Part shown: positions 1 to 64,000 of the stretch, piece by piece | Layout: each line of letters begins with the position of its first letter | Numbering within the stretch: position 1 is the first letter of the stretch | Made by a program: the position numbers and the translations under genes | From: FCB group bacterium | GTDB lineage: Bacteria; Fidelibacterota; Marinisomatia; SCGC-AAA003-L08; JACNLC01 | Direction of reading: 5' to 3' | DNA length: 64,000 nt | Assembly (NCBI GenBank): GCA_013152375.1 | Contig: JAADGM010000085.1 | Coordinates: 4,358 to 68,357 of the forward strand | The notes under the pieces: model-generated | What the model was told of the DNA's origin: nothing | The model's database searches: none | What the model saw: only the letters and a program-made list of their open reading frames with translations

Positions 1-1
1 G

Positions 2-562
2 ATCCACGAACTGAACCATCTCTATCTGCACCGCATCCCCAATTTTGGGATATCTCCGGCCTGGTATATCGAGGGACTGGCCATGCGGGAGTCAGGTGAG
101 ATGTCCCTGGTGCAGAAAGTCAAAATTTCCCGGGCACGCTGGAGCCGTAAATTGATTCCGCTGAACAAAATGAACAGCATGGGCGCTCTGCGGAATTGGG
201 AGGTCAATCAGGCCTACGGGCAGTCCGCGGCGGCCGTATATGCCATGCTCTATTACTATGGAGAGACGGTACACCGGGAGATCCTGGATTCCATGCGGTC
301 CAAGGCAAAAGGGTCTGTTACATTTGCCGACCTGTTCAAGCAGGTGACCGGTGATGACCTCCTCGATTTTCAGGAGAAATACGACCGCTACATCAAAGAT
401 AATTATGACTGGATGTTCCTCCTGCAGACCTCCAATCTGGTTTTTGTAGTTCTGCCGGTGATCCTGGTTGCAGGCTATTATTTTATGCGGCGGAGAAATC
501 GGAAAAAAGTGCGGCTGTGGGAAATTGAAGAAGAACTGGAGGATCTGTATCGGGATACATGA
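2..562 (+). CDS. 5'-truncated putative zinc metallopeptidase (peptidase MA-like) with a C-terminal membrane anchor
   Basis: The frame is open from the window edge. My translation from nt 2 reads IHELNHLYLHRIP..., which contains an HExxH motif (HELNH). It runs in frame into the listed ORF 83..562. The tail has a hydrophobic stretch (LVFVVLPVILVAGYYF) followed by RRRNRKK. Confidence 0.5.
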   Translation: MHELNHLYLHRIPNFGISPAWYIEGLAMRESGEMSLVQKVKISRARWSRKLIPLNKMNSMGALRNWEVNQAYGQSAAAVYAMLYYYGETVHREILDSMRSKAKGSVTFADLFKQVTGDDLLDFQEKYDRYIKDNYDWMFLLQTSNLVFVVLPVILVAGYYFMRRRNRKKVRLWEIEEELEDLYRDT

Positions 563-601
563 GCCTGAGCATCAATACCAAATGCTGAAATTTATACAGT
601 T

Positions 602-1498
602 ATGAAAATAAATCCGAAAAAATTAATCTTGCCCGTCTGTGCGGTGCTGGTTGTCCTGCTGCCCGGTCAAACCTCTTTTCAGGCCCTGGATGTGCCGGTC
701 ACGGCTGAAATCCTGGGATTTTCAGGCGGGCATTCTTCCGTTTCATCCAATGAGGTGGCGTCCAACCCTGCAGCTCTCGCTGCCAAAAGACCCGGGGTAC
801 AACTGAACTATGCCCTCTATCCGGCCTCCATCCGGTTTCATTATCTCTCTGCCGTCGTCCCTTTTGCAGACGGCATCGCCGGGGTCTCTCTGCTTAATCT
901 CGATTACGGCACCCTGCAAGACAGCGAAACACAGAACAGCTTTACAGCCGGAGACATCGTTATCCGGGCAGCCTGGAAATCCACTTTTCTGAACAGCTTT
1001 TCATACGGTGTGTCGGTGAAATACTTTTACAGCAAACTGGAGACCGCCACGGCTTCCGGAATAGCGTTGGATGCGGGACTCCGCACGCGGCTGGTGAACC
1101 GGCGGCTGGGGCTCGGCCTCTCTCTGGAAAATGCCGGCGGCGTATTTTCCGCTTACGGCAGTTACCGTGAAAAACTGCCCCTGGCTTTCAGAGTGGCGGT
1201 GGATTACAGACCCAGGCACCTGCCGGCGATCCTCAGTATTGATGCGGTAAATTATCGCTATGATGATCTCCGCTATATCGGGGCTGTAGAGTTTTTCACT
1301 TCGGAAAATGTCACGCTCCGCCTGAGTACCAGCAGTTACAAGCAAGACCTGGAAACCGGGGATTATAATGAAAAATTTATTTCGGGAATGGCCGGCGGTT
1401 TCGGGATAAACTTCAAACGGTTTAAACTTGACGTCGGCTTCCAGGATCTGGGCTCGGCGGGAGTGGTCACGGCCTTCAGCCTGAAATACGGCTTATGA
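602..1498 (+). CDS. Secreted outer-membrane beta-barrel-like protein, uncharacterised
   Basis: N-terminal signal peptide (LILPVCAVLVVLLPGQTSFQA). Alternating-polarity, Gly/Ser/aromatic-rich sequence. C-terminal ...VVTAFSLKYGL is typical of barrel-closing strands. Confidence 0.45.
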   Translation: MKINPKKLILPVCAVLVVLLPGQTSFQALDVPVTAEILGFSGGHSSVSSNEVASNPAALAAKRPGVQLNYALYPASIRFHYLSAVVPFADGIAGVSLLNLDYGTLQDSETQNSFTAGDIVIRAAWKSTFLNSFSYGVSVKYFYSKLETATASGIALDAGLRTRLVNRRLGLGLSLENAGGVFSAYGSYREKLPLAFRVAVDYRPRHLPAILSIDAVNYRYDDLRYIGAVEFFTSENVTLRLSTSSYKQDLETGDYNEKFISGMAGGFGINFKRFKLDVGFQDLGSAGVVTAFSLKYGL

Positions 1499-1533
1499 TA
1501 AAATATGCCTGCCTGTAAAGGCCCGGCGTTCCC

Positions 1534-2946
1534 TTACTGCCCCACATACCGGTTATGAAATTCAATCCACTTTGGCAGGACCTCTTCCAGCAGCTCTCCC
1601 GGCGGTAAAAAGGCGATACGCAGATGAGAAGTGCCCTCCTTCTGTCCGAACCCTGAACCGTTCACCGTACAGAGTCCCGTAGTTTCCAGCAGGCTCATGC
1701 AGTAATCAAAATCCGTTTTCCCCCTTGGAAGCAGATCCAGGCGGGGAAAAAGATACATGGCGCCGATGCGCCCGAAGGACTCAACCCCGGCCATTTTTTT
1801 GAAAGCCGCTTTGATCAGCGTGGCCTTTCTCAACAGTTCATCCAGGATGTAATTTTTCTCACGAAGATGGTTTTCATAGGACGGATCACCGGGGCGGGGT
1901 GGCGAGACCATGAGATAGGTCAGGATCTGTCCGACGGTATTTGAGCACAGACTCACTGAAGCGAGTTTCTGCAGCACATCAAGGAAGGTGAGGATTGAAT
2001 TCCTGACGGCGGGAGCATTCCGCACTTCAAGGTAGCCGCCTCTGTGACCACATTCCCCGGAATAGCCCTTTGAAATACTGTGCAGGCTGAAGAGGGGAAC
2101 GGCCCGCTTGCCCAAAACTGCGGCGAAGGAACGGAAGGATGCGCCGTACATGTTCTCCTGGTAAACTTCGTCAGCGACTATGGCCAGGCCTTTTTCGTCA
2201 GCGAACTCGATTACTTCTCGTATAGTATTTTCGTCGGCAATGGCGCCGGTGGGATTGCCGGGATTGATGACGACGATGCATTTCACGGTAATGCCCCTCG
2301 CAGTGGCCGACCCATAAGCTTCTTCGAGAATATCCCGGTCGATCTTCCAGCCCCGGTCTTCATCGGGATAATAATTGACCTGTGTGCCGCCGCATTTTCG
2401 TATCGTTGCCGAATAAAGCGGATATTGGGGAATGGGGATCATGATACCGTCGGCAGGGTCTGAAATGAGCAGCTCAAGGATATATTTTGCTCCCTCGCTG
2501 GCGCCATTCGTCAGGAAGATCCGGTCAGGGTCTGCCGGTACAAAATCTACTGCCGCCGGCCGGTCTCGTTCATCGATGAACCGGGCAATGGCTTCGCGGA
2601 TAAACCGGGGACCGCTGCTGGCGGTGTAGGCGCCGGTGCCCGAGGGCATGTTCTTCAGGATCGTTTCGGCGGTTGACAGGATATCTTCTGCCAAACCTCC
2701 CCCAGAGTTTAAACCGGCTTTTTTCTTTGTCAGATTGTCCGGGGGATTCACCACCAGACTCAAAACCTGACGGTAGAATGAGAGGGGTTTCTGACCCAGC
2801 GCCTGCGGGTTGCCGATATTGCAGGGGATGGTTTTAAAGCCGGCTTTTTCCAACTGTGCCGCCCGTTGGGGAATGGCACCGCGAACGGCATATTCCATCT
2901 CCAGAATATTTTGATTGATTACCACGGGTTGTAAAGATTTGTTCAT
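1534..2946 (-). CDS. Class I/II PLP aminotransferase, alanine-aminotransferase type
   Basis: 470 aa. The N-terminus (LEMEYAVRGAIPQRAAQLEKAG...IPCNIGNPQALGQKPLSFYRQVL) and the SISKGY..ECGHRGGY block carrying the PLP lysine are characteristic of ALT-type transaminases. Confidence 0.85.
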   Translation of the reverse strand: MNKSLQPVVINQNILEMEYAVRGAIPQRAAQLEKAGFKTIPCNIGNPQALGQKPLSFYRQVLSLVVNPPDNLTKKKAGLNSGGGLAEDILSTAETILKNMPSGTGAYTASSGPRFIREAIARFIDERDRPAAVDFVPADPDRIFLTNGASEGAKYILELLISDPADGIMIPIPQYPLYSATIRKCGGTQVNYYPDEDRGWKIDRDILEEAYGSATARGITVKCIVVINPGNPTGAIADENTIREVIEFADEKGLAIVADEVYQENMYGASFRSFAAVLGKRAVPLFSLHSISKGYSGECGHRGGYLEVRNAPAVRNSILTFLDVLQKLASVSLCSNTVGQILTYLMVSPPRPGDPSYENHLREKNYILDELLRKATLIKAAFKKMAGVESFGRIGAMYLFPRLDLLPRGKTDFDYCMSLLETTGLCTVNGSGFGQKEGTSHLRIAFLPPGELLEEVLPKWIEFHNRYVGQ

Positions 2947-3125
2947 CTAAAAGCTCCAACGCTACGCTATAAAATGCATTATTATCTTGAAATAAACGCC
3001 GTAAAATTAACCCGGAATCACGGATATTATTCAGTGGATTAAATTGGCATTAACCCTGGGGCAAGCCTGCTGCATGAACGGCATATCTGCTGAATGAACC
3101 CTGGTGCATCTGCAGAAAGCTCTAA

Positions 3126-3734
3126 TTGAAGGAAATGAAAATGTTGAAAGACCTGGTTCAAAAAACCAGAAGCTGCCGGCGTTTTAAACCCGGAATTATC
3201 GAGAAACAAATTCTTATGGATCTCGTTGACCTTGCTCGATTGACCGGCTGTGCGAAAAACATGCAGACGATCAGGTATCTGCTTGCAGGCGATGCCGGAC
3301 TGAACCGTCAGATCTATGACACACTGGCCTGGGCCGGTTTCCTGAAAGACTGGCCCGGTCCCGTACCCGCCGAGCGACCGGGAGCCTATATTATCATGAC
3401 TCACGACACTCAGCTTCCCAATCGCTGGATCGATTATGATCTCGGGATTGCCGCCCAGACGATTTTACTGGGAGCCACTGAGCTGGGTTTGGGCGGCTGC
3501 ATTGTGGCAGCGATCCGCAAAGAAAAATTGCGCCGGGTGCTCAGGCTGAACGACCGCTACGAAATCAAACTTGTACTGGCACTGGGGATTCCCAAAGAGA
3601 AGATCGTTATCGATACCGTGGGGGCTGACGGAGATACCCGCTACTGGCGGGAACCCGATATGACGCACCACGTGCCCAAACGCAGTCTTGAAACGATCAT
3701 ACTGGAAATTCCGGCCATATCTCAAACGGAATGA
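3126..3734 (+). CDS. Nitroreductase family protein
   Basis: The N-terminal TRSCRRF motif, the DLGIAAQTILLGATELGLGGC block and the ~200 aa size fit the NADH/FMN nitroreductase fold. The start could instead be one of the internal Met codons a few codons downstream. Confidence 0.7.
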   Translation: MKEMKMLKDLVQKTRSCRRFKPGIIEKQILMDLVDLARLTGCAKNMQTIRYLLAGDAGLNRQIYDTLAWAGFLKDWPGPVPAERPGAYIIMTHDTQLPNRWIDYDLGIAAQTILLGATELGLGGCIVAAIRKEKLRRVLRLNDRYEIKLVLALGIPKEKIVIDTVGADGDTRYWREPDMTHHVPKRSLETIILEIPAISQTE

Positions 3735-3791
3735 CGGGCGGAAAACAGCATCGGTTCCGTTAAAGGGAAAAATCGTATCTTTACGCCCCTG

Positions 3792-3826
3792 TTTGCAGGA
3801 GAAAACCGGACTTTTCTGCAAATTTT
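3792..3826 (+). terminator. Possible intrinsic terminator after the nitroreductase gene
   Basis: Imperfect hairpin tttgcaggagaaaa / ccggac / ttttctgcaaa (6 bp, a bulge, then 5 bp) followed by tttt. The stem is interrupted, so support is weak. Confidence 0.3.
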
Positions 3827-3919
3827 ACTTTGAAGGGCTGAAAATTACATGAGACAACCGCCGAACAGAAAATATCGGAATCCGGATTCATCAGGAAACG
3901 GAGTGGACCCAGAACAAAC

Positions 3920-4909
3920 ATGAAAACAGAAAAACACAAATGGATTAAAAAATTCCTGCTGCTCATAGCGGCAAAACCCAACATTCTCGTTGGCGGGCAA
4001 GCCGTGATCGAAGGGGTGATGATGCGGGTTCCCGGGGCGTATGCCACAGCCGTACGGGACCCCAAAGGTATCATTCAAACCGACCGCAGTGAGTTTCGGT
4101 CCGTCACCGAACGAAAACCGAAATTGAAAAAGCCGATATTACGCGGGGTAATAGGTCTTTTTGAAGCCCTGAAGATTGGGATGAAAACCCTCCAATGGTC
4201 TGCCGATGTGGCCATGCCTGAAGAATCGGAAAAACCCAAAAACAAATTTTTAGAAAGTCTCACAACCGTCTTTGCCGTAGCCCTGGCACTGGGCCTTTTC
4301 TTCGCTGCCCCAATCGGACTGACAACCTGGTTATTCGATAAGGACAACGATCCTTTCACTTTTAATCTGATCTCCGGCGTCTTCCGGATTGTCTTTTTTC
4401 TGGTTTATCTCCTCATCATCTCACTATTGAAGGATGTCCGGCGTCTTTTCCAGTATCACGGCGCAGAGCACAAAACGGTTTTCACCTTTGAAGCCGGGAA
4501 GCCCCTGACCGTTGAAAACACCCGGGAATTTTCCACGCTGCACCCGCGCTGCGGGACCAGTTTTCTTTTCATCATAATGCTGGTTGCCATCCTGACTTTT
4601 GCCGTCATCGATTCCATACTCGTTCTCATCGTAGGTGATATCAAGGTCTGGATGCGTCTCATCCTCCACCTGCCCCTCATTCCTCTGGTGGCGGGAGTGG
4701 GGTATGAGGTGCTCAAACTCACCGCCAGTCATCGGGACAAGGCCTTTTTCAGGATGCTGTCTGCGCCGGGACTGTGGCTGCAGAAGATCACCACCAAACC
4801 CCCTGATGACGGGCAGCTCGAAGTTGCGGTGGAATCTCTCAAGGCGGCTTTTGGGGAGAAGCTTGCCGACTATGAAGGCCGGAAATTTACAGCGGAGGCC
4901 ATCGGCTGA
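3920..4909 (+). CDS. DUF1385 family membrane protein, usually found next to prfA/prmC
   Basis: [13 protein letters not shown] and YHGAEHK motifs plus several hydrophobic helices. The stop overlaps the prfA start (TGATG). Confidence 0.8.
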
Positions 4910-5982
4910 TGATTGACAAAGCAAAAGCGATTCTGGATCAGTTCCGTGAGCTGGACGAACAGCTTCGTCAGCCGGATATTACTGCGGACCTGAAAAAATA
5001 CCAGCGGCTCATGCGCGAACGACGCCACATGGAAGAACTCGCTGAAAAAGCCGGCCGGTATGTTGAGCTGTCGGAGCAGCTAAGCGAGGACGAAGAAATT
5101 CTCCAGGGGGACGATGACGAATTGAAGGAACTGGTCAAGGATGAGATCGGGGGGCTGAAAACCGCTCTGGCTGAGCTGGAGGAGAGGCTGAAAGTCCTGT
5201 TGATCCCCAAAGACCCGGATGATGACAAAAACACAATTCTCGAAATTCGCAGCGGTACGGGCGGGGAAGAAGCAGCCCTTTTTGCCGCCGACCTCTATCG
5301 GATGTACATGCGCTACGCCGAACAGCGCAACTGGAAAACCGAACTGCTGGACATGAGCGGGTCTGAAACCGGCGGGATCAAAGAGGTCATCGTCAGTATC
5401 ATCGGTGACGGTGCCTATGGTGATCTAAAATTTGAATCCGGCGTTCACCGGGTGCAGAGGGTTCCGGTGACCGAATCCAGCGGCCGGTTACACACCAGCG
5501 CGGCCACTGTCGCGGTGCTGCCGGAAGCGGAAGAAGTAGACCTGGAGATCAATGACGAAGACCTGAAAATCGATACCTACCGGGCGTCCGGTGCCGGTGG
5601 TCAGCATGTGAACAAAACCGAATCTGCGATCCGCATCACCCATCTTCCTTCGGGATTGGTCGTCACCTGCCAGGATGAAAAATCCCAGCACAAAAACCGG
5701 GAGAGAGCGCTGAAGGTCCTGCGGTCACGGCTTTATGAAATGAAACAGAAAAAACTCGCCGATGAAAGGGCGAAAACCCGCAAATCCATGGTGTCCACAG
5801 GCGATCGCAGCGCCAAGATCCGTACTTATAATTTCCCCCAGGGCCGCCTGACGGATCATCGCATCAATCTCACGCTTTACAAGCTCACCGCCATCCTCGA
5901 CGGAGACCTGTCTGAGGTCATCGAAGCCCTCAAGATCGAAGATATGAAAATTAAAATGGATGAGGCCAGAGTCACAGTGTGA
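4909..5982 (+). CDS. prfA: Peptide chain release factor 1
   Basis: 357 aa. GGQ motif ([21 protein letters not shown]). RF1-type tripeptide context (RVPVTES). Confidence 0.95.
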
Positions 5983-6827
5983 CCGCAGCAGATTCTAAAA
6001 TCTGGCGTATCATCGACCTCATCAAATGGGGTGAGGACTACTTCAAGTCGCACAACATCCCCAACGCCCGTCGTGAATTGGAATGGTTTCTGGGGAATAT
6101 TTTAGACTTGAAGCGAATTGACCTCTATCTGCAGTTTGAACAGCCCCTCTCGCAGGCCGAGCTGGACACCTTCAGATCTTTTGTCCTGCGCCGTATCAAA
6201 GGCGAACCCTTCCAGCATATTATCGGTATTGCGCCCTTTTATGGCCGGGATTTCAAAGTCACCGAGTCGGTTCTTGTCCCCCGTCCTGAAACAGAATTGA
6301 TCATTGAAATCCTGAAAAAAAACGGCCGTGTCGGCTCTGTGCTCGAGATCGGTACCGGATCGGGATGTATTGCTGTCACCGTATTGCTGGAAAACCTGGC
6401 AGACAGAGTGATCGCAACCGATGTTTCAAAATCGGCCCTGGCGATTGCGAGAGAAAATGCGGAAAGACACAAAGTTTCACAGATATCCTTTCGACATCAT
6501 GATTTTCTTCAGGATGATATCAGCAGTACTTTCGATGCGGTGCTTTCCAATCCGCCGTATATTGGAGTGAGTGAACTGAGCGGCCTGCAGCCGGAAGTGA
6601 GAGACCATGATCCCCGGCAGGCGCTCACGGACGGCGCCGACGGCCTGACCTTTTATCGGCAGTTTGCCCGGCGGAGAGCGCTGTTGAATGAAGGAGGCTG
6701 CATGCTGCTGGAGATTGGCGGGGAACATCAGGTTCCGGCACTTGAAAAAATATTTCAGACTGCCGGATTGAACCTGACCATTCATAACGATCTGCAGGGA
6801 ATCCCCCGGGTGGCGGAGATCAGATGA
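5979..6827 (+). CDS. prmC: Release-factor glutamine N5-methyltransferase
   Basis: NPPY catalytic motif (SNPPYIG) and SAM-binding motif ([11 protein letters not shown]). There is a 4-nt overlap with prfA. Confidence 0.9.
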
Positions 6828-6875
6828 TACCCTCTGTGAGAGAACTGTTTTGGGGAATTTTCGGAGCCGGGACAT

Positions 6876-7718
6876 ATGCCTGAATGGAGGGTTATCTGGC
6901 GGATGGTGCGCCCTTTGAATATGATGCTGGGAGTCCTGTCCGTGGCGATAACGGCCTGGCTGCTCAGGGCAGTTGATTTATCGGGACTACTGTTGGCTGG
7001 TGCCGTGGTGGCGCTGTTTACAGGCGGAGCCAATGTAACCAACGATGTTTTTGATTTTGAGATTGATAAGATCAATCGTCCTGATCGTCCCCTGCCTGCC
7101 GGAGAAATCAGTCGTTCAGCGGCGATCTTCCTGGCTGTTTGTCTGTACGCCGGCGGTATGATAGCGGCGTTTTTCCTCAGTCGTCCGGCTCAAATTATAG
7201 CTTTTGTTCTGGTCCTGCCCCTGCTGATTTTTTATACGCCGCTGCTCAAGAAAATACCTCTGTTGGGAAACATTACGATTGCAGCACTCCTTGGGACCGT
7301 TTTTTTGTTTGGTGAAGCCGCTTTGTCGTCAACTGTCGAAAAGATGTGGATCCCGGCAGCCCTTGCTTTCGGTTTGAGTCTTATCAGAGAACTTGTCAAA
7401 GACCAGCAGGATATTCCCGGCGACAGGGAACAGGGGATCAGCACCTTTCCCGCCAGATTTGGTCTTCGGGCATCCCTGGTCCTGGTGACGATCCTGGTGG
7501 CTTTGCTGTGCCTCCTGGCACCCTTGCCGTATGTGCGTGATCTTTACGGGAAATGGTATTTAATTTCACTCATTTTTGGTGTTGAGGTACCACTGATTCT
7601 CAGTATATTTTACCTCTGGAAAAATCCTACTTCCGCTGCATCTGGAAAAATCTCCGGTGTACTGAAATTGACCACCATTGCAGGGATGTTGGTGATCTTT
7701 CTTTCGAGATCGTCATAA
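6876..7718 (+). CDS. UbiA-superfamily prenyltransferase, DGGGP-synthase / chlorophyll-synthase-like subgroup
   Basis: 280 aa and polytopic. First Asp-rich motif: NDVFDFEIDKINRPDRPLPAG. Second Asp-rich motif: KDQQDIPGDRE. Confidence 0.8.
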   Translation: MPEWRVIWRMVRPLNMMLGVLSVAITAWLLRAVDLSGLLLAGAVVALFTGGANVTNDVFDFEIDKINRPDRPLPAGEISRSAAIFLAVCLYAGGMIAAFFLSRPAQIIAFVLVLPLLIFYTPLLKKIPLLGNITIAALLGTVFLFGEAALSSTVEKMWIPAALAFGLSLIRELVKDQQDIPGDREQGISTFPARFGLRASLVLVTILVALLCLLAPLPYVRDLYGKWYLISLIFGVEVPLILSIFYLWKNPTSAASGKISGVLKLTTIAGMLVIFLSRSS

Positions 7719-7881
7719 GGCTCCGGGTCCGGTTGAATTCCGGGCAGGATGTGTTTGGCTGCGCCAACAGGAGCCGCCGGCCTGCACAGGGATGCTGAGT
7801 CGAAAACCTGTACAAAATACATTTACAGCAAACCAATCGAGCTCCTGGTCAAATTATTAAGAGTTAAACTGTTGAAATTTA

Positions 7882-10800
7882 ATGTCTGAATTCGTTCATT
7901 TACACAATCATACTGACTTTTCATTATTGGATGCCGCACAATCCGTCGAGATGATGTGCCGCCGGCTGGACGATCTGAAAATGGACACCATTGCCGTTAC
8001 GGATCACGGTAATCTCTTCGCCATGCTGCCCTTTTACAAAACCGCCCGTAAAAAAGGCATTAAGCCCATCCTCGGCTGCGAGGTCTATGTCGCCGCCGGA
8101 AGCCGCCATGACCGGAAGCAGGTGCTGCAGCAGGGAGTGAAAAAATGGGGTTACCACCATCTGGTGCTCATCGTTCAGAACACAACCGGTTACCGAAATC
8201 TCATGAAGCTGGTTTCCCGGGGCTATTTGGAAGGATTTTACTATCGACCCCGGGTTGACAAAGAATTGCTGCGGCAGCTTAATGAAGGGCTGATCGCCTC
8301 CTCCGCCTGCCTGGCCGGCGAGGTGACAGGACATGCCGCCAGGGGGGATTATGAAGCTGCTAAAAAGGCTGCCCTTGAGTACGCCGAGATTTTTCCGGGT
8401 CGGTTTTACCTGGAGCTGCAGAATCACACAATCCCCGAGGAACTGGCCTCCCATGAAATCCTGAAGAAATTATCTCAGGAACTGGGGCTCCCGCTGCTTG
8501 CCACCAACGATAATCATTATGCAATGGAAGAACACTGGGAGGCCCATGACGCCCTGGTGTGCATCGGGAAAAATGCCGACATGAGTGATCCCCAGCGCCA
8601 GCGCTACGTTCCCCGGCAATTCTATATCAAGTCTGCAGATGAGATGGCTCAGCTTTTTAAAGATACACCTCAGGCGCTTGAAAATTCTCTGGCCATCGCA
8701 GAGCAGTGTGAAGTGGAGATACCCATGGGTACTCTGCATCTGCCCAAATTTCAAATTCCCGCCGAAGCCGGGACGCAGGATCCGGATGAATATCTGCGGA
8801 TGATCTGTGAACGGGGGCTGGCAGAACGCTATAAGCCCCTGACGCCTCAGATCCGACAGCGCCTGGACTATGAGCTGCAGGTCATCCGAAAAATGGGCTT
8901 TGCGGGGTATTTCCTGATCACCATGGATTTCGTACGCTATGCAAAAGACCATGCGATTCCGGTGGGTCCCGGACGAGGGTCCGCCGCCGGCTCTATCGTG
9001 GCCTATGTCACCGGGATCACCACGGTGGATCCCATCCAGTATGATCTGCTGTTTGAGCGTTTTCTCAATCCCGAGAGAGTCTCCATGCCGGACATCGACA
9101 TCGATTTCTGCATGGAAGGCCGGGGCAGAGTGATCGAATACATTAAGAAACGCTATGGAGAGGATTCCGTCTGTCAGATCATTACCTTCGGCAAGATGAA
9201 AGCCAAATCCGTCGTACGGGATGTGGGTCGCGTACTGGGGATGTCCTATGGCGAGGTGGACCGGATTGCAAAACTGATCCCCAATGAATTGAAAATGACC
9301 CTGTCCAAAGCATCAGAAGTCAGCAAAGAATTGGCGGAAGTTCCCAAAATTGACGAAAAACACCGGAAACTCCTGGAATATTCTCATGTTCTGGAGGGGC
9401 TCCACCGGCATGCTTCCACCCATGCGGCAGGAGTCCTGGTCGCCCCGGGGCCGCTGATGGATTATATTCCGTTGTACAAACCGGCCGGTTCCAATGATAT
9501 TACCACTCAGATCGAAATGGATTCACTTGAGGAGATGGGTCTGTTGAAAATGGATTTTCTGGGGCTCCGTAATTTGACCGTCATCGATAAAACCGTGCGC
9601 ATGATCCGGAAGAACCACGGTGTCGAGGTGGATATCGAGAACCTGAACCTTAACGATGAAAAAACCTTTGAGTTGTTTGCAAAAGGACACACGGTCGGTG
9701 TCTTTCAATTCGAATCCGGCGGCATGCGGGAATACCTGAAGCAGCTGCAGCCCACTTCAATTCATGATCTCATCGCCATGAATGCACTCTACCGGCCGGG
9801 GCCCATGAAAAATATCCCCGAATTCATCGCCCGCAAACATGGACGGCAGAAGATTTCCTATCTGCTGCCTCAGCTGGAGGACGTACTGAAAGAAACCTAC
9901 GGGATCATCGTTTATCAGGAACAGGTGATGCAGATCGCTTCACTGGTTGGGGGCTTTACATTGGCACAGGCCGATATGATGCGGCGGGTCATGAGTAAAA
10001 AGAAGGCCAAAGAGATGGCAGCCTTCAAAGTCGATTTTGTGGCAGGCGCCGAAAAACAAAATATCCCCCAAAAGAAAGCCGTTGAAATATTTGACCTCCT
10101 TGAAAGATTTGCCGAGTACGGGTTTAACAAAAGCCATTCTACGGCTTACGCCATTGTGGCCTACGAAACGGCCTGGCTGAAAGTACATTATCCTGCTGAA
10201 TTTATGGCCGCGAATATGAATTCGGATTCAGACACGCTGGATCGGGTCGTCACCCTTATAAATGAAGCGCGGGATATGGGAATCGAGGTACTTGCCCCGG
10301 ATGTGAATACTTCCTTTGCGGAGTTTGAAGCCACCAAAGAGGGTAAAATTGCCTATGGATTTTCGGCCACTAAAAATATTGGTCATAAAGCCGCCGAAGA
10401 GTTGGTTCGGGCCAGAACTGAAAAGGGTCCCTATCGATCGATTTTCGACCTTGTGCGATTCGGCAATCCCCAGATCATTAACCGCAAGGTGCTGGAAAGC
10501 CTCGTATTATCGGGTGCCTGTGACGGTCTGGAGGGTCACCGGGCCCAGCAGTTTGCCGCCCTTGACAGCCTTCTGCAGTTTGGACAGTCCATGCATGCCG
10601 AAAAAAATAAGGACCAGGTAGATCTGTTTGGGAACAGCATCAGCGAGGTAGTTACCGAACCTCCTTTGCCGGATGTGGAAGCATGGTCAGAGGCGGAATG
10701 TCTGGCCCGTGAAAAGGAACTCATCGGATTTTACCTGTCGGGGAACCCCCTCGATAAATTTGATGAGGACCTGCGGGAATTCAACAATGTTGATCTGGGG

Positions 10801-11328
10801 AACTGGGATAAGGAAAAACTTCCGGCAGAACTGCATGTCGGCGGGATTATCTCAGGCATAAAGAAACTCATCGACAAAAAGAACAAACAGTGGGCGATAC
10901 TCACCCTCACGGGACGGACCGGGCAGGCAGAAGTTTTTGTCTTCGCAAAACAATATTCCAAACTCGCAGACCGCCTTCACATAGATGCGCCCGTTTTCGT
11001 AAAGGGGGCCCTGTCAAAGCGAAACGGCGATGAAGAGGTGCTGAAAATTCTGGCGGATGATATTATACCCGTTACCCAGGCGCGGCAGTATTTCAGTCAC
11101 ACTGTCAATATACGCCTGCAAAGAGACGTCTCCGATAAAAATATTCTTGACGCGATCATGAAGCTGGTGGGTACGAACGGCGGTAATTGCAGCCTGGTTT
11201 TTCATCTAGTGAGATCAAAGGGGTCGGTTCAGAGAATCAAGGCCGGTAAAACAAGCGTCTCACCTGCTCCGGAGTTCATCGCCGGCCTGAGAAAAATTGT
11301 ACAACCGCAAAATGTATGGATTGACTGA
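7882..11328 (+). CDS. dnaE: DNA polymerase III alpha subunit
   Basis: 1148 aa. PHP-domain N-terminus (FVHLHNHTDFSLLD), polymerase core (PDIDIDF), and FNKSHSTAYA motif. Confidence 0.95.
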   Translation: MSEFVHLHNHTDFSLLDAAQSVEMMCRRLDDLKMDTIAVTDHGNLFAMLPFYKTARKKGIKPILGCEVYVAAGSRHDRKQVLQQGVKKWGYHHLVLIVQNTTGYRNLMKLVSRGYLEGFYYRPRVDKELLRQLNEGLIASSACLAGEVTGHAARGDYEAAKKAALEYAEIFPGRFYLELQNHTIPEELASHEILKKLSQELGLPLLATNDNHYAMEEHWEAHDALVCIGKNADMSDPQRQRYVPRQFYIKSADEMAQLFKDTPQALENSLAIAEQCEVEIPMGTLHLPKFQIPAEAGTQDPDEYLRMICERGLAERYKPLTPQIRQRLDYELQVIRKMGFAGYFLITMDFVRYAKDHAIPVGPGRGSAAGSIVAYVTGITTVDPIQYDLLFERFLNPERVSMPDIDIDFCMEGRGRVIEYIKKRYGEDSVCQIITFGKMKAKSVVRDVGRVLGMSYGEVDRIAKLIPNELKMTLSKASEVSKELAEVPKIDEKHRKLLEYSHVLEGLHRHASTHAAGVLVAPGPLMDYIPLYKPAGSNDITTQIEMDSLEEMGLLKMDFLGLRNLTVIDKTVRMIRKNHGVEVDIENLNLNDEKTFELFAKGHTVGVFQFESGGMREYLKQLQPTSIHDLIAMNALYRPGPMKNIPEFIARKHGRQKISYLLPQLEDVLKETYGIIVYQEQVMQIASLVGGFTLAQADMMRRVMSKKKAKEMAAFKVDFVAGAEKQNIPQKKAVEIFDLLERFAEYGFNKSHSTAYAIVAYETAWLKVHYPAEFMAANMNSDSDTLDRVVTLINEARDMGIEVLAPDVNTSFAEFEATKEGKIAYGFSATKNIGHKAAEELVRARTEKGPYRSIFDLVRFGNPQIINRKVLESLVLSGACDGLEGHRAQQFAALDSLLQFGQSMHAEKNKDQVDLFGNSISEVVTEPPLPDVEAWSEAECLAREKELIGFYLSGNPLDKFDEDLREFNNVDLGNWDKEKLPAELHVGGIISGIKKLIDKKNKQWAILTLTGRTGQAEVFVFAKQYSKLADRLHIDAPVFVKGALSKRNGDEEVLKILADDIIPVTQARQYFSHTVNIRLQRDVSDKNILDAIMKLVGTNGGNCSLVFHLVRSKGSVQRIKAGKTSVSPAPEFIAGLRKIVQPQNVWID

Positions 11329-11774
11329 TGATTGCCGTTTTACAGAGGGTTTCACAGGCGGGTGTTGAAGTCGGGGGCGAAACGGTTGGGGCAATTGGTG
11401 CAGGACTCCTAATTTTACTTGGCGTTTCTACGGAGGATTCGGAACAGGATGCGGATTATCTGGCGACGAAAATTGCCGGGTTGCGGATCTTTCCGGACTC
11501 AAAAGGCAACATGAATATATCTCTGCAGGATGTTCGGGGCTCGGCTCTCGTAGTGAGTCAGTTCACGCTCTGCGCCAATTGTCAAAAGGGGAAACGCCCC
11601 AGCTTTAACCGGGCTGCTCCGGCAGAAATGGGGAAACGACTGTACCGCTATTTCATCGAGCGCCTCAGAGCACAGGAAGTCCCCGTTGAAACGGGAATTT
11701 TTGGTGCTATGATGGAGGTGCAGTTGATAAATCAGGGTCCGGTGACGATTGTGCTTGACAGCAAGGAAAAATGA
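11328..11774 (+). CDS. dtd: D-aminoacyl-tRNA deacylase
   Basis: 148 aa. MIAVLQRV... N-terminus and SQFTL and NxGPVT motifs. Its ATG overlaps the dnaE stop by 1 nt (TGATG). Confidence 0.9.
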
Positions 11775-12181
11775 ATATGGACAGAAAAATACGCATTGTA
11801 ATGGCGAAACCCGGCCTGGACGGGCACGACCGGGGTATCAAAATACTTGCCCGGGCTTTTCGGGATGCCGGAATGGAAGTGATCTACCTGGGGCTGCGCC
11901 AAACTCCAGAAATGATCGTCTCGGCAGCAGTTCAGGAAGATGCCGACGTGATTGCCATCTCCAGTTTGAACAACGCCCACATGACCATTTTCCCGCGGGT
12001 ACTCGATCTGATGAAAAAGAACGGTATCGGCGACCGTCTGCTCACGGGCGGGGGAATTATCCCGGAAAAAGAGATGAAAAAATTGAACGAACTGGGGGTG
12101 GGTAAATTATTCGGTCCCGGAACAGTCATTCAGGATACTGTGGACTACATAACCGGCTGGGTCAATGAACACCGCAAATAG
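11771..12181 (+). CDS. Stand-alone cobalamin-binding domain protein (methylmalonyl-CoA-mutase C-terminal type)
   Basis: 136 aa. DxHxxG B12-binding motif (GLDGHDRG) and ...[10 protein letters not shown]... Rossmann-like pattern. Confidence 0.85.
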
Positions 12182-13727
12182 AGCCCGGCAGCTGCTGGAG
12201 ACACTTGCTAAAAAAAGAGCCGAAGCCCGGGTCGCAGGCGGCAGAGAGCGGCTCGAGCGTCAGCACGAAAAGGGGAAGCTGACCGCGCGGGAACGCCTGG
12301 AAGTTCTCCTTGACAAAAACTCCTTTACCGAGATGGATATGTTTGTGAAGCATCGCAACCATGATTTCGGCATGGAAAAAAAGAAATTTGCTACTGACGG
12401 GGTCATTACCGGGTATGGACTTATCGAAGGCAGAAAGGTGTTTGTTTTTTCCCAGGATTTTACCGTTTTCGGCGGCTCTCTCTCCGAGGCTTTTGCGGAA
12501 AAGGTCTGTAAGGTCATGGATCTTGCCCTGAAAGTCGGGGTCCCGGTCATCGGCCTGAATGATTCCGGCGGCGCCAGAATTCAGGAGGGAGTTGTCAGTC
12601 TGGCCGGATATGCGGATATTTTCCTGAGAAATACACTGGCGTCGGGTGTCATTCCTCAGATCTCGGCCATCCTGGGCCCCTGTGCCGGGGGAGCGGTGTA
12701 TTCGCCGGCGATCACTGATTTTATCTTCATGGCAAAAAAAACCAGTCATATGTTTGTCACCGGCCCGAATGTCGTCAAAACGGTGACCCACGAAGAGGTT
12801 TCCATGGAAGACCTGGGGGGTGCAAATACGCATGCTGAAAAATCCGGCGTGGCCCATTTTGCCTGTGAAAACGAAGTGGAAGTACTTACGGGCATCCGCA
12901 GATTAATAACCTATCTGCCCCTGAACAATTTGGAGGATCCTCCCAGAGTTGAAGCCAGGCCTCCGGATGAAGAAAACCGGGCCGCCATTGACGATCTGGT
13001 GCCCATGAATCCCACCAAACCCTATGATATGCAGCGGGTGATTGCGTCAATTGTGGATCAGGATTCTTTTTTTGAGGTGCACAGCGGGTTCGCGCAGAAC
13101 ATCATCTGCGGATTTGCTCACCTGGGGGGTCATGCAGTGGGAATTGTAGCCAATCAGCCGGCCTTTCTGGCCGGCGTGCTCGACATACACTCTTCGCAGA
13201 AGGCCGGGAGATTTGTCAGGTTCTGCGATGCTTTCAATATTCCGCTGGTCACCTTTGTGGATGTTCCGGGATTTTTGCCTGGGACGGATCAGGAATGGGG
13301 AGGCATCATCAAAAACGGAGCAAAGCTGTTGTATGCCTATGCCGAGTGCACGGTTCCGAAGCTCACGGTGATCACGCGGAAAGCTTACGGCGGTGCCTAT
13401 GATGTCATGTCTTCCAAGCATATCCGTGGGGATCTTAACTTTGCCTGGCCGACGGCTGAAATCGCGGTGATGGGTCCCAAAGGTGCCGTTGAGATCATCT
13501 GGCGCAAGGAAATTGCCGCGGCCGAAGATCCCGCCGGCATGATGGATGAACTTACGGAAAAATACCGGGAAAAATTTGCCAATCCCTACGTAGCGGCAGA
13601 GCGGGGCTATATTGATGATGTTATCGAACCGCATGAAACCCGGGAGCGTTTGATCGGCGGTCTGGAGATACTGGCGACCAAAGTGGATTCAAATCCGAAA
13701 AAGAAACATGGGAATATACCACTATGA
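12165..13727 (+). CDS. Acyl-CoA carboxyltransferase (propionyl-CoA carboxylase beta / methylmalonyl-CoA decarboxylase alpha family)
   Basis: 520 aa. [28 protein letters not shown] and YIDDVIEP blocks. There is a 17-nt overlap with the B12-domain gene. Confidence 0.9.
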
Positions 13728-14395
13728 GTTTAGATTTGACGAGCGTTACGGAAATGGAAGACTATTTCGCGGATCACGGAGACACTCCGCTGTTTCCCGT
13801 TCTGGCAGAACTCTACTATAAACAAAAAGATTTTGAGCATGCCAGGGGCGTGTGCGAGATAGGCCTGGACAAACATCCGGACTCGGCAGACGGCGCCTTT
13901 ATTCTGTCAAAAATTGAGCTGGTGGATAAAAACCTCCCGGAATCCGAAAAGCTCCTGAAAATAGTGGTGAACGGGAATCCGGTGCACATCTTTGCCCTCA
14001 GACTCCTGATGCAGGTGCAAATCGCGCTGGACCGCAGCTCAAATACCGTACAAAAAACCGTGGAACACCTGCTCCGAATTTATCCGGATGACGAAGAATG
14101 CCTGAAATGGCTGGCAGAGCATAAAAATCGACCGGCGGAACCCGAGCCGGAGCAGACGGAAACACCAAAACTTCCGGCAGAGGCACAACCGGCTTCAACG
14201 GAAAATTACATCAAGGTGAATTCCCGCATGGCTACATTTACCCTGGCGGAAGTTTTTATCAAACAGGGTAATTTTCTCCAGGCCAGGGAAATTCTCAACC
14301 TCATCGAGGAAAAAGGGGGAAACACGGACCGAATTGCGAAGGAACGTAAACGCATTACAAAGCTCATGGCGGAACAGGAATCAGCAGATGAATAA
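13724..14395 (+). CDS. TPR-like repeat protein, unknown function
   Basis: Helical repeat composition with an acidic/Pro-rich linker ([20 protein letters not shown]). Overlaps both neighbouring genes. Confidence 0.45.
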
Positions 14396-15470
14396 TATTC
14401 AAAACAGGCTGGAAAAGATCAGGAACCGGTTCACTGAATACGGTATTGAGGGATTTTATGTGACGAATCTGACAAATGTGCGCTATCTCTCGGGCTATAC
14501 CGGCTCGGCGGGCCAGCTGCTGATCCTTCCGGACGGGGTCCACTTTTTTACCGATGGTCGTTATATTGAGCAATCCCGGGCCCAGGTGAAAAATGCAGAG
14601 ATACACATCATTGATAACTCAGGTTACACAAAATACATTCGTAAACTCAATATCCTGCCAAAAGATATCCGCCTTGGTTTTGAATCCGACCACATGTCCG
14701 TTACGCAGTATCAGGCTCTGCAAACCGAGTGGCATTCCATCAACTTTGTCAGGACCCAAAATATGGTAGAGGTCATTGCTGCCGTGAAGGACCCATCAGA
14801 AATTGAAGCTCTGAAAACAGCCATCGAGATTACGGACAAGACTTTTTCAGATATTCTGCCTGAGCTGAAAGCCGGTGCCGTGGAGCGCCATATTGCAGCA
14901 AAAATGTCCTATCTTTTCCAACTCAACGGAGCTGAGGGGGATTCCTTTGATACCATCGTTGCCAGCGGTAAATTCAGTGCCCTGCCCCATGCTACTCCAT
15001 CCGGCAAAGCTTTCGAGGTGGGGGATTTTGTGGTTCTCGATTTTGGCGCCCTCTATGATGGCTATCATGCGGATATGACGCGGACGGTTGTGATTGGTAA
15101 AGCATCTTCGCAACATCGGGAAATTTACGATCTCGTACTTAAAGCGAATCTGGCCGGCATTGCCGCCGCCCGGGCCGGGATGACCGGCGCTGAACTCGAC
15201 AAAGTCTGCCGGGATATTATCCGTGATCAGGGGTATGGCAAGGAATTCAGCCACTCTACCGGACACGGTATCGGGCTGGAAGTCCACACCTATCCGCGAA
15301 TCAGCGAGGTGAACACCAAACAGCTGCTTGAAAATTATGTCGTGACCATCGAACCGGGAATCTATATCGGTGGTTTTGGCGGTGTCCGGATTGAAGATGA
15401 TTGCTGGATTCACGCCGACAGCTGCACGGCATTGAATGCTTCCACAAAGGAAATGCTGGTTCTGGACTAG
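14388..15470 (+). CDS. M24 family Xaa-Pro aminopeptidase
   Basis: Metal ligands of the pita-bread fold (DFGALYDGYHADMTRT, HSTGHGIGLEVHT, EPGIY). I prefer the ATG at 14388 ([10 protein letters not shown]), which overlaps the upstream stop by 8 nt. The track starts the ORF at 14334. Confidence 0.85.
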   Translation: MNNIQNRLEKIRNRFTEYGIEGFYVTNLTNVRYLSGYTGSAGQLLILPDGVHFFTDGRYIEQSRAQVKNAEIHIIDNSGYTKYIRKLNILPKDIRLGFESDHMSVTQYQALQTEWHSINFVRTQNMVEVIAAVKDPSEIEALKTAIEITDKTFSDILPELKAGAVERHIAAKMSYLFQLNGAEGDSFDTIVASGKFSALPHATPSGKAFEVGDFVVLDFGALYDGYHADMTRTVVIGKASSQHREIYDLVLKANLAGIAAARAGMTGAELDKVCRDIIRDQGYGKEFSHSTGHGIGLEVHTYPRISEVNTKQLLENYVVTIEPGIYIGGFGGVRIEDDCWIHADSCTALNASTKEMLVLD

Positions 15471-15473
15471 AGC

Positions 15474-16259
15474 ATGAAAAAGATGTCTGCAGGGTCCCAA
15501 TTCTCTGAATACGAAAATACGATTTACCATGACGCCAAACGCTATGATGATGAGCACTGGTGGAAAAAGGATGATCTGGAGTTCTGGCGCGAAATGTACC
15601 GCAGTTCCCCGGGACCGGAAGTTCTCGAACTGGCAGCGGGAACCGGCCGGATTGGACTCCCTCTGCTTCACGAGGGTGCCATTTACACCGGCATCGAAAT
15701 TTCACCCGAATTCTGTGATCGGGCCCGCCGGAAGTTATTTGAATTCAAAGACCGGGCACAGATCATTCAGGGAGACATCCGTGATTTCCAGCTGGGTAAA
15801 ACCTTCGATCTGATCTTCATAGGATTCAATTCCTTTCTGCATTTGCTGGCCGATCAGGATGCACAGGCCTGTCTGAACTCTGTCCGGGGGCATATGCACG
15901 CTGCCAGCCGCTTTGTGATTGATATTTTTATACCCAACCCTCTGTTTTTGTACAGACCCGAAGGAATGCGCTATCCGACTATGGAGTACCGTGATTCTGA
16001 GACCGGCGAGATCGTTCAGGTTGAAGAAACCAATGATTATGATCCGGATACGGGAATCAATAAAATTCGCTGGTTCTATATTTCAGAAGACGGGAGTGAA
16101 GAAGTTTTCGACTTCACCATGCGGATGTTCTGGCCCGACACGATGAACAGGTTGCTCATCGATGCCGGTCTTGTGATAGAGTCCGTCTGGGGAGATTATG
16201 AAAAAACCCCTCTTGACGAAGCGAGTCATTTGCATTTGTATGTGTGCCGTCTGCCCTAG
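15474..16259 (+). CDS. Class I SAM-dependent methyltransferase
   Basis: Motif I, VLELAAGTGRIG, and the post-I acidic residue pattern. 261 aa. Confidence 0.7.
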   Translation: MKKMSAGSQFSEYENTIYHDAKRYDDEHWWKKDDLEFWREMYRSSPGPEVLELAAGTGRIGLPLLHEGAIYTGIEISPEFCDRARRKLFEFKDRAQIIQGDIRDFQLGKTFDLIFIGFNSFLHLLADQDAQACLNSVRGHMHAASRFVIDIFIPNPLFLYRPEGMRYPTMEYRDSETGEIVQVEETNDYDPDTGINKIRWFYISEDGSEEVFDFTMRMFWPDTMNRLLIDAGLVIESVWGDYEKTPLDEASHLHLYVCRLP

Positions 16260-16314
16260 CCGGAAACCGGTATCACCAGGGGACACAAATTGATGTACCC
16301 CGTTCGGATTTAAA

Positions 16315-16932
16315 ATGACACCTCGTATCACAACAATATTTTTTGACCTTTTTGGTGTTCTGTTGGGAACGGATCAGTCCGCAGTGATACACTATATCTC
16401 GAAACAATTGAAAAAACCTTACCGGGAATGTCGTGAAATTGTAACCGGTGAAATTTACATGCGCTATGAACGGCGGGAAATTGACTTCAAAACCTATCTG
16501 GCCGAACTGCTGAGAGCACTGCCGGAGGGTGATTTACTGGACCCTGAAGAGCTGCGGCTTCGCTGGCTGAATCGTCAGATCGCCGAGCTTCCGTTGGCAG
16601 GTCTCCTTCGGCCCCTGGCCCTGAGATATCAGGTCTGGGTTCTTTCGAATACGACATCAGATCATGTAAATTTATTAAAAAGTCAATTCGATTTTTTACG
16701 ATTGCCTCACGGGTTTGTGACCTCTCAGGCAGCCGGTGTGCCCAAGCCTCACCCGGGCATTTTTCAATTTGCACTGCAGAGGGCCAGAGCCGCTGCATCT
16801 CATTCTGTTTTTATCGATGACACCCGCAGGCACGTGAACGCCGCCCGGGAATTGGGATTCATTGCCCATCTGCATCAGGATTTTGAATCCACCGAGGATT
16901 TTCTGAAAAAGATTACGGGACTGCCGTTATGA
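16315..16932 (+). CDS. HAD-superfamily hydrolase
   Basis: N-terminal FFDLFGVL (DxD-like motif I region), SNT (motif II), and a C-terminal FIDD motif. Confidence 0.6.
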   Translation: MTPRITTIFFDLFGVLLGTDQSAVIHYISKQLKKPYRECREIVTGEIYMRYERREIDFKTYLAELLRALPEGDLLDPEELRLRWLNRQIAELPLAGLLRPLALRYQVWVLSNTTSDHVNLLKSQFDFLRLPHGFVTSQAAGVPKPHPGIFQFALQRARAAASHSVFIDDTRRHVNAARELGFIAHLHQDFESTEDFLKKITGLPL

Positions 16933-16942
16933 AGGAGGGATA

Positions 16943-17209
16943 ATGGGAATAATTGTAAAACGATTGACGGAGGAAGAGATCGAGAAAAAAGGCATCCGGG
17001 ACTGGGCGCTCTGGGAATGCGGGATATCAGAATTTGACTGGGAATATGATGAAAAGGAATTCTGTCTGATCCTCGCAGGAGAGGCGGATATTTCGACGGA
17101 ACAGGGTGTGACCCATATTTCCGCAGGGGATTATGTGGAATTTCCCCGGGGGCTGAAATGCCGCTGGACCGTACGAAAACCCATCCGCAAACATTATAAC
17201 TTTGGATGA
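16943..17209 (+). CDS. Small cupin-domain protein (DUF861/EutQ-like)
   Basis: 88 aa. The pattern W.C..S.F.W.Y...E.C..L.G...I....G.......GD.V.FP.G..C.W.V is typical of single-domain cupins. Confidence 0.6.
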   Translation: MGIIVKRLTEEEIEKKGIRDWALWECGISEFDWEYDEKEFCLILAGEADISTEQGVTHISAGDYVEFPRGLKCRWTVRKPIRKHYNFG

Positions 17210-17303
17210 ATCAATTGAAACCCCGTAGGACTTCCTCGTTCCGGTCCCGCAGAGCATTTCGGCGTCACGGAACATCCCCGTTTTGCCATCGTAGCACAGC
17301 CCC

Positions 17304-18473
17304 ATGAAAAAAATACTTTTCCTTTTCGTATTCATGATACCCCTGCTGGTCTCCGGGGAAAATAAGGCTCCCATCATTCTGTTCCACGGATTTATGGGTT
17401 GGGGGAGAGATGAAATGAATAATTATTACTATTGGGGAGGAACATTCGACCTTGAGACCTGGCTGAAAGTGCGGGGATTTGAGGTTTACACGGTTTCCCT
17501 GGGTCCCGTATCTTCAAACTGGGATCGCGCCATTGAGGCATTTTATGAGATAAAGGGTGGACAGCTCGATTATGGGATAGCGCATTCCGAAGAATACAAC
17601 CTGATCCGCAAACCGGAGGGCAGGCAGTTTGCGGGGCTGTATCCTGAATGGGATGCGGAGCATCCAATCCATATCATTGCCCACAGCATGGGGGGGCTCA
17701 CGGCCCGCAAGCTGGAGCAGTTACTGCAGACGCAGTTCCCCGGGGAAGACAGCCCCCTGCTCTCTTCGACCCTTGACGGCTGGATTAAAAGTATTACGAC
17801 CATTTCCACACCTCATAACGGCACCACCCTCGCACCGATGATCGAAGACTTTTTCCCATTTCTGCAGAAACTTGCGCCGGTGTTTGCCGGGCTGACAGAG
17901 GATACGTTTATCGAAAATCTGTATGATTTTGATCTGGATCAATGGGGCCTTGAGCGCCGGGAAGATGAAAATCTGACCCGATATTTAAAACGCCTGCGGG
18001 CATCACCCCTGAGCCGGTCACATAATTTTTGCATCTGGGATTTATCGGTGGAAGGCGCAAAAGAGCTCAATTCCACCTATCACACCGATCCCAACACCTA
18101 TTACTTTTCTTATGCGACCTATGCTACACGGCGGCAGAAGCACAGCCCGAAGCATATACCCGATCAGGCCATGACCTGGAACCTCTGGTCCTCCGGTTTT
18201 GCCATGGGGAGATCTTCACTGATGGATTCTACCTGGTACGAAAATGATGGTATTGTGAATACAATTTCCATGGATGCCCCTCGCTCGGGTGACCATGGTC
18301 CCGAGCCGGAAAAAATCTGGGATGGCGTTCCGCAAAAAGGAGTCTGGCAGTTCATGGGAAAATTGCATTACGACCATCACAAACTGGTCGGACACGATCA
18401 CCGGAAAAAGGATGAAGCGGTCATGAGAAAATTCTACTATAACCTCTGCGAAATGCTCTATGAACTCGATTGA
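17304..18473 (+). CDS. Secreted triacylglycerol lipase (alpha/beta hydrolase, Geobacillus/Staphylococcus-like subfamily)
   Basis: Signal peptide. PIILFHGFMGWGRDEM..YYWGG oxyanion region and AHSMGG nucleophile elbow. Confidence 0.75.
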   Translation: MKKILFLFVFMIPLLVSGENKAPIILFHGFMGWGRDEMNNYYYWGGTFDLETWLKVRGFEVYTVSLGPVSSNWDRAIEAFYEIKGGQLDYGIAHSEEYNLIRKPEGRQFAGLYPEWDAEHPIHIIAHSMGGLTARKLEQLLQTQFPGEDSPLLSSTLDGWIKSITTISTPHNGTTLAPMIEDFFPFLQKLAPVFAGLTEDTFIENLYDFDLDQWGLERREDENLTRYLKRLRASPLSRSHNFCIWDLSVEGAKELNSTYHTDPNTYYFSYATYATRRQKHSPKHIPDQAMTWNLWSSGFAMGRSSLMDSTWYENDGIVNTISMDAPRSGDHGPEPEKIWDGVPQKGVWQFMGKLHYDHHKLVGHDHRKKDEAVMRKFYYNLCEMLYELD

Positions 18474-19113
18474 AGCGATTCTTTTCGATCTCGACGGTGT
18501 CGTGATTGATTCCGAGCCCCTGTATCAGAAAGGCGAAATCCGTCTTTTCCGTGAATATGGTGTGGAAATTCCTGAAGATGACTGGCTGCTTTTCCGCGGC
18601 TCAACGGAAAAATTATTTTATCAGATGGCCCGGGACCGATATCACCTTCAAGCCGGGACAGAGGACCTCAGAAAAAAAGGGCGGGGTTATGTGCTGGAAG
18701 AATTTGCAAAGCATCTGGATTACATGCCCGGATTTACGAACCTGATGAAGTCAATCGACGGGCAATTCAAAGTAGGTCTCGTAACAGCCACTCCGGCCGA
18801 CATGTTTGAGTGGGTCAATTTAAGGCTTAATCTGCGTAAATTTTTTCCCCACATTCTCACCGGAGACATGACGAGCAGAGGCAAACCCCATCCGGACCCA
18901 TACCTGAAAATGATGAATATCCTGGGCGTTCTGCCGCAAAACTGTATCGTGATCGAAGATTCCCACCATGGGATCACCTCGGGATTACGCTCCGGGGCAA
19001 GGGTCATCGCGTTAACCGGTTCCGCCCCTTATGAGAATATGCCGGATGTCCATGCTATAGTGACAAATTTATCCGAAATCACGCCGGATCTTATCAGGTC
19101 AATTTCCGCTTGA
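18460..19113 (+). CDS. HAD-superfamily phosphatase (beta-phosphoglucomutase-like subfamily)
   Basis: LFDLDGVVIDSEPLY motif I, a KPHPDPY motif, and a C-terminal EDS..G motif. Confidence 0.75.
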   Translation: MNSIEAILFDLDGVVIDSEPLYQKGEIRLFREYGVEIPEDDWLLFRGSTEKLFYQMARDRYHLQAGTEDLRKKGRGYVLEEFAKHLDYMPGFTNLMKSIDGQFKVGLVTATPADMFEWVNLRLNLRKFFPHILTGDMTSRGKPHPDPYLKMMNILGVLPQNCIVIEDSHHGITSGLRSGARVIALTGSAPYENMPDVHAIVTNLSEITPDLIRSISA

Positions 19114-19817
19114 AACAAACCTTCCTCACGCTTGGGATTCTTGTGGTTGCAATCCCGGTTTTTATCATATGCGGGGTTACCCTGCTGCTGATCTCAATTC
19201 TTCTGCCGGGCCGCCTGCATTCAGCGGCACGAATCGCAGCCAGGGTCATTCTGGTTTCCATGGGAGTATCAGTCCGGATAAAGGGAAAACTTCCCCCTGA
19301 CGGTCAATATATCCTCATGGCCAATCACAGTTCATTTATAGATCCCTTGCTGATGCCCCTGGTTCTGAGGGACAAATATACGGGTATTGTGGCAGATTTC
19401 AATTTCAGATACCCTCTTTGGGGCACACTTCTCAAACGCTTCCGGGTCATTCGCATCGACCGTAAAAACCCGGATCAGGCCATTGAGAATATCAAAGCCG
19501 CCGAACAATTGATGAAGATGAAAGGTTATAACATCGCCATTTTACCGGAGGGCACCCGAACCCTGACCGGGAAAATGGGACCCTTGAAAAAAGGAGGGTT
19601 TTATCTAGCCGTCAACACCGGTGTTCCCATATTACCCGTCGGGATTGAGGGCGCCTATAAGTTCAAACCCAAAAATCGATTTGCCTTTCATCCCGGAGTG
19701 GTAACACTCAATATCGGAACACTGATCCCTGTGGAAAAAAACAACACCCGGGAAATACCCGCTTTGCTGCAAAAGACCGGTACAGAATTAAAAAAATTGT
19801 CCGGTGAGAAGATTTGA
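19110..19817 (+). CDS. plsC: 1-acyl-sn-glycerol-3-phosphate acyltransferase
   Basis: N-terminal TM helix. HX4D acyltransferase motif (NHSSFIDP) and PEGTR motif (LPEGTRT). Confidence 0.8.
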   Translation: MKQTFLTLGILVVAIPVFIICGVTLLLISILLPGRLHSAARIAARVILVSMGVSVRIKGKLPPDGQYILMANHSSFIDPLLMPLVLRDKYTGIVADFNFRYPLWGTLLKRFRVIRIDRKNPDQAIENIKAAEQLMKMKGYNIAILPEGTRTLTGKMGPLKKGGFYLAVNTGVPILPVGIEGAYKFKPKNRFAFHPGVVTLNIGTLIPVEKNNTREIPALLQKTGTELKKLSGEKI

Positions 19818-19839
19818 TCCTGACTTAAAATCGGTGATT

Positions 19840-20055
19840 TTATCTTGCAATTATCAAAACAAACCTGCTTTCATCTTCCCGGGTAAAGGACGGTTTTAAC
19901 CCCCGCTTTTTTAATTCCTGTGCCACACTTTTAAGAGAATCGATATCCCCTAAAATCACTTTTATTGTTTCTGATTCCCCCAGGCTATCCAGGGCTTCGG
20001 AGGCCTTGATTTTCGATAAAGGGCACACGTAATTCGATAAGTCGTATTCTTTCAC
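19840..20055 (-). CDS. TusA/SirA-like sulfurtransferase
   Basis: 71 aa. Active-site Cys context (YVCPLSKIK), correct size, and last gene of the sulfur operon. Confidence 0.7.
   Translation of the reverse strand: MKEYDLSNYVCPLSKIKASEALDSLGESETIKVILGDIDSLKSVAQELKKRGLKPSFTREDESRFVLIIAR
19844..19883. repeat. Direct repeat copy 1 (40 nt, the 3' end of the tusA-like gene)
   Basis: cttgcaattatcaaaacaaacctgctttcatcttcccggg. It matches 24182..24221 at 38 of 40 positions in the same orientation. Confidence 0.9.
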
Positions 20056-20067
20056 TATTTTTCCCAG

Positions 20068-21039
20068 TCATTTTTTATTGATGATATCTTTGTAAAAGCT
20101 TGCATATTTAAATGCACCATCAGGTGATATCACAACAGCCAAACCCTTGTGCGTCTTGGCATATTGCTGCGCCACGCAGAGTATTGCTCCCGTAGTTGGT
20201 CCAACCGGAATCCCGTCTTTCCGGGCCAATTCCATTGCCGCTGAATATGCATCTTCATCCGACACCTGTACACTTTCATCAATAACCGATCGATCCAGAA
20301 TTTTCGGAATCAGATCTTCACTTAATCCGGTAATTCGCTTCATTCCCGGTAATTTATGATCCATCGATTCCGGTTCAATTCCAATAATCTTGATATCGGG
20401 GTTTTGCTCCTTTAGATATTTCCCAATGCCGGTAATTGTCCCGCAGGTACCATATCCAGCGAAGAAATAATCTATTTTCCCTTGTGTCTGTTTCCATATT
20501 TCCGGGCCGGTTGTTTGGTAATGAGTTTGGATATTCAGATGATTCTCATATTGATTCGGACTGACATATGAATCTTTGGTGGCCGGACTATGAATTAGTG
20601 CATTCACTAATCCCCGGGCTCCTTCAGCCGGAAATAACGGACAAAGTGCATCATCGACTTCCATCACGTTAGCCCCGAGGAATTTTAGAAGAATTTTCTT
20701 TTCCTCGGGAATTTTTTCCGGCACGGCAATTTCTATGGGAATTCCCAGAGCATTCGCAATACATGTCAGGGCAATCCCGGTATTACCCGAAGACGGTTCT
20801 ACAACTGTTTTTTCTCCGATTTCCAGCGATGTTAACATCATATAAGCGATTCTATCTTTAATGGAACCGAAAGGATTATAGCTTTCCAATTTCAGAAATA
20901 TTTGAAAATCCTGATTTGGATTTGATCGGTTAACCTTCACCAATGGTGTTGGATTATCCCGGCCGGCTATCAGCTGAGTAATATCGGTGTAGACCCTTAA
21001 GTCGTGATTTGATTTAGTATTGCTTTGGTTTTTACTCAT
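20068..21039 (-). CDS. PLP-dependent cysteine synthase family protein (CysK/CysM/O-phosphoserine sulfhydrylase-like)
   Basis: PLP-lysine motif (NPFGSIKDR), SSGNTG, and the GxGTxGT phosphate loop (AGYGTCGTITG). Confidence 0.8.
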   Translation of the reverse strand: MSKNQSNTKSNHDLRVYTDITQLIAGRDNPTPLVKVNRSNPNQDFQIFLKLESYNPFGSIKDRIAYMMLTSLEIGEKTVVEPSSGNTGIALTCIANALGIPIEIAVPEKIPEEKKILLKFLGANVMEVDDALCPLFPAEGARGLVNALIHSPATKDSYVSPNQYENHLNIQTHYQTTGPEIWKQTQGKIDYFFAGYGTCGTITGIGKYLKEQNPDIKIIGIEPESMDHKLPGMKRITGLSEDLIPKILDRSVIDESVQVSDEDAYSAAMELARKDGIPVGPTTGAILCVAQQYAKTHKGLAVVISPDGAFKYASFYKDIINKK

Positions 21040-21054
21040 GAGAATCCCTGTTCG

Positions 21055-21801
21055 TCATTTCAATAATTGTGTATGAATACCGCACTCTCCGCCGCATTTG
21101 CTGGTGTTTTGCCACCTACCATCACGCTCAAGTATTCCGCCGATTTGCGAGCAGGGTTGGCATCCCAATGACCTGTAGCCCAGGGCGTACCAGGGATGTG
21201 ATTTTATTCCCCGGGTAGCAATATATCTCCAAATTTCTGCTTCGGTGAAAGTGAGAATCGGATTTATTTTTATCAACCCGCCCTTATCTTCAATTTCCCG
21301 GTAATCAGCCCGGGTTCTGCCTTCCGTGTTGCGTAAACCACAGATCCATGCATCCAGCGATCTTACCGCTGCTTTTGTTGGTTCCACCTTCAGTAAATGG
21401 CAGCACTCATCAGGATCGACTTCATAAATCTCCCGTCCTGTTTCTGCTTTAATCATGAGACTTTTTTGAATGAATTCGTCCGGCGGGAGCAATATTATTT
21501 TTAATTCATCATCCCGGAGTTCTTCGGGAATATGCTCCGCTACTAAGTATACGGTCGTATTCAGATTCCATTCGGCATTCAGTAACTTCAAATATTTGTA
21601 AGTCTCGTGTGGTTTATAGATTGTCATTACCGCAAAGACCTCTATATCGGGAACCACCTCTTTGGCCAAATGAACGGTCACCATGCTATCTTTCCCAAAT
21701 GAACATGCTACAGCTACCCGGGGATAGTTGGTTATGGCATACTCAACCAGTTCTTGGGCATGTTTTATTTTTTCTTCCATATTGAATAGTTCCTTTTTCA
21801 A
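21055..21801 (-). CDS. Phosphoadenosine phosphosulfate (PAPS/APS) reductase family protein
   Basis: PP-loop-like N-terminus (VACSFGKDSMV) and a C-terminal ECGIH redox motif (CGGECGIHTQ). There is a 4-nt overlap with the upstream gene. Confidence 0.8.
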   Translation of the reverse strand: MKKELFNMEEKIKHAQELVEYAITNYPRVAVACSFGKDSMVTVHLAKEVVPDIEVFAVMTIYKPHETYKYLKLLNAEWNLNTTVYLVAEHIPEELRDDELKIILLPPDEFIQKSLMIKAETGREIYEVDPDECCHLLKVEPTKAAVRSLDAWICGLRNTEGRTRADYREIEDKGGLIKINPILTFTEAEIWRYIATRGIKSHPWYALGYRSLGCQPCSQIGGILERDGRWQNTSKCGGECGIHTQLLK

Positions 21802-23372
21802 AAAGTTAGTTCCCGACGGAATGAGTCGAGAGTTAGGTTATTTTTAAAATTTTCAAATCCTTCCTGATCAATGATATCAGAAATATTGGTATTTTTTTCT
21901 TTCATAATTAACAGACATTTTTCAGTGATTGAAAGCGCTTCCTCTTCTGATAGGAATTCAGCAATGACTCCACCGAGCCGAGTATCTTGGCCTTCCTTTC
22001 CCCCTGCCAGTATCGTGAACCCTTTTTGTTTTTCAATAATGGCATCGAAAGGACAAATAGAGAGACACTGTCCACAGTGTTTACACATATCGTCATCGAT
22101 TACAACAACGCTTCCGTTCATTGCCATGGCGTTTACTTTACACACCGGTACACAGATTTCACAGCCAACACAGTTTTTGTCATCGATCCGCGGTTTTACT
22201 GCTCCAAGGAAACCCAGATCATTAATGTGCGAAATTCCACATGAATTCGGGCATCCCGAACCGGAGATTTTAATATTCCGGTTATTAAGGTTTAGTGCGG
22301 CAATTTTCCCATCGATCTTTTTGAGCAAAGCTTGATTATTCACAACACTTTCAGTACAATATTCTCCAAAGCAGGCTTGAATATTATCTATTCCCTGATC
22401 GAGTGTTTGTAATTTGACTTCGATGAATTCCCTTTTTACCTTACACAGGGATTTTTTATCCACGCCGGGAATTTCAGGAGAGCCACGGACTCCGAAGTGG
22501 ATAATTCCTTGTCCGTATTGTTCCGCAACGTCTGCAATTTTTCTTAACTGAGGTGATGTGACCTCTCCACAGGTAGCCCGGATTTTCAATATGATTGTAT
22601 TTGGCTCTACCCCGTTTATTTTATTTTTGCAGTTAATAATTGTGGAAGCCGATCCCGTCTGTAAATTCCGGTTAAGTTTTTGCCGGACGTCTTCCCTGCC
22701 AAGCCGTTTGATGAGATCAGCGCTCCGGTCTCCCGGATTCCCTTCACTTTTTATAAGATCAAAATAGTTTTGGACAAACCGGACAGCCTGATCGTCAGAG
22801 AGATATTCCGCCATCTTTACGCCGATAGACGGTTTTAAACCCAGCCGTCCACCTACGTAGACATCGTAATAGGCCGTCAATCCGTTTGTACCCAGACCGA
22901 TGAAACTGAGATCGTTCAGCACGCGCGAGATGATACAGTCTTTTTTACAACCGGCCACCCCAATTTTAATCTTGTGAAGTACGGTGTCGCGGAAAAAGAA
23001 TTCTAATTTTTCGGCCAAAGCAATAGAATTAGTCACTGCATCGGCGCAGACCGTATCATCATAACAAACATTGATGTTTCGTACCCTGGGACCGCATCGG
23101 TCTAATTCCAACTCTACATCGGCCAGTTCCTTTTTAACATCTTCAACATCGTTCCAGTGTATATGCGGAATAATCGGAATTTGCCTCGAACTGAATAAGA
23201 GAAAACTCCTGGCATATTTGTCGGTAATATCAGCCAGCGTACGAAGCTGTTTTGAATTCAAATTACAGCAAGCGGTTTTAACCCAGATAGAAAACAAATC
23301 TTTTCCTTTGAGTTTTACAATACCGCTCTTTCTCAGCGTTTCAATATTTTCTTTTGATTTCCGTCCATTCAT
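21798..23372 (-). CDS. Nitrite/sulfite-reductase-family protein with an inserted 2x[4Fe-4S] ferredoxin domain (fused pseudo-dimeric, small assimilatory/Dsr-like type)
   Basis: Two tandem SiR-like halves. Only the second half carries the siroheme-cluster cysteines (ACFGEYC ... GCPNSC). Those are followed by CVGCEICVPVC and CKHCGQCLSICP ferredoxin motifs. Confidence 0.65.
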   Translation of the reverse strand: MNGRKSKENIETLRKSGIVKLKGKDLFSIWVKTACCNLNSKQLRTLADITDKYARSFLLFSSRQIPIIPHIHWNDVEDVKKELADVELELDRCGPRVRNINVCYDDTVCADAVTNSIALAEKLEFFFRDTVLHKIKIGVAGCKKDCIISRVLNDLSFIGLGTNGLTAYYDVYVGGRLGLKPSIGVKMAEYLSDDQAVRFVQNYFDLIKSEGNPGDRSADLIKRLGREDVRQKLNRNLQTGSASTIINCKNKINGVEPNTIILKIRATCGEVTSPQLRKIADVAEQYGQGIIHFGVRGSPEIPGVDKKSLCKVKREFIEVKLQTLDQGIDNIQACFGEYCTESVVNNQALLKKIDGKIAALNLNNRNIKISGSGCPNSCGISHINDLGFLGAVKPRIDDKNCVGCEICVPVCKVNAMAMNGSVVVIDDDMCKHCGQCLSICPFDAIIEKQKGFTILAGGKEGQDTRLGGVIAEFLSEEEALSITEKCLLIMKEKNTNISDIIDQEGFENFKNNLTLDSFRRELTF

Positions 23373-23409
23373 TTTGTTATTTTTCTTTCTTTGTTATTTA
23401 GTTACTCAT

Positions 23410-23448
23410 AAAAAAAACCCCTTTACTTATACCGGTAAAGGGGTTTTT
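23410..23448 (-). terminator. Intrinsic terminator / attenuator hairpin A, 37 nt upstream of the sulfite-reductase ATG
   Basis: Minus-strand RNA: AAAAACCCCUUUAC-CGGUAUAA-GUAAAGGGG followed by U8. The stem is perfect. Confidence 0.7.
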
Positions 23449-23472
23449 AAATTGTGTTTTATTCAAATAATC

Positions 23473-23550
23473 CTACACGGGTATAAATCCTTCCATATTG
23501 ATGGAGCAACAACAGATATTGCAGATACAAACAGCATCATTCGTTTTCAT
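23473..23550 (-). CDS. Cys-cluster mini-ORF A (25 codons), candidate leader peptide. An in-frame extension to the ATG at 23640 would give 58 aa.
   Basis: My hand translation is MKTNDAVCICNICCCSINMEGFIPV*. It is below the 60-aa track cutoff. Five of nine consecutive codons are Cys, and terminator A follows. Confidence 0.45.
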   Translation of the reverse strand: MKTNDAVCICNICCCSINMEGFIPV

Positions 23551-23730
23551 TTCGTGACGAATTTTGCCGGTAAGGACTATTGGCCGTCCCGGGACTGACG
23601 CGCCGGCGTTAAAACCGGTTGGTTTTTTATTATCGATCATTGGTCTAATTTTTTCATTTTAAATTTCCATTTTCCGGGAATGTCAATCAATGTTCCTCTT
23701 TTTAATTTTCCCCACCATTTATTGTTGTTC

Positions 23731-23770
23731 AAAAAAAAAGCCCTTTTACTTATGCTGGTAAAAGGGCTTA
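23731..23770 (-). terminator. Intrinsic terminator / attenuator hairpin B (paralogue of A)
   Basis: Minus-strand RNA: GCCCUUUUAC-CAGCAUAA-GUAAAAGGGC followed by U9. The loop and stem are nearly identical to hairpin A. Confidence 0.7.
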
Positions 23771-23791
23771 AATCTTTTAAATCGGATATAC

Positions 23792-23857
23792 CTATACCGG
23801 CAGAAAATTCCTTTCATACATACAACAAGCGCACCGATTTTGTATTTTGATCATCAT
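23792..23857 (-). CDS. Cys-cluster mini-ORF B (21 codons), candidate leader peptide
   Basis: My hand translation is MMIKIQNRCACCMYERNFLPV*. An in-frame TAA lies two codons upstream, so it cannot be longer. It shares the CC...M.E.(N)F(I/L)PV* tail with mini-ORF A. Confidence 0.45.
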   Translation of the reverse strand: MMIKIQNRCACCMYERNFLPV

Positions 23858-24181
23858 TTCTTACATCGTTTAAAAATTAACGTCAAAAGTTAAGACGATG
23901 TCATTTGTTTCCACAACAGTAATAATATATATTTTTTCCCATAAATTAAGACTTGGCCGACTATGAAGCCGGGATTCCTGCAGATAAGAGATACCATAAT
24001 ATGTTGCCGACGTTCAATTATTGTTAATCCAGTATGTAATTTATAAGGATAATAGAAACTGCCGGAACCTCAAGTGGACAAAAGCCGCATAACGTCAGCA
24101 TTCGGTAGGACAGATTGCTGCCAGAATGATTCAAATTTCCCAGGGAGTAACCATAGGGACGGAGGGAATCCCGCTAAGGTC

Positions 24182-24221
24182 CTTGCAATTATAAAAACAA
24201 ACCTGCTTTCATCTTCACGGG
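24182..24221. repeat. Direct repeat copy 2 (remnant of a tusA-like 3' end)
   Basis: cttgcaattataaaaacaaacctgctttcatcttcacggg. On the minus strand it reads ...REDESRFVFIIAR, against REDESRFVLIIAR* in the intact gene. An in-frame TGA lies just upstream, so it is not a gene. Confidence 0.9.
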
Positions 24222-24242
24222 TCTGTCAGTCAGAAGAAAAAA

Positions 24243-24854
24243 TCAGGTTGATTTCTTGAACAGGACAGATCGGATGCCTCTCTCCTCTCCCCGGCGGATT
24301 TTCAGAATATTGGGAAGATGCTTGAAGAAACCGATCAGGGATAGCGCAACGGATATCACGATGATCAAACGGGAATAGTGGAAATAGTACAACAATCCGG
24401 GCAGCGCAGCATAGAGGGTCACCGAACCAACGGCGATATAATCTGAAACCAGCGAGAAAATCATCATGGAGATCGCCAGGATAAGACCGATGCGCCAGTC
24501 AAACAGCAGAAAGGCTCCCAGCAGACTGGCAACCCCCTTACCGCCCCTGAAACCGAGAAACACCGGGAAGATATGCCCGACCACCGCACCGCAACCGGCC
24601 AGAAAGGGCAGAATTTCCGGACCATCAACCAGATTTCTGATCAGCACAACTGCAAAGGCCGCTTTAAAAAAATCCATCCCAAAAGTCAGAATACCCCACT
24701 TCATTCCCAATACCATTGTCACATTGGAGGCGCCGGCGTTAGTGGTGCCGTGTTCACGAATGTCAATCCGGTGGATGAACTTACCAATGAAGTATGATGT
24801 TTGAAAACAACCCAGCAGATAGCCGGCAAGCAGAGCGGTGATGTAAATATTCAT
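24243..24854 (-). CDS. plsY: Glycerol-3-phosphate acyltransferase PlsY
   Basis: 203 aa and polytopic. Conserved blocks: G.TNAGA.N region (HGTTNAGASNV) and FLGFRGGKGVA. Confidence 0.85.
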   Translation of the reverse strand: MNIYITALLAGYLLGCFQTSYFIGKFIHRIDIREHGTTNAGASNVTMVLGMKWGILTFGMDFFKAAFAVVLIRNLVDGPEILPFLAGCGAVVGHIFPVFLGFRGGKGVASLLGAFLLFDWRIGLILAISMMIFSLVSDYIAVGSVTLYAALPGLLYYFHYSRLIIVISVALSLIGFFKHLPNILKIRRGEERGIRSVLFKKST

Positions 24855-25060
24855 GAGGATCCGTTTTGGATTAATTTAGAGACCCGGGAATCTACCAGAC
24901 AAGCGGTAAAGACAGCGTTTCACAGAAATCAGATGCTTATTCAAAATCTGTAATGGTAATGAACTGGGTAAAGGCGTTCGTCAAGCGGTCACTTTTCCCT
25001 TTTCTGAAATCCCTTTAGACCTTTAATCTTCCAGTATTCTGACGAAGCAATAACGTTTAA

Positions 25061-25861
25061 ATGAGAATTCCATTCACAAAAGCACAGGGTACGGGGAATG
25101 ATTTTATCATCCTCTGGGAGAAAGAATGCCCCGGGGTTATCCGCACTCCGGAGTTCATCTCGGCCATTTGTGCCAGAAGAACCGGCGTCGGTGCTGATGC
25201 CCTGCTCATTTTGTCACGAACCCCGGATTTCGATTTTAAAATGGATTATTATAATTCCGACGGCAGCTGGGAGACCATGTGTGCCAACGGTTCCCGTTGC
25301 GCGGCCCTTTTCATGGTTGACCGCGGCCTTGCGGGCAATTCGATGCGTTTCCTGACAGGAGACGGATCTCATCGGGTGGAATTCCGCGATTCCCGGCATA
25401 TTCGCCTGCAGATGACACCTCCCAGCTATGCCGCAGAGCAGCTGTCTGTGGGGGGGTATTGTGGAAATCATGTAGATTCCGGTGCTGCACATTTTGTGAT
25501 TGAAGCCCCGGGGTTCACCCGGGAAAAAGTCGTCTCGGCAGCACCGGCTATCCGCCATGCTGACTGCTTTGCGCCCAGGGGTGTGAATGTAAACTTTTAC
25601 CAGCTTGAGGAAGATTCAACATTGCGAGTCCTGACTTATGAAAAAGGGGTGGAAAGTTTTATGCTCTCCTGCGGTTCCGGGTCTGTGGCAGCGGCCTATG
25701 ATGCCGCACGAAAGCTGCGGTTATCAAGCCCCATCAGTATCCGTGTCCCCGGGGGGAAGCTGCAGGTGGAATTCGATGAAAACTGGCAGGAAGTCTGGCT
25801 CACGGGTCCTGCAGTCCTGCTGTTCAAGTCCACGATCGATACGGAAGATCTTTTACAGTAA
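25061..25861 (+). CDS. dapF: Diaminopimelate epimerase
   Basis: GTGNDFIIL N-terminal motif. The two catalytic Cys contexts are present (MCANGSRC, SCGSGS). Confidence 0.9.
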   Translation: MRIPFTKAQGTGNDFIILWEKECPGVIRTPEFISAICARRTGVGADALLILSRTPDFDFKMDYYNSDGSWETMCANGSRCAALFMVDRGLAGNSMRFLTGDGSHRVEFRDSRHIRLQMTPPSYAAEQLSVGGYCGNHVDSGAAHFVIEAPGFTREKVVSAAPAIRHADCFAPRGVNVNFYQLEEDSTLRVLTYEKGVESFMLSCGSGSVAAAYDAARKLRLSSPISIRVPGGKLQVEFDENWQEVWLTGPAVLLFKSTIDTEDLLQ

Positions 25862-26301
25862 TGCCTGAAGCGATCATCATCAGAGATTTTAAGCTGGAAG
25901 ACTATACAGCCCTCGTCCAGCTATGGCGGGAGGTAAGCCTGCCCTACAAACCCAGGGGCAGAGACACCCTGGAGAAGATTGCCCGGGAGATCCTTCAGCC
26001 GACAGCAATTTTCCTGGTTGCAGAAGCAAAGGAGCAGATTATCGGTGCCGTTCTGGGCACTCATGACGGCCGCAAGGGTTGGATCAATCGGCTTGCAGTG
26101 GCTCCCGGGTTCCAGGGACGGGGACTGGGGCGCCGGCTCATCGAAGCGGTAGAGCAGCGTCTGGATGATGCCGGGATCGACATTGTGGCCTGTCTCATAG
26201 AAGATTGGAATACTGTCTCGCAGACGGTCTTTACAAAATGCGGCTACAGCCGCCATGACGATATTCATTACTATAGCAAACGCAAAAACAAAGATGTCTG
26301 A
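25861..26301 (+). CDS. GNAT family N-acetyltransferase
   Basis: Acetyl-CoA-binding motif (RLAVAPGFQGRGLGRRLIE). 146 aa. Its ATG overlaps the dapF stop (TAATG). Confidence 0.8.
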   Translation: MPEAIIIRDFKLEDYTALVQLWREVSLPYKPRGRDTLEKIAREILQPTAIFLVAEAKEQIIGAVLGTHDGRKGWINRLAVAPGFQGRGLGRRLIEAVEQRLDDAGIDIVACLIEDWNTVSQTVFTKCGYSRHDDIHYYSKRKNKDV

Positions 26302-26386
26302 AAAGACCATCGGTCTTCTGCCGCTACTAAACAATTATAAGGGCTGAAGCATCCGTAATTCCTCCAAAGGTACACTCTCCGTCACC

Positions 26387-27232
26387 ATGGCATTTCTGTT
26401 GTGGGGACTTTTTCCCATCTACTGGAAAGCCCTGCGAATGCTGCCCCCTGCTGAAATACTCAGTCATCGCATCATCTGGGCATTTTTGTTTTTCGTTGTG
26501 ATTCTTACGGTCCGGCACCGTTGGGGAGAATTGGCGTTGGTGGTCCGGGAGAAAAAGAGCCTGCTGACCCTGGCGGTGACGGCAACCCTTATCACAGTCA
26601 ACTGGCTGGTGTTTATTTGGGCCGTAAATTCAGGCCAGATCGTTGAAGCAAGCCTGGGATATTTCATCAACCCCCTGGTCAATGTGCTGCTGGGGGTCCT
26701 GCTGCTTAGAGAACATCTGTCGCGCTGGCAGATTATTTCTGTGGTCCTGGCGGCCATCGGGGTAAGTATTCTCACGATCCAGGTTGACCGCTTCCCCTGG
26801 ATTGCCCTGACTCTGGCACTTTCATTTGGGAGCTATGGATTTTTACGCAAGACGGCCAGGGCGGAATCTCTCATCGGTTTAACAGTTGAGACGGGCCTGT
26901 TGACACCATTTGTGCTGTTCTATCTGTTGGCTGTGGCAGATACACCCGGTGGCGCAGCGCTGCATCAGGGTTTTCTCACATGGGTCTTGCTCGTGGGAGC
27001 GGGTGTCGTCACGGGGATTCCCCTGCTGCTGTTCAATTACGGCACCAGGATGATCCGCTATTCAACGGTGGGCTTCCTGCAATACCTGGCGCCCACTCTG
27101 CAGCTTTTACTGGGGATTATTCTCTATCATGAGACCTTTACGACCGTACATCTCATTTCTTTTTCTTTCATTTGGCTTGGGTTGATCCTCTATACAATCT
27201 CAGCAGCAGAGTTTGGAAAATTTCGCCGCTAA
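26387..27232 (+). CDS. rarD: EamA/RarD-type drug/metabolite transporter
   Basis: WGLFPIYWK motif and about 10 hydrophobic segments. RarD-like sequence (KGTLSVT) continues in frame upstream of the first ATG with no canonical start codon. The annotated start may therefore be short. Confidence 0.75.
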   Translation: MAFLLWGLFPIYWKALRMLPPAEILSHRIIWAFLFFVVILTVRHRWGELALVVREKKSLLTLAVTATLITVNWLVFIWAVNSGQIVEASLGYFINPLVNVLLGVLLLREHLSRWQIISVVLAAIGVSILTIQVDRFPWIALTLALSFGSYGFLRKTARAESLIGLTVETGLLTPFVLFYLLAVADTPGGAALHQGFLTWVLLVGAGVVTGIPLLLFNYGTRMIRYSTVGFLQYLAPTLQLLLGIILYHETFTTVHLISFSFIWLGLILYTISAAEFGKFRR

Positions 27233-27304
27233 CGCCTTTAGCACTGACAGGCAGGGCACAACCTGAAATACCGGCCGGCTCCGCACGAAGGCTCGCAAAC
27301 ACAG

Positions 27305-27340
27305 ATTTGCATATAATGCCATAATATTTGCAAATAATGC
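27305..27340 (+). promoter_or_regulatory. Pair of 15-nt direct repeats with 21-nt spacing, including a TATAAT hexamer, upstream of the TPR/HTH gene
   Basis: atttgcatataatgc (27305..27319) and atttgcaaataatgc (27326..27340) match at 14 of 15 positions. TATAAT lies at 27312..27317. I saw no convincing -35 element. Confidence 0.3.
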
Positions 27341-27347
27341 TTGCACC

Positions 27348-28931
27348 ATGTTTTTATTCCTCTCTAATTTTCCGGTGATGAAAATGACGGAAAAATACCT
27401 GCAACAGACTTTGGACATCCCTGAAATCTTTCAGCCGGAAGGGGAATTGCCCCCGACAATGGCGTTGAACGTCATTGAGACGAACACCCGCTGGACGGAA
27501 TTTATCGCACAGCTCTCACAATTTGGTGAGCTGGATGTCCCGGAGACCAAAGAACAATTGGAGAGTCTGTTATCCAGCGAAGGGGCACCTGAAAAAAGAG
27601 CCGCACTGATGGCGGGCATTGCTCGTTGTGAAATCGGAGAGGGACGTTTTCTCGAAGGGGCTCAGCTGCTGGGGTATGCGTATTCACTGCTCAGTAACGA
27701 TCAGAGAGAAGCCAGAGCCTTTGTGCTTTTGGAAATGGTGGGTTTTCTGGCAGTTATTGGCAGTTATGATTCCGCACTCATGATCCTCGGGACGGTAAAA
27801 TCGCTTACACGTTCAGAATATCTGTTAAAACTGGCAAACTATTACGGTCTTGTAAATGTTGGGCGTAAGGGTGACCTTTCTGTGGTTGAGCGCTTAAAAG
27901 CCTCCGCAGATTATTTCAAAAAAAATGGTCAGATTGCGACTCTGGCGTACCATTTCAAAAATATCGGGAATATTTTTGGGAAAATGGGCAATTATAAAGA
28001 AACAGATATCTATTATAACAAAGCGCTGGAACTCACGGCAGAGCCTCGCTATCGACATATCAAGGCCGCTTTGCTGCACGATGTCGGGATGCTGAAGTTC
28101 AGACAGGGCTTGCCGGAGAAAGCCATCCGCTATTTAGAGGAATCGGCCAAAACGGCTGAGAGTTTTTATACCCGCAGCTATGCAATTGGCAATATCGGTT
28201 TCATTCATTTTCAGAGAAAAGAATTTGCCCTGGCGACTGATTATTTTGAACGCTCCCTGGATATTGCAAATCACTACGGTGTCTTTCATTTGGTTCCCGG
28301 AAATTGCTACTACCTGGCGAACTGTTACGAAAATTTGGGTAAACCGGAACTGGCAGATCATTATTTCAGTAAGGGAGCCGAACTCTCATTGGAACTGGCC
28401 CAACGAAAATTTCCCCTGAAAGGAGAGCGGCTGAGGGTCATCGATGCGTATATCGCCTTTCTCAAACGTAATAAAACCAGACCAATGAGCACTTATACGC
28501 AATACGAGTTTTCATTCGCCGAAGGGAAACCAATGGGAACAATACGCGCCATCTTTCAGAAATCTCTCATGGATGTGGTTTGCCACAGAGCCGGTTCTGT
28601 ACAGGAGGCCGTCAAAAGGCTCGGGATGGCCCGGCGTACCTGGTCGAAAACTCAGGAACGTGTGCGGGGCGTCTCCCTCAATGCCATTCCTGAAAGCATT
28701 CAACTTTTTATTCAGGACAATGAAACTCTCACCTGGAAAGAGATCAATCGAAAATTTGACGATCATCTATTGGCCTATCTTTACCACAAAAACGATATGA
28801 GCAAAAAGAAGTTAAGTACACAATTAGGGCTTAATTACTCCAGGCTCGTCACAAGATTTAAAGAAATAGACCCCAGTATTCTGACCGACCGAAACGTAAA
28901 CCGGACCCTCGTGAAGGAGGATTTATCATGA
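27348..28931 (+). CDS. TPR-repeat protein with C-terminal Fis-type helix-turn-helix region(s), putative transcriptional regulator
   Basis: Multiple TPR-like repeats (YYNKALEL.., YFERSLDIA.., YFSKGAEL..). C-terminal GSVQEAVKRLGMARRTWSKTQERV, plus a second HTH-like KKKLSTQLGLNYSRLVTRFKEI. The start is uncertain, with alternative Met codons at 27378 and 27384. Confidence 0.55.
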   Translation: MFLFLSNFPVMKMTEKYLQQTLDIPEIFQPEGELPPTMALNVIETNTRWTEFIAQLSQFGELDVPETKEQLESLLSSEGAPEKRAALMAGIARCEIGEGRFLEGAQLLGYAYSLLSNDQREARAFVLLEMVGFLAVIGSYDSALMILGTVKSLTRSEYLLKLANYYGLVNVGRKGDLSVVERLKASADYFKKNGQIATLAYHFKNIGNIFGKMGNYKETDIYYNKALELTAEPRYRHIKAALLHDVGMLKFRQGLPEKAIRYLEESAKTAESFYTRSYAIGNIGFIHFQRKEFALATDYFERSLDIANHYGVFHLVPGNCYYLANCYENLGKPELADHYFSKGAELSLELAQRKFPLKGERLRVIDAYIAFLKRNKTRPMSTYTQYEFSFAEGKPMGTIRAIFQKSLMDVVCHRAGSVQEAVKRLGMARRTWSKTQERVRGVSLNAIPESIQLFIQDNETLTWKEINRKFDDHLLAYLYHKNDMSKKKLSTQLGLNYSRLVTRFKEIDPSILTDRNVNRTLVKEDLS

Positions 28932-29998
28932 GGACATTGAAAATATTGCAGAAACTGCTGTTTGTACTGATACTTGGAATGGCCTCGCTCCTGACGGCCC
29001 AGAACCAGGCTGTATTTAGTCTCGGCGCTCTGGACCTGGACGCAGGCACGGTTGAGGTTTGGATTGAAAACGACAGTCCCGTGCATTCCTTCAACATCAA
29101 TGTCAGCGGAATTATTGTTAACGATGTTTACGGGGGAGCCGCGGAAGAGTACGGTTATCATCTTAATTATTCAGGACACCACGGCAGTTTTATCCACGGT
29201 TGGATGATGGGCATGGAAAATGATCCTATCCCGGCTGGCGTGCAATTACTTTTCATAATCGAATTTGAGCCGGTCTATGACCTCCTTTGCATCTATAACG
29301 GACAATGCCAGGGGAATAATGACGACGAGTTCGATGTGGATTTAGACTCCTGCCTTTCACTCGAACCGGAGAGCGATGCCGGCTATTTCAATAATATTCT
29401 AAACGGCTACCTGTCAGAATACCGGGCCTATGCCGAAGCTACGGGTGACAGTCTCGTGGCTTATGTGACCATCGAAGCGTCAGATGATTTGGATTTCGGA
29501 GACGATATAGGACTACTCAGTTTTGAGGGCAATCTCAATTATGGGGACTGCAGCGATGAGATCGGTGAAATTCTCGTAGGATCTGATTTCTGGTACGGCG
29601 GCCCCCTCACGATCCCTGCTTACGGCGCGCTTGATTTTTGTGATGAGGGTGGGTTTCAGCTCCCCGGGTTTGCCCAGGGAGAGCCCATATCGGTGCACAT
29701 TTGGGATGCCAGCGAGGCCACTGAATATGAGATGGATCTGACACAACGGGATGACATCCCATGGAATGGCGGAAACATTATCATCAGTAATATGAGCATC
29801 CAGTCCCTGGTGGCGCTGGGGGGTGATCTGGATCAGGACGGCATAATCAGCGTGACAGATGCCGTTATAATGGTCGATTTTATCTTAGGGCTGACGGACT
29901 TTTCAGAGAGTGAATTTCAGACCGGGGATTTAAATACAGACGGAGATATTGACATACTGGATGTAGTGGCTCTGATCGAGCTGATCATCCGGGGTTAA
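28928..29998 (+). CDS. Secreted acidic protein with a C-terminal dockerin-like double Ca-binding repeat
   Basis: Signal peptide (LLFVLILGMASLLTAQN). The C-terminus has GDLDQDGIISVTDAVIMVDFILG and GDLNTDGDIDILDVVALIELI. Its ATG overlaps the upstream stop (ATGA). Confidence 0.6.
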   Translation: MRTLKILQKLLFVLILGMASLLTAQNQAVFSLGALDLDAGTVEVWIENDSPVHSFNINVSGIIVNDVYGGAAEEYGYHLNYSGHHGSFIHGWMMGMENDPIPAGVQLLFIIEFEPVYDLLCIYNGQCQGNNDDEFDVDLDSCLSLEPESDAGYFNNILNGYLSEYRAYAEATGDSLVAYVTIEASDDLDFGDDIGLLSFEGNLNYGDCSDEIGEILVGSDFWYGGPLTIPAYGALDFCDEGGFQLPGFAQGEPISVHIWDASEATEYEMDLTQRDDIPWNGGNIIISNMSIQSLVALGGDLDQDGIISVTDAVIMVDFILGLTDFSESEFQTGDLNTDGDIDILDVVALIELIIRG

Positions 29999-30199
29999 GA
30001 ATAGACTTGAGAAGCAATTCTCAGCAGGAAAATGGGTGTCTGCAAAGAACATCCAAAAAACAAAAAAACGGAAATTCGATAAAAGCCAAACGAGGGATCG
30101 TGATTCAAAATGACGAACGATCAAACCGAATCACTGAGCTCCCCCGCCTGACAGACGGCTAAATTTATTTCGAATATCCCAAAGTAAAAAGGAGTAAAA

Positions 30200-31693
30200 A
30201 TGAAAAGAATAAGATTAATGAGATCGATAATGTTATCTGCAGGGATATTTGGATTGGCATTTCTCGGCAATCCTCTGAGTGCCCAGGGCGGCATGCACGG
30301 CGGCGGTAACGGAGATGGTAACGGCGGTGGTTATATGAATGATTTCGAGATCGTCACAGTAACCGGTGTGGTTTCCATCGATGATGCTTTCAACATGGAG
30401 CGGTACTTTCTGGATACCGACGACGACGGCGCGGCAGATTATCAACTGAATTTTGGCCCTCCGGACTATCAGCCCGATAGCGGAGCAACCCGTCCCAATG
30501 ACGGTGACACGGTAACAATCACCGGTGCGGCTCAGCAAATGATGATGCTGGATTACGAAATGCTCATCGTTTACGAGATCGACGGACTGCAATGGTTCGA
30601 CCCGGAAAACGGTGACGGCTATGGTGACTGCGGTCATGATGGTGGCGGGATGAACGGAGACCTTGAAGTAATCACTGCTTCAGGGGTAGTTTCAGTCGAT
30701 GGTGAATTTGAGTACCCGAGATATTACCTGGATGAAGACGGTGACGGTGCAGCTGACTACCGACTGAATTTTGGTCCTCCCTGGTATGAACCTGATAGTG
30801 GTGCTGTCCGCCCGGAAGATGGAGATACGGTAACCATTACCGGCGGATTGGGGAACTCGATGATGGATGACCTTTCCGTGATAATGGTTTATGAATTGAA
30901 CGGACTGATCTGGATGGACCCGACAGACATGGGTGGATACGGACACGACGGCAATGGCGGCATGCATGATGGTGACCATGGCGGTCATGGTGATAACGAT
31001 GGCGACGGCAACATGCACCCGCACTGGGGTGATGGCGGCCACGGAGATTTTGAAGAAGGCTGGGGAATGCACTTTGGCCACGGAAACGGCCACGGCCACG
31101 GAGATGGTGACGGTCACCAATTCCCGGATTCGCTGGATGTTGTTACCGTCACAGGTACCGCTATTATAGAATCGCATATGGGGCACGACCAGTATTATCT
31201 GGATGAAGATGGCGATGGCACAGAAGATTATCGCCTGAATTTTGGTCCGCCTGACTATGACCCCGGTAATGGTGCCCAGAGGCCCTCTCAGGGAGACGAA
31301 ATCACGATTACAGGAGCTTTTGTAGAGATGAACATGGATGACATGATCATCGTCTTTGAGATCAACGGTCTCTGGTGGAGTGACCCCGGTGACTTCGAAG
31401 ACTGGGGGCCCATGGGTTCAGGCCAGCAGGAAAATATTGTCTCTGTGAATTGCTTCCCGAATCCCTTCAATCCGCAAACGACCATTCAATTTGTGCTGAA
31501 AGAAAATTCGAGTGTTGAAGCGGGTATTTACAATATCAATGGTCAATTAGTGCAACAAATTGCCAGCGGTTATCGTGCAGCCGGTGATTATTCCTTTACC
31601 TGGAATGCATCGGATCAACCCAGCGGCATCTACTTTGTCAAAATTGCCACTGCCTCTCAGGTCAATGTGAATCGGGTAATGCTGTTGAAGTAA
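30200..31693 (+). CDS. T9SS (Por) C-terminal-sorting-domain protein with three ~95-aa internal repeats and a His/Gly/Asp-rich tract
   Basis: Signal peptide. The repeat units begin near nt 30344, 30661 and 31133, with core Y(F/Y)LD.D.DG..DY.LNFGPP.Y.P..GA.RP..GD.(V/I)TITG. A His-rich segment sits at about 30932..31122. The C-terminal FPNPFNPQTTIQF...GIYFVKI...VMLLK is a Por secretion tail. Confidence 0.7.
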   Translation: MKRIRLMRSIMLSAGIFGLAFLGNPLSAQGGMHGGGNGDGNGGGYMNDFEIVTVTGVVSIDDAFNMERYFLDTDDDGAADYQLNFGPPDYQPDSGATRPNDGDTVTITGAAQQMMMLDYEMLIVYEIDGLQWFDPENGDGYGDCGHDGGGMNGDLEVITASGVVSVDGEFEYPRYYLDEDGDGAADYRLNFGPPWYEPDSGAVRPEDGDTVTITGGLGNSMMDDLSVIMVYELNGLIWMDPTDMGGYGHDGNGGMHDGDHGGHGDNDGDGNMHPHWGDGGHGDFEEGWGMHFGHGNGHGHGDGDGHQFPDSLDVVTVTGTAIIESHMGHDQYYLDEDGDGTEDYRLNFGPPDYDPGNGAQRPSQGDEITITGAFVEMNMDDMIIVFEINGLWWSDPGDFEDWGPMGSGQQENIVSVNCFPNPFNPQTTIQFVLKENSSVEAGIYNINGQLVQQIASGYRAAGDYSFTWNASDQPSGIYFVKIATASQVNVNRVMLLK

Positions 31694-31736
31694 AGACAGC
31701 GGCTTATGAAAGCACATTTCAAATGAGAAATGCTGA

Positions 31737-31772
31737 CAGCGAACGGGTGGAGACTGACTTCCACCCGTTCGC
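31737..31772 (+). terminator. Strong hairpin terminator after the T9SS gene
   Basis: agcgaacgggtgga / gactgact / tccacccgttcgct forms a perfect 14-bp stem. The downstream T-tract is weak (tagttaatattt). Confidence 0.6.
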
Positions 31773-31914
31773 TTAGTTAATATTTAATCAAAAGTTTATC
31801 ACGAGCAATAACGAATATGAAAAATCAAATAAAACCGGCGGAGAAAACGACTCAATCAAATTATGCCGGAACTTTAACGGTAAGAAAATCGTAATAAGGT
31901 AAAATTTTACTTGT

Positions 31915-32343
31915 TTGGTTATTGAGAACCAGTATAAATTGCGCAAAGTGAAAACAATAATTTCCATATTATCTCTGGCGATTGCCCTGAACCTCGGGTC
32001 GCAGATTACAGTCTCCTGTAATATGCCAACCTGTGCAATGCAGGATGAAATCACCTGCAGCTGCAACAACGTTGCCACTGATATGCAAATGGACGGCTGC
32101 TGTCAGCACGACATGGCCTCCAAGACGGATTCAAAAACATCTTCCCCGAAATGCAATCAAAGCAGAATTGACGGTGTTTTCGTTCCCACTTTTACCATTA
32201 CTCATGTTGATACCTACATTGGTTTCCTCACTGAAATTTCACTGTTGTCCATCGATGGACACAGTCGTATGTTCACACCACAGCCAACGAATACAACCCA
32301 CTTTAAACCCGATAAATACCTGAATCTTCCGCTCCTGATCTAA
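31915..32343 (+). CDS. Small Cys/Met-rich membrane-anchored or secreted protein, unknown function
   Basis: Hydrophobic N-terminus (KTIISILSLAIALNL), then SCNMPTCAMQDEITCSCNNVATDMQMDGCCQHDM. The track start is a TTG. An in-frame GTG at 31948 (MKTIISIL...) looks more natural. Confidence 0.4.
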   Translation: MVIENQYKLRKVKTIISILSLAIALNLGSQITVSCNMPTCAMQDEITCSCNNVATDMQMDGCCQHDMASKTDSKTSSPKCNQSRIDGVFVPTFTITHVDTYIGFLTEISLLSIDGHSRMFTPQPTNTTHFKPDKYLNLPLLI

Positions 32344-32428
32344 ACCCCATTCATTCTCCCTTCACGGGGCAGGCAATCCAGGTTGCCGCCCGGTTCCATA
32401 CTACATACACTAAACATAAGGTTACTCC

Positions 32429-33655
32429 ATGAAATTCATCGGAATGATTATTCTGATACTGGCTTTCGCCGTGTCGCAGAAATCGCCAGCAGTATATCAA
32501 GATGACCAGCTTGAAATGTTACTTCGGCTCGCCATCAAAAACAACCCCGAGATAAAGTCCCGGGAAGAAAGCGTTAGCGCATTTATCCATGAAGCAAAAT
32601 TTGCAGGGTCGCTTCCGGACCCTCAGCTGACAGCGGGGTATTTTTTTACTCCCGTTGAGACAAAGGTTGGTCCGCAGGAATGGCGGGTAGGACTGATGCA
32701 GAAATTCCCCTGGTTTGATAAACTCTCAACCAAACGGAAAGTCAGTCTCTTGAAAGCGGAGGTTGCCACGCAGCAGCTTCGCGCCAGCAAACTTAAAATC
32801 GCCCGAGAAGTTCGCACCGTATATCAGAAGTTGAGACTTCTGGCTGTAGATGATTTTATCACCCGAAAAAATCTTGAGATTTTCAAACAGGTCGAAGCTG
32901 TGATCAGAGCCAAATATACCACCGGGACAGCCCGTCAGGCCCACCTGATACAGTTGCAGGTAGAAATCCTGAAATTAGAAGATCAACTTGAAACACTGGA
33001 TGATAAGAAGATTGTCTATAAGGCGGATTTGGCGGATTATCTTGGCGGACTCGAGCTCCCCGCCCTTGATTTCGGGGACCTTGATTACTATGAGGAAGAG
33101 CTCATCGATGGCCAGGCGCTCAACTTTGATTACAACCCTGAGATGCAGATAGCCAACCTCCAGGTGGAAATTGCCCGGCGGGGTCTGCATCTGGCAAAAC
33201 TGGCCTCAATCCCTGATTTTTCCCTTGGTGTAGATTATGTTTCCCTCGGCGGAACCGCCGGAGATAACCCGCTGATGGCCAAGGCCGGGATATCATTACC
33301 CCTGTGGTTTGGTAAAAACAGTGCTTTACGGGGAAAGGCCACGGCGGTACAGCAGTCGGCTGAATACAGGCTCAGAGACACAGAGGAAAAGTATGTCGCC
33401 CGGCTCGAAGAACTTAGATTCAAATTAGAGGATCAGAGAAGGAAATTTCATTTATACGTCAATGAGCTCATTCCGCTGGCAGAGCAGTCGTATCAAACCT
33501 CAGAGGCAGCTTATCTTGGAGAGACCCTTGATTTTGCCTCGTACCTTGATGCAGAGCGTACATTGTTGAATTTACAATTGGCAGCCGCAAGGGCTCGCAG
33601 TGATTACTATATTGCCCAGGCAAAATATTTAGAGATAAACGGTTCAGAATTTTAG
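32429..33655 (+). CDS. TolC-family outer-membrane efflux protein (CzcC/CusC-like)
   Basis: 408 aa with a signal peptide. Two-fold coiled-coil/beta repeat architecture and an OEP-like C-terminus (ARSDYYIAQAKYLEI). Confidence 0.8.
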   Translation: MKFIGMIILILAFAVSQKSPAVYQDDQLEMLLRLAIKNNPEIKSREESVSAFIHEAKFAGSLPDPQLTAGYFFTPVETKVGPQEWRVGLMQKFPWFDKLSTKRKVSLLKAEVATQQLRASKLKIAREVRTVYQKLRLLAVDDFITRKNLEIFKQVEAVIRAKYTTGTARQAHLIQLQVEILKLEDQLETLDDKKIVYKADLADYLGGLELPALDFGDLDYYEEELIDGQALNFDYNPEMQIANLQVEIARRGLHLAKLASIPDFSLGVDYVSLGGTAGDNPLMAKAGISLPLWFGKNSALRGKATAVQQSAEYRLRDTEEKYVARLEELRFKLEDQRRKFHLYVNELIPLAEQSYQTSEAAYLGETLDFASYLDAERTLLNLQLAAARARSDYYIAQAKYLEINGSEF

Positions 33656-33665
33656 GAGAATATCG

Positions 33666-35606
33666 ATGAAAACTTTCAGTTTTAAAAATAAAAAAACTTT
33701 ATACATTGCCGGTCTTGTCATCCTTGCTTTTGTTGCAGGATTATGGCTGGGCAAGCCCGACAGCGCCAAAGCTGTCACGACAGAAAATGCAGCGGCAACT
33801 GAGCATGCAGGAGAGGCGGCCGGCCCTGAGTGGTGGACCTGTTCGATGCATCCTCAGATCAAATTACCCGAACCGGGCCAGTGTCCGATTTGCTTTATGG
33901 ATCTGATCCCACTGGAAACAGCGACCTCAGATGAGGGCCCCCGGGATATTGCTCTCTCTGAAGCGGCTGCCGAGTTAGCGGATGTAGCTGTGGAACCGGT
34001 TCGGCGACAGGTTGCGGAGGCTGAAATAACGCTTTCCGGAATTGTCGAGTATGATGAAACAAAATTGGCAAAAATTGCCGCCTGGGTTCCCGGCAGATTA
34101 GAACGTCTCTACGTCGATTTTACCGGTGTAGAAGTCCAAAAAGGAGATCACATGGTTGATCTTTACAGCCCCGAGCTGGTTGCCACGCGGGAAGAATTGG
34201 AACAGGCTTATTATCAACTGAAATCGGTTAAAGACAAGACCGGCACACTGTATAAAACAGTGGTTGATAATCTTGAAGCCGCCCGTGAAAAGCTGCGGCT
34301 TCTGGGGCTCGCTCCAGAGCAGATTAAAGCAATTGAACAGGGAAAAAGTGAAGAAGATGTGATCACGATATTGAGTCCCTTGTCAGGGATTGTGTTACAC
34401 AAAAATGCTGTGGAGGGTATGTATGTGAAAACGGGCACCCCTATCTACACGATTGCCGATTTGAGTCGTGTTTGGGTTACGCTGGATGTCTATGAATCGG
34501 ATATTTCCTGGCTGAAATATGGGCAGGATGTAAATTTCACGGTGGAAGCTGTCCCGAGTCAGGTCTTTCACAGCCGGATAGCCTTCATTGATCCCGTACT
34601 GGATCCCAAGACGCGCACGATAAAAGTGCGGCTGAATGTTGACAACTCCAACGGTCTGCTCAAGCCGGGAATGTTCGTAAGGGCTACGGCGTTCTCAATT
34701 CTGGATGCAAAAGGCCGGGCGGTAAACCCGGACCTGGCGGGAAAATGGATCGGCCCCATGCACCCGGATGTTGTAAAGGATGCCCCGGGCTCTTGTGATA
34801 TTTGCGGCATGCCGCTTGTAAAAGCAGAATCATTGGGAATCGTATCCATGCCGGCATCGGATAAGCTTCCCCTGATGGTTCCTGCCAGCGCAGTGCTCCT
34901 CACAGGAAAAAGAGCAGTCGTCTATGTGAAAAAACCCGGTATGGAACAACCCACTTTTGAAGGCAGGGAAGTCGTGCTCGGAACCAGGGCGGGAGATTAT
35001 TATATTGTTCATTCCGGCCTTGAAGAAGGTGAAGCTGTGGTTGTAAAAGGAAATTTCAAAATCGACAGTGCCATGCAAATTGCAGCCAAGCCCAGTATGA
35101 TGAACCCCGGCGGAGGAGGTCCGGCACCGGGTCACGGACAGCATAATATGAGCGGTATGGCTCCGGGATCGAAAGAAATGGCGGACATGCCTGCGACTGA
35201 AGCCCCTTTAAATATTCCCGAAAAATTGCTGGATGGCATCTTAATGGTCTATTTGAAACTGCAGGAGAAGCTGTCTCAGGACAATTATGATATGGCTTAT
35301 AAGAACCTGATGGAAATTCACAGATTGACCATGGGCGTACCCGGCGCTGAGTCCATCATGAAGCCAACGATGAAACCCGTATCCAATATTGTGCAGCTCA
35401 GGCAGGTTTTTGAAGAATTATCAACCGTGCTCAGGGGGGCAGCAGCTGCAGGCAGTTTTGGCGGAACCGTGTATGAAGCCTTCTGCCCCATGGCCTTTAA
35501 CAACAAGGGCGCCTACTGGCTGCAGCAGGATAAGCAGATTAAGAATCCGTATTTAGGTACAAAGATGCCGCGCTGCGGAGAAATCAAGAAAACCTTTAAA
35601 CGTTGA
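33666..35606 (+). CDS. RND efflux periplasmic adaptor (CusB/CzcB-like) with two CxxHP...CxxC metal-binding modules and a DUF3347-like C-terminal extension
   Basis: WTCSMHPQIKLPEPGQCPICFMDL (about nt 33831..33905) and GPMHPDVVKDAPGSCDICGMPLV (about nt 34751..34820). Barrel-sandwich/HlyD-like core. The extra ~150-aa C-terminus ends with CPMAF...YLGTKMPRCGE. Confidence 0.85.
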   Translation: MKTFSFKNKKTLYIAGLVILAFVAGLWLGKPDSAKAVTTENAAATEHAGEAAGPEWWTCSMHPQIKLPEPGQCPICFMDLIPLETATSDEGPRDIALSEAAAELADVAVEPVRRQVAEAEITLSGIVEYDETKLAKIAAWVPGRLERLYVDFTGVEVQKGDHMVDLYSPELVATREELEQAYYQLKSVKDKTGTLYKTVVDNLEAAREKLRLLGLAPEQIKAIEQGKSEEDVITILSPLSGIVLHKNAVEGMYVKTGTPIYTIADLSRVWVTLDVYESDISWLKYGQDVNFTVEAVPSQVFHSRIAFIDPVLDPKTRTIKVRLNVDNSNGLLKPGMFVRATAFSILDAKGRAVNPDLAGKWIGPMHPDVVKDAPGSCDICGMPLVKAESLGIVSMPASDKLPLMVPASAVLLTGKRAVVYVKKPGMEQPTFEGREVVLGTRAGDYYIVHSGLEEGEAVVVKGNFKIDSAMQIAAKPSMMNPGGGGPAPGHGQHNMSGMAPGSKEMADMPATEAPLNIPEKLLDGILMVYLKLQEKLSQDNYDMAYKNLMEIHRLTMGVPGAESIMKPTMKPVSNIVQLRQVFEELSTVLRGAAAAGSFGGTVYEAFCPMAFNNKGAYWLQQDKQIKNPYLGTKMPRCGEIKKTFKR

Positions 35607-35665
35607 CGCATCAGCTGAAGAAATTTCCTAAATGAAAACAATTCAAGACTTGAAAGAAATATAAA

Positions 35666-38600
35666 ATGCTGGATAAAATTATTAGATATTGCCTCGAAAA
35701 TAAGCTGATCGTGATCATGGTTCTCATAGGATTGATCGGCTGGGGCGCCATGGTGGCCCCCTTTGACTGGAATCTGGGCGGATTGCCCCGTAATCCGGTC
35801 CCTGTGGATGCCATCCCCGACATTGGTGAAAATCAGCAAATTGTCTTTACCAAATGGATGGGGCGTTCGCCTCAGGATGTTGAAGATCAGATCACCTATC
35901 CTCTGACCGTTGCCCTGTTGGGAATTCCGGAAGTAAAAACCATCCGCTCCTATTCCATGTTTGGATTTTCAACAATATACATCATCTTCAAGGAAGAGGC
36001 GGAATTCTACTGGACCCGCAGCAGAATTCTGGAGAAACTGAATTCACTGCCCTCGGGAACCCTGCCAATGGGGGTACAGCCGGCACTGGGACCCGATGCT
36101 ACGGCACTGGGTCAGGTATTTTGGTACACCATTGAAGGCCGCGATGAAGACGGGAAACCTGCCGGCGGGTGGGACCTTCAGGAGCTTAGATCTGTGCAGG
36201 ACTGGTATGTGCGCTATGGATTGCAGGCAGCTGATGGTGTTTCTGAAGTGGCTTCTATCGGTGGGTACGTTAAAGAGTATCAGATCGATGTGGATCCCGC
36301 AGCCATGCGCGAACACCATGTTACACTTGGCGAGATCTTCAACGCAGTTCGAAATTCAAACCTGGATGTGGGGGCTCGTACGATCGAAGTAAACCGGGTG
36401 GAATATGTTGTCAGAGGGCTGGGTTTCATCAAAGACCTGGAAGATATTGAATACACAGTTGTTAAAACCAACAACAACATTCCGCTGTACATCAAAGATG
36501 TGGCTAACGTAACGCTGGGCCCAGCTCTGCGCCGTGGTGCGCTGGACAAAGAGGGCAGCGAAGCTGTTGGTGGTGTTGTAGTTGCCAGATTCGGTGAAAA
36601 TCCTCTGTCGGTCATTAAAAATGTGAAAGCCAAGATCGAAGAATTAAATCCTGGCCTGCCCACGAAACAATTAGCTGACGGCAGAACCTCACAGTTGACC
36701 ATTGTCCCTTTTTATGACAGAACGGGTCTCATTTATGAAACCCTGGGAACCCTGAACCATGCCCTGAGAGATGAGATCCTGGTAACCTTAATTGTGGTCA
36801 TTATCATGGTGATGCATCTTAAAACATCCATCCTCATCGGCGGGCTGCTGCCCATCACGGTACTGTTCGTCTTCATCGGCATGAAGGTTTTCGGTGTTGA
36901 CGCAAATATTGTGGCCTTATCGGGGATTGCAATCGCCATCGGTACGATCGTAGATATGGGGATAGTTGTCTCGGAGAACATGTTAAAGCACCTTGACGAG
37001 GCGCAGGAGGGAGAAGACTCCCTGAATGTACTCTTCAGGGCGGCCTCCGAGGTTGGGAGCGCGGTTCTCACGGCGGTTTCCACCACGGTGGTAAGTTTTC
37101 TGCCGGTCTTCGTGATGGAAGGAGCTGAGGGGAAATTATTCCGTCCGCTGGCATACACCAAGACCTTTGCCCTGATTGCCTCGCTGGTTGTTGCCCTGAC
37201 CATCCTGCCGCTGTTTGCACACATTTTCTACACCAAGCGCATCAACAGTAAAAAATTGAGACTGGTCTTAAATGGCATCATCGTTACGGCGGGCCTTGTG
37301 CTGATGTTCAGCTTTAAATGGTGGGTTGGGTTGATCTTTATCATCATGGGTGTTTTCCCTTACGTTAAACAGCTTATGGCTGCAGGTCGGATGGGGACGC
37401 CCGGTGTTAAAATTTCAGAGAAAATCCCCTATCTGCTGAACTGGATTGTAGTGGTGATTGTAGCGGGAATATTGTCAGTTACCTGGTCGCCTCTGGGGTA
37501 TGGACGCAGCGCGTTCATTAATTTCATCTTTGTGCTGATGATCCTGGGAGTTATCATGGCGGCGATTCTCGTCTTCACACACTATTATCCGAGGATGTTG
37601 CGCTGGACGCTGGATCACAAGGTACTCACTCTGTCCGGCCCGGCCCTCTTGTTGGTGGTTGGGATGGTTTCCTGGCTGGGGTTCGGAAATGTTTTCGGTT
37701 TTCTGCCCAGATTCATGAAATCAAACAGGGTTTTCGCGGATTTGTCCCATACTTTCCCGGGGCTGGGAAAAGAATTCATGCCGGCTCTGGATGAGGGCTC
37801 CTATCTCTACATGCCCACAACCATGCCGCATGCGGGAATGGAAGAATCCCTCGATGTGCTGTCAACCCTGGACAAGGCGCTTTATTCTGTGCCAGAGGTT
37901 GACGAAGTCGTGGGTAAAATGGGTCGGGCTGAAACACCCCTGGACCCGGCACCAATTTCGATGGTGGAGACGGTCATCAGCTATAAATCGGAATATATGA
38001 CGGATAAAAACGGTAACCGCCTGCGGTTCCAGGTTGATTCAGATGGTGAGTTCGTCAGGGATGCACAGGGTGAACTGATCCCTGATCCGGACGGCAAGCC
38101 CTTCCGGCAGTGGCGCGATCATATTCGTACCGCCGATGATATCTGGGACGAGTTGGTGAAGGCAGCCAGGATTCCCGGCACGACTTCAGCGCCCAAACTG
38201 CAGCCCATTTCAGCCCGCCTGGTTATGCTCCAGAGCGGTATGCGCGCCCCCATGGGAATGAAGGTCAAAGGACCCGATCTGGAGACCATTGAGAAAGTGG
38301 GACTGCAGCTTGAAAAATATCTGAAAGAAGTCCCGGGTGTTAAATCAGAAATGGTATTTGCAGACCGGATCGTGGGCAAACCCTATCTGGAAATCGATAT
38401 CGATCGCAGGGCAATTGCCCGCTATGGGATCAAGCTGAAGCAGATGCAGGATATCATTGAAGTTGCCATCGGCGGCAAACCCATCACAACGACGGTTGAG
38501 GGCCGAGAGAGATACCCTGTCAGGGTGCGCTATATGCGCGAACTGAGAGATAATATCGAGTCTCTGAGTGACATCCTGGTTCCGGCTCCCAACGGAACGC

Positions 38601-39430
38601 AAATTCCGATTGGACAGCTGGCAACGATCAAGTATCTCCGGGGACCTCAGGTCATTAAAAGTGAGGATACTTTCCTCATCGGCTATGTGCTTTTCGATAA
38701 GAAAAGCGGTTTTGCGGAAGTGGATGTCGTCGAAAATGCCCAGCGCTATCTGCAGTCGAAAATAGATTCCGGAGAATTGGAAATTCCTGCGGGTGTGAGC
38801 TATACTTTTGCAGGGTCTTATGAAAATCAGATCCGGGCCGCAAAAAAATTGAGCATGATCCTGCCTCTGGCATTATTCATCATCTTCATGATCCTGTACT
38901 TTCAGTTCCGCAAAGTATCAACGACCCTGAATGTGTTTTCCGGTATCTTTGTCGCGTGGGCTGGGGGATTTCTGATGATCTGGCTGTACGGCCAAAGTTG
39001 GTTCATGAATTTCAGTCTGTTTGGTGAAAATATGCGCACCTTATTCCAGATGCACCCCATCAATTTGAGCGTGGCTGTCTGGGTGGGCTTCCTGGCATTG
39101 TTCGGCATTGCCAGTGATAATGGTGTGATCATCAGCACTTACCTTGACCAGAGTTTTGCTCGTCTCGACCCGCAAAGTGTTCATGAGATCCGGGAAGCTA
39201 CTACAGAAGCAGGCGCCCGCAGAATTCGTCCGGCGATGATGACGGCCAGCACAACTATTCTGGCTCTGATACCGGTATTGACCTCTACGGGCCGGGGATC
39301 GGATGTGATGGTGCCCATGGCCATTCCGTCTTTTGGAGGAATGGTTCTGGCGATCGTGACGACCTTTGTGGTGCCGATCCTGTACTGTGTAATGGCGGAA
39401 CGCCGAATTGCAAAAGAGCAAAAAATTTAA
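35666..39430 (+). CDS. CusA/CzcA-family heavy-metal efflux RND permease (unusually long, 1254 aa)
   Basis: Typical HME-RND blocks: MLDKIIRYCLENKLIV, GIAIAIGTIVDMGIVVSEN, and the C-terminal PMAIPSFGGMVLA. It contains extra hydrophobic segments compared with my recollection of E. coli CusA. Confidence 0.9.
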   Translation: MLDKIIRYCLENKLIVIMVLIGLIGWGAMVAPFDWNLGGLPRNPVPVDAIPDIGENQQIVFTKWMGRSPQDVEDQITYPLTVALLGIPEVKTIRSYSMFGFSTIYIIFKEEAEFYWTRSRILEKLNSLPSGTLPMGVQPALGPDATALGQVFWYTIEGRDEDGKPAGGWDLQELRSVQDWYVRYGLQAADGVSEVASIGGYVKEYQIDVDPAAMREHHVTLGEIFNAVRNSNLDVGARTIEVNRVEYVVRGLGFIKDLEDIEYTVVKTNNNIPLYIKDVANVTLGPALRRGALDKEGSEAVGGVVVARFGENPLSVIKNVKAKIEELNPGLPTKQLADGRTSQLTIVPFYDRTGLIYETLGTLNHALRDEILVTLIVVIIMVMHLKTSILIGGLLPITVLFVFIGMKVFGVDANIVALSGIAIAIGTIVDMGIVVSENMLKHLDEAQEGEDSLNVLFRAASEVGSAVLTAVSTTVVSFLPVFVMEGAEGKLFRPLAYTKTFALIASLVVALTILPLFAHIFYTKRINSKKLRLVLNGIIVTAGLVLMFSFKWWVGLIFIIMGVFPYVKQLMAAGRMGTPGVKISEKIPYLLNWIVVVIVAGILSVTWSPLGYGRSAFINFIFVLMILGVIMAAILVFTHYYPRMLRWTLDHKVLTLSGPALLLVVGMVSWLGFGNVFGFLPRFMKSNRVFADLSHTFPGLGKEFMPALDEGSYLYMPTTMPHAGMEESLDVLSTLDKALYSVPEVDEVVGKMGRAETPLDPAPISMVETVISYKSEYMTDKNGNRLRFQVDSDGEFVRDAQGELIPDPDGKPFRQWRDHIRTADDIWDELVKAARIPGTTSAPKLQPISARLVMLQSGMRAPMGMKVKGPDLETIEKVGLQLEKYLKEVPGVKSEMVFADRIVGKPYLEIDIDRRAIARYGIKLKQMQDIIEVAIGGKPITTTVEGRERYPVRVRYMRELRDNIESLSDILVPAPNGTQIPIGQLATIKYLRGPQVIKSEDTFLIGYVLFDKKSGFAEVDVVENAQRYLQSKIDSGELEIPAGVSYTFAGSYENQIRAAKKLSMILPLALFIIFMILYFQFRKVSTTLNVFSGIFVAWAGGFLMIWLYGQSWFMNFSLFGENMRTLFQMHPINLSVAVWVGFLALFGIASDNGVIISTYLDQSFARLDPQSVHEIREATTEAGARRIRPAMMTASTTILALIPVLTSTGRGSDVMVPMAIPSFGGMVLAIVTTFVVPILYCVMAERRIAKEQKI

Positions 39431-39443
39431 CGGGAGTTGAAAT

Positions 39444-39782
39444 ATGAAAGAAATCAAAGCCTATATCAGACCGGAAAAAGTCGATCACGTCATTTTGGCT
39501 CTGGAAAAAGAGGGAATTCACGGCATGACCATTATTAATGTGAGTGCAATTGCTGACTGGGCCGACCCTGATCGGACAGCTTTTTCCGTGAAATATGTCG
39601 AACGCTACTGTAAGGTGGTAAAGCTCGAGCTGATCTGCCATGCGAGTCAGGAAAGCGTTCTTATCGAAGCAATCCGTAAGGCGGCCTATACCGGTAAAAA
39701 GGGAGACGGGAAGATTTTCGTTTCGAAGATAGACGATGCTGTTTCTGTCAGAACCGGCCTTCACGGTGCCGATGCAATATAA
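39444..39782 (+). CDS. PII (GlnB)-superfamily protein with a divergent T-loop, of the type genetically linked to metal RND pumps
   Basis: 112 aa. MKEIKAYIRPEKVDHVILALEKEGIHGMT.. and ..GKKGDGKIFVSKIDDAVSVRTG match the GlnB/GlnK fold blocks. The canonical T-loop (GRQKGH..Y) is replaced. Confidence 0.8.
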   Translation: MKEIKAYIRPEKVDHVILALEKEGIHGMTIINVSAIADWADPDRTAFSVKYVERYCKVVKLELICHASQESVLIEAIRKAAYTGKKGDGKIFVSKIDDAVSVRTGLHGADAI

Positions 39783-39797
39783 AAAGGAGGGTAAATA

Positions 39798-40010
39798 ATG
39801 CATTCAATGAATTTGTTTGGAGGTGGTTTTATGATGGTTTTCTGGTGGGGGCTGGTCATCGTTCTCGTGCTGGCTGTATTCAGATGGTTTCAAGGCCAAA
39901 GTACGACGACACCGGGCAGAGATTCTGCTGAGGATATCCTGAAAAAAAGGTATGCGAAGGGTGAAATCTCTAAAACGGAATATGAAATCATGAAAAAAGA
40001 GCTTGAATAA
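39798..40010 (+). CDS. Small membrane protein with a SHOCT domain
   Basis: One TM helix (FMMVFWWGLVIVLVLAVF), then ILKKRYAKGEISKTEYEIMKKELE (SHOCT signature). Confidence 0.65.
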   Translation: MHSMNLFGGGFMMVFWWGLVIVLVLAVFRWFQGQSTTTPGRDSAEDILKKRYAKGEISKTEYEIMKKELE

Positions 40011-40026
40011 TCAGAGAGGATTTAAA

Positions 40027-40506
40027 ATGATCAATAAACTCGTCATAGGAGCGGCCCTGTTACTTATCGCGGTGGGGTGTAATATTCAACATCATGATGC
40101 CGCGCCGGAGCTGCGAAGTGTTACTCCGGCTGATGGGGCTACAGCGGTAGCCACAGATGCAGAAATCACTGTGACCTTTAGTGAGTCAATGGACAGCCAA
40201 ACCTGCGAGGAACGATTCAGCTTGTTTGAGGGTGTCCTGACCGAAATCCCGGGAGAGGACCATCTTCCAGTCCCGGGCACTTTCAGTTGGAATGGCAGAT
40301 TTACCGCAATGACCTTTCATCCCGAAACACCCCTTGACGAAAATACAGATTATTCCATCGTCATGCTGGAAGGAATGCAGGGGGAGCATGATCATGATGA
40401 TATTATGATGGACCATGACCATGACGGCGGTATGATGAGCCATGACATGGACGGTTTCGGGCACAATGCCGGCACGGGGATCATTGTTAGATTTAAAACA
40501 CAATAG
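40027..40506 (+). CDS. Lipoprotein with an Ig-like (SbsA_Ig/Big_5-like) domain and a His/Met/Asp-rich C-terminal tail
   Basis: Lipobox LLIAVGC. SVTPADGATAVATDAEITVTFSESMD resembles the first strand of an Ig-like domain. The tail is HDHDDIMMDHDHDGGMMSHDMDGFGH. I chose the start at 40027 (MINKL) after a GAGAGGA motif; the track starts at 40003. Confidence 0.55.
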   Translation: MINKLVIGAALLLIAVGCNIQHHDAAPELRSVTPADGATAVATDAEITVTFSESMDSQTCEERFSLFEGVLTEIPGEDHLPVPGTFSWNGRFTAMTFHPETPLDENTDYSIVMLEGMQGEHDHDDIMMDHDHDGGMMSHDMDGFGHNAGTGIIVRFKTQ

Positions 40507-40518
40507 AAAGGACTTAAA

Positions 40519-40905
40519 ATGAAATATTATTTCAAAAATACAGTGGAAAAAGATTTTGATGATACGGTAAACCGGGTTACGGAAGAACTAAAAAAAGAGG
40601 GTTTTGGTGTGTTAACTGAGATCAATGTCAAAAACACCCTTAAGGAAAAATTGGATGTAGGATTTCGGAATTATGTTATTTTGGGAGCCTGTAATCCGCC
40701 CTTTGCCTATAAGGCCCTGCAGGCAGACGATAAGATCGGCATGCTGCTGCCCTGCAATGTTATCGTGCAGGAGTTGGAGGATGGATTGACCGAGGTTGCA
40801 GCGATAGACCCGGCTACGTCCATGAGTATGATTGAAAATGCCGAGCTTGCTGAAATTGCAGATCGAGTCGGCGAAAAATTAAAATCTGTTGTTGACAGAT
40901 TATAA
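40519..40905 (+). CDS. DUF302 domain protein
   Basis: ILGACNPPFAYKAL...IGMLLPCNVIVQE is the DUF302 signature. 128 aa. Confidence 0.75.
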   Translation: MKYYFKNTVEKDFDDTVNRVTEELKKEGFGVLTEINVKNTLKEKLDVGFRNYVILGACNPPFAYKALQADDKIGMLLPCNVIVQELEDGLTEVAAIDPATSMSMIENAELAEIADRVGEKLKSVVDRL

Positions 40906-40942
40906 ACTTCATTAACCAAATACCAAATTAAAAGGAAAGGAA

Positions 40943-41830
40943 ATGGAAATGAAAACAAGAAAAGCCATAACCATCATAGGAATGTCACTGAGTTTATTGG
41001 CGGCTTTCGCCTGGGCCGGGGACGGTCACGGAAAGATGATGGGGAAAAACCAACAGGGAATGAAAATGGAAGGTGAAGGACATGCAATGATAGATTTGCC
41101 CTCCATGCAGTGTGATATGTGTAAAAACAATATCGAAACAGGTCTGTCAAAAATTCCCGGTATCAAATCAGTTGATGTTAATGTTGAGAAAAAAACGGGT
41201 CATGTAAACTACGATCCGGCAGTGATTGACGAAAGTGAGATCGAAGTTGCCATCAACAAACTGGGATACTGGGCCAATGACAAACCCGCAGACCCGAATT
41301 CTTACGATAACCTGATGGGTTGTTGTCAGATGCCGGAAGAAGAGTATAATCAAATGATGAAAAGTTCAAAAAAGATGACCATGCCTCATGACAACATGAT
41401 GAAGAAAATGATGGATCGTTCCGGGATGCAGAAAATGGAACATGAGAATATGAAGATGAGAAACCAGGACGGCATGAAGATGGGCAGCATGAAAATGGAT
41501 AATATGAAAATGGGAGACATGAAGATGGGAAATATGGACATGAAGATGGGTGATTCTTCCGGAAAGACTTCAATGACGATGATCTCACTGCCCACAGTAC
41601 AGTGTGGAAGTTGTCAGGCTAGAATCGAGTCAAATTTATCAAAAATTGACGGGATCGTTGAAGTAAAGGTTGATATAGACCGTAAAATGGGACATGTTGT
41701 CTATGACCCTGAAAAGCTCACTGTTAAATCCATTGAGAATGTAATTGCCTCCATTGGATATCAGGCGAATGACATACCGGCGGACAGCAAAGCTTACGAC
41801 AATCTGCCGGGCTGCTGCAAAGTCCCCTGA
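40943..41830 (+). CDS. Periplasmic twin-HMA (heavy-metal-associated) domain protein with a Met-rich linker
   Basis: Signal peptide. Two HMA modules carry CxxC motifs (MQCDMCKNNIE, VQCGSCQARIE). Each is followed by YDNL.GCC. The linker is MKMRNQDGMKMGSMKMDNMKMGDMKMGNMDMKMGD. Confidence 0.75.
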   Translation: MEMKTRKAITIIGMSLSLLAAFAWAGDGHGKMMGKNQQGMKMEGEGHAMIDLPSMQCDMCKNNIETGLSKIPGIKSVDVNVEKKTGHVNYDPAVIDESEIEVAINKLGYWANDKPADPNSYDNLMGCCQMPEEEYNQMMKSSKKMTMPHDNMMKKMMDRSGMQKMEHENMKMRNQDGMKMGSMKMDNMKMGDMKMGNMDMKMGDSSGKTSMTMISLPTVQCGSCQARIESNLSKIDGIVEVKVDIDRKMGHVVYDPEKLTVKSIENVIASIGYQANDIPADSKAYDNLPGCCKVP

Positions 41831-41937
41831 GGCCTTCAGCTGTTTCAGCTGATTAGGGACATTCATTTTTACGGGTTTCTCGGATTTTTCTACAGAATCC
41901 CCTGAAGGTAGTGTTGTTTGGTTAGTTGGAAAGGGAG

Positions 41938-41979
41938 CCCCTGACAGACTTTCTGGTTCCAGTCTGCGTCTGTCAGGGG
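41938..41979. repeat. Perfect 12-bp inverted repeat with an 18-nt spacer
   Basis: cccctgacagac (41938..41949) and gtctgtcagggg (41968..41979). Lies between the twin-HMA and DUF2231 genes, with no U-tract. Confidence 0.8.
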
Positions 41980-42040
41980 TAAAACAGGACTTCGCTTTGA
42001 ATTGGCGAACCGGAAAAAAGTAAAAAAGAAAGGAAATCCA

Positions 42041-42601
42041 ATGGTAAATTTACCAGGCTTAACCGGGGGTTTGAACCTGCATCCTATGGTTGTACACTTT
42101 CCCATCGTGCTGATCCTGCTGGCTGTTGTCAGTGAAATTCTGCATGTCAGTCTCAAAAATGAATTTTATGGCAGGGCCGCCGGCATTCTGCTGAACCTTG
42201 CCGCCATCAGCGCGGTGGTAGCCGTCTATTTAGGGTATCAGGCCGCCGATGCCGTGGGGCACGATTCACCCGGGCATGACCGGGTTCATGTTCACCGGGA
42301 TATCATGCTTTGGTTTACAGGTCTCACTGTGGTAATTGCGGGAATATTTCAGTTTATTAAATCCTCCCGGAAAGGATATTACCGGCTGATAGCTCTGGCC
42401 GCGGTATCTGTAATTTTGATCATAGGGGCAGACCGGGGCGCCGATCTGGTTTTCAACTATGGCGTGGGAACGCACATTAAAGAGATGAGCCAGGAGATGC
42501 CCGGGCATCATGAGGAAGGCGAAGATTCCGACCACGACGGCGATGAAGACCACGAACAGGAAGCACACGACGACGATCATTCAGACGGACACTCACATTA
42601 A
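42041..42601 (+). CDS. DUF2231-like membrane protein with an acidic/His-rich C-terminal tail
   Basis: HPMVVHFPIVLILLA signature and 4 hydrophobic segments. The tail is HHEEGEDSDHDGDEDHEQEAHDDDHSDGHSH. An ATG at 42041 preceded by aaggaaa is preferred over the track's TTG at 42002. Confidence 0.6.
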   Translation: MVNLPGLTGGLNLHPMVVHFPIVLILLAVVSEILHVSLKNEFYGRAAGILLNLAAISAVVAVYLGYQAADAVGHDSPGHDRVHVHRDIMLWFTGLTVVIAGIFQFIKSSRKGYYRLIALAAVSVILIIGADRGADLVFNYGVGTHIKEMSQEMPGHHEEGEDSDHDGDEDHEQEAHDDDHSDGHSH

Positions 42602-42735
42602 CCAACGGTGAAAAATTATACAGACATATTCCCTTCACTCACCTCGGTCCGGTCCCAAGGCACCGGAGTGCCTGAGCGGGAATTAAAAGAGGATCATCGA
42701 ATTCTCTCCAACACTCTGAAGAAAGGAGTCATCAA

Positions 42736-45354
42736 ATGAAAGATCCGGTTTGCGGAATGACCGTTGAGGAAAATGCAGCAGCGGACATTCAGGAATATAA
42801 TGGTAAAAAATACGGGTTTTGTTCTGAAAAATGTTCAACGGCATTTCGGGAGGCTCCGGAGAAATATGTCGCAGCGAACGAAGCAGAAAAGGAGCCGGCT
42901 ATGTCCCACGGGCATCACCATTCGGATGCATCGTCAACCGGACAGACAGTCAAAGACCCGGTCTGCGGCATGGTGGTAGAGCCCAAGACCGTCGCCGATT
43001 CTATTGAGCATGAGGGTAAAAGCTATTTCTTCTGCTCTCATCACTGCGCGACAGAATTTAAAAAGGATCCGGAGAAATATCTCGGGTCCGACCATCATTC
43101 GCATACTTCAACGACAGAGGATCACCCACACCAACATGCCGGTGACATCTACACCTGTCCCATGCACCCTGATGTACGTCACGAAGGGCCCGGGAGCTGT
43201 CCCCAATGCGGGATGGCTCTGGAACCACTCATTCCTGTGCAAAAGGAAACAACCCAGTACACCTGTCCCATGCATCCGGAGGTAATCCAGTCGGGACCCG
43301 GGAGCTGCCCGCTGTGCGGAATGGCCCTCGAACCCGTTACGGCGACGGAGGAGCAGGGAAATCCCGAACTAATTGACATGACCCGGCGTTTCTGGGGCGG
43401 TGTGATCTTATCGGTTCCACTGCTGTTCATTGCCATGTGGGCCATGGTGAGTCCAAGACCACTGATCCCAGGGGGCTGGCAGCCCTGGGTCGAATTAGTA
43501 CTGGCAACCCCCGTTGTGCTGTGGGCAGGATCGCCCTTTTTCGTGAGAGGCTGGGCGTCCATCCGCACCTGGAATCTGAACATGTTCACTCTGATCGCCA
43601 TCGGTACGGGTGTAGCTTACGGATACAGCCTGATCGCGACATTTTTACCGGGGATCTTTCCGGCTGCTTTCCGGTCGGCTGAAGGAACTGTGGAAGTATA
43701 TTTCGAAGCCGCGGCTGTCATCGTTACACTGGTCCTGCTTGGACAGGTGCTTGAGCTGAAAGCCCGGGACAAAACCAGCAGCGCCATCAAGGCTCTTCTG
43801 GGCCTGGCCCCGAAAACGGCCCGTATTGTCGCTGACGATAATACTGAAAAAGAAATTCCGCTTGACCAGGTACAGCCGGGTGACAGGTTAAGGGTTCGTC
43901 CCGGCGACAAAATTCCGGTGGATGGAGTCGTGCTCGAAGGAACCACGACCATCGATGAATCCATGATAACGGGTGAACCCATGGCCGTCAGCAAAAAGGC
44001 GGGTGACCCGGTGACCGGCGCGACCGTGAACGGTACCGGCAGCTTCATAATGGAAGCCAAACGGGTAGGTTCAGAGACTTTGCTGTCTCAGATCGTAAAG
44101 ATGGTGAGCGATGCTCAGCGGAGCCGTGCTCCCATACAGGGACTTGCTGATAAGGTGGCGGCCTATTTTGTACCGGCGGTGGTGGGGATCAGCGTGCTGA
44201 CTTTCATCATCTGGTCTCTGGTTGGCCCAACCCCGCGGATGGCCTATGCTCTGGTTAATGCCGTGGCGGTTCTGATCATCGCCTGTCCCTGTGCTCTGGG
44301 GCTTGCGACTCCCATGTCCATCATGGTGGGAACCGGCAAGGGAGCCATGGCCGGAGTTCTGATTAAAAATGCAGAAGCACTGGAAACGATGGAAAAGGTG
44401 GACACTCTTGTCGTAGATAAAACGGGGACCCTGACCGAAGGCAAACCCCGGGTTGTCAATATCGTGCCTTCAGCTGATTTTGTTGAAGATGATGTCTTAT
44501 CACTGGCGGCCAGTCTCGAACAAGCCAGCGAACATCCCCTGGGGGCTGCAGTCGTTACCGAAGCCGATGAGAGAGGGCTCAAAATTGTGCAGCCATCAGA
44601 TTTTCAGTCCGTTACCGGTAAGGGAATTACGGGATCAGTGGGGGAACGATCGGTTGTTATTGGGAATCAGGCCTTCATCGAAGAATTAGGCGTGGCGAAC
44701 AGTGCTTTGGAGAAAAAAGCCGATGACCTGCAGCTTAAAGGTGAGACGGTTTTGTTTGTAGCCGTGGATTGGAAACTGGCCGGACTGATCGGCGTTACCG
44801 ATCCGATTAAAAGTACCACCCGGGAGGCTCTGAAGATATTGCGCAAAGAGAAATTGCGGATTGTAATGCTGACGGGCGATAATATTAAGACCGCCCGGAT
44901 TATCGCAGATCAACTGGGCATCGATGAAATTGAGGCTGATGTCCTGCCGCAGCAGAAAAATGAAGTTGTCAAACGGCTGCAGAGCGAAGGCTGTGTGGTT
45001 GCCATGGCTGGGGACGGTATCAATGATGCTCCCGCCCTGGCTCAAGCCGATGTTGGCGTGGCCATGGGCTCGGGAACCGACGTGGCCATTGAGAGCTCCG
45101 ATATCACCCTCATCAAAGGTGACTTGAGGGGAATGGCCCGTGCCAGGCGCCTGAGCCGGGAAACCATGAAGAATATCCGGCAGAACATGTTCTGGGCGTT
45201 TTTGTACAATACTCTTGGCGTTCCGATTGCGGCGGGAATACTCTATCCCGTATTCGGATTGCTGCTGTCACCCATTCTGGCTGCGGCGGCAATGAGTTTC
45301 AGTTCAGTATCCGTTATCGGAAATGCTTTACGGCTGCGGAAGGTACAGCTCTAA
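42736..45354 (+). CDS. copA: Copper-type P1B heavy-metal-translocating ATPase
   Basis: CPC transmembrane motif ([13 protein letters not shown]), DKTGT, TGDN and GDGINDAP. The N-terminus has 2x YHS/TRASH ([18 protein letters not shown]) and 2x YTCPMHP...GPGSCP.CGMALEP modules. Confidence 0.9.
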
Positions 45355-45363
45355 AAGATCAAA

Positions 45364-45705
45364 ATGAAAAAGGACCAGCTGCAGATGACGGCGCGTATTA
45401 TGGCCTCCATGGTGGGGCTGGTCGCAATCACATCGCTGGTCCTTTTTCTTATCCAGCCCAACCGGCACAAGCACAGGATACCCCTCAAACTGCCCTCTAA
45501 AATTTATGAGATTGCCGCTAACTTTGGCTGTCCCTGCGGAGGGTGTGTGGGGGAATCTCTGGCTCAATGTGACTGCTCTACGGCAAAGGCCATTCAGCTG
45601 AAAATTAAATCGTCACTGGAAAATGGCGAGTCCGAACCTGCGGTTCTCCGTATGGTTGAAAAGCAAATCATCGAAACCCATGCTCAAAACCGGCCTCCCG
45701 GATGA
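45364..45705 (+). CDS. Membrane-anchored Cys-rich protein (CPCGGC ... CDC motif)
   Basis: One TM helix (IMASMVGLVAITSLVLFLI), then FGCPCGGCVGESLAQCDCSTAKA. It starts 10 nt after the copA stop. Confidence 0.45.
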   Translation: MKKDQLQMTARIMASMVGLVAITSLVLFLIQPNRHKHRIPLKLPSKIYEIAANFGCPCGGCVGESLAQCDCSTAKAIQLKIKSSLENGESEPAVLRMVEKQIIETHAQNRPPG

Positions 45706-45747
45706 TCCGTCATCGGAGGCTGCAAAGATGTCTTTAACACCTGTTAT

Positions 45748-46563
45748 GTGATAAGTCTTATGGATCTAAATAAAAAGGTTAAAAGAAAATTATTCTCCCC
45801 GGGAGTGATGTATCTCCTGGCGGGATTATTTGTGGGGGAATTTATCCTGCATCCCCTTACAATGGTCATTTACTGGTTTGAGTTCTACCGGCCGGTGCAT
45901 GAAAAAGTTCGCTTGCTGTATTTTATTAAAACCCGGTTTGTCGAAAGTTTTTCTCCGGAAATGCTGCCCATGAATCTGGTTTTCCTCACCCTCGGTGCCG
46001 TTCTAGGCGTCTCCGCCGGGATATTTCACCATTCTCTGGTGAAGAAAAATGCCAAAGGAGGGCGGCCCAAAAAAATAAATCATGACTTACAGACTCTGAT
46101 CGAAACGGGAGAAAATGAATCTATCGAGTTCAAATCCTCCGTTCGTTGGGATTATCAGCAGGAAAGGATCAATAAAGACCTGGAGCAAAAAATCATCATC
46201 ACCATAGCCGGGTTCATGAACCATCACGGGGGAACCCTACTCATCGGTGTGGGAGACTGTGGTGAAATACTGGGGTTGGAAAAAGATTACCTTACCCTCG
46301 CAAAGAAAAATTCAGATGGATTTGTACAATTGCTGACGGGGTTGATCTCCGCGCGACTGGGAACCAATAATTGTGCCCTGGTAAAGATATCTATGCTGAA
46401 ACGGAAGAAAAAAGAGATTTGCCGCCTGGATGTTTCGCCTGCCGTCAAACCCGTCTATGCCCGTTTCGGACAAGACGAGATCTTCTGTATCAGGGTTGGA
46501 AGTTCCACAAGAGAACTGAATGTAAGAGAGGCCTACGGATACATTCAGCAGCATTGGGCTTAG
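45748..46563 (+). CDS. Membrane-anchored AlbA_2 (Schlafen-like putative DNA-binding) domain protein
   Basis: Two N-terminal hydrophobic helices. ETGENESIEFKSS...IAGFMNHHGGTLLIGVGDCGEILGLEKDY is typical of the AlbA_2 domain. The start may be GTG 45748 or ATG 45760. Confidence 0.6.
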   Translation: MISLMDLNKKVKRKLFSPGVMYLLAGLFVGEFILHPLTMVIYWFEFYRPVHEKVRLLYFIKTRFVESFSPEMLPMNLVFLTLGAVLGVSAGIFHHSLVKKNAKGGRPKKINHDLQTLIETGENESIEFKSSVRWDYQQERINKDLEQKIIITIAGFMNHHGGTLLIGVGDCGEILGLEKDYLTLAKKNSDGFVQLLTGLISARLGTNNCALVKISMLKRKKKEICRLDVSPAVKPVYARFGQDEIFCIRVGSSTRELNVREAYGYIQQHWA

Positions 46564-46671
46564 ACCCGGGGGTTATTACCAATTGATTCTCCCCGGAGTC
46601 AGTCGGGGGATTCCAATTAATCAGATCGTTTCCGGGAAGGAAATTGATTTAGTTGTTCTGGAGGGTGATTT

Positions 46672-47166
46672 ATGTACGCATTCAGGCAGGAAAAGAAAGG
46701 TGCAGACGGCCTGAAAAGACTGCTTTCCGTCACCGTGAATTCCCCTGAGTTCAGTTTGGTTCTCTACACGTTCTTTTATCATTTTGCCTGGGAAATATTG
46801 CAGGCTCCCCTGTTTGAAAACATGGGAACCATCGATCATTGGAAAGGCACACAAATCTGCCTCAGAGCAACCATTGGAGATGTCTTAATGACGATTTTCA
46901 TCTTTGGTGCAATGGGGCTTTTATATCGGTCCCGTTTCTGGTATTTAGAGCTGACCGCAGGCAAATATTTGCTCTATATTGCTCTGGGCGAGGGGATGAC
47001 ACTTGTGTTTGAGTGGCTTGCAACAGCCCGTTGGGACCGGTGGCAATATGATCAATCAATGCCGGTTCTGCCCTTGCTGGGGACGGGTCTACTGCCCCTG
47101 CTGCAATGGCTGATCATACCCTCGGTTGTGCTTTGGCAGCTGCGCAAACAAGGCCGGGTGGCGTAA
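46672..47166 (+). CDS. Hypothetical polytopic membrane protein
   Basis: Four hydrophobic segments. I recognised no motif. Confidence 0.35.
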   Translation: MYAFRQEKKGADGLKRLLSVTVNSPEFSLVLYTFFYHFAWEILQAPLFENMGTIDHWKGTQICLRATIGDVLMTIFIFGAMGLLYRSRFWYLELTAGKYLLYIALGEGMTLVFEWLATARWDRWQYDQSMPVLPLLGTGLLPLLQWLIIPSVVLWQLRKQGRVA

Positions 47167-47318
47167 TCCCAGGGGAGAAACTCCGGCGCTGATAGGATAC
47201 GCCGAACCAAGACCCTGAATAATCCAATTGCCTGGTAGAGGTCTGCAATGGCAAATTTGCACGGACTGAAAACGGTAATTTTCCGGGTGAGGGGAATGAT
47301 TTTTATAGGAGAGCGATC

Positions 47319-47585
47319 ATGAAGGCTGTGTGGCTGGCATTCGGGACAATATTTGTGGCGGAACTGGGAGACAAGACGCAACTGGCTATTTTGGCCCTGA
47401 AAGGCAAGGGGTTTTCCGGCTGGGGAATTTTCATTGGCGCCATGCTTGCCTTTGCTCTTCTCACCGGTTTGGCCGTGTTGGTGGGTGAATGGCTGAATGC
47501 CAGGATTCCAGCAGAGTTAATTGAAAAAATAGCTGCCGCAGGATTTGTTGTCATCGGTATCCTGATGTGGTTTGAGAAAATTTAG
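47319..47585 (+). CDS. Half-size UPF0016 (GDT1/TMEM165/MneA-type) cation transporter subunit
   Basis: 88 aa with 3 hydrophobic segments and one copy of the E-x-G-D-K-T signature (AELGDKTQLA). Confidence 0.75.
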   Translation: MKAVWLAFGTIFVAELGDKTQLAILALKGKGFSGWGIFIGAMLAFALLTGLAVLVGEWLNARIPAELIEKIAAAGFVVIGILMWFEKI

Positions 47586-47723
47586 AAATCGGGTGAGGAT
47601 TCACCTATTTCAAAGAAATAAAATTTATCCCTTACTGTAAAATACAACCAAAACACTGATATGCCGGATTTGCCCCGCCCGGGGCGATTGAAGGTATTTC
47701 AGAAACAAAATGAGGAGTACACT

Positions 47724-48113
47724 ATGAAAAACATTGCTTTAATCGTCATCCTGGGACTCATCAGCTTTGCCTGTAACAAGAGCGACACCCATGCCGAAAA
47801 GGAGCAGGGTCAGATGCACGAGGAAATGGCAGATATGCAGTCACATGATTCCGGTTCAATGGGGATGATGGGTGAGGATGAACGTCTGGTTTATTACACC
47901 TGTCCCATGCCGGCCCATAAAGCGGTTCATCAGAAAGAACCTGGGAAGTGCGAACAATGCGGTATGGAACTGGTTCCTGCGGTCATCACCACAGCCGACA
48001 AAGCGGACTATTACGGATGCCCCATGGCCTCTCATAGTCAGATCCGTCATGAAGGACCCGGAAAGTGCGAAGACTGCGGCATGAAATTGATGCCCATGCG
48101 GCTGGCAAGATAA
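47724..48113 (+). CDS. Lipoprotein with two CPMxxH...GKCExCGM heavy-metal-binding modules
   Basis: Lipobox LISFAC. YYTCPMPAHKAVHQKEPGKCEQCGMELVP and YYGCPMASHSQIRHEGPGKCEDCGMKLMP. The ATG at 47724 follows gaggag; the track starts at 47661. Confidence 0.7.
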   Translation: MKNIALIVILGLISFACNKSDTHAEKEQGQMHEEMADMQSHDSGSMGMMGEDERLVYYTCPMPAHKAVHQKEPGKCEQCGMELVPAVITTADKADYYGCPMASHSQIRHEGPGKCEDCGMKLMPMRLAR

Positions 48114-48252
48114 GTCCGAGCCAAATTCCATAAATAATTAACTCCCTGCAGACGGAGTCCTTTCTGCCGGATACTCAGGAAAATCCGTGCGAGGGATCGT
48201 TTTCTCCGGAATTACTCACCTTTGGGTTATTGCTCACTACAGGAACAAAGCT

Positions 48253-48666
48253 ATGAGTGAAATATTCACAGCTGGCGTACTGGCTGAAAAAGCGGGTGTC
48301 AACAGTGAGACAATCCGATATTACGAGCGCCGGCATTTGCTGCCCACGCCGCAAAGGAGCCCGGCTGGCTACAGGCTGTATTCTGCCACGGATCTCCAAC
48401 GGCTGCATTTCATTACACGGGCCAAGCAGCACGGTTTTTCGCTCAGCGAGATTCGCGAACTCCTTGAGCTGAAGGTCTCTCCCGGTAGCAAATGTGAAGA
48501 TATCCAATCAAAAGCGGTGGAAAAAATCAGGCTTATCGATGTCAAAATCGGGGAATTGAAGAAAATCAAAAATGCCCTCATCACACTCGTGGAGAATTGC
48601 TCCGGTCCGGCTCCGGTGGATGCATGTCCCGTTATCAAAGCGTTCGATGAAGACTTACCGTACTGA
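48253..48666 (+). CDS. MerR-family metal-responsive transcriptional regulator
   Basis: N-terminal wHTH (FTAGVLAEKAGVNSETIRYYERRHLLP..R...GYRLY), a coiled-coil dimerisation helix, and a C-terminal metal loop (CSGPAPVDAC). The start is taken at Met23 of the track ORF. Confidence 0.85.
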   Translation: MSEIFTAGVLAEKAGVNSETIRYYERRHLLPTPQRSPAGYRLYSATDLQRLHFITRAKQHGFSLSEIRELLELKVSPGSKCEDIQSKAVEKIRLIDVKIGELKKIKNALITLVENCSGPAPVDACPVIKAFDEDLPY

Positions 48667-48675
48667 GGCCGGCCA

Positions 48676-49110
48676 GTGAAAACAGTTAAGATTTACACCG
48701 ACGGAGCCTGCAAAGGCAACCCCGGTCCGGGGGGCTGGGGTGCAATCCTGCAATATGGTTCATCCCGGAAGGAACTGAAGGGGTATTCACACCGAACCAC
48801 CAATAACATCATGGAACTCACCGCCGTAATTCAGGCTCTGGGTGCCCTGAAAGAGCCCTGCGAAGTTGATTTAACGACCGATTCAACTTATGTTAAAAAG
48901 GGTATTTCGGAATGGATCCACAAGTGGAAACGCAATGGCTGGAAGACTTCTGCAAAGCAGCCTGTGAAAAACAAAGAACTCTGGCAGCAGCTGGATGCCG
49001 GGGCGCAACGGCATCACATCACCTGGCATTGGGTAAAGGGGCATTCCGGACACCCTCAGAATGAACGGGCTGATGAACTGGCCAACGAGGCAATTCTGTC
49101 CGGAAGATGA
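48676..49110 (+). CDS. rnhA: Ribonuclease HI
   Basis: [22 protein letters not shown], and the C-terminal H.GH..NE.AD.LA motifs. The start codon is GTG. Confidence 0.9.
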
Positions 49111-49154
49111 TCAACCATGTTAAAAATACAAAACCCCCGGAGTGCCGGCGGAAT

Positions 49155-52100
49155 CTACCATAATCGTGAAAGTTTCCCTCCGGTGGATTTGAGCTTGATA
49201 TCCTTGAGGTCCGGATTTTTCACATTGATCAGCAGCCTGAAGCCGCTGCCGGTTCCTGAGGGCCACCATTGAAAGCGGAATTCCCAGCAATGCAGTTCCC
49301 GGTACAGGTCAAACGAATGATTGACCATTTCATTGGTGTTAAGATCAATCCGTGCGCTGTAGTCCAGACTCCACTCCCTGGTGAGATTGATGCCCAGTTT
49401 AACATTTACCCAGAAAGTCTTGTCATCGATAACCTCATTCCCGGTCACTCTTTTCGTAAGCGAGTAGCGCACTGAAAAATTTGCTTTCCAGAGCGTATTA
49501 TTGCCAAGTTTAGGGATGGGTTTATCCAGACGGTCGGTGTACAGGTCATTCACATCTTCGGTAGCAGATGCCGTATCCGGTGCTGCTGGCTGGTTTGATG
49601 AAAACCGCCCCCCCGAAAACTGAAAGCCCGTCCCGGCGCTGATATTGGTCAGACGGGGAAACGGATTGAATTCATCTACCCGTTTATACTCGTATATCGC
49701 AGTATCAGGGTCGGTGGAGACATTCAGCAGTTTCAGGCGGTACGGGTCATGCGTCATCGAAATGTCAAGGCTAAGGCCGCCGGGGATAGAGGCCCGCAGG
49801 GAAGAGCCGATGGCCGCAAATTTCAGGCTGTCTGCCGTGGCATTATAGCTTGAGTTAAGCCGCCAGGTCAGTATGTTTAGTTTTCTATAACTCTCATTCT
49901 CCGACTGTATCTTAGCTTGAAATTCATTGTTGAGTCCGAACCCGATGGATTTGGATTCTCTGCTGGAAGTGGACCCCGCTGTCGAACCGGCGAAGCGGTC
50001 GAATTTTTCTCCGGCGGCATCCACCTGAAAATAATCGGGGTCGTATCCCAATACAGGTTTTGAGAAATCCGGTGTCCAGCTGAAACTGATCGTAGGGGTA
50101 AGAACATGACGAATAGCCATTAGTTTTCCAACTTCGACGGGAATTACACCGTATATTTTAGTATTGGCCGAAATGGAGAGCGATCCGGTATGCCGGGGCA
50201 GAAATTTCTCAACTTCAGAGTACTCCACAGCGCCGGTCTCGGATGTTTTGAAAAACCCTGCCGAGTCGAATTGCGCCTCGCGATATTTGAACACCCAGTC
50301 TTCTGTATAACGCAGACTTGGATTCACCGTAAGCCAGCCGAATAAGGTCTGGGGAGAGGATAACCCCAGACTGTGACGAATTCCGGTTATCCGGTCATAA
50401 TTCCGATGTTCCTGCCAGGTGGAATCTGTTGCGGCGACCAGATTCACTTTCTGCGTGGTATTCAATGTGCTGGAACCGCTCCAGTAGATCCCGTGATACC
50501 AGCGCGATTTTTTGCCCTGGCCAAAAAGCTGGCTTTGCCCGTGCCGGAATGTAATTCCAGGGACTTTCCGGGTTCTCTCCACATAGAACTCACCCGGGGA
50601 TTTTCCCAGCTCATCCGGACGCTTCACCGCGGCCAGCAGGTCGTAACTTTCGGCCAGGTTCACGGAAAGAGAATTTTTTGTCCCCGGCCAGGTTTTGGAA
50701 TAATTTGCCCTGGACTCCATCCGCTGGTCGAGCCGCGTTGACAGATCCCAGCCAAAATCCTGATTGATAGTATTGCTGGAGACATAGTTGGCGGATATAC
50801 TCAGGCGCTGGGTTGGGTCGATGGTTTGAGTATGTGTCCAATTGAGTTTGTACTGTTGATCGACTTGTTTTGTAAAGAGATCGGTAATATCGTTCCCGAT
50901 AATTTCACGATAGAGAGTTGTCGTCAGGCTGCCGTTGAACCTGTAGCGTAATTTGTAATTGAAATATCCGTTCAGGTCAATGCCCTTTTTATCTCTGAAA
51001 TTCAAGCGCATTTTCCAGTCCATATAGTCGTTGGGAGCCCAGTAATACCCCAGTCCTTCGAAAAAAGTCCCATCCTTGGGCCGGGTTCCGAAATTCGGCA
51101 TGATCCAGCCGCTGTGACGGCCACCGCCTTTATTGGGAAAAACAGCAAAGGGAACTCCGAAAACCGGCAGGTCATAAATGAACAGGATCAGGGGTTTTGC
51201 AATAACCCGATCATCCGGGATCATCTTCATTTCCTTACTGCTGAAATAAAAATGGGCCGGCTCCAGATCGCAGGTACTGTAGCGGCTGTCGGTTACATGA
51301 TAAATATCCGGGTCATCCCGATACACCTCCTTCCCGGAGTAGTTCCCCTCATTAAAGCGTGTTTTCCCCTTAACTACCCGTCCGTGTTTGGTAATGAGGT
51401 TGAATTCCATGAAGGTTCCGGACATGGGTTCATTGCCAATAGATGTAATGGTGGGCGGAATGTCCTCCCACTCATTTGCTGTGAGAATATTTTTATTCCA
51501 GTCTGCCCGGATATCGCCGGCTGTGAGTTCCATACCCTCATAGGCCACGCTGGCCTTCCGCTGCAGAAAGGTGGTTTCTTCATTCACATGATAATCCAGG
51601 TATTCCGCTTTGTAAACGATCTCATCATCCACCGGGGAATTATTCCCTTCGGGGATGAATTTTCCCCGCCCTCCTCCGTAAACCTGAATGCGATCCATTT
51701 CACCTGCGTCAAATGATACGACGATCGTATCCCCCGTGGCCACATTTACACCCTGTAAAACCGTATCCTGAACCACGTGATATTCTGTCGTCGCCATTTT
51801 CATCAGAGTCAGTACGGAAAGCCGGTTGTCTGTAAATTCAGCGGTGAGACGACTGGCGGACATATTGTCACGGAAATTTTTCAGCGGGCTGTCTCCAGGC
51901 TGAGTTCTGGCATCGAAATCATGATAAGCATACGCTGTGCCGCCGACATCCAAATGCTGTATGACCGTATCGGCATATTGTATGGTAATATTTTCGCCGG
52001 TCATTCCCTTATCAGGACCTGTCACCGAGCATTCCTGCTTGAGGACCAGTAACTGTTGATCATCATCGTATCGGATCTCACTGGCAGCGATGATCCGATT

Positions 52101-52640
52101 GCCGTCAACTACCAGAGTATTGCCTTTGGCATCGAAGGAAGAACCCCGGTAACCTGCGGTCTTTTTATAGGCGAAAGAATCCGTCGTGACTTTTCGACCG
52201 GGTTGTACCATGGTCACATTGCTGAATGCGCGACCTGAATCAAGCTCCGTCCAGTAGTTCAGTGAGTCACAGGTGATCGTTTGTTCAGCCTGTTTGAAGA
52301 CCACACTGCCGCTGGCTTTCAGGAGTCCGCTGGCATTGTAATAAATGAGGGTTTTGCAACTCAGCGTGTCCTCGACATCGGTCATCCTCACAAACCCGTT
52401 AAGATGCATTTCATCGCCTTTTTCAAAGTATGTCGCCTCATCCGTATAAAGAAACATGGTTCCTCTCTCGAAGATGACATTGCCCTGAAAGCGCTGTACT
52501 ACCAGACTGTCTTCGGTTGAATAGGTAAAAACATCGGCACTTTTAATTTTCAGCCGGTTATCCTGTGCGGCAGGATCATCCGTTGCCGCCAGCAGGGCCA
52601 GACCACACAGCAAAAACAGCAATAATTTTGGATATTTCAC
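49155..52640 (-). CDS. Very large OstA-domain outer-membrane protein (LptD-like LPS-assembly candidate)
   Basis: 1161 aa with a signal peptide. Repeated OstA-like beta-jellyroll segments at the N-terminus and a long beta-barrel-like C-terminal half. There is a 4-nt overlap with the upstream rarA. Confidence 0.55.
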   Translation of the reverse strand: MKYPKLLLFLLCGLALLAATDDPAAQDNRLKIKSADVFTYSTEDSLVVQRFQGNVIFERGTMFLYTDEATYFEKGDEMHLNGFVRMTDVEDTLSCKTLIYYNASGLLKASGSVVFKQAEQTITCDSLNYWTELDSGRAFSNVTMVQPGRKVTTDSFAYKKTAGYRGSSFDAKGNTLVVDGNRIIAASEIRYDDDQQLLVLKQECSVTGPDKGMTGENITIQYADTVIQHLDVGGTAYAYHDFDARTQPGDSPLKNFRDNMSASRLTAEFTDNRLSVLTLMKMATTEYHVVQDTVLQGVNVATGDTIVVSFDAGEMDRIQVYGGGRGKFIPEGNNSPVDDEIVYKAEYLDYHVNEETTFLQRKASVAYEGMELTAGDIRADWNKNILTANEWEDIPPTITSIGNEPMSGTFMEFNLITKHGRVVKGKTRFNEGNYSGKEVYRDDPDIYHVTDSRYSTCDLEPAHFYFSSKEMKMIPDDRVIAKPLILFIYDLPVFGVPFAVFPNKGGGRHSGWIMPNFGTRPKDGTFFEGLGYYWAPNDYMDWKMRLNFRDKKGIDLNGYFNYKLRYRFNGSLTTTLYREIIGNDITDLFTKQVDQQYKLNWTHTQTIDPTQRLSISANYVSSNTINQDFGWDLSTRLDQRMESRANYSKTWPGTKNSLSVNLAESYDLLAAVKRPDELGKSPGEFYVERTRKVPGITFRHGQSQLFGQGKKSRWYHGIYWSGSSTLNTTQKVNLVAATDSTWQEHRNYDRITGIRHSLGLSSPQTLFGWLTVNPSLRYTEDWVFKYREAQFDSAGFFKTSETGAVEYSEVEKFLPRHTGSLSISANTKIYGVIPVEVGKLMAIRHVLTPTISFSWTPDFSKPVLGYDPDYFQVDAAGEKFDRFAGSTAGSTSSRESKSIGFGLNNEFQAKIQSENESYRKLNILTWRLNSSYNATADSLKFAAIGSSLRASIPGGLSLDISMTHDPYRLKLLNVSTDPDTAIYEYKRVDEFNPFPRLTNISAGTGFQFSGGRFSSNQPAAPDTASATEDVNDLYTDRLDKPIPKLGNNTLWKANFSVRYSLTKRVTGNEVIDDKTFWVNVKLGINLTREWSLDYSARIDLNTNEMVNHSFDLYRELHCWEFRFQWWPSGTGSGFRLLINVKNPDLKDIKLKSTGGKLSRLW

Positions 52641-53953
52641 CTATAGCGGTCTTTCCACAGGGCAGAGAGTCTCTCTTTTAGAAATTTTTCTCGCCCCTGA
52701 TCGGTAGGATTATAAAAAGACGGTGGATTTTCAACCTCATCAGGAAAATAACTTTCATTCACAAAATGATCTTTGTGAGCATGAGGATACTGATAATCTT
52801 TCCCGTGCCCCAGAGATTTCATGAGGTTGGTGGGAGCATTGCGCAGCTGCAGAGGTACCGCACCGCTGCCCTTTTCCCTAATGTAATTAATGGCCTTTCT
52901 AAGTGCTGAATGAGCCGCGTTGCTTTTCGGAGCACTGGCCAGGTAGGTGGTCACCTGCGCCAGAACGATGTCGCTCTCAGGCGGTCCGACGGCATGAACC
53001 GCCTGCATACAGGCATTGGTGAGTACAAGGGCGTAAGGGTCGGCATTGCCGATGTCCTCTGAAGCAAGAATGATGAGCCGCCGGGCAATGAATTCGGGTT
53101 TTTCTCCTCCAATGAGCATAGTTGCCAGCCAGTAAATGGCGGCATCCGGGTCTGATCCGCGTACGGATTTTATGAAGGCTGAGATCGTATCGTAATGGTA
53201 GTCCCCGGCTTTATCATATATTGCTGTTTTGCTCTGCAGAGCTTCCCTGATGTCATTTTCACTCAGCTTAACCGGAATTTCCCCCGAAGCGTGGAGCGAT
53301 ATCGCCAGCTCCAGTGTATTCAGCATCTTTCGTACATCTCCGCCGCAGGTATTTAACAGCAGGGTTTCCACCTTTTCAGAGAGTACTACTTTCAGACGGG
53401 ACAGGAGCAGGTCCTTTTCAATTGCCCGGCGGAGAATCGTCTGCAGTTCAGTTAAACTATAGGCATCCAGTGTCATGACTTTACAGCGCGACAGCAGGGG
53501 CGGTATGATTTCGAACGATGGATTTTCGGTTGTGGCTCCGATGAGGATGAGGGTGCCGTTTTCCACCCCATGCAGCAGAGCATCCTGTTGGGATTTACTG
53601 AAACGGTGAATCTCATCGATGAACAAAAGGGTACGCCGCCCTCCCAGCAGAGCGTTTTTACCTTTCTCTAGTATCTCCCGCACGAGTTTGACGCCGGCAG
53701 ATACAGCGGATATCTCAAAATATTGTGCCTTGAACGCTCTGGCCATGAGCTTGGCCAGCGTGGTTTTCCCGCTCCCCGGAGGTCCCCAGAAAATCAGTGA
53801 AAAAGGAGTTTCATTCCGGATCGCCCGACTCAGCAGACTGTTATCTCCCAGGAGATGACCCTGCCCGATGAATTCGGCCAAATGTGCAGGTCTGACCCGC
53901 TCAGCCAGAGGGGGTAGATTGCTGTTTAGTAAAGATGTCTGTTGTCCGGTCAT
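52637..53953 (-). CDS. rarA: Replication-associated recombination protein A (AAA+ ATPase)
   Basis: Walker A (GPPGSGKTTLA), Walker B (LFIDEIHRF), and the MgsA C-terminal blocks (YDTISAFIKSVRGSDPDAAIYWLA, YQYPH). Confidence 0.9.
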   Translation of the reverse strand: MTGQQTSLLNSNLPPLAERVRPAHLAEFIGQGHLLGDNSLLSRAIRNETPFSLIFWGPPGSGKTTLAKLMARAFKAQYFEISAVSAGVKLVREILEKGKNALLGGRRTLLFIDEIHRFSKSQQDALLHGVENGTLILIGATTENPSFEIIPPLLSRCKVMTLDAYSLTELQTILRRAIEKDLLLSRLKVVLSEKVETLLLNTCGGDVRKMLNTLELAISLHASGEIPVKLSENDIREALQSKTAIYDKAGDYHYDTISAFIKSVRGSDPDAAIYWLATMLIGGEKPEFIARRLIILASEDIGNADPYALVLTNACMQAVHAVGPPESDIVLAQVTTYLASAPKSNAAHSALRKAINYIREKGSGAVPLQLRNAPTNLMKSLGHGKDYQYPHAHKDHFVNESYFPDEVENPPSFYNPTDQGREKFLKERLSALWKDRYR

Positions 53954-54373
53954 TCAAATTGTTCAAATTCAGGATTTTGGCAAAAGAAAAATTACAGGGT
54001 TCAAAAGGATACGCCAAAGCGTGAAATGTACGGTGAAACGTAATTGCAGTGCCTCCGTTCCTGAAAAACAAATATCCTGTTTCCTTTCTGCCGGTTACCG
54101 CAAGGATAATAAATTGATAATTCAACGAACAGTCTCGTCCGTCAATTTAGCGCAATTGCCGGACTACGCCGGATTAAAGTCAGAGCAGAGCAGCGGAGAA
54201 ACCGGCACCCCGGCGGAATGAGCATTGAAAACTTCCCCCGAAAATGGATGGGAACAGGAATCCTCCTGATAAATTAGTCAACTTGAATCCATCGAAAGGG
54301 ACTTTTGTCACCTTGATTTTGTTATGGATTCTTCGTTGTCCAATCCGGAAATAAAGAATTAACTTTAAGGCCT

Positions 54374-55939
54374 ATGAAAAAAATAAAATATCTTGTTTTG
54401 ACGCTCATAATCGTCGTTCTGGTGTACGGATTCAAGTCGGATCAGTCCCGGGATGTCTTTCGCAAAATGAAGACTTTCAGTCAGCTGATCAGTCTCGTTC
54501 AGCAGAACTACGTTGAAGAGCCCGATATGGACGATCTCATGGAGGGGGCCATGATCGGTCTATTGGACAGACTGGACCCCCATTCCACCTATATTTCCAC
54601 CGATCAGCTGGAGAATATACAGGAACAATTCGATGGGAAATTTGAAGGGATTGGCATAGAATTCGCAATCCTTGATAACTATATCACGGTTATTTCTCCC
54701 ATACCCGGGACACCTTCTGATCGTGCCGGATTGCAGTCCGGTGATAAGATTATTAAGATCAACGGTGAATCGGCCTACAAGATCACCCAGGAAGAGGTCA
54801 TCAAAAAGCTCAGGGGACCCAAGGGTTCAAGAGTAGAAATTTCCATCCGGCGGATAGGATTGGATGAACCTTTCGATGTCACCCTGATCCGGGATGAGAT
54901 TCCCATCGTCAGTGTTTTAGCGGACTTCATGATCGATGATAAGACCGGTTATGTGAAGGTCAATCGCTTTGCCCGTACCACGGCCCAGGAAGTCGAAGAA
55001 GCCTTGAATGAGCTCGAGGGAGAGGGTATGAAGCAGCTCGTGTTGGATTTGCGGAATAACGGCGGCGGACTGCTTGACCAGGCTGTGAACATTGTCGATC
55101 TTTTCATTTCCTCGAGGGATACCATCGTTTATACTCTGGGACGACTGAAAGACTCCAACGAAGTACACCGGGCTCATGTCTGGGGGACCCATAAAAAATA
55201 TCCCATCATTGTGCTCATAAACCGGGGTTCCGCCAGCGCCAGCGAGATCGTCACCGGTGCCCTCCAGGATCTGGACCGGGCCTACATCGTGGGCGAAACA
55301 AGTTTCGGCAAGGGGTTGGTGCAGCGCCAGTACTCTTTATCGGATGGGTCTGCGGCGCGGATCACCATTGCCCGCTACTACACGCCAAGCGGAAGACTTA
55401 TCCAGAGACCTTATGATAAAGGCATCGAAGATTATTACTCAGAACTCGGTGAAAAGAACCGTGAAGCAAGCGATTCCACACTGGCGGCGAGACCACAGTT
55501 TAAAACGAAACACGGCAGGACTGTTTATGGCGGCGGCGGAATCACCCCGGACCTGTATTACAGGCCCGATCAGGACCTGACGGAAAGTACGCGCAATGTG
55601 CTCTGGAGTGCCGACAGGTTATTGTTCAATTTTGCCGAAACGCTGAAAGATTCCATCAGGCAGGTTTATCCCGATTTTAACGCTTTTCACGATTCTTTCG
55701 TGACAGGGGAAAATGTCAGAGCTTCCTTTTTCAACTGGTTAAAGACGAAAGAGGTTGAGTTTACAGAGGAAGAATTGATTCAGGATTGGGATTTTCTGTC
55801 AAACCGGATTACGGCCGAAATTGCCGGAGCAAACTGGGGTAAAAAATACCTGTATAAAACGATAATTGGTTCCGATCTTCAGGTACAGGAAGCGTTGAAA
55901 CATTTTAAGGAAGCGGAGGACCTCATTTCTGAAAAATGA
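54374..55939 (+). CDS. S41 family C-terminal processing peptidase
   Basis: PDZ region (GLQSGDKIIKING), LDLRNNGGG, catalytic Ser block (NRGSASASEI) and FGKG. Confidence 0.85.
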   Translation: MKKIKYLVLTLIIVVLVYGFKSDQSRDVFRKMKTFSQLISLVQQNYVEEPDMDDLMEGAMIGLLDRLDPHSTYISTDQLENIQEQFDGKFEGIGIEFAILDNYITVISPIPGTPSDRAGLQSGDKIIKINGESAYKITQEEVIKKLRGPKGSRVEISIRRIGLDEPFDVTLIRDEIPIVSVLADFMIDDKTGYVKVNRFARTTAQEVEEALNELEGEGMKQLVLDLRNNGGGLLDQAVNIVDLFISSRDTIVYTLGRLKDSNEVHRAHVWGTHKKYPIIVLINRGSASASEIVTGALQDLDRAYIVGETSFGKGLVQRQYSLSDGSAARITIARYYTPSGRLIQRPYDKGIEDYYSELGEKNREASDSTLAARPQFKTKHGRTVYGGGGITPDLYYRPDQDLTESTRNVLWSADRLLFNFAETLKDSIRQVYPDFNAFHDSFVTGENVRASFFNWLKTKEVEFTEEELIQDWDFLSNRITAEIAGANWGKKYLYKTIIGSDLQVQEALKHFKEAEDLISEK

Positions 55940-56055
55940 GTGAAGCCAATTAGTTCTTGCCTCCATGCTCAAAATATCGAGAGATTTGAGACAAGATTTT
56001 CACCAATAATTTGAATATTCATTATGGATAGATATAAGAAAGGAAAACATTACTT

Positions 56056-56673
56056 ATGGTACAGCAGTTTCTAAACGGGGGTCCCTTCATGTGGCCCATT
56101 CTCATTGCGTTTCTGATCGGACTGATCTTTGTGCTGGAACGCTTTGTGCATCTGATTGCCGGAATGAGTACGGGTGAATCCTTTGCTAACGACGTGGCTG
56201 AAACGGTTATGTCGGAAGGTATCGATGCAGCCGTGACAAAATGTGAAAATGCTAAAGGTCCTGTAGCAAATATCCTGCTGAGTGCCCTCGAGAGAGCCCA
56301 CCGGAGCGTAGAGGAGGCGGAAGATGCCCTGGACAACGCCGGAGCTATCGAGATGGCTTCGATGGAAAAGAACATGAGCTGGATATCACTGATGATCACG
56401 ACGGCACCGATGCTGGGATTCCTGGGAACCGTTGTGGGAATGATCAAGGCTTTTAACGACATTAAAGCCGCTCAGGATATCTCGCCGGCGGTTGTGGCCG
56501 ATGGTATCTCAATCGCCCTGCTGACAACTGCTTTCGGTCTCATCGTGGGTATTTTCCTGCAGATCCTCCAAAACGGAGTCATGTATATTATCGATAACCG
56601 CATTGTCGTTCTTCAGAGAAGTATCTCATCGCTGACCATCGCCTTAAGAGAAAAATTTCTCGCTGATAAATGA
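56056..56673 (+). CDS. exbB: MotA/TolQ/ExbB proton-channel protein
   Basis: GGPFMWPILIAFLIGLIFVLERF N-terminus and LGFLGTVVGMI / ALLTTAFGL blocks. Confidence 0.85.
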   Translation: MVQQFLNGGPFMWPILIAFLIGLIFVLERFVHLIAGMSTGESFANDVAETVMSEGIDAAVTKCENAKGPVANILLSALERAHRSVEEAEDALDNAGAIEMASMEKNMSWISLMITTAPMLGFLGTVVGMIKAFNDIKAAQDISPAVVADGISIALLTTAFGLIVGIFLQILQNGVMYIIDNRIVVLQRSISSLTIALREKFLADK

Positions 56674-56691
56674 TCCGGGAAAACTGAAGCC

Positions 56692-57093
56692 ATGATCATC
56701 AAAGAACGCAGAGGCCCCCAGGAAATACCATCCTCATCCATGGCGGATATTGCATTTCTGCTGTTAATCTTTTTCCTGCTCACAACCACCATGTCCATGG
56801 ATAAGGGCATTAATATTGTTCTGCCGCCTCCCGGACAGGAAGAAATAGAGATCCCGAAAGAGAATATCACGAATATCCTCATCAACCAGGCGGGGAAGGT
56901 GTTGCTGGACAATAAGCCGTTCAAGATCCGGGATATCGCAGGATTTGCCGAAAGAGCCATCGCCCGGAATAAAAACATGATATTTTCCGTCCAGCCTCAT
57001 CCTAAAACCAAATATGATGTCTATGTACAGGTCCTCGACCAGTTGAAAATGGCCAAGGCAAAGAAAATCTCTATTGCTAATCCAACGGAATAG
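56692..57093 (+). CDS. exbD: ExbD/TolR biopolymer transport protein
   Basis: SSMADIAFLLLIFFLLTT TM signature. 133 aa. Confidence 0.8.
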   Translation: MIIKERRGPQEIPSSSMADIAFLLLIFFLLTTTMSMDKGINIVLPPPGQEEIEIPKENITNILINQAGKVLLDNKPFKIRDIAGFAERAIARNKNMIFSVQPHPKTKYDVYVQVLDQLKMAKAKKISIANPTE

Positions 57094-57098
57094 AACTC

Positions 57099-57521
57099 AT
57101 GAAATTAGAACGAAAAACCCGCTCAAAAGTTGAGATTCCCACAGCATCGATGCCCGACATCATTTTCATGCTGCTCATTTTCTTTATGGTCACCACGGTG
57201 ATGCGGGAGTATGATGGTCTGGATGTACTGCTGCCACGGGCCCAGGAAATCCAGAAACTGGAGAGCAAGCGTGAGATCACGCATGTATGGGCCCGGAAAG
57301 ACGGGGTGGTTTCTATTAACGATCACGTTGTGCCGGTGAAAAAGATGCGCCAGCTGTTCTATGCGGAATTGGTGAAAAAGAAAGGGAAAATGACTGTTTC
57401 ACTCGAGGCGGACAAGGATGCGCCCATGAAATTGATCTCTGATATTCATACCGAAATGCGAGAAGTAAATGCCTTAAGATTGAGTTATGCCACCCTTAGA
57501 AAAGGAGGAAATAATCAATGA
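57099..57521 (+). CDS. exbD: ExbD/TolR biopolymer transport protein (second copy)
   Basis: ASMPDIIFMLLIFFMVTT TM signature. 140 aa. Confidence 0.8.
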   Translation: MKLERKTRSKVEIPTASMPDIIFMLLIFFMVTTVMREYDGLDVLLPRAQEIQKLESKREITHVWARKDGVVSINDHVVPVKKMRQLFYAELVKKKGKMTVSLEADKDAPMKLISDIHTEMREVNALRLSYATLRKGGNNQ

Positions 57522-58150
57522 GGATTGACCCGCTGATTGAAAAATATCCTGTGAGAGTACGCAGCATTGCAATCTATGTGATTTTCGGAATTTCACTGAT
57601 CTTTTACGCCTTTCCCCGTCTGCTTGGGGAGGCGAAAAAAATTGACCAGAACAGCAATGATTTTGTCATTGAGAATGTCGATATCCCCGAAACGGAACAG
57701 ATGAAAATTCCTGAGCCTCCCTCAAGGCCCTCAATTCCCGTGGCCTCAGACGATGAATTTCTGGATGAAGACCTCACGATCGAGGATACCGAATTCGATG
57801 ATCTCGACGAATGGGATGCACCACCGCCACCGCCCTCTGATGATGGCCCCAGAATTAAATTCATTCCCTATGATGAACCTCCCATTCCACGCACCGCCAT
57901 CCGGCCCGTTTATCCCGATATTGCCCAGGAGGCAGGGATTGAAGGGAAAGTGATCGTAGATTTCTTCGTTGATGAAAATGGCGATGTCACGGATATCTAT
58001 GTTTATCAGGGTATCCCCAATACGGGACTGAATGAAGCCGCGATGGATGCCATCCGGAAAACTAAATTTAAACCCGCCATGCAGCGGGACCGCAAGGTTG
58101 GTGTCTGGATCCGCCAGGCCATCAATTTCAGTCTGAGCGACACCAATTAA
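57518..58150 (+). CDS. tonB: TonB-family energy transducer
   Basis: N-terminal TM helix, a Pro-rich spacer (PEPPSRPSIP...APPPPPSDD), and a C-terminal TonB domain (YPDIAQEAGIEGKVIVDFFVDENG). Confidence 0.75.
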   Translation: MRIDPLIEKYPVRVRSIAIYVIFGISLIFYAFPRLLGEAKKIDQNSNDFVIENVDIPETEQMKIPEPPSRPSIPVASDDEFLDEDLTIEDTEFDDLDEWDAPPPPPSDDGPRIKFIPYDEPPIPRTAIRPVYPDIAQEAGIEGKVIVDFFVDENGDVTDIYVYQGIPNTGLNEAAMDAIRKTKFKPAMQRDRKVGVWIRQAINFSLSDTN

Positions 58151-58215
58151 GCTGAATCCGGTTTATCCCCGGGTCTGCCCCGAAGGGTTAATACCGTTCT
58201 GATTCGAGACATGAT

Positions 58216-58241
58216 AAAAATCCGGCTGCAGCCGGGTTTTT
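58216..58241. terminator. Bidirectional-looking intrinsic terminator after tonB
   Basis: aaaaatccggc / tgca / gccgggttttt forms an 11-bp stem including one G-U pair. It is flanked by A5 and T5 runs. Confidence 0.55.
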
Positions 58242-58375
58242 ATCATACAGCTTTCCGGATTCACATTCACCGGTTTCGCTGATCATAAAGTTTACCTGCG
58301 CGCCCTTGCGGAAAGGGTCTGTAATTTCTCAAAATTTTATTTTGCTGCCCTGTTCAAACTCCCATACCTTAGTGA

Positions 58376-61288
58376 TTGCATATGAAAGACAATAGAGCAT
58401 TTACAGCCGGACCGCAGGAGTTTATCCATGTCAAGGGAGCCCGGGAACACAACTTAAAAAATATCGACGTCGAGATTCCCCGCAATAAACTGGTCGTGAT
58501 TACAGGTCTGTCCGGCTCGGGTAAATCTTCCCTTGCATTTGACACCATCTATGCCGAGGGACAGCGCCGCTATGTGGAGTCTCTCTCATCCTATGCCCGT
58601 CAATTCCTGGGGCTCATGGAAAAACCGGACGTGGACCATATCGAAGGTTTGTCTCCGGCCATATCCATCGAGCAGAAGTCAACCAGCAGAAATCCCCGCT
58701 CTACGGTAGGCACCATCACAGAGATCTATGATTACCTCAGGCTGCTTTTCGCCCGCATCGGCATTCAGTACTGTTACCAGTGCGGCGGTGCCGTCGAGCG
58801 TCAGACCGTGCAGCAGATCGTCGATCAAATCCTGTCTTTTGAAGCGGGAACAAAGTTCCTGGTACTGGCTCCGGTTGTGAGAGGGCGGAAGGGCGAATTC
58901 AAAGAGGTGATCAGCTCCATTGGCAAAGAAGGATTCATTCGTATCCGGGTTGACGGAGCTCTTAAAAATGTAAATGACCGGCTGAACCTTAAGAAAAACG
59001 TAAAACATACCATCGAAGTTGTCATCGATCGTCTGGTTGCCGGACCGTCTGTCAAAGAACGTCTTACCGGTTCCATCGAGTTGGCCTTGAAGGTAGGAGC
59101 AGGTCTGGTCATTGTGGATGAGATCGGTCAGGGTGAACATCTTTACAGCGAGCATTATTCCTGCCCGACCTGTGATATCTCTTTCGAAGAGTTAAATCCA
59201 CGGATGTTTTCTTTCAACTCGCCTTTTGGAGCTTGCCCCAGTTGTGACGGATTGGGTTCTCAGACGACGATTGATCCGGATCTGGTGGTCCCCGACAAAT
59301 CCAAATCTATTTTACAGGGCTGCATTGTACCCATCGGTGAGCAGCCCCGGGGGAGCTGGTATGGAGCCATCCTGAAAAGTTTGGCCCGACAGTATAATTT
59401 TTCATTTTCCACTCCCTGGCGTGATCTGCCGGAACGGGTTCGGAAAGTTCTCATCTACGGAACCCGCTCAAATGAGTCCATTACCATGAAATACAATTCG
59501 GACCGCTTTACGGGAGAGTACAAGGGCCGCTTTGAAGGGGTTATTCCCAACCTGAAAAGACGCTATACACAGACCCGCTCCTCACAAATGCGGGAGTGGA
59601 TAGAAAAGTTCATGGCCAAACAGCCCTGCCCCGACTGCAGGGGCTATCGTCTTAAAAAAGCCACTCTGGCAGTTCAGGTGGGGCGCAAAAATATCAGTGA
59701 GCTCACAGAATATACTGTGGGTGCGCTGTATGAGTTTTTCGGGGGAATTTTGCTCACCAGACGCCAGCAGCTTATCGCGGATCAGATCATCAAAGAAATT
59801 CAGGCAAGACTTGGGTTCCTGGTGAATGTGGGGCTGGACTACCTGACTCTCAGCCGTTCAGCGGGAACCCTTTCCGGTGGTGAGGCCCAGCGCATCCGTC
59901 TGGCCACACAAATCGGTTCACAGCTCATGGGTGTTCTGTATATTCTGGATGAGCCCTCAATCGGCCTGCATCAGAGAGACAACAAAAGGCTCATTGCCAC
60001 ACTTAATCATCTAAGGGATCTGGGCAATACGGTGATTGTCGTGGAGCACGATGAGGAAACGATCCGTTCTGCAGACTGGGTACTGGATCTTGGCCCCGGT
60101 GCCGGTATTCACGGTGGAGACGTGGTGGCAGCCGGTCCTCCCGGGGCAATTGAATCGAATCCCGATTCGATAACGGGCCTGTATCTCAGCGGTGTCAGAT
60201 CAATCGACACTCCGGCGAGACGACGGAGGGGTAATGGGCGAAAACTCATCCTTAGGGGTGCACAGGGCCACAATTTGAAAGAGGTGACGCTGACGCTCCC
60301 GCTGGGCCGTCTGGTGTGCATCACAGGGGTCTCCGGATCGGGCAAATCATCCCTCATCAATATGACCCTGTATCCCATTCTTTCCCGTGAATTTTATGAC
60401 AGCAAGCCCAGACCTCTGCCCTTTAAATCGATCGACGGACTCTTAAATCTCGATAAAGTTGTCAGCATCGATCAGTCACCGATTGGACGAACGCCCCGTT
60501 CCAATCCCGTTACCTACACGGGTGTATTTACGCATATTCGCACACTCTTCAGTCAACTGCCGGAGTCAAAGGTCCGGGGCTACAAACCCGGCCGTTTTTC
60601 TTTTAACGTCAAGGGCGGACGCTGTGAAACCTGCCAGGGTGCCGGCCTGATCAAAATTGAAATGCATTTCCTGGCGGATATGTATGTGCAGTGTGAGGCG
60701 TGCAAGGGCAGGCGCTATAACCGGGAGACCCTGGAAATTACCTACCGGGGAAAAACCATTTCAGATATTCTGGAAATGACCATTGAGGAAGCCCTGTTGT
60801 TTTTCGGTCATCACAATACGATCCGCCGTATTTTACAAACACTTGCCGATGTGGGGCTGGGTTATGTGAAAATGGGCCAGCAGGCCAATACGCTCTCTGG
60901 GGGAGAATCCCAAAGGGTCAAACTCTCCTCCGAATTGTCTAAAATCGGTACCGGACGCACGCTCTACTTATTGGATGAGCCCACGACGGGACTGCATTTT
61001 GAGGATGTCAAAATGCTGCTGAGCGTCCTACATAAATTAGTGGACAAGGGAAATACGGTTGTGATCATCGAACATAATCTTGATGTCATTAAAACGGCGG
61101 ACTGGATCATTGATCTGGGGCCGGAAGGGGGCTTCGGCGGGGGCAGCATCATTGCCGAAGGAACGCCTGAAAAGATCAGTAAAGTTGAACATTCCTATAC
61201 AGGCCAGTTTCTGGCAAAAATACTGGGAGGTAAGCATGAAAAGATGGATCATCCTGTTCATTCCGCTGACAATGCTTTGGTGCGGTAA
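58376..61288 (+). CDS. uvrA: Excinuclease ABC subunit A
   Basis: 970 aa with two ABC ATPase modules ([22 protein letters not shown]), zinc-finger Cys pairs, and LSGGE signatures. The likely true start is the ATG at 58382; the track uses a TTG at 58376. Confidence 0.95.
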
Positions 61289-64000
61289 TCTGCCGCCTGA
61301 TTATTTTCAGCAGGATGTCGCTTACGACATACAGGTAACGCTGGACGATGAAAATCATACCCTGTCGGCAAACGAACGGTTGGAATACACCAACAATTCG
61401 CCGGATACACTGAATTTCATCTGGTTTCATCTCTGGCCCAACGCCTATAAAGATAACACAACGGCCCTGGCCCGGCAGATGCTTAAAAATGGCGGGACCC
61501 GGTTTTATTTTTCATCGGACAAGCAGCGCGGTTATATCGACAGCCTGAATTTTAAAGTTAACGGCGTTGAAGCTCTTTGGAATTTTCATCCCCAGTGGAT
61601 TGATGTGGCCAAAGTCATGCTCCCCCAGCCGTTGCTGCCCGGACAGACCATCGTCATTGAAACGCCCTTTTTTGTAAAACTTCCGGAAATTTTTTCCCGT
61701 ATGGGCCATACGGAGCAACATTATGAAATTACCCAGTGGTATCCCAAACCGGCAGTTTATGATTTGGAGGGCTGGCATCCCATGCCCTACCTCAACCAGG
61801 GAGAATTTTATTCTGAATTCGGAACTTTTGATGTCACCATAACCCTGCCCAGGGATTATGTCGTGATGGCCACCGGAGACCTTGTCGACGGTGCCCGGGA
61901 ATACGCCTGGCTGGATTCCCTCGCCGCCGAAGGAGCAAAGGTAGCTGCACTGTCAAAAAAAGAGCTCAAGACCTGGCGTAAAAAGCAGATGAAGGCGCAG
62001 AAAAAAAGAGCTCGAAAAGCGAAAAAACAAAAGAAAGAAGCCGGGGCACAGGTACAGAAAACGCTGCATTACCGTCAGGAAAAAGTTCACGATTTTGCCT
62101 GGTTTGCCGATCGGGACTATGTTGTCCAAAAGGGCAGTCTCACCACTCCCGAACTCAACCGGGAGGTTACATTATGGAGTGCTTATCTCCCCAAGAATGC
62201 CGAACTCTGGCGCGACTCCATAGAGTATCTGCATGACTCGGGCTATTGGTACAGTGTGTTTTATGGAGATTACCCCTACAACCACATCACTGCCGTGGAT
62301 GGTGACCTTTCAGCCGGCGGGGGGATGGAATACCCCAACATTACAGTCATTTCTACGACTTCAAACAAAGAGATGCTCGAAATGGTCATCATGCACGAAG
62401 TGGGGCATAACTGGGTTTATGGCATTCTCGGCAGCAACGAGCGGGACCACGCCTGGATGGACGAAGGGCTGAACGAATACAGTAATTTCCTTTACTGGGA
62501 TAAGAAATATGGTTGGAAATCTCCCCTGAAGGTTCTGCCGGATAAATTTCCCAGACTGGTTCTGCGGAATGCTGATTTCGCCTGGCTGCTGGGATATACC
62601 GGATATCAGTCCCGGGCCTTCACGAGGGATGACCAGCCCATTGAACAGACCTCCGAGGCCTTTAATATCCGCAACTACGGTGCAGACGTCTATGCCAAAA
62701 CCGGTGTTTTCACTTATTTTCTGCATCATTTTCTGGGCGAGGCAACGATGTTCGGGGTACTGCATGATTATTATCAGACCTGGAAATTTCATCATCCCCG
62801 ACCGGCTGATTTCAAGGCCATCTTCGATGAGCAAGTGGATATTGACCTGTCCTGGTATTTTGACGGTGTGCTGAACAGTACTGACTTTGTGGATTATGCC
62901 ATAACGGATGTTTCCCGGGATTCCATAACGATTGTCAACAAGGGCAACCTGAAGGCCCCCCTGCAGCTGGCTTTTTGTGATCTGGAAAAAAATCTGCAAA
63001 TAAGCCGGGGATGGTACGAAGGCTTCACCGGCTCCAAGACGATCCCGCTGGAGAACCCCGGTCTTTGTGTGCGCATCGATCCCTATGAGATCCTGCCGGA
63101 CATTGACCGCTCAAACAACGTTTCTCACCGCAGTTGTGTGGATGCTACTTTAATTGCAGACAAACCGAATTATTTCAGTTTTTACCTCGGCAATGTGATT
63201 CCCGTCGGCCGGCTCAATGCTTATAACGTGGGCATCGGCATCGGCCTGCAGCGGGGCACCTTCCCCAAAGAATATTTTGACTATTCCATCTCACCCGCCT
63301 TTGATCTGGCAAACAATACGCTTATCGGGAGCGCCCGTATAGAGGGTAATTACTACCGTGTCGCGGGCCTGGACGAACTGCATCCCTTCGCAGGTTATGA
63401 TCGGAACCAGGGTCGTGAAAGCCTGTACCTGGGGAGTAAGTTTATTTTCAGACAGCCCATTGTTTCCGACCCCCTGACCTCTCTGACCATAGAAGGCTGG
63501 CGGCATAATTTCAGGAAGAGGGATATTTTCGACCCACAGGTCTGGAAAACGGATCAATCCGTCACTTCAGTGCGTCTTAAACTGAAATATTTTCGCAAGC
63601 TGACGCCTCTGCTGAAATTAAATAAAGAACTGACATTACGTTACGCTGCCAACAGTGATCTGGAATTTTCCGGCGCTTCGTTTAATTCCCAGCTGACCTG
63701 GCGCATGACGAGGAAGTACAAACTGGGTGGGCACTTGAGCGCGACCCGTGTTTTTCAGAGTGGATTGACTCAATATCAACCGGCTGTCGGCGGCACCCTG
63801 GACCCGGATTTTGAAAGCTATGTTTGGGACCGCTCGGCAGGAGGAGACTTCACTCTGCTGCAGCGCCAGTTTGTGCCCGGCGTGGCGTCCATGAGAATTG
63901 CCCCCGTCTCGGCAGGAACAAATTATACCACCGCCCTGGCGTTTGGGGGTGAGGTGGGGAACTTCCTGATGGCGGGACTTTTCGCTGATTTTCTGTACAC
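61236..64000 (+). CDS. M1-family (gluzincin) metallopeptidase-like protein with a long C-terminal extension, 3'-truncated by the window edge
   Basis: It is absent from the ORF track because no stop is reached. I read the frame by hand: [18 protein letters not shown]... signal/lipobox-like N-terminus, then HEVGHNWFYG...WMDEGLNEY at about 62394..62480 (HExxH+E). The frame was still open at every point I checked up to 64000. Confidence 0.75.

Follow-up and report, generated by a model that had tools for sequence, protein, structure and literature searches.

A cysteine cassette inserted between plsY and plsC in a Marinimicrobia-type genome, within a direct repeat that looks like recombination debris

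Genes and leaders of the cassette

The window analyzed here is a 64-kb (64,000-nt) stretch of a contig from a Marinimicrobia-type bacterium of the FCB group. Between plsC and plsY lies a minus-strand unit with a promoter-like block, two leader units and four genes related to sulfur metabolism (Table 1). A first-pass annotation had listed mini-ORF/terminator units and SiR-like, PAPS-reductase-like, CysK-like, and tusA-like genes between two copies of a direct repeat, and all of these are present. The four metabolic genes, the leaders, and a scar next to plsY account for the 4.4 kb entirely.

Table 1. Features of the plsC-plsY interval (window coordinates)
Feature	Position	Strand	Description
plsC, 1-acyl-sn-glycerol-3-phosphate acyltransferase	19110..19817	+	Resident flank, convergent with cassette; Pfam Acyltransferase 1.2e-26
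Right-hand remnant of plsC-plsY spacer	19818..19826	.	AAGTCAGG + 1 nt (minus strand); between plsC stop and last cassette-homologous base, 19827
Conserved cysteine cassette (4112 nt)	19827..23938	-	Promoter-like block, two leader/terminator units, four genes, 13-nt tail; borders by blastn
tusA-like sulfur-carrier gene (71 aa)	19840..20055	-	Pfam TusA PF01206, 2.6e-09, 37 bits vs. cutoff 28.6
Repeat copy R	19844..19884	-	Last 13 tusA codons; internal to cassette, whose homology continues beyond copy R and the stop codon
CysK/CysM-family PLP enzyme (323 aa)	20068..21039	-	Pfam PALP 2.7e-68
CysH-type phosphoadenylyl-sulfate reductase (248 aa)	21055..21801	-	Pfam PAPS_reduct 1.1e-36; NCBIfam NF002537, 165 bits vs. 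cutoff 154
Sulfite-reductase-family protein with C-terminal 2x[4Fe-4S] ferredoxin domain (524 aa)	21798..23372	-	Pfam NIR_SIR (2 stretches), NIR_SIR_ferr (2 stretches), Fer4
Terminator of leader unit 1 (intrinsic)	23413..23448	-	Fold: 13-bp stem, then U-run; z = -3.47
Leader ORF 1 (55 aa)	23473..23640	-	End ...CICNICCCSINMEGFIPV*; internal ATG gives 25-aa form
Terminator of leader unit 2 (intrinsic)	23738..23769	-	12-bp stem, then U-run; fold z = -2.90
Leader ORF 2 (21 aa)	23792..23857	-	MMIKIQNRCACCMYERNFLPV*; C-x-C-C-x-C kept in L161 and L162
Candidate promoter/operator-like block	23870..23938	-	At left border; A-rich stretch, then TATTACTGTTGTGnnAACAAAT...TCGTCTTAAT...; putative promoter function
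U (154 nt)	23939..24092	.	Non-cassette, non-spacer DNA, GC 0.39; no significant match
plsC' pseudogene fragment (89 nt)	24093..24181	+	Matches plsC nt 103-196 (PlsC residues 35-66), same orientation as plsC
Repeat copy L (tusA', orphan tusA 3' end)	24182..24222	-	Joined to plsC' at 24181/24182
Left-hand remnant of plsC-plsY spacer	24223..24242	.	TTTTTTCTTCTGACTGACAG (minus strand); between plsY stop and orphan copy
plsY, glycerol-3-phosphate acyltransferase	24243..24854	-	Intact resident flank; Pfam G3P_acyltransf 2.5e-42

The enzymes are assigned at two levels. The CysH-type reductase passes its NCBIfam equivalog threshold. The CysK/M-like protein scores 258 bits against a cutoff of 344 for cysKM, and thus it is assigned to the family rather than to the equivalog. 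The sulfite reductase (SiR)-like protein, whose homologues are up to 88% and 85% identical, also stands at family level, since its top NCBIfam match, AsrC, reaches 152 bits where the cutoff is 324. Relatives of tusA with 90–91% identity close the same cassette at other loci, and the last 60 nt of this gene are 97% conserved between lineages, compared with about 89% across the cassette. In the pathway that these assignments suggest, CysH would turn (P)APS into sulfite, the SiR-like ferredoxin-domain protein would turn sulfite into sulfide, and cysteine would be the product of the CysK/M-like enzyme working with the TusA sulfur carrier. For the SiR-like and CysK-like proteins, we infer this role from family membership and gene context.

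Upstream of these genes, the leader region contains runs of cysteine codons, MMIKIQNRCACCMYERNFLPV and ...VCICNICCCSINMEGFIPV, which are kept in L161 and L162/L163 (L numbers denote comparison loci). Gene calling reports leader ORF 1 as a 55-aa gene and a 60-aa gene in L161 and L162, and its Cys codons are retained at both loci. Each leader ORF is followed by an intrinsic terminator, and both terminators are conserved. Terminator 1, with 15 pairs in a terminator scan that allowed G-T pairs, is kept in L161, L162, L168, and L174, and terminator 2 is its paralogue (repeat family D1). Minimum-free-energy folds of the leaders consist of the terminators and small upstream hairpins, with no clear competing antiterminator. 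The columns of the promoter-like block are invariant over six loci, whereas the sequence directly upstream of it is unrelated. The two leader ORFs with their Cys codons, in tandem and each with an intrinsic terminator after it, would gate transcription of the operon. Taken jointly with the history of the locus favored below, it is somewhat probable that the 4.1-kb unit, read from 23938 to 19827, works as a self-contained operon, regulated by cysteine, that covers the reductive half of sulfur assimilation.

The cassette stands apart from the backbone in composition. Its GC content is 0.410 compared with ∼0.50, making it the lowest-GC 4.1-kb stretch of the window. The three large genes have GC of 0.42–0.44 and GC3 of 0.39–0.45; the corresponding values for 50 backbone ORFs are 0.498 ± 0.028 and 0.556 ± 0.040, which places the cassette genes at GC3 z-scores of −2.75 to −4.2. 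The earlier impression of an AT-richer unit, for which composition statistics had been proposed as a check, is thus borne out. Integrase, transposase, and recombinase genes are absent from the insert, as had been noted for the first two, and from ∼5–8 kb on either side of it.

Empty sites and other genomic contexts

The first-pass annotation had proposed searching related genomes for empty sites. Three lineages have plsC and plsY directly adjacent, separated by spacers of 22 nt (L001), 61 nt (L164/L165), and 27 nt (L166/L167), in a gene order that otherwise matches that of the window (Lip_C-HAD-plsC-plsY-dapF-GNAT-EamA). PlsC from these lineages is 80, 77, and 66% identical to that of the window, and the 80% identity to the L001 orthologue extends across all 235 aa. 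At the other border, the PlsY C terminus, ...VLFKKST, agrees with the ...VLFK(K/N)S of its orthologues. The ORFs of the flanks, from 14.3 to 32.3 kb, belong to housekeeping families, and L166 and L001 are collinear with the window across them. In the remnants of the spacer, AGTCAG on the right is complementary to CTGACT on the left; any meaning of this is speculative. In L001, L164, and L166, the empty site contains no tusA gene, and the spacers contain no significant 41-mer-like sequence (p = 0.04–0.9) and neither plsC' nor U.

The same cassette occurs in at least four other neighborhoods, with 81–91% nucleotide identity. Upstream neighbors are ribH and an aminotransferase in L161; FabA, YchF, and a 207-aa gene in L162/L163/L174; and a CSD gene in L168. 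Downstream neighbors are MerT/CopZ/MerR in L168 and YicC, gmk, and rpoZ in L171. Alignment by blastn places the left edge at the same border everywhere, with window positions 23936–23938 corresponding to L161:3169, L162:2859, L168:4303, L169:751, and L174:2830. The right edge falls at 19827 (L168, L171, and L173) or 19832 (L172 and L175). The GC content of the cassette is 0.40–0.41 in every host; the flanks of the other hosts range from 0.33 to 0.445, and the backbone of the window is at 0.50. Several contigs end at the tusA stop codon or close to it, and breaks surround the cassette in other assemblies.

The cassette is inserted between plsY and plsC, as the first-pass annotation had held for this convergent gene pair. 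The site is empty in three related lineages with conserved flanks, the composition is foreign to the backbone, and the unit is present in other contexts and hosts. By identity values, the lineages branch as (L166,(window,(L001,L164))), and therefore a single gain on the branch leading to the window is the most parsimonious history. That the cassette was ancestral at the plsC-plsY site and deleted in relatives, with the repeat unrelated to its acquisition, is highly improbable. Four lineages were sampled and deletions of nonessential operons are common, but this history needs at least two independent, nearly scar-free losses on the above tree. Moreover, the GC3 of the cassette genes, 2.75–4.2 SD below the backbone, matches that of lower-GC hosts, and copies with 89–91% identity reside in genomes with flanks more than 10 GC points away from the window.

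The direct repeat and the DNA beside plsY

The direct repeat, first described as 40 nt with 38/40 identity in the same orientation, was confirmed and measures 41 nt with 39/41 identity. When the entire 64 kb was searched for the 41-mer at ≤3 mismatches, these two copies were the only matches, and none of 100 dinucleotide-preserving shuffles gave any. The longest exact block common to both copies is 23 nt. Copy R is the 3' end of a gene that Pfam assigns to PF01206, in agreement with its original description as the last 13 codons of a TusA-like gene; it ends 1 nt short of the stop codon. The minus-strand translation of copy L, D*QTREDESRFVFIIARTLAGF..., has a TGA two codons upstream and lacks the gene body, which upholds its earlier description as a relic. 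Since copy L has lost the tusA stop codon, its reading frame continues for 37 further codons. Both copies have the window-type variants ACC... and ...GCAAG, where L168-type tusA has AAC... and ...GCAGA. Two-base identities can be read directly at both junctions of the 41-nt patch (...CAG/ACC and ...AAG/GACC; slash at the junction). RNA structure in the copy L region was not significant (fold z = −0.18).

Neither copy lies at an edge of the cassette. The 13–16 nt past copy R and the tusA stop (TAAAATCACYGRTTYT) are cassette DNA common to L168, L171, L172, L173, and L175, and copy L lies beyond the conserved left border (23938), at a distance of 243 nt. The 304 nt adjoining plsY (23939–24242) are non-cassette DNA that includes a plus-strand plsC fragment, plsC', unseen in the first-pass annotation. 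The local alignment score of this fragment with plsC, its top match in the whole window, is 50 compared with 22.4 ± 2.6 (maximum 30) for shuffles. It is also detected by nhmmer with a plsC profile (E = 2.7e-6) and by blastx (12/25 aa matched, ungapped), and it is 66, 64, 63, and 49% identical to plsC of the window, L001, L164, and L166, respectively. It abuts copy L exactly. By contrast, the best local alignment score of U against the window and all fetched loci, 34, equals the shuffle maximum. A second tusA 3' end upstream of the cassette was sought in L168 and L169, which are complete from left border to tusA stop, and in L174, which is whole-length with a ∼270-nt gap in cysH; none has one.

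We read this DNA as a composite scar with the layout 20-nt spacer remnant, 41-nt tusA', 89-nt plsC', and 154-nt U, in which the 3' end of tusA stands tail-to-tail with a diverged internal fragment of plsC. We read the tusA'-plsC' pair, further, as a second tusA-plsC junction, now collapsed, whose intact counterpart is on the other side of the cassette. The two fragments differ in divergence, with 2/41 differences between tusA' and tusA and 30/89 between plsC' and plsC (Fisher p = 3e-4). This contrast agrees with divergence between lineages, where cassettes are 89–91% identical, rising to 97% over the final 60 nt of tusA, and plsC genes 64–77%, and we count it in favor of the composite scar.

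The cassette was acquired horizontally, into a 20- to 60-nt spacer. On balance, we think it probable, though by no means secure, that the DNA beside plsY is a composite scar, rather than an attL/attR pair, and that it was left when a tandem or circular intermediate recombined in an illegitimate or homology-assisted way. The incoming DNA, or an early intermediate, would have carried a tusA-plsC junction in addition to the cassette. This molecule could have come from a relative in which plsC already adjoined the cassette, as a circle or as a tandem longer than unit length, or it could have been a transient tandem duplication. Integration would have proceeded by illegitimate or homology-assisted recombination, and later deletions would have removed redundant material, leaving stubs of 41 and 89 nt. 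The 41-nt repeat thus looks like leftover recombination debris, not the footprint of a dedicated integration system. Several observations count against this history. It needs at least three events, the insertion and two that formed junctions, with no intermediate state observed in any genome; U fits no part of it; the two window-specific variants common to copies L and R fit local copying as well or better; and plsC', which matches the window's own PlsC best, could be an ancient leftover of that gene with no connection to these events. The arrangement is carried by one genome, from a metagenome contig.

The first-pass annotation had taken the repeat for the scar expected when DNA inserts at a gene's 3' end, by a site-specific or Campbell-type route. 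This interpretation is not supported by the empty sites, which have neither tusA nor a 41-mer-like sequence, by the offset borders, or by the fusion to a plsC fragment. The same model, spelled out as an integrative element that inserted at the tusA 3' end, with the 41-mers as attL and attR and a recombinase that was lost or acts in trans, is very unlikely and is contradicted on four tested points. In its favor are the direct repeat itself, a duplicate of a gene 3' end with copies placed roughly around the insert, the existence of empty sites, the several contexts of the cassette, contig breaks at or near the tusA stop, and the unusual conservation of the last 60 nt of tusA. However, a crossover site would have chromosomal DNA past copy R, where cassette DNA is found, and a simple att site does not predict that copy L, 243 nt beyond the left border, is joined to plsC'. 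The absence of an upstream tusA end in L168, L169, and L174 and of a recombinase in insert or flanks also argues against it. Finally, the geometry is reversed for integration at a resident tusA, since the full gene is the downstream copy and the orphan the upstream one.

The annotation's fallback, a local duplication only, comes nearer to the truth but is incomplete; it had been made conditional on a composition no different from that of the backbone, and the cassette does differ. A fuller version is unlikely, yet deserves weight. The insertion itself would have been clean, and 41 nt of tusA would later have been copied ∼4.3 kb upstream, by replication template switching (as a templated or filler insertion) or by a tandem duplication that collapsed imprecisely; plsC' and U would be older, unrelated spacer junk. 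The shared window-specific variants with only 2/41 differences, the two-base identities at both patch junctions, and the best match of plsC' to the window's own PlsC are all consistent with this, and the far greater divergence of plsC' means that the two pieces may differ in age. Nonetheless, it requires the coincidence that a piece of tusA landed exactly against an existing piece of plsC in an orientation that mimics the real tusA-plsC junction. Spacers of the three empty-site relatives hold no such junk, and the high conservation of the tusA 3' end between lineages means that 39/41 identity is no proof of recent local copying. Hardly credible is a chimeric assembly, with the cassette joined at the repeat in a metagenome contig. 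The window matches a 73-kb JGI metagenome contig (P0121), the cassette is present in different contexts in natural populations, and assemblies elsewhere are interrupted around it. Even so, an exact block of 23 nt is not long enough to mislead an assembler run at the usual k-mer sizes, the insert lies precisely between intact genes that are adjacent in relatives, both junctions are unlike those of other contexts, and an artifact would not create a diverged plsC fragment.

A bolder extension of the composite-scar reading is doubtful. The cassette, from its own promoter to the end of tusA, would be a recombinase-less mobile unit that moves among Marinimicrobia-type genomes through an intermediate that is circular or rolling-circle (longer than unit length) into short spacers between convergent genes. 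The tusA'-plsC' pair would then be the fossil of an intermediate excised with a piece of donor plsC, and the unusually conserved tusA 3' end would be the preferred point of breaking or joining.

Significance and comparison with known systems

The acquisition is ordinary; the scar is instructive. The locus offers a natural example, with occupied and empty sites, of how an uncultured marine lineage can gain cysteine synthesis from oxidized sulfur in one step, through a small operon that would bring along a promoter and a cysteine-sensing switch of its own. Models of ocean sulfur and carbon cycling are sensitive to whether streamlined marine bacteria can assimilate sulfate or sulfite or instead need sulfur in reduced form, and strain-to-strain differences would be explained by patchy possession of a transferable cassette. 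A lesson of method emerges as well: direct repeats on either side of an island are not necessarily att sites. It was comparison with other copies of the cassette and with empty sites that led us to read this repeat as debris joined to a fragment of a neighboring gene.

Homology-facilitated illegitimate recombination (HFIR) has been described for natural transformation in Acinetobacter and Streptococcus. Like islets formed in this way, the cassette is a foreign, atypical gene block inserted without a recombinase between conserved genes, relatives have empty sites, and its junctions have short, odd fragments rather than defined att sites. Unlike in HFIR, the anchor homology was not found; plsC' is only about 65% identical to the resident plsC, and a duplicated piece of the cassette's own far end is not predicted in a simple HFIR scar. 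Integrative elements that target gene 3' ends include tRNA/tmRNA-targeting islands and phages and the tycheposons of Prochlorococcus. The window resembles them in a repeat that duplicates a gene 3' end around nutrient-assimilation cargo and in the empty sites of relatives. It differs in having no integrase, no copy of the gene at the target site, repeat copies that lie off the element's borders, and other cassette copies that lack the repeat. The cassette is also reminiscent of integron gene cassettes in being a promoter-to-end unit without its own recombinase that occurs in varied contexts. However, the window has neither an integron integrase nor attI, the unit has a putative promoter of its own, its right border varies between contexts, and no attC-like imperfect palindrome was seen downstream of tusA when the alignment was read by eye. 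An Rfam search over 17–27.5 kb likewise gave no match above threshold.

The leaders have closer counterparts. In Actinobacteria, cys and cbs leaders are ribosome-mediated cysteine attenuators with Cys-codon uORFs (PMC1262725), and the Cys-rich short ORFs of the cassette (C-x-C-C, CICNICCC) similarly lie upstream of cysteine-metabolism genes. The intrinsic terminator after each leader ORF recalls the Rhodobacterales cysS uORF motif, an ORF followed by an intrinsic terminator (PMC8632094). Mycobacterial polycysteine sORFs are a further counterpart, but these are leaderless and act on translation (bioRxiv 10.1101/834739). The cassette differs from known Cys attenuators in its two paralogous tandem units, in an ORF of 55 codons with a conserved N-terminal part, and in its host, Marinimicrobia of the FCB group. 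Tandem Cys-codon attenuators at this locus would carry a principle known in Actinobacteria and Alphaproteobacteria over to the FCB group.

Insertion of a foreign cassette between plsC and plsY

The first-pass annotation placed a sulfur-assimilation cassette between the convergent plsC and plsY genes, and three lineages in which this site is empty, with spacers of 22–61 nt, show that it was indeed inserted there. A PlsY scan of species-representative genomes returned one close relative, a Neomarinimicrobiota MAG (L001; 84% PlsY identity), whose plsY ends at 10645 and whose plsC (235 aa, 80% identical) ends at 10668 on the opposite strand, 22 nt apart. PlsC homologues led to two more empty-site lineages, L164/L165 (77% identity, 61-nt spacer) and L166/L167 (66%, 27-nt spacer), both of which keep the synteny Lip_C-HAD-plsC-plsY-dapF-GNAT-EamA. 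Because PlsY ends in ...VLFK(K/N)S in all lineages, plsY was not truncated by the insertion. A metagenome scan with PlsY gave no relative above 41% identity and added none closer, exact-sequence look-ups of the window PlsY, TusA and PlsC (P0121) returned no record, and L002 (50% PlsY identity, labelled Clostridia) was left out of the comparison, its neighbourhood being unrelated.

In L001 the plsY frame runs 11 codons into the spacer (L001:10607-10645; ...NSPGKKIKPSNDRQ*); the plsY of L164 stops at the usual position, and noncoding sequence homologous to this extension comes after it. A Peptidase_M48 gene lies between the cupin and Lip_C genes in L166/L167 (L166:6938-8185), where the window has a 94-nt gap only (17209-17304), a second presence/absence difference within this syntenic block.

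The composition of the cassette is also foreign. Its three large genes have GC of 0.42–0.44 and GC3 of 0.39–0.45, compared with 0.498 ± 0.028 and 0.556 ± 0.040 for 50 backbone ORFs (GC3 z-scores of −2.75 to −4.2), and no 4.1-kb stretch of the window has a lower GC; the AT-richness first estimated from spot counts is thus borne out by statistics over the window ORFs. Cassette GC is 0.40–0.41 in every host, while the flanks of the other hosts measure 0.33–0.445 and the relatives of the window 0.475–0.484. In composition the cassette is thus close to the lower-GC hosts, and in the window it is foreign. Further low-GC ORFs at window 40519-41830 and 31915-32343 (GC 0.416–0.438, one with a GC3 z-score of −3.0) may be additional foreign or atypical genes.

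Finally, the cassette is modular. SiR-like homologues (88% and 85% identity) and TusA homologues (91%) occur on contigs where it has other neighbours (see table). By blastn, its left border falls at window 23936-23938 in every context and its right border at 19827 (L168, L171, L173) or 19832 (L172, L175), with 81–91% identity between contexts. The left-border alignment shows a conserved block with unrelated sequence directly upstream; a likeness of the window's upstream 300 nt to the corresponding regions of L161 and L162 in MAFFT alignments was chance, as judged by local BLAST. About 190 nt 3′ of tusA are common to L168:8583-8790, L171:742-950 and L173:644-830, so that in these loci the unit reaches further at its right end than it does in the window; past this sequence L168 and L171 split, into a mercury/copper-type cluster and YicC-gmk-rpoZ, respectively. 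Contigs L169 and L170 end 6 nt past the tusA stop codon and L161, L162 and L163 inside cysK. That several independent assemblies break within or at the end of the cassette is expected if it has several contexts in one community. The cysH gene of L174 lacks about 270 nt (L174:4980-5420 vs. window 21104-21372) and encodes 146 aa vs. 241–248; this cassette copy may be decaying.

Features of the window locus and contexts of related cassettes
Feature	Position	Strand	Neighbourhood
plsY	24854->24243	minus	then 20-nt spacer
copy L (orphan repeat copy, tusA′)	24222->24182	minus	then 243 nt of other DNA, then conserved promoter-like block
leader ORF 2 (MMIKIQNRCACCMYERNFLPV) + terminator		minus	downstream of promoter-like block
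leader ORF 1 (...VCICNICCCSINMEGFIPV) + terminator		minus	after leader ORF 2 unit
tandem leader units	window 23405-23938; L161:3169-3736, L162:2859-3426, L168:4303-5042	minus (window)	conserved in front of operon
SiR-family gene with ferredoxin domain, then cysH, then CysK/M-family gene		minus	after leader units
tusA	20055->19840	minus	22 nt between its stop codon and that of convergent plsC (end 19817)
L161 cassette			upstream: ribH + aminotransferase
L162/L163/L174 cassette			upstream: FabA, YchF, 207-aa gene
L168 cassette			upstream: CSD gene; downstream: MerT/CopZ/MerR cluster
L171 cassette			downstream: YicC, gmk, rpoZ

The bracketing repeat and the debris beside plsY

The direct repeat reported to bracket the cassette exists as described. 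Copy R, inside tusA (19844-19884), and copy L, near plsY (24182-24222), match at 39 of 41 positions; with up to three mismatches the 41-mer has these two sites only in the 64 kb, and 100 dinucleotide-preserving shuffles produced no match. Copy R covers the last 13 codons of the 71-aa TusA gene (Pfam above cutoff) and ends 1 nt short of the stop codon. The minus-strand translation of copy L reads D*QTREDESRFVFIIARTLAGF..., with an in-frame TGA two codons upstream and the gene body absent, and is the relic that the annotation had recognized; here the tusA stop codon is replaced and the open frame continues.

What failed was the reading of this repeat as the scar of a site-specific or Campbell-type insertion: four tests, of borders, target, generality and machinery, were all negative. 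Neither copy of the repeat sits at a border. Other cassettes still share the stop codon past copy R and the 13–16 nt that follow (TAAAATCACYGRTTYT), so cassette homology continues and copy R is internal; copy L falls 243 nt beyond the left cassette border. Nor does the repeat have an attB. The empty-site spacers hold no tusA, and the 41-mer and the 74-nt tusA tail match them no better than shuffles (p = 0.04–0.9). A candidate attB-like site in L001, suggested by GTTTGTT in the spacer and by the 9-mer ACCCGGGAA at the tail of plsY, gave a permutation p of 0.04 once and 0.24–0.9 otherwise and was rejected. An upstream copy of the cassette's own tusA end is absent from L168, L169 and L174; an apparent breakpoint in the repeat region of L174 is probably a diverged TusA C-terminus, and that contig ends 23 nt further on. 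In agreement with the initial remark that integrase and transposase are missing, no recombinase was found in the insert or its flanks. Scans for tRNA/tmRNA and Rfam families revealed nothing fit as a classical integration target, and a viral-contig scan for the tusA 3′ 33-mer gave no match.

The DNA beside plsY instead proved to be composite. Apart from the 41-mer, the 304 nt that separate plsY from the cassette have no match in the cassette loci or in the spacers of the empty sites. Positions 24093-24181 (+) carry a plsC pseudogene fragment, plsC′, corresponding to plsC nt 103-196 (residues 35-66). Its local alignment score is 50, vs. 22.4 ± 2.6 for shuffles (max 30), with plsC the best match in the whole window; a plsC DNA profile finds it at E = 2.7e-6, the match extending no further left, and blastx aligns 12 of 25 residues without gaps. 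It ends at 24181, directly against copy L, so the orphan and plsC′ are fused and the stretch beside plsY is a mosaic of a 20-nt spacer remnant, 41 nt of tusA′, 89 nt of plsC′ and a 154-nt piece, U, that matched nothing. A TAA stands at 24090-24092, directly upstream of plsC′. The tail-to-tail arrangement of tusA′ and plsC′, between which about 540 nt are missing, is like that of the intact junction that tusA and plsC form on the far side of the cassette. The orphan-copy region shows no structured RNA (z = −0.18), and searches with the plsC profile, PlsC proteins and the tusA end detected no like debris beside other cassette copies.

Origin of the scar

Our divergence figures bear on the source of this debris. 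Identity of plsC′ to plsC is 66% for the window, 64% for L001, 63% for L164 and 49% for L166. Over that segment, the plsC genes of the window, L001 and L164 share 71–80% identity with one another and 54–62% with the gene of the outgroup, L166. Mismatches number 2 of 41 between tusA′ and tusA and 30 of 89 between plsC′ and plsC (Fisher p = 3e-4). Window and L168-type cassettes are 97% identical over the final 60 nt of tusA, and between-lineage identity is about 90% for cassettes and about 65–77% for plsC. These values are consistent with tusA′ and plsC′ both stemming from a single junction in another lineage and agree less well with a recent duplication of the junction in the window itself. Copy L, like copy R, has window-type variants (ACC..., ...GCAAG), which counts against a foreign source. 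Its source cassette was therefore of the same sub-lineage, as is expected if both copies come from one incoming molecule. The GC of plsC′ (0.52) places the parent plsC in a genome of window-clade-like composition, not in the low-GC hosts.

We infer that the scar is what remains of a second junction between tusA and plsC, brought in with the cassette or formed soon after. The route would have been a tandem intermediate, circular or more than one unit long, or else a short-lived tandem duplication; integration may have occurred by illegitimate or homology-assisted recombination, and later deletions would have trimmed redundant material. This history requires at least three events and leaves U over, and no intermediate was found in the loci compared. 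Its main rival, a purely local templated patch, is unlikely. An att model is very unlikely; with the orphan upstream and the complete tusA downstream, the geometry, too, contradicts integration into a resident tusA. Ancestral presence of the cassette at the site with later loss is a minor and still less probable alternative; identity values order the lineages as (L166,(window,(L001,L164))), so that a single gain on the window branch is most parsimonious. An assembly artefact, also minor, is the most improbable of all. The remnants of the spacer, TTTTTTCTTCTGACTGACAG and AAGTCAGG, contain hexamers complementary to each other (CTGACT and AGTCAG); speculatively, this would be consistent with an ancestral spacer that formed a hairpin and received the insert in its loop.

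Overall, the first-pass observation is confirmed and its interpretation holds in part. The block is a self-regulated operon for cysteine that was acquired horizontally and whose empty site is well documented; the repeat around it is debris left at a junction and not an attachment site.

Cysteine operon and tandem leader units

CysH scores above the NCBI equivalog cutoff. The SiR-like protein, with two NIR_SIR/NIR_SIR_ferr modules and a 2x[4Fe-4S] domain, and the CysK/M-like enzyme are assigned at family level only; a sulfur-carrier role for TusA is plausible from family and context. Upstream lie two paralogous units, each made up of an ORF rich in Cys codons and a strong intrinsic terminator (12–13 bp stems, fold z = −3.5 and −2.9), and both are kept in all cassette copies examined. 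Judging from these families and their context, classical ribosome-mediated attenuation would be expected: when Cys-tRNA is scarce, the ribosome would stall in the leader and termination would be relieved. Folds of the leader region identified no explicit antiterminator. The downstream leader ORF is kept as a 55- to 60-codon frame, N-terminal part included (...GFN...VLTGKIRHEMKMND..CIC..CCC...), and the C-terminal ends are related, GFIPV* in ORF 1 and FLPV* (window) or FMLV* (L161, L162) in ORF 2. There are thus hints of a role beyond plain codon counting for the leader ORFs, such as that of an arrest peptide or small protein. At the left edge, the block at 23870-23938 (minus strand) has a core resembling an inverted repeat, TTGTGnnAACAA, flanked by an A-rich stretch and a TAATATTCG-like element; the block could be an FCB-type promoter with operator.

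The locus is of value as a clear occupied/empty pair in an uncultured marine lineage, with a composite scar and putative tandem Cys attenuators. Comparable Cys-codon uORF attenuators are described in Actinobacteria (PMC1262725; bioRxiv 10.1101/834739) and for cysS in Rhodobacterales (PMC8632094).

Follow-up and report, generated by a model that had tools for sequence, protein, structure and literature searches.

Tandem leader units with cysteine codons and intrinsic terminators: predicted attenuators of a sulfite reductase operon in Marinimicrobia

Marinimicrobia (SAR406), abundant in marine and subsurface habitats, are an uncultured phylum. In one member, two short reading frames with runs of cysteine codons lie one behind the other upstream of a sulfur-assimilation operon. 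Does this leader sense cysteine, and if so, how would the signal reach RNA polymerase? The locus is on the minus strand of a DNA stretch of 64,000 nucleotides, which was analysed as a whole and is called the window here. An earlier note had proposed attenuation of the his/trp type, keyed to cysteine and arranged in tandem. The computational analysis presented here supports this proposal by conservation, by a structure competing with each terminator and by the geometry of ribosome positions. We consider it likely, with a probability of about 0.8, that the leader of the Marinimicrobia sulfite reductase-CysH-CysK-TusA operon carries two ribosome-mediated, cysteine-keyed transcription attenuators in series.

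The genes downstream of the leader are:

23372..21798, minus strand: sulfite reductase, 524 aa, the first regulated gene in the proposed scheme; Pfam NIR_SIR, NIR_SIR_ferr and 4Fe-4S dicluster
21801..21055, minus strand: CysH, phosphoadenylyl-sulfate (PAPS/APS) reductase; Pfam PAPS_reduct, NCBIfam NF002537 with 165 bits (cut-off 154)
21039..20068, minus strand: cysteine-synthase-like PLP enzyme (CysK/CysM family); Pfam PALP, NCBIfam cysKM with 258 bits, below cut-off
20055..19840, minus strand: TusA-like sulfurtransferase; Pfam TusA

By these Pfam and NCBIfam assignments the products serve cysteine synthesis from sulfite or PAPS. The sulfite reductase scored below all NCBIfam cut-offs, with sulfite reductase subunit C as its best match. 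The TusA-like gene is probably the last of the operon; at one related locus (L004) TusA is fused to the PALP enzyme. The leader itself is built as follows, in the direction of transcription:

23935..23860, minus strand: conserved block 5' of ORF-B, kept in five clade-I loci, with an imperfect palindrome
23916..23911 and 23892..23887, minus strand: candidate sigma-70-like promoter, -35-like TTGTGG and -10-like TAACTT with an 18-nt spacer
23857..23792, minus strand: leader ORF-B, 21 aa, reads MMIKIQNRCACCMYERNFLPV and stop
23833..23822, minus strand: putative regulatory Cys codons of ORF-B, UGC GCU UGU UGU, with three Cys codons
23767..23731, minus strand: predicted intrinsic terminator B, hairpin G23767..C23740 and U9 at 23739..23731
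23640..23473, minus strand: long form of leader ORF-A, 55 aa, from ATG 23640, in frame with the short form
23550..23473, minus strand: short form of leader ORF-A, 25 aa, from ATG 23550, reads MKTNDAVCICNICCCSINMEGFIPV and stop
23529..23506, minus strand: putative regulatory Cys codons of ORF-A, coding for C-I-C-N-I-C-C-C, with five Cys codons
23448..23410, minus strand: predicted intrinsic terminator A, hairpin 23443..23418 (23448..23413 with additional A/U pairs) and U8 at 23417..23410

The coordinates and translations of both mini-ORFs had been given before and were confirmed on the minus strand, as were the hairpins with U8 or U9 runs at 24-29 nt past each stop codon (24 nt in unit B, 29 nt in unit A). 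The extension of ORF-A to 23640 had been given as 58 aa; its actual length is 55 aa. The long frame was predicted by gene callers in L001, L002 and L156. Terminator A ends 37 nt before the sulfite reductase ATG at 23372. From the candidate promoter, transcription would start about 30 nt upstream of ORF-B.

How unusual is such an arrangement? The window, translated in six frames, has about 14 places with Cys at three or more of four codons; thus, a single cluster is not rare by itself. Two clusters within one intergenic region are a different matter. Both are in ATG frames on the operon strand, both are followed by a terminator 24-29 nt on and both are conserved at every related locus. A covariance model built from the units found only two sites in the 64-kb window, i.e. 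these two, at 96 bits each.

Tandem units were present 5' of the same operon at all Marinimicrobia/FCB loci which we recovered, six distinct loci in two clades. Clade I comprises the window, L001, L002/L003, L005 and L156; clade II comprises L004 (= L007) and L008 (= L147). The sulfite reductases of the two clades share 62% identity, and among the top 120 homologues none comes closer than 66% to the clade-II protein. ORF-B has orthologues in L001, L002, L005 and L156, and in unit 1 of L004 and L008. The genes upstream differ among the window, L001, L002/L003 and L004; this indicates that the units travel with the operon. Unit B resembles the clade-II unit 1 by a three-C stem and GGUAUA after the stop codon, and unit A resembles the clade-II unit 2 by a four-C stem. 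This likeness places the duplication before the split of the clades. The spacers between the units differ between the clades (about 65 nt in clade II), and tandem order and orientation are constant. In other phyla, 20+ homologous loci had no tandem Cys units. At one of the loci outside Marinimicrobia (L153) a SAM-I/IV riboswitch with a terminator occupies the same position before the same operon. The homologues P0003, P0006 and P0007 yielded no additional Cys-leader loci, and a database search with the 55-aa ORF-A returned only two entries, both from clade I.

A related single unit was found directly 5' of cysteine synthase B in marine Marinimicrobia, with 36-46 bits in the covariance model. 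CC or CCC is present in all sulfite reductase units (12 of 12) and all cysteine-synthase-B units (10 of 10). The Cys runs are kept across loci with UGU and UGC exchanged synonymously, and the intervening codons are variable. In every case the Cys triplets share the reading frame of an ATG, and from the run to the stop codon every unit has 8-10 codons. Mini-ORFs, Cys codons and terminators are all retained at the syntenic loci. In the terminators 97.2% of the cells are paired, two pairs are compensatory and a U7-U9 run is present in every unit.

Attenuation demands a structure which competes with the terminator. Such a structure exists for each terminator of the leader: the tail of each unit, i.e. 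the last four codons and the stop codon, pairs with the end of the terminator 5' arm, the loop and the start of the 3' arm. The strands are:

23806..23791, minus strand: antiterminator B, 5' strand, last four codons, stop codon and one further nucleotide
23764..23749, minus strand: antiterminator B, 3' strand, part of the terminator 5' arm, loop and start of the 3' arm
23488..23472, minus strand: antiterminator A, 5' strand, AUUUAUACCCGUGUAGG
23441..23425, minus strand: antiterminator A, 3' strand, CCUUUACCGGUAUAAGU

One gapless register, i <-> 6-i, holds in all 12 units. Over the 16 antiterminator pairs 87.5% of the cells are paired compared with 36-47% in slid registers. Four pairs changed on both sides (16 cells), which none of 500 shuffles reached; given six distinct loci, two clades and 2.48 effective sequences in the covariance model, the compensatory changes represent a handful of evolutionary events. 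RNAalifold, run on transcripts cut before the 3' arm, found a 9-bp core de novo with four compensatory pairs. Duplex energies in all 12 units were at z = -2.2 to -4.8 compared with dinucleotide shuffles. In antiterminator A 15 of 17 positions are paired (-16.6 kcal/mol, z = -3.3), and when the transcript is cut before the 3' arm it is the fold of lowest free energy. Antiterminator B of the window contains two internal mismatches and is the weakest of the 12 (-11.5 kcal/mol, z = -2.8 versus shuffles). Energies with enforced antiterminator pairs were discarded, since forcing positions that mismatch led to values lower than the minimum without constraints. In the cysteine-synthase-B units the same register again was best. 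Tail-to-loop complementarity is weak in most of them, including the commonest variant, and for this reason they were left out of the covariation evidence.

The pairing of AUUUAUACC with GGUAUAAGU, noted earlier for unit A, is real and is part of this conserved helix. A second pairing noted at that time, GAAGG or GAAAGG with CCUUU(U), can be drawn in every unit; as an antiterminator it is not the best-supported one. Counted from the stop codon, its register changes with the type of unit, and it is not the helix that covaries. It crosses the covarying helix and cannot be nested with it; we keep it as a possible alternative only. A related pairing wins the fold of the clade-II unit 2, where at minimum free energy the AGGGG box is on the 5' arm and the tail on the spacer.

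At equilibrium the terminator always is the minimum-free-energy structure. Antitermination must thus be kinetic and co-transcriptional. When a ribosome was masked on the last Cys codon the antiterminator strand was free and paired with the 5' arm and loop; when it was masked at the stop codon the terminator alone remained. A 1:2 protector helix appeared in the minimum-free-energy folds of the clade-I unit B at three of four loci (window, L001 and L005, not L002). Unit A and the clade-II unit 1 have none, and their antiterminator forms by default without a ribosome.

These features suggest the following course of events. With scarce charged tRNA-Cys a ribosome would stall on the Cys codons, 17-20 nt 5' of the antiterminator strand. 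The free strand would capture the 5' arm and loop as they emerge, ahead of the 3' arm, and RNA polymerase would read through into the operon. With plentiful cysteine the ribosome would reach the stop codon and cover or melt the antiterminator strand; the terminator hairpin would form and transcription would end at about 23731 in unit B or 23410 in unit A. The gap of 24-29 nt from stop codon to hairpin would keep the terminating ribosome off the hairpin and fits the distance dependence reported elsewhere (PMC4824070). With two units in series, overall read-through would be the product of the individual read-throughs, which may lower the basal level and sharpen the response. The anatomy of the units, their conservation, covariation and ribosome-footprint geometry were read directly from alignments and folds; from these we infer translation of the ORFs, stalling at the Cys codons, coupling of ribosome and polymerase and termination at the hairpins. 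The scheme likewise presumes that the only promoter lies upstream of unit B and that the series arrangement is of benefit.

Could the mini-ORFs instead encode functional Cys-rich peptides, for instance precursors of RiPPs, binders of metal or Fe-S or leader peptides acting in trans? Each would then be a small gene ending in a terminator of its own, located beside the cys operon incidentally or because of a common function. In favour of this, the ORFs are conserved. The 55-codon frame of ORF-A is open in five clade-I loci and free of indels in the extension, its first 31 codons, and substitutions at the three codon positions, 48:40:75 in these loci, have a mild third-position bias (a one-codon deletion met in L002 was allowed for). 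Further, a C-terminal tail [FL]-[IVLM]-[PL]-V is common to both units and both clades. Yet this tail is accounted for at the RNA level, with compensatory changes in the non-coding terminator loop. Conservation between the clades is confined to the Cys run and the tail that pairs in the RNA; the N-terminal peptide sequences are not conserved. The peptides had no match in Pfam; in NCBIfam a single chance-level row was returned, the 25-aa peptide against a thiopurine methyltransferase model (E = 0.71). By Pfam the neighbourhood contains no maturase or other modifying enzymes, transporters or proteases for peptides. The neighbours in the window are PlsY, DapF, a GNAT acetyltransferase, an EamA transporter, an acyltransferase, a HAD hydrolase and a lipase-like protein, and the non-operon neighbours vary by locus. 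The units always adjoin cysteine-synthesis genes. A RiPP or metal-binding peptide, which the earlier note had offered as an alternative, thus found no support, and we regard the functional-peptide reading of the ORFs as very improbable.

The conserved RNA might also be read by something other than a ribosome. A protein or small molecule, acting as TRAP or PyrR do, could bind the UGU/UGC repeats or the purine-rich AGGA box and thereby select terminator or antiterminator. UGY repeats are present in every unit, and so is the conserved AGGA box, 3' of the Cys codons and 5' of the tail, for which the ribosome model has no role. But the triplets are always in frame and vary only synonymously, and the stop codon is at a fixed distance and lies inside the antiterminator strand. 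In-frame triplets, a fixed stop and synonymous variation are features which a protein-binding site would not need; with no Rfam family matching either, such a reader is highly doubtful. A different objection concerns the series arrangement. A second promoter in 23730-23640 might drive unit A and the operon, leaving unit B as an independent small transcript and unit A as the sole control of the operon. Terminator B and ORF-A are indeed separated by an A-rich stretch of about 90 nt which is moderately conserved and contains -10-like hexamers. Promoter-like matches, however, were no commoner than in shuffled sequence, tandem order and orientation persist in both clades despite different spacers, and transcripts reading through unit B would enter unit A anyway. 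Separate transcription is, in our estimation, unlikely. We therefore retain ribosome-mediated attenuation in series as the preferred reading.

A more far-reaching version of it is at present speculative, and we give it a low probability. It combines a phylum-wide, ribosome-run Cys regulon (at least the sulfite reductase operon and cysteine synthase B) of which the element would be the visible part, a two-stage and not merely redundant switch made of the anciently duplicated units, and a programmed pause synchronising ribosome with polymerase, Shine-Dalgarno-like or via the nascent peptide, caused by the invariant AGGA box and the [FL]-[IVLM]-[PL]-V tail. To the same combination one may add a second role for the 55-aa product of ORF-A, which besides sensing may function as a small Cys-rich protein.

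How does the leader compare with known systems? Like the trp, his, thr, phe, leu and ilv attenuators it has a short leader ORF with a run of cognate codons on the operon strand, and an intrinsic terminator with a mutually exclusive antiterminator, between which the ribosome position would decide. Unlike these, it is keyed to cysteine and duplicated in series, the antiterminator pairs with the terminator loop and arm ends and not with a separate region 3, the 1:2 protector helix is inconsistent, and similarity in sequence or covariance model is absent. Accordingly, Rfam Thr_leader and Phe_leader scored 22-24 bits here compared with gathering scores of 55. Searches of the window at gathering score and of the leader region at E <= 10 yielded only sub-threshold, terminator-driven noise; no Rfam family, riboswitches and the T-box included, reached its gathering score in the window.

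Cysteine-codon leaders as such have precedents. The mycobacterial 'Cys ribulon' consists of polycysteine leaderless short ORFs (bioRxiv 10.1101/834739; predicted earlier in PMC1262725) in which ribosome pausing reports cysteine supply (bioRxiv 10.1101/834739); they lack intrinsic terminators (PMC1262725). The Marinimicrobia units share with them Cys runs in short ORFs before cysteine-metabolism operons and several loci per lineage. They differ by a canonical hairpin with a U-run after each ORF, and they belong to another phylum and are not homologous in sequence. The claim that poly-Cys leaders were known only from Actinobacteria is incomplete in view of the uORFC-8-2 motif, a predicted ribosome-mediated attenuator before cysS in Rhodobacterales (PMC8632094). 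That motif similarly has tandem Cys codons which are conserved, and its terminator stem leads into a U-run. It differs in that it controls a tRNA synthetase gene and not the biosynthetic operon, has two Cys codons in the first stem, is a single unit and occurs in Alphaproteobacteria. Two short ORFs in one leader are known from mgtCBR, where they sense different signals (PMC3641672). Here, as in the mgtCBR leader and in tandem riboswitches, there are two decision points in series within one leader; unlike in mgtCBR, the two units are ancient paralogues with one signal in common, Cys codons. Other leaders with serial decision points are tandem riboswitches and T-boxes.

The mechanism itself is textbook; what we describe is a new family of a known kind of attenuator, to our knowledge undescribed for this phylum. 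Our reading of the literature turned up no previous account of any RNA-level regulatory element from Marinimicrobia. If this holds, the tandem units are the first concrete one, and it would control assimilatory sulfur reduction. They would also represent classical attenuation, leader peptide plus intrinsic terminator, built for cysteine biosynthesis; published cysteine-codon leaders are translational (mycobacteria, bioRxiv 10.1101/834739) or control cysS (PMC8632094). Further, this would be a rare case of two leader-peptide attenuators for the same signal retained in series over long evolutionary time. The units may be used as markers of cysteine-regulated genes in metagenome-assembled Marinimicrobia genomes, and premature RNA ends at both terminators could report cysteine limitation in metatranscriptomes.

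Finally, metagenomes were scanned for the pattern TGTTGY followed by a terminator. Terminators of the form CCCTTT...AAAGGG are common, and for this reason most matches were noise. Of the two groups which recurred, both rejected, one was of high GC content and inside a coding region; no downstream gene tied the other to sulfur metabolism. On flavobacterial contigs related Cys/Met-rich leaders were seen, which suggests that many members of the FCB group may use this strategy.

Two tandem cysteine-codon mini-ORFs, each with its own terminator, precede a sulfite-reductase operon. The sequence of 23300..24100 was read on the minus strand, and both ORFs were located where the earlier note had placed them. 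Behind each there is a perfect hairpin with a U-run. Unit B (ORF-B and its terminator) is distal to the operon, unit A (ORF-A and its terminator) adjoins the sulfite-reductase gene. The elements are:

23857..23792, minus strand: ORF-B, MMIKIQNRCACCMYERNFLPV and stop codon
23812..23806, minus strand: AGGA box of unit B
23767..23740, minus strand: terminator B after ORF-B, perfect hairpin from G23767 to C23740, then U9 at 23739..23731
23550..23473, minus strand: ORF-A in its short form, MKTNDAVCICNICCCSINMEGFIPV and stop codon
23494..23488, minus strand: AGGA box of unit A
23443..23418, minus strand: terminator A after ORF-A, perfect hairpin, then U8 at 23417..23410
23372..21798, minus strand: sulfite reductase with NIR_SIR and 4Fe-4S dicluster domains
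21801..21055, minus strand: PAPS/APS reductase, above the NCBIfam cut-off
21039..20068, minus strand: cysteine-synthase-like PLP enzyme
20055..19840, minus strand: TusA-like sulfurtransferase, encoded on its own behind the cysteine-synthase gene

From the end of terminator A to the sulfite-reductase ATG (23372) there are 37 nt. Of the two hairpins, a consensus terminator scan listed B on both strands and A on the plus strand; the loop of hairpin A on the minus strand was confirmed by sequence reading and folding. An Rfam scan of the leader region and the whole window returned no family at gathering score. In its six-frame translation the window has about 14 sites with at least three Cys in four codons. 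As clusters of this kind are not rare by themselves, the argument is built on arrangement and conservation. Over the 64 kb of the window a covariance model built from the sulfite-reductase units matched only units A and B.

The sulfite reductases closest to that of the window are 88% and 85% identical, after which identity falls to about 64% or less. Among named genomes, a Candidatus Marinimicrobia metagenome assembly is nearest (locus L005, sulfite reductase 89% identical). Two tandem units, each a Cys mini-ORF with a terminator, were present 5' of the sulfite reductase in all Marinimicrobia/FCB loci recovered. Clade I consists of the window, L001, L002 (= L003), L005 and L156; clade II consists of L004 (= L007) and L008 (= L147), with sulfite reductases 62% identical to that of the window and leader peptides which include MNCKRKNCCCMVDSRGLVPV and MINGNAGCCCMMKARGLVLV, each ending at a stop codon. 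The genes 5' of the leader, where identified, vary between loci, which indicates that the units travel with the operon. Unit B is like unit 1 of clade II (both with a three-C stem and, past the stop codon, GGUAUA), and unit A is like unit 2 (a four-C stem in both). Therefore, the duplication predates the clade split and has been retained since. More than 20 loci with sulfite-reductase homologues from Planctomycetota, Chloroflexota, Margulisiibacteriota, Thermodesulfobacteriota and archaea had no comparable leader units. In one of them, L153, where another lineage has a homologous sulfite reductase and CysH operon, the same leader position holds a SAM-I/IV riboswitch (RF01725, 45 bits; 391-511) followed by a terminator. 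Thus, the operon leader is a recurrent site for sulfur-responsive attenuation.

The loci differ in some details. In clade II the TusA-like domain is fused to the PLP enzyme (L004 7349-8554); the window has two separate genes. In L005 an insertion of about 200 nt (~2790-3000) separates terminator A from the sulfite-reductase start codon; it is missing from the window, L001 and L002; the sequence of L156 stops just past terminator A. The public assembly of the clade-I locus L003 (GCA_011682625.1) carries the taxon name Simkaniaceae (Chlamydiota). The sulfite reductase and leader in it match the Marinimicrobia-labelled L005 type (87-89% identical to the window), and the label is probably a binning or labelling error.

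A predicted antiterminator is conserved in register. With i = 0 at the first base of the stop codon and j = 1 at the first C of the terminator CCC, the partner of i is j = 6 - i throughout the range -13 to +3, without gaps, in 12 of 12 units; terminator length is 26 nt in every unit. The 5' strand is formed by the tail, i.e. the last four codons of the mini-ORF, the stop codon and one further base, the 3' strand by the end of the terminator 5' arm, the entire loop and two bases at the start of the 3' arm. For this 16-pair helix 87.5% of the cells in alignment A2 were standard pairs versus 36-47% when the register was slid by 1-3 columns. In four pairs both partners had changed (twice A-U to G-C, once C-G to U-A and once A-U to G-C via G-U), amounting to 16 cells, a count reached by none of 500 shuffles. 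The terminator itself was 97.2% paired with two compensatory pairs. RNAalifold, run without a preset structure on transcripts that stop just short of the 3' arm, returned the 9-bp core of this helix with four compensatory pairs. Duplex energies of the tail with the terminator 5' half were -11.5 to -22.3 kcal/mol over all units. Compared with dinucleotide-shuffled tails, z was -2.2 to -4.8, and in no unit did more than 2.6% of the shuffled tails pair as stably. Conservation and covariation, proposed as a check on the attenuator interpretation, thus spoke for it. The sample comprised six loci from two clades (2.48 effective sequences in the covariance model), and therefore the compensatory changes stand for no more than a few evolutionary events.

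Folding, likewise proposed as a check, was run with the footprint of a ribosome masked and yielded competing structures selected by ribosome position. The equilibrium fold of a full unit always contained the terminator. With the ribosomal A site on the last Cys codon the tail was unmasked, and in transcripts ending before the 3' arm it paired with 5' arm and loop; for the window's unit A the product was a 22-bp imperfect hairpin of -16.6 kcal/mol. The first antiterminator base lies 17-20 nt from the last Cys codon, which exceeds the roughly 12-13 nt protected downstream of the A site. When the ribosome was at the stop codon, it masked the entire antiterminator 5' strand and left the terminator as sole structure. 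The stop codon is 24-29 nt from the hairpin, a distance at which a terminating ribosome should leave the hairpin free to form, in agreement with the distance dependence reported in PMC4824070. In the proposed mechanism a Cys-stalled ribosome would leave the tail free, and the antiterminator would form before the 3' arm exists; a ribosome reaching the stop codon would mask the 5' strand, at a distance where the hairpin could still form, and transcription would terminate. In the ribosome-free state of clade-I unit B the Cys-codon region was predicted to pair with the tail, stop codon and spacer in three of four loci (window, L001 and L005, not L002), in the manner of a classical 1:2 protector. 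In unit A and in clade-II unit 1 the antiterminator formed by default; therefore, termination there would require a ribosome at the stop codon. Conservation, covariation and geometry together support the interpretation of the two units as ribosome-mediated, cysteine-keyed attenuators, to which we assign a probability of about 0.8.

A purine-rich AGGA box (GAAAGGA, GGAAGGA, AGAGGA or AAGGGGA) lies between Cys codons and tail in every unit, at the same position in all related units. It is Shine-Dalgarno-like and complementary to the terminator 5' arm. The pairing of GAAGG or GAAAGG with CCUUU suggested earlier can indeed form, but its register varies by unit type and it would cross the helix that covaries. 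A related alternative pairing was the minimum-free-energy fold of clade-II unit 2.

That the mini-ORFs encode a functional peptide or RiPP precursor is highly improbable: no maturase, transporter or protease genes are nearby, the leader peptides have no Pfam or NCBIfam match, and the clades share only the Cys run and the tail, which covaries with a non-coding loop. A factor other than the ribosome binding the UGY repeats or the AGGA box appears hardly more probable. It would leave unexplained why the triplets invariably share their frame with an ATG and a stop codon at fixed distance, why they vary purely synonymously, and why the stop codon is inside the antiterminator strand.

As for initiation, clade I has a conserved block with a sigma-70-like promoter candidate 5' of ORF-B, and clade II another such block 5' of unit 1. 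A second promoter could lie between units B and A; shuffled sequence gave promoter-like matches at least as often as this stretch. The clade-I block contains an imperfect palindrome (23900..23925, minus strand; TTGTGGAAACAAAT in the window, TTGTGTTAACAAAT in relatives) which could be a promoter element or operator.

The logic of the putative attenuators is that of the trp/his type, with cysteine as the cue. Two kinds of cysteine-codon leader have been published: mycobacterial polycysteine leaderless ORFs, which exert translational control by unmasking of the RBS without intrinsic terminators (bioRxiv 10.1101/834739; PMC1262725), and the uORFC-8-2 motif of Rhodobacterales, which with a terminator controls the synthetase gene cysS (PMC8632094). 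For mgtCBR, tandem attenuators are known whose two ORFs respond to different signals (PMC3641672). Leader-peptide attenuation of flavobacterial amino-acid operons is mentioned in general terms (PMC9723704); full-text searches for Marinimicrobia found nothing. By this comparison the units are therefore a new, non-homologous family of a known attenuator kind. Distinctive are the conserved duplication in series and the terminator loop as antiterminator partner.

ORF-A has an in-frame extension, given earlier as 58 aa in total; from the ATG at 23640 the ORF encodes 55 aa. This frame is open in five clade-I loci (nucleotide identity 61-78%), without indels in the first 31 codons; in L002 a single codon of the Cys-run region is missing. 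The three codon positions had 48:40:75 substitutions, a mild third-position bias, and gene callers predicted the long form. Translation probably starts at 23640. Clade II has no counterpart of the extension (23551..23640, minus strand), with which ORF-A would encode an unusually long leader peptide or possibly a small protein.

A pattern scan of metagenome contigs gave mostly noise, yet about 10 loci carried a related single unit (L053 11365-11457; also L070, L079, L089, L138 and others). Their peptides end, e.g., in KFCCCCLYGGGELPA or CCCYNRGYLLPV before the stop codon. They share the terminator type of unit A, a spacer motif (GTTTGAATAG; similar ATTTGAATAA in unit A) and 8-9 codons from Cys run to stop codon (fewer in the frameshifted L049), and scored 36-46 bits with the model from the sulfite-reductase units. 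Their AGGA box reads GGAGGAGGU. The antiterminator register of the sulfite-reductase units scored best here also, weakly in the commonest variant. The units lie directly 5' of a gene for a 303-aa PLP enzyme, whose cluster of 359 members is annotated cysteine synthase B / PLP-dependent cysteine synthase from Candidatus Marinimicrobia, Tara Oceans included.

Flavobacteria-like contigs contain Met/Cys-rich leader ORFs, e.g. MNFPVASQMMICCMMLICIPNCYCQKRKI and stop codon, followed by a terminator. Pattern matches were:

L046 11176-11287 (locus), 2564-2675 (reverse complement), minus strand: Met/Cys leader
L104 2106-2217; L108; L109; L033: further Met/Cys leaders

L046, L104 and L109 have a second unit 5' of the first (in L046 MKFTICNMCRMMWKISAETTIA, stop codon and terminator). 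The pair precedes a Cys_Met_Meta_PP enzyme resembling O-acetylhomoserine sulfhydrylase and is a candidate for a further tandem sulfur-amino-acid attenuator. In L150 (1637-1733), L151 and L071 a leader ORF ending in MQMCCCMKLFSCCESACV and a terminator lie 5' of MetN, a methionine ABC transporter ATPase whose protein cluster includes Flavobacterium subsaxonicum.

Follow-up and report, generated by a model that had tools for sequence, protein, structure and literature searches.

Genes at the locus

Within the window (the whole stretch of 64,000 nucleotides that was analysed), the ORF list gives an unbroken series of plus-strand genes over 30200-49110 (Table 1), with intergenic spacing of −8 to 221 bp, as the earlier note had described with its single strand and short gaps. 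The minus-strand ORFs inside the region were read as shadow ORFs, because each overlaps a plus-strand gene with a strong family match. Note that the single-strandedness belongs to this chromosome stretch and not to the cluster, since the co-directional gene run actually starts at 25061, ahead of the cluster, ~80% of the whole window is on the plus strand and the GC skew is positive. In addition, neither the composition (tetranucleotide r = 0.94 against the backbone; GC 0.492 vs 0.502) nor the flanks, which are housekeeping genes, gave a sign of recent horizontal transfer. Each of the families named beforehand (P-II, SHOCT, DUF302, DUF2231, AlbA_2 and GDT1/UPF0016) was recovered with Pfam, and the counts of two YHS/TRASH units, two HMA units, one Met-rich linker and two Cys-rich small proteins were also found to be right. 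As for the three His-rich tails that had been listed, those at ~40378 and ~42509 are tails, but the stretch at 30932 is a linker between domains.

Table 1. Coordinates of the genes, domains and hairpins in the region (window positions)
Feature	Position	Strand	Evidence or remark
T9SS-sorted secreted protein, 497 aa	30200..31693	+	Por_Secre_tail E=6.5e-11
Hairpin	31738-31785		3′ of T9SS-sorted gene
Small Cys-rich secreted protein, 7 Cys	31915..32343	+	directly 5′ of TolC-like gene
Outer-membrane factor, TolC/CusC-like	32429..33655	+	Pfam OEP E=8.4e-40
CusB-like RND periplasmic adaptor, 646 aa	33666..35606	+	HlyD_D23 E=1.5e-72, HMBD x2
Adaptor HMBD copies	33831-33914, 34743-34826	+	
CusA-type heavy-metal RND pump, 1254 aa	35666..39430	+	TIGR00914 786 bits vs cut-off 701
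P-II-like protein adjoining RND pump gene	39444..39782	+	Pfam P-II E=3e-16
Small SHOCT-domain membrane protein	39798..40010	+	Pfam SHOCT E=5e-8; 8-bp overlap with next gene
Ig-like Big_5 lipoprotein, His/Asp/Met-rich C-terminal tail 40378-40503	40003..40506	+	Big_5 E=7e-15
DUF302 protein, signal peptide absent	40519..40905	+	Pfam DUF302 E=1e-24
Secreted protein, two HMA domains and Met-rich linker ~41324-41557	40943..41830	+	HMA x2 E=1.5e-26
Long hairpin CCCCTGACAGAC-N18-GTCTGTCAGGGG	41938..41979	+	intergenic region highly conserved
DUF2231 membrane protein, acidic His-rich tail 42509-42598	42002..42601	+	Pfam DUF2231 E=1.5e-13
P1B-1 Cu(I)/Ag(I)-exporting ATPase CopA (predicted)	42736..45354	+	TIGR01511 610 bits vs cut-off 397
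CopA N-terminal YHS/TRASH units x2	42736-42873, 42949-43086	+	Pfam
CopA HMBD copies	43147-43230, 43252-43341	+	
Membrane-anchored Cys-rich protein, divergent CcmH-like domain	45364..45705	+	CcmH E=0.0018, below cut-off
Membrane-anchored AlbA_2/Schlafen-domain protein	45748..46563	+	Pfam SLFN_AlbA_2 E=3.6e-14
Hydrophobic 164-aa protein	46672..47166	+	family searches without match
Half-size GDT1/UPF0016 membrane protein, 88 aa	47319..47585	+	Pfam GDT1 E=1e-21
Probable lipoprotein, two HMBD units	47661..48113	+	HMBD x2 E=1.2e-17
Lipoprotein HMBD copies	47889-47981, 48006-48098	+	PMxxH subtype
MerR-family regulator (putative metal sensor)	48187..48666	+	MerR_1, MerR-DNA-bind matches
rnhA (RNase H)	48676-49110	+	ORF list

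The adaptor combines an N-terminal HMBD, an internal HMBD and a 170-aa uncharacterised C-terminal extension. It exceeds the RND_mfp cut-off but, with 128 bits, misses the cut-off of 390 of the NCBIfam CusB model, which we count against the main reading given below. Residues 43-70 of E. coli CusB align with its residues 55-82, so that M61, C76 and M78 stand at the positions of M49, M64 and M66; a Cys in place of CusB M64, and no CusF, were likewise noted in a flavobacterium (PMC11213822). The best PDB match of the pump is E. coli CusA (7e-186; ZneA 6e-120), and it keeps the equivalents of the M573/M623/M672 triad and contains an insertion of ~170 aa after residue 527. CopA displays the motifs CPC517, N-x6-YN-x4-P, M-x2-SS-x5-N and DKTGT.

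Among the accessory genes, the secreted two-HMA protein has a signal peptide and 38 Met in 295 aa, with NCBIfam matches to CopZ-type, MerP-type and MerTP models; the Big_5 lipoprotein carries the lipobox LIAVGC and a weak CopC match (E=0.004). The CcmH-like gene starts 9 bp 3′ of copA and encodes a C-x-C-G-G-C...C-x-C motif, and relatives do exceed the CcmH cut-off. The half-size GDT1 protein has a single E-x-G-D-K-T repeat. Start codons are probably near 31948 for the Cys-rich protein 5′ of the TolC-like gene (no match in Pfam or NCBIfam), at the ATG 42041, conserved in L001 and L002, for DUF2231, at 47721 for the HMBD lipoprotein and at 48253 for the regulator, whose three Cys are a helix Cys and a C-x8-C pair and whose gene ends 9 bp 5′ of rnhA. 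The T9SS-sorted protein comprises three OB-fold repeats (~30335-30610, 30647-30919 and 31121-31384), a His/Gly/Asp-rich linker (30932-31123) and a C-terminal sorting domain; for one repeat an AF2 model was obtained with pLDDT 91, and its top Foldseek matches are all OB folds. This family counts 750 homologues in FCB phyla, and its gene adjoins copper genes in five loci (L081, L082, L086, L013 and L055) but not in L084 and L085; its place in the metal cluster is uncertain.

The HMBD module and its carriers

A module HMM trained on 129 instances and run with filters off over all window ORFs gave exactly six matches (i-E 1e-14 to 1e-17; next match i-E 0.8), the number previously proposed, and this six-fold occurrence is not due to chance. 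The module is Pfam HMBD (PF19335), which passes its gathering threshold in the adaptor, in CopA and in the 150-aa lipoprotein, twice in each protein. The carriers are therefore three proteins, and the four contexts of the earlier note are reached only if the N-terminal and internal positions of the adaptor are counted apart. Residues between M and H, which it had put at one or two, occur in the two lipoprotein copies, but the other four copies have none there. Note also that the first Cys is missing from the second of the adaptor copies (IGPMHP...CDICGM).

HMBD matches the metal-binding core of the Legionella pneumophila CopA N-terminus (LpMBD), whose structure was solved by NMR (PDB 8OVL) and which binds Ag(I), and by inference Cu(I), via Met44, Cys59 and Met61 (PMC11970713). 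These three positions are kept in all six copies, the C-P-M-H...C-x-x-C-G-M motif is common to the locus and LpMBD, which also match directly in sequence (for the lipoprotein, E=3.6e-5 to 8OVL), and in both organisms a Cu(I) ATPase carries the domain at its N-terminus. In contrast to Legionella, HMBD is here duplicated in CopA with two YHS units ahead of it, the lipoprotein copies have a two-residue insertion (PMxxH), and the domain also occurs in periplasmic proteins (adaptor and lipoprotein), where an autoinhibitory or ATPase-sensor role cannot apply.

The lipoprotein has an N-terminal linker rich in Met/His, and homologues of this free HMBD protein are always found beside HMBD-type cusCBA. 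Moreover, in four loci (L005, L006, L013 and L014) the adaptor carries at its C-terminus the tandem HMBD pair that is a separate protein here; this is direct evidence for joint action with the RND pump and argues for a CusF-like role as its partner. We propose that the lipoprotein may act in the periplasm as the Cu(I)/Ag(I) chaperone of the adaptor. SilB of Cupriavidus metallidurans, as cited in PMC11970713, is an adaptor that has a metal site at its N-terminus and a CusF-like chaperone domain at its C-terminus. The two cases are alike in that a chaperone-type metal-binding domain is either fused to the RND adaptor C-terminus or separately encoded, and in an N-terminal site with rubredoxin-knuckle-like S3 geometry; they differ in that two HMBD units in tandem, and not a CusF OB fold, make up what is fused or free in Marinimicrobia, and in that the lipoprotein gene in the window is separate, 8 kb 3′ of the pump.

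Neighbourhood in relatives and transcription units

Gene neighbourhoods are kept in relatives, the loss of which had been named beforehand as a ground for giving up the idea of a common system. Indeed, the genes from TolC through RNase H follow each other in identical order in one Marinimicrobia MAG (L001/L081; CopA 93% identical), and those from CusA to AlbA_2, the stretch covered, do so in a second MAG (L002, a 10-kb contig; CopA 78%); the match in L082 spans the TPR gene to CusA. In farther Marinimicrobia loci (CopA 61-67% identical) the families are kept and their order is shuffled, and L004 holds eight of the nine accessory families at 10 kb or less from copA. An Ignavibacterium contig has most of the set, in the order CusB(2 HMBD)-CusA-YHS-PII-DUF2231-SHOCT-P-ATPase; this cluster also includes a T9SS multicopper oxidase. 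Counted over 19 Marinimicrobia-like and 61 other loci, a contrast confounded by phylogeny, the CcmH-like gene lies near copA in 10 against 0 (mostly directly 3′), DUF2231 occurs in 10 against 2, DUF302 in 7 against 1 and the Big_5 lipoprotein in 6 against 0; P-II stands beside cusA in nine and SHOCT is present in six of the 19, and P-II, SHOCT and DUF2231 are also found in L086. Half-GDT1 copies (74-78% identical) lie near copA in L003, L004 and L009, and the Cys-rich protein 5′ of the TolC-like gene is at the same place in L081 (88% identity), L082 and, weakly, L087. The linkage of the regulator (L001 only), AlbA_2 (confined to the closest relatives, L001, L002 and L003), the 164-aa protein (L001 only, with two HSPs, plus a weak L022 match) and the T9SS protein is inconsistent.

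The cluster is made of several transcription units and is not a single operon, because two strong hairpins (31738-31785 and 41938-41979) and at least six gaps of more than 100 bp divide it. The second hairpin (fold z-score −3.3; few mismatches to L001 and one compensatory stem change in L002; unmatched in Rfam) is probably a terminator or regulatory element between two transcription units. Scans for an operator or promoter shared across the cluster found none, and promoter and terminator scans gave no excess over shuffled controls. Taken with the shuffled accessory order, the plus-strand excess of the window, the partners that are not conserved (AlbA_2, 164-aa protein, MerR and RNase H) and the T9SS genes without metal genes in L084 and L085, this would fit independent metal-resistance and unrelated genes placed side by side on the leading strand, with no relay beyond the individual pumps. 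We consider this explanation unlikely: the set of families is found again around copA in loci whose CopA is 61-67% identical and also in a second phylum, four loci have the tandem HMBD and the adaptor in a single protein, the CcmH-like gene is directly 3′ of copA in most of its 10 carrier loci, and P-II follows cusA in nine. This conservation supports the view that the genes are not randomly juxtaposed.

Probable metal specificity and proposed route of export

We regard the region as a likely cluster for Cu(I)/Ag(I) detoxification on the chromosome of an uncultured marine bacterium of the Marinimicrobia (Fidelibacterota, FCB-group), in several co-oriented transcription units. CopA and CusA carry monovalent-metal signatures in their residues. 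The regulator resembles Hg-type MerR more than CueR, since its best PDB match is Hg-MerR 4UA1 (8.5e-29, all three Cys aligned; CueR ~4e-18). These aligned Hg-ligand Cys with the C-x8-C of a Hg/Pb-type MerR, the MerP and MerTP matches of the two-HMA protein, and the binding of Hg(II) by the LpCopA HMBD and of Zn by relatives of its fold (PMC11970713) would suit a cluster whose substrate is instead a divalent metal of thiophilic character (Hg, Cd, Pb or Zn). Such a specificity is improbable: the CopA motifs are those of P1B-1 without a P1B-2 signature, the RND pump retains the Met triad for Cu/Ag and matches E. coli CusA with a far better score than ZneA, MerA, MerT and MerB are absent by Pfam scan, and the regulator lies outside the conserved gene set and misses every NCBIfam equivalog cut-off (MerR, ZntR and CadR included). 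That the main task of the cluster is to provide or buffer copper for cuproenzymes of the envelope (homeostasis, maturation) and not resistance, for which the large number of binding proteins with low capacity (HMA, HMBD and His-rich tails), the CcmH-like thiol protein adjoining copA and the Ignavibacterium oxidase could speak, is very hard to credit against a full tripartite efflux pump as the largest component, a CopA N-terminal architecture matching the exporter LpCopA and no cuproenzyme gene in or beside the cluster within the window.

For the Cu(I)/Ag(I) detoxification cluster, family membership, ligand conservation, synteny and the adaptor fusion are results of the analysis, and from these we infer metal specificity, transfer direction and regulation. 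CopA would move cytoplasmic Cu(I) into the periplasm, with the YHS and HMBD units at its N-terminus serving as cytosolic metal sensors or regulators, a role shown for the homologous domain of Legionella CopA. The HMBD lipoprotein and the secreted HMA/Met-rich protein may take up periplasmic metal, CusF being absent from the cluster, and hand it to the adaptor through exchange between like sites; there, the N-terminal HMBD would be the Cys-containing counterpart of the E. coli CusB M49/M64/M66 acceptor site. The tripartite pump of CusC/CusB/CusA type would then drive periplasmic Cu(I)/Ag(I) out through the outer membrane. For the lineage-conserved accessory set (P-II-like, DUF2231-His, Big_5-His, DUF302, SHOCT, CcmH-like and half-GDT1), candidate roles are buffering, sensing and thiol repair.

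In E. coli, metal transfer from CopA to CusF and from CusF to CusB is established, and the structures of CusA and CusB are solved. The cluster shares with this Cue/Cus system (CopA + CusCFBA) the P1B-1 ATPase, the tripartite HME-RND pump, the CusA Met triad, the three-ligand site at the homologous N-terminal position of the adaptor and a nearby MerR-family regulator. It differs in being without the CusF OB-fold chaperone, CusRS and CueO, in an M/C/M adaptor site within a Cys-containing HMBD and a second inserted HMBD, in its candidate chaperones (tandem-HMBD lipoprotein and periplasmic two-HMA protein), in a regulator that does not look CueR-like, and in bringing copA, cus and about nine accessory genes together in a single cluster. 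The linkage of PII-NG proteins to czc/HME-RND operons is already known (Sant'Anna et al. 2009, via PMC7726332); the likeness is one of gene adjacency, a P-II-family gene directly beside the RND pump gene, but here it follows cusA rather than leading the operon, and the host is an FCB-group bacterium.

The coordinated envelope-wide relay suggested in the earlier note thus gains from the conserved neighbourhood and the adaptor fusion, but not from the several transcription units and the failure to find a shared operator; it is essentially the established model from CopA through a chaperone to CusB and CusA, and not a new principle. The cluster is assembled from catalogued families, and its repeated module is the HMBD domain, which already has a Pfam entry (PF19335) and a solved structure (PDB 8OVL; PMC11970713). 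The cluster is therefore a well-preserved member of an already known type of system and not a new one.

The HMBD module and the proteins that carry it

The small Cys/Met/His module that the earlier note had counted six times corresponds to the Pfam domain HMBD (PF19335), which at a gathering cut-off of 23.6 bits matched two stretches in each of the CusB-like adaptor (61.8 bits), the copper ATPase CopA (86.6 bits) and a free lipoprotein (64.0 bits), the host proteins numbering three and not the four formerly proposed. The count itself holds: across the 64 kb of the window, our own HMM, built from 129 instances, recovered exactly six domains with i-E values of 1e-14 to 1e-17, and no other match was better than i-E 0.8. 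The residue pattern then given for the module has to be amended, since its spacing of one or two residues between Met and His is found in two copies only. Both the lipoprotein and the adaptor matched the N-terminus of CopA from Legionella pneumophila (LpCopA) in PDB 8OVL and 3RFU. The 8OVL core is a three-stranded rubredoxin-knuckle in which M44, C59 and M61 are the ligands for Ag(I) and, by inference, for Cu(I), while C42, H45 and C56 are counterparts of ligands in related zinc-binding folds; according to its authors, the domain senses metal, autoregulates the ATPase and resembles the metal site at the N-terminus of the adaptor SilB (PMC11970713). When aligned to 8OVL, the M44, C59 and M61 positions are kept in all six copies (pattern ..M(H)...C-x-x-C-[GF]-M) and the C42 equivalent in five, the internal adaptor copy having Gly there and lacking the first Cys. 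We identify the module as HMBD, i.e., the LpCopA-type metal-binding core, with fold and metal binding predicted for the copies described here.

Both pumps point to monovalent Cu/Ag, as judged from family models and ligand residues. Indeed, CopA displays the complete P1B-1 signature (CPC517, N-x6-YN-x4-P (817), M-x2-SS-x5-N (853) and DKTGT561) and exceeds the cut-off of the copper-ATPase model TIGR01511 (610.5 bits against 397), and the RND pump exceeds that of the CusA/CzcA family TIGR00914 (786 against 701.45), matches E. coli CusA at 7e-186 compared to 6e-120 for the Zn pump ZneA, and keeps the CusA Met triad M573/M623/M672 (LYMPT, ISMVE and LVMLQ in the alignment to 3T51). The identity of the pumps and the conservation of their ligands are thereby established at the level of sequence. 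It should be mentioned that the RND pump carries two insertions relative to E. coli CusA, one of ~170 aa with hydrophobic, helix-like segments (residues ~528-699) and one of ~36 aa (residues 775-810), and the resulting split alignment is present in all Marinimicrobia homologues.

In the adaptor, residues 55-82 (EWWTCSMHPQIKLPEPGQCPICFMDLIP) align by phmmer with residues 43-70 of E. coli CusB (LFWYDPMYPNTRFDKPGKSPFMDMDLVP), and M61, C76 and M78 fall on CusB M49, M64 and M66 with one ligand Cys instead of Met, which makes the N-terminal HMBD the Cys-containing counterpart of the well-studied Cu(I)/Ag(I) site at the CusB N-terminus. A CusB with Cys at the M64 position, along with the absence of CusF, was noted independently in the flavobacterium Bizionia (PMC11213822). 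Note that with the NCBIfam CusB subfamily model NF007303 the adaptor scored 128 bits where 390 are required, and that it passed only one RND adaptor model, the generic RND_mfp TIGR01730 (137 against 94.9), and it is therefore filed as CusB-like and not as CusB. Its C-terminal extension gave no Pfam match even at E<=10, for which reason a DUF3347-like assignment of these 170 aa (CPMAF...MPRCGE) was dropped; the protein ends with FCPMAF...NPYLGTKMPRCGE, where an additional Cys/Met pair may form a seventh metal site. In the adaptors of three relatives (loci L005, 1770-3614; L006, 4400-6187; L013, 4291-6114), a Cys-type HMBD (YSCGMHP...CPICGM) is directly followed by a Met-type CusB-like site (YWRAPMDP...KSPMGMDLIP), so that both versions of the site coexist in one protein, and two more HMBDs are located at the C-terminus.

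No CusF-family match was found among the 19 cluster proteins with Pfam and NCBIfam, and OB folds in the cluster are confined to the T9SS protein, whose repeats do not have the CusF His/Met/Met/Trp pattern. Homologues of the lipoprotein are always located beside an HMBD-type cusCBA, even without copA nearby. The tblastn matches between cusB and cusA in four loci (L005, L006, L013 and L014) had suggested a free HMBD gene in the cusF slot, but inspection of the ORFs showed a PMxxH-type tandem HMBD pair like that of the lipoprotein, here as the adaptor's own C-terminal extension, and the slot idea was replaced by a fusion argument: just as a CusF-like domain is fused to SilB, a tandem HMBD is fused to these four adaptors. 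This fusion is the strongest evidence that the lipoprotein would work with the RND pump, and we infer from synteny and fusion together that it may serve as a periplasmic chaperone.

Gene series and conservation among relatives

The ORF map confirmed the single-strand series, with 19 consecutive + strand genes between 30200 and 49110, spaced by -8 to 221 bp; ORFs on the - strand within it were treated as shadow ORFs, since all of them overlap + strand genes with strong family matches. This uniformity is not specific to the cluster, because most of the window likewise lies on the + strand and has a positive GC skew, and the run of co-directional genes begins at 25061.

Genes of the series in order (families from Pfam and NCBIfam) and further features of the window, with the number of loci holding a family (phmmer, E<=1e-3) among Marinimicrobia-like (n=19) and other (n=61) loci; counts are lower bounds, as many contigs are short, and the contrast between the two groups is confounded by phylogeny
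Gene	Product or feature	Position	Strand	Marinimicrobia-like	Others
1	T9SS-sorted protein, 497 aa	30200-31693	+		
2	Cys-rich protein, 142 aa, no family		+		
3	OEP/TolC-like outer-membrane factor		+		
4	RND adaptor, 646 aa, 2 HMBD	33666-35606	+		
5	CusA/CzcA-family pump, 1254 aa	35666-39430	+		
6	P-II		+	9/19	0/61
7	SHOCT		+	6/19	4/61
8	Big_5 lipoprotein, His-rich tail		+	6/19	0/61
9	DUF302		+	7/19	1/61
10	2xHMA secreted protein, Met-rich linker		+		
11	DUF2231, His-rich tail		+	10/19	2/61
12	CopA, 2 YHS + 2 HMBD	42736-45354	+		
13	Cys-rich protein, 113 aa	45364-45705	+	10/19	0/61
14	AlbA_2		+		
15	Orphan, 164 aa		+		
16	GDT1/UPF0016 protein, half-size	47319-47585	+	4/19	0/61
17	Lipoprotein, 150 aa, 2 HMBD (counts for tandem HMBD)	47661-48113	+	7/19	0/61
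18	MerR-family regulator	48187-48666	+		
19	RNase HI		+		
	Low-GC stretch	19000-25000			
	TPR-dockerin-T9SS unit	27348-31693			
	Hairpin after gene 1, 15-bp stem	31738-31785			
	Adaptor C-terminal extension (residues 479-646)	35100-35603			
	Larger insertion of RND pump	37247-37765			
	2xHMA-DUF2231 intergenic region	41831-42040			
	Conserved hairpin, 12-bp arms, no U-tail	41938-41979			

A CopA scan with one genome per species gave 80 loci, the closest of which belong to Candidatus Neomarinimicrobiota/Fidelibacterota MAGs. In L001/L081 (CopA 93% identity), the gene order is the same throughout, from the upstream housekeeping flank (PlsY, DapF, GNAT, EamA) via the TPR, dockerin and T9SS genes to RNase H; it is kept from the TPR gene to CusA in L082 and from CusA to AlbA_2 in L002 (10-kb contig, CopA 78%). 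Distant Marinimicrobia (CopA 61-67% identity) hold the same families in different orders, and L004 gathers eight of nine accessory families within 10 kb. In another phylum, the Ignavibacterium contig L086 displays CusB(2 HMBD)-CusA-YHS-PII-DUF2231-SHOCT-P-ATPase-T9SS homologue-T9SS multicopper oxidase.

The comparison with the backbone that the earlier note had recommended as a check for horizontal origin gave no sign of recent acquisition: the composition of the cluster is that of the backbone (GC 0.492 vs 0.502; tetranucleotide r=0.94), no integrase or transposase is present, and the flanks consist of housekeeping genes common to L081. The foreign part of the window, if there is any, is not the metal cluster but the low-GC stretch upstream (0.40-0.45), which shows the most deviant tetranucleotide profile of the window (r=0.77 to the backbone) and encodes, on the - strand, a CysK-like PLP enzyme and a sulfite/nitrite reductase that has ferredoxin domains.

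Accessory proteins of the cluster

The P-II protein (Pfam P-II, 60 bits against 25) is encoded 13 bp after cusA, and P-II genes adjoining metal RND pumps represent the known PII-NG association (PMC7726332); combining the fold family with adjacency to an HME-RND pump gene, it qualifies as a putative PII-NG protein. The 113-aa Cys-rich protein reached 18 bits with Pfam CcmH (cut-off 25), for which its relatives P0130, P0138, P0145 and P0166 scored 32-37 bits, and is predicted to be a divergent CcmH-like domain. By exhaustive HMMER search, it belongs to a family of 78 representative clusters (P0130-P0205), several of which pass the CcmH cut-off; members are mostly 200-330 aa long and combine zinc ribbons at the N-terminus with a single TM helix and two CcmH-like domains. 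The domain motif of this family is F-x-C-x-C-G-x-C-x5-L-x2-C-x-C, and no member is characterised.

UPF0016/GDT1 cation transporters have two E-x-G-D-[KR]-[TS] repeats, in one polypeptide or in a gene pair; the half-size GDT1 protein (Pfam GDT1, 77 bits) has one repeat in 88 aa and no paired second gene, and could function only as a homodimer. A Mn/Ca transporter family represented by a single-repeat protein is an oddity inside a copper cluster. Further copies are located near copA in L003 (3797-4060), L004 (16866-17129) and L009 (6673-6807), with unusually high conservation (74-78% identity where CopA has only ~65%). For the 164-aa orphan, the orthologue in L001 (14011-14491) appears as two overlapping tblastn segments of only 59-65% identity, and this split suggests a frameshift or decay of the gene.

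The T9SS protein carries the C-terminal Por_Secre_tail sorting domain of type A cargo (PF18962, 42.8 vs 27 bits; TIGR04183, 42.7 vs 23). Its repeat has an OB fold (AF2 pLDDT 91; Foldseek top matches all OB domains, TM 0.5-0.59) and shows a DxDxDG-like loop of conserved acidic residues, along with linkers rich in His and Gly; the stretch at 30932, formerly taken as a His-rich tail, is an interdomain linker. Its family is large, uncharacterised and found in the FCB group (750 matches, ~500 aa), with two to three OB-fold repeats, an invariant YYLDxDxDG...LNFGPxWYxP...RPxxGD motif, His/Gly-rich low-complexity linkers and only a faint MamS_MamX match in precomputed Pfam. A role as CusF-like OB chaperone was rejected, since the invariant residues are structural (DxDxDG-like loop, FGP, RP, W) and homologues are also encoded at sites without metal genes. 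The gene closes a three-gene unit (TPR protein of ~520 aa, dockerin-domain secreted protein of ~356 aa, OB-repeat T9SS protein) that recurs in L081 (3919-8220), L082 (6925-11441) and L084 (4676-8919), in the last without adjacent metal genes. The membership of the T9SS protein in the metal cluster is uncertain.

Transcription, regulation and the proposed export scheme

A scan of 29900-49300 for sigma-70 promoters and intrinsic terminators gave counts no higher than shuffled controls and was uninformative, so that operon boundaries are placed by the gaps and two hairpins only. The hairpin after the first gene, the conserved hairpin between the 2xHMA and DUF2231 genes, and six gaps longer than 100 bp speak for a division into several transcription units. 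The intergenic region holding the second hairpin shows few mismatches to L001 (9091-9325), and in L002 (5090-5288) one A-T to G-C change in the hairpin is compensatory; this hairpin may act as terminator, operator or cis-regulatory RNA. Rfam gave no match for the whole window at gathering thresholds or for 41700-42800 at permissive thresholds. Neither a MerR-type long-spacer promoter nor, by k-mer search, a shared operator was found in the cluster intergenic regions, the 10-12-mers CCTGACAGAC, CGAGGGATCG and CGTTTTCTCCG being near chance for ~1.7 kb of spacer. The 10-mer CCTGACAGAC of the 2xHMA-DUF2231 region recurs at 30147, 53 nt upstream of the first gene.

The closest structural relative of the regulator is Hg(II)-MerR 4UA1 (8.5e-29, compared to ~4e-18 for CueR), and all three Hg-ligand Cys of 4UA1 and 5CRL are aligned in it, with a C-x8-C loop and Cys at the helix position. 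No NCBIfam equivalog model reached its cut-off, including MerR TIGR02051 (125.6 against 150.85) and CueR TIGR02044 (107.7 against 147.4); the loop is C-x8-C and not the C-x7-C of CueR, the helix residue is Cys and not Ser, and no mer genes are present in the cluster. The regulator does not fit neatly to the Cu/Ag specificity of the pumps.

In the best-supported model, CopA would export Cu(I) from the cytosol and sense the metal by its YHS and HMBD units, while periplasmic Cu(I)/Ag(I) would be bound by the tandem-HMBD lipoprotein and the 2xHMA/Met-rich protein; the adaptor HMBD would then take over the metal and load or activate CusA, and CusC would form the exit duct. Such a scheme follows the established Cue/Cus logic, implemented with an alternative domain that is itself known, and is no new kind of system. 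The coordinated envelope-wide relay suggested previously is partly supported: the functional linkage of the genes is retained, but they do not form a single unit, and the scheme is no new principle. One may go further and propose, although we regard this as rather unlikely, that FCB bacteria (Marinimicrobia, Ignavibacteria and probably Bacteroidota) possess a distinct version of Cu/Ag export with an HMBD S3 site at every hand-over, metal exchange between like domains across the envelope and a conserved accessory set. HMBD would then act as cytosolic sensor in CopA, as free or adaptor-fused periplasmic chaperone replacing CusF, and as acceptor on the adaptor, and necessary functions such as thiol repair or metal buffering would fall to the accessory set of the CcmH-like Cys-rich protein after copA, DUF2231-His, Big_5-His, DUF302, P-II, SHOCT and half-GDT1.

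The window provides a complete, syntenic example of Cu/Ag defence in an abundant uncultured marine phylum (Marinimicrobia/SAR406), in which homology and gene fusion tie together the recently solved LpCopA core, the E. coli CusB N-terminal site and periplasmic tandem-HMBD lipoproteins. It thereby yields a concrete, testable hypothesis for the replacement of CusF in FCB bacteria, and designates the conserved accessory genes (CcmH-like Cys-rich protein, DUF2231, DUF302, P-II and half-GDT1) as candidates for testing.
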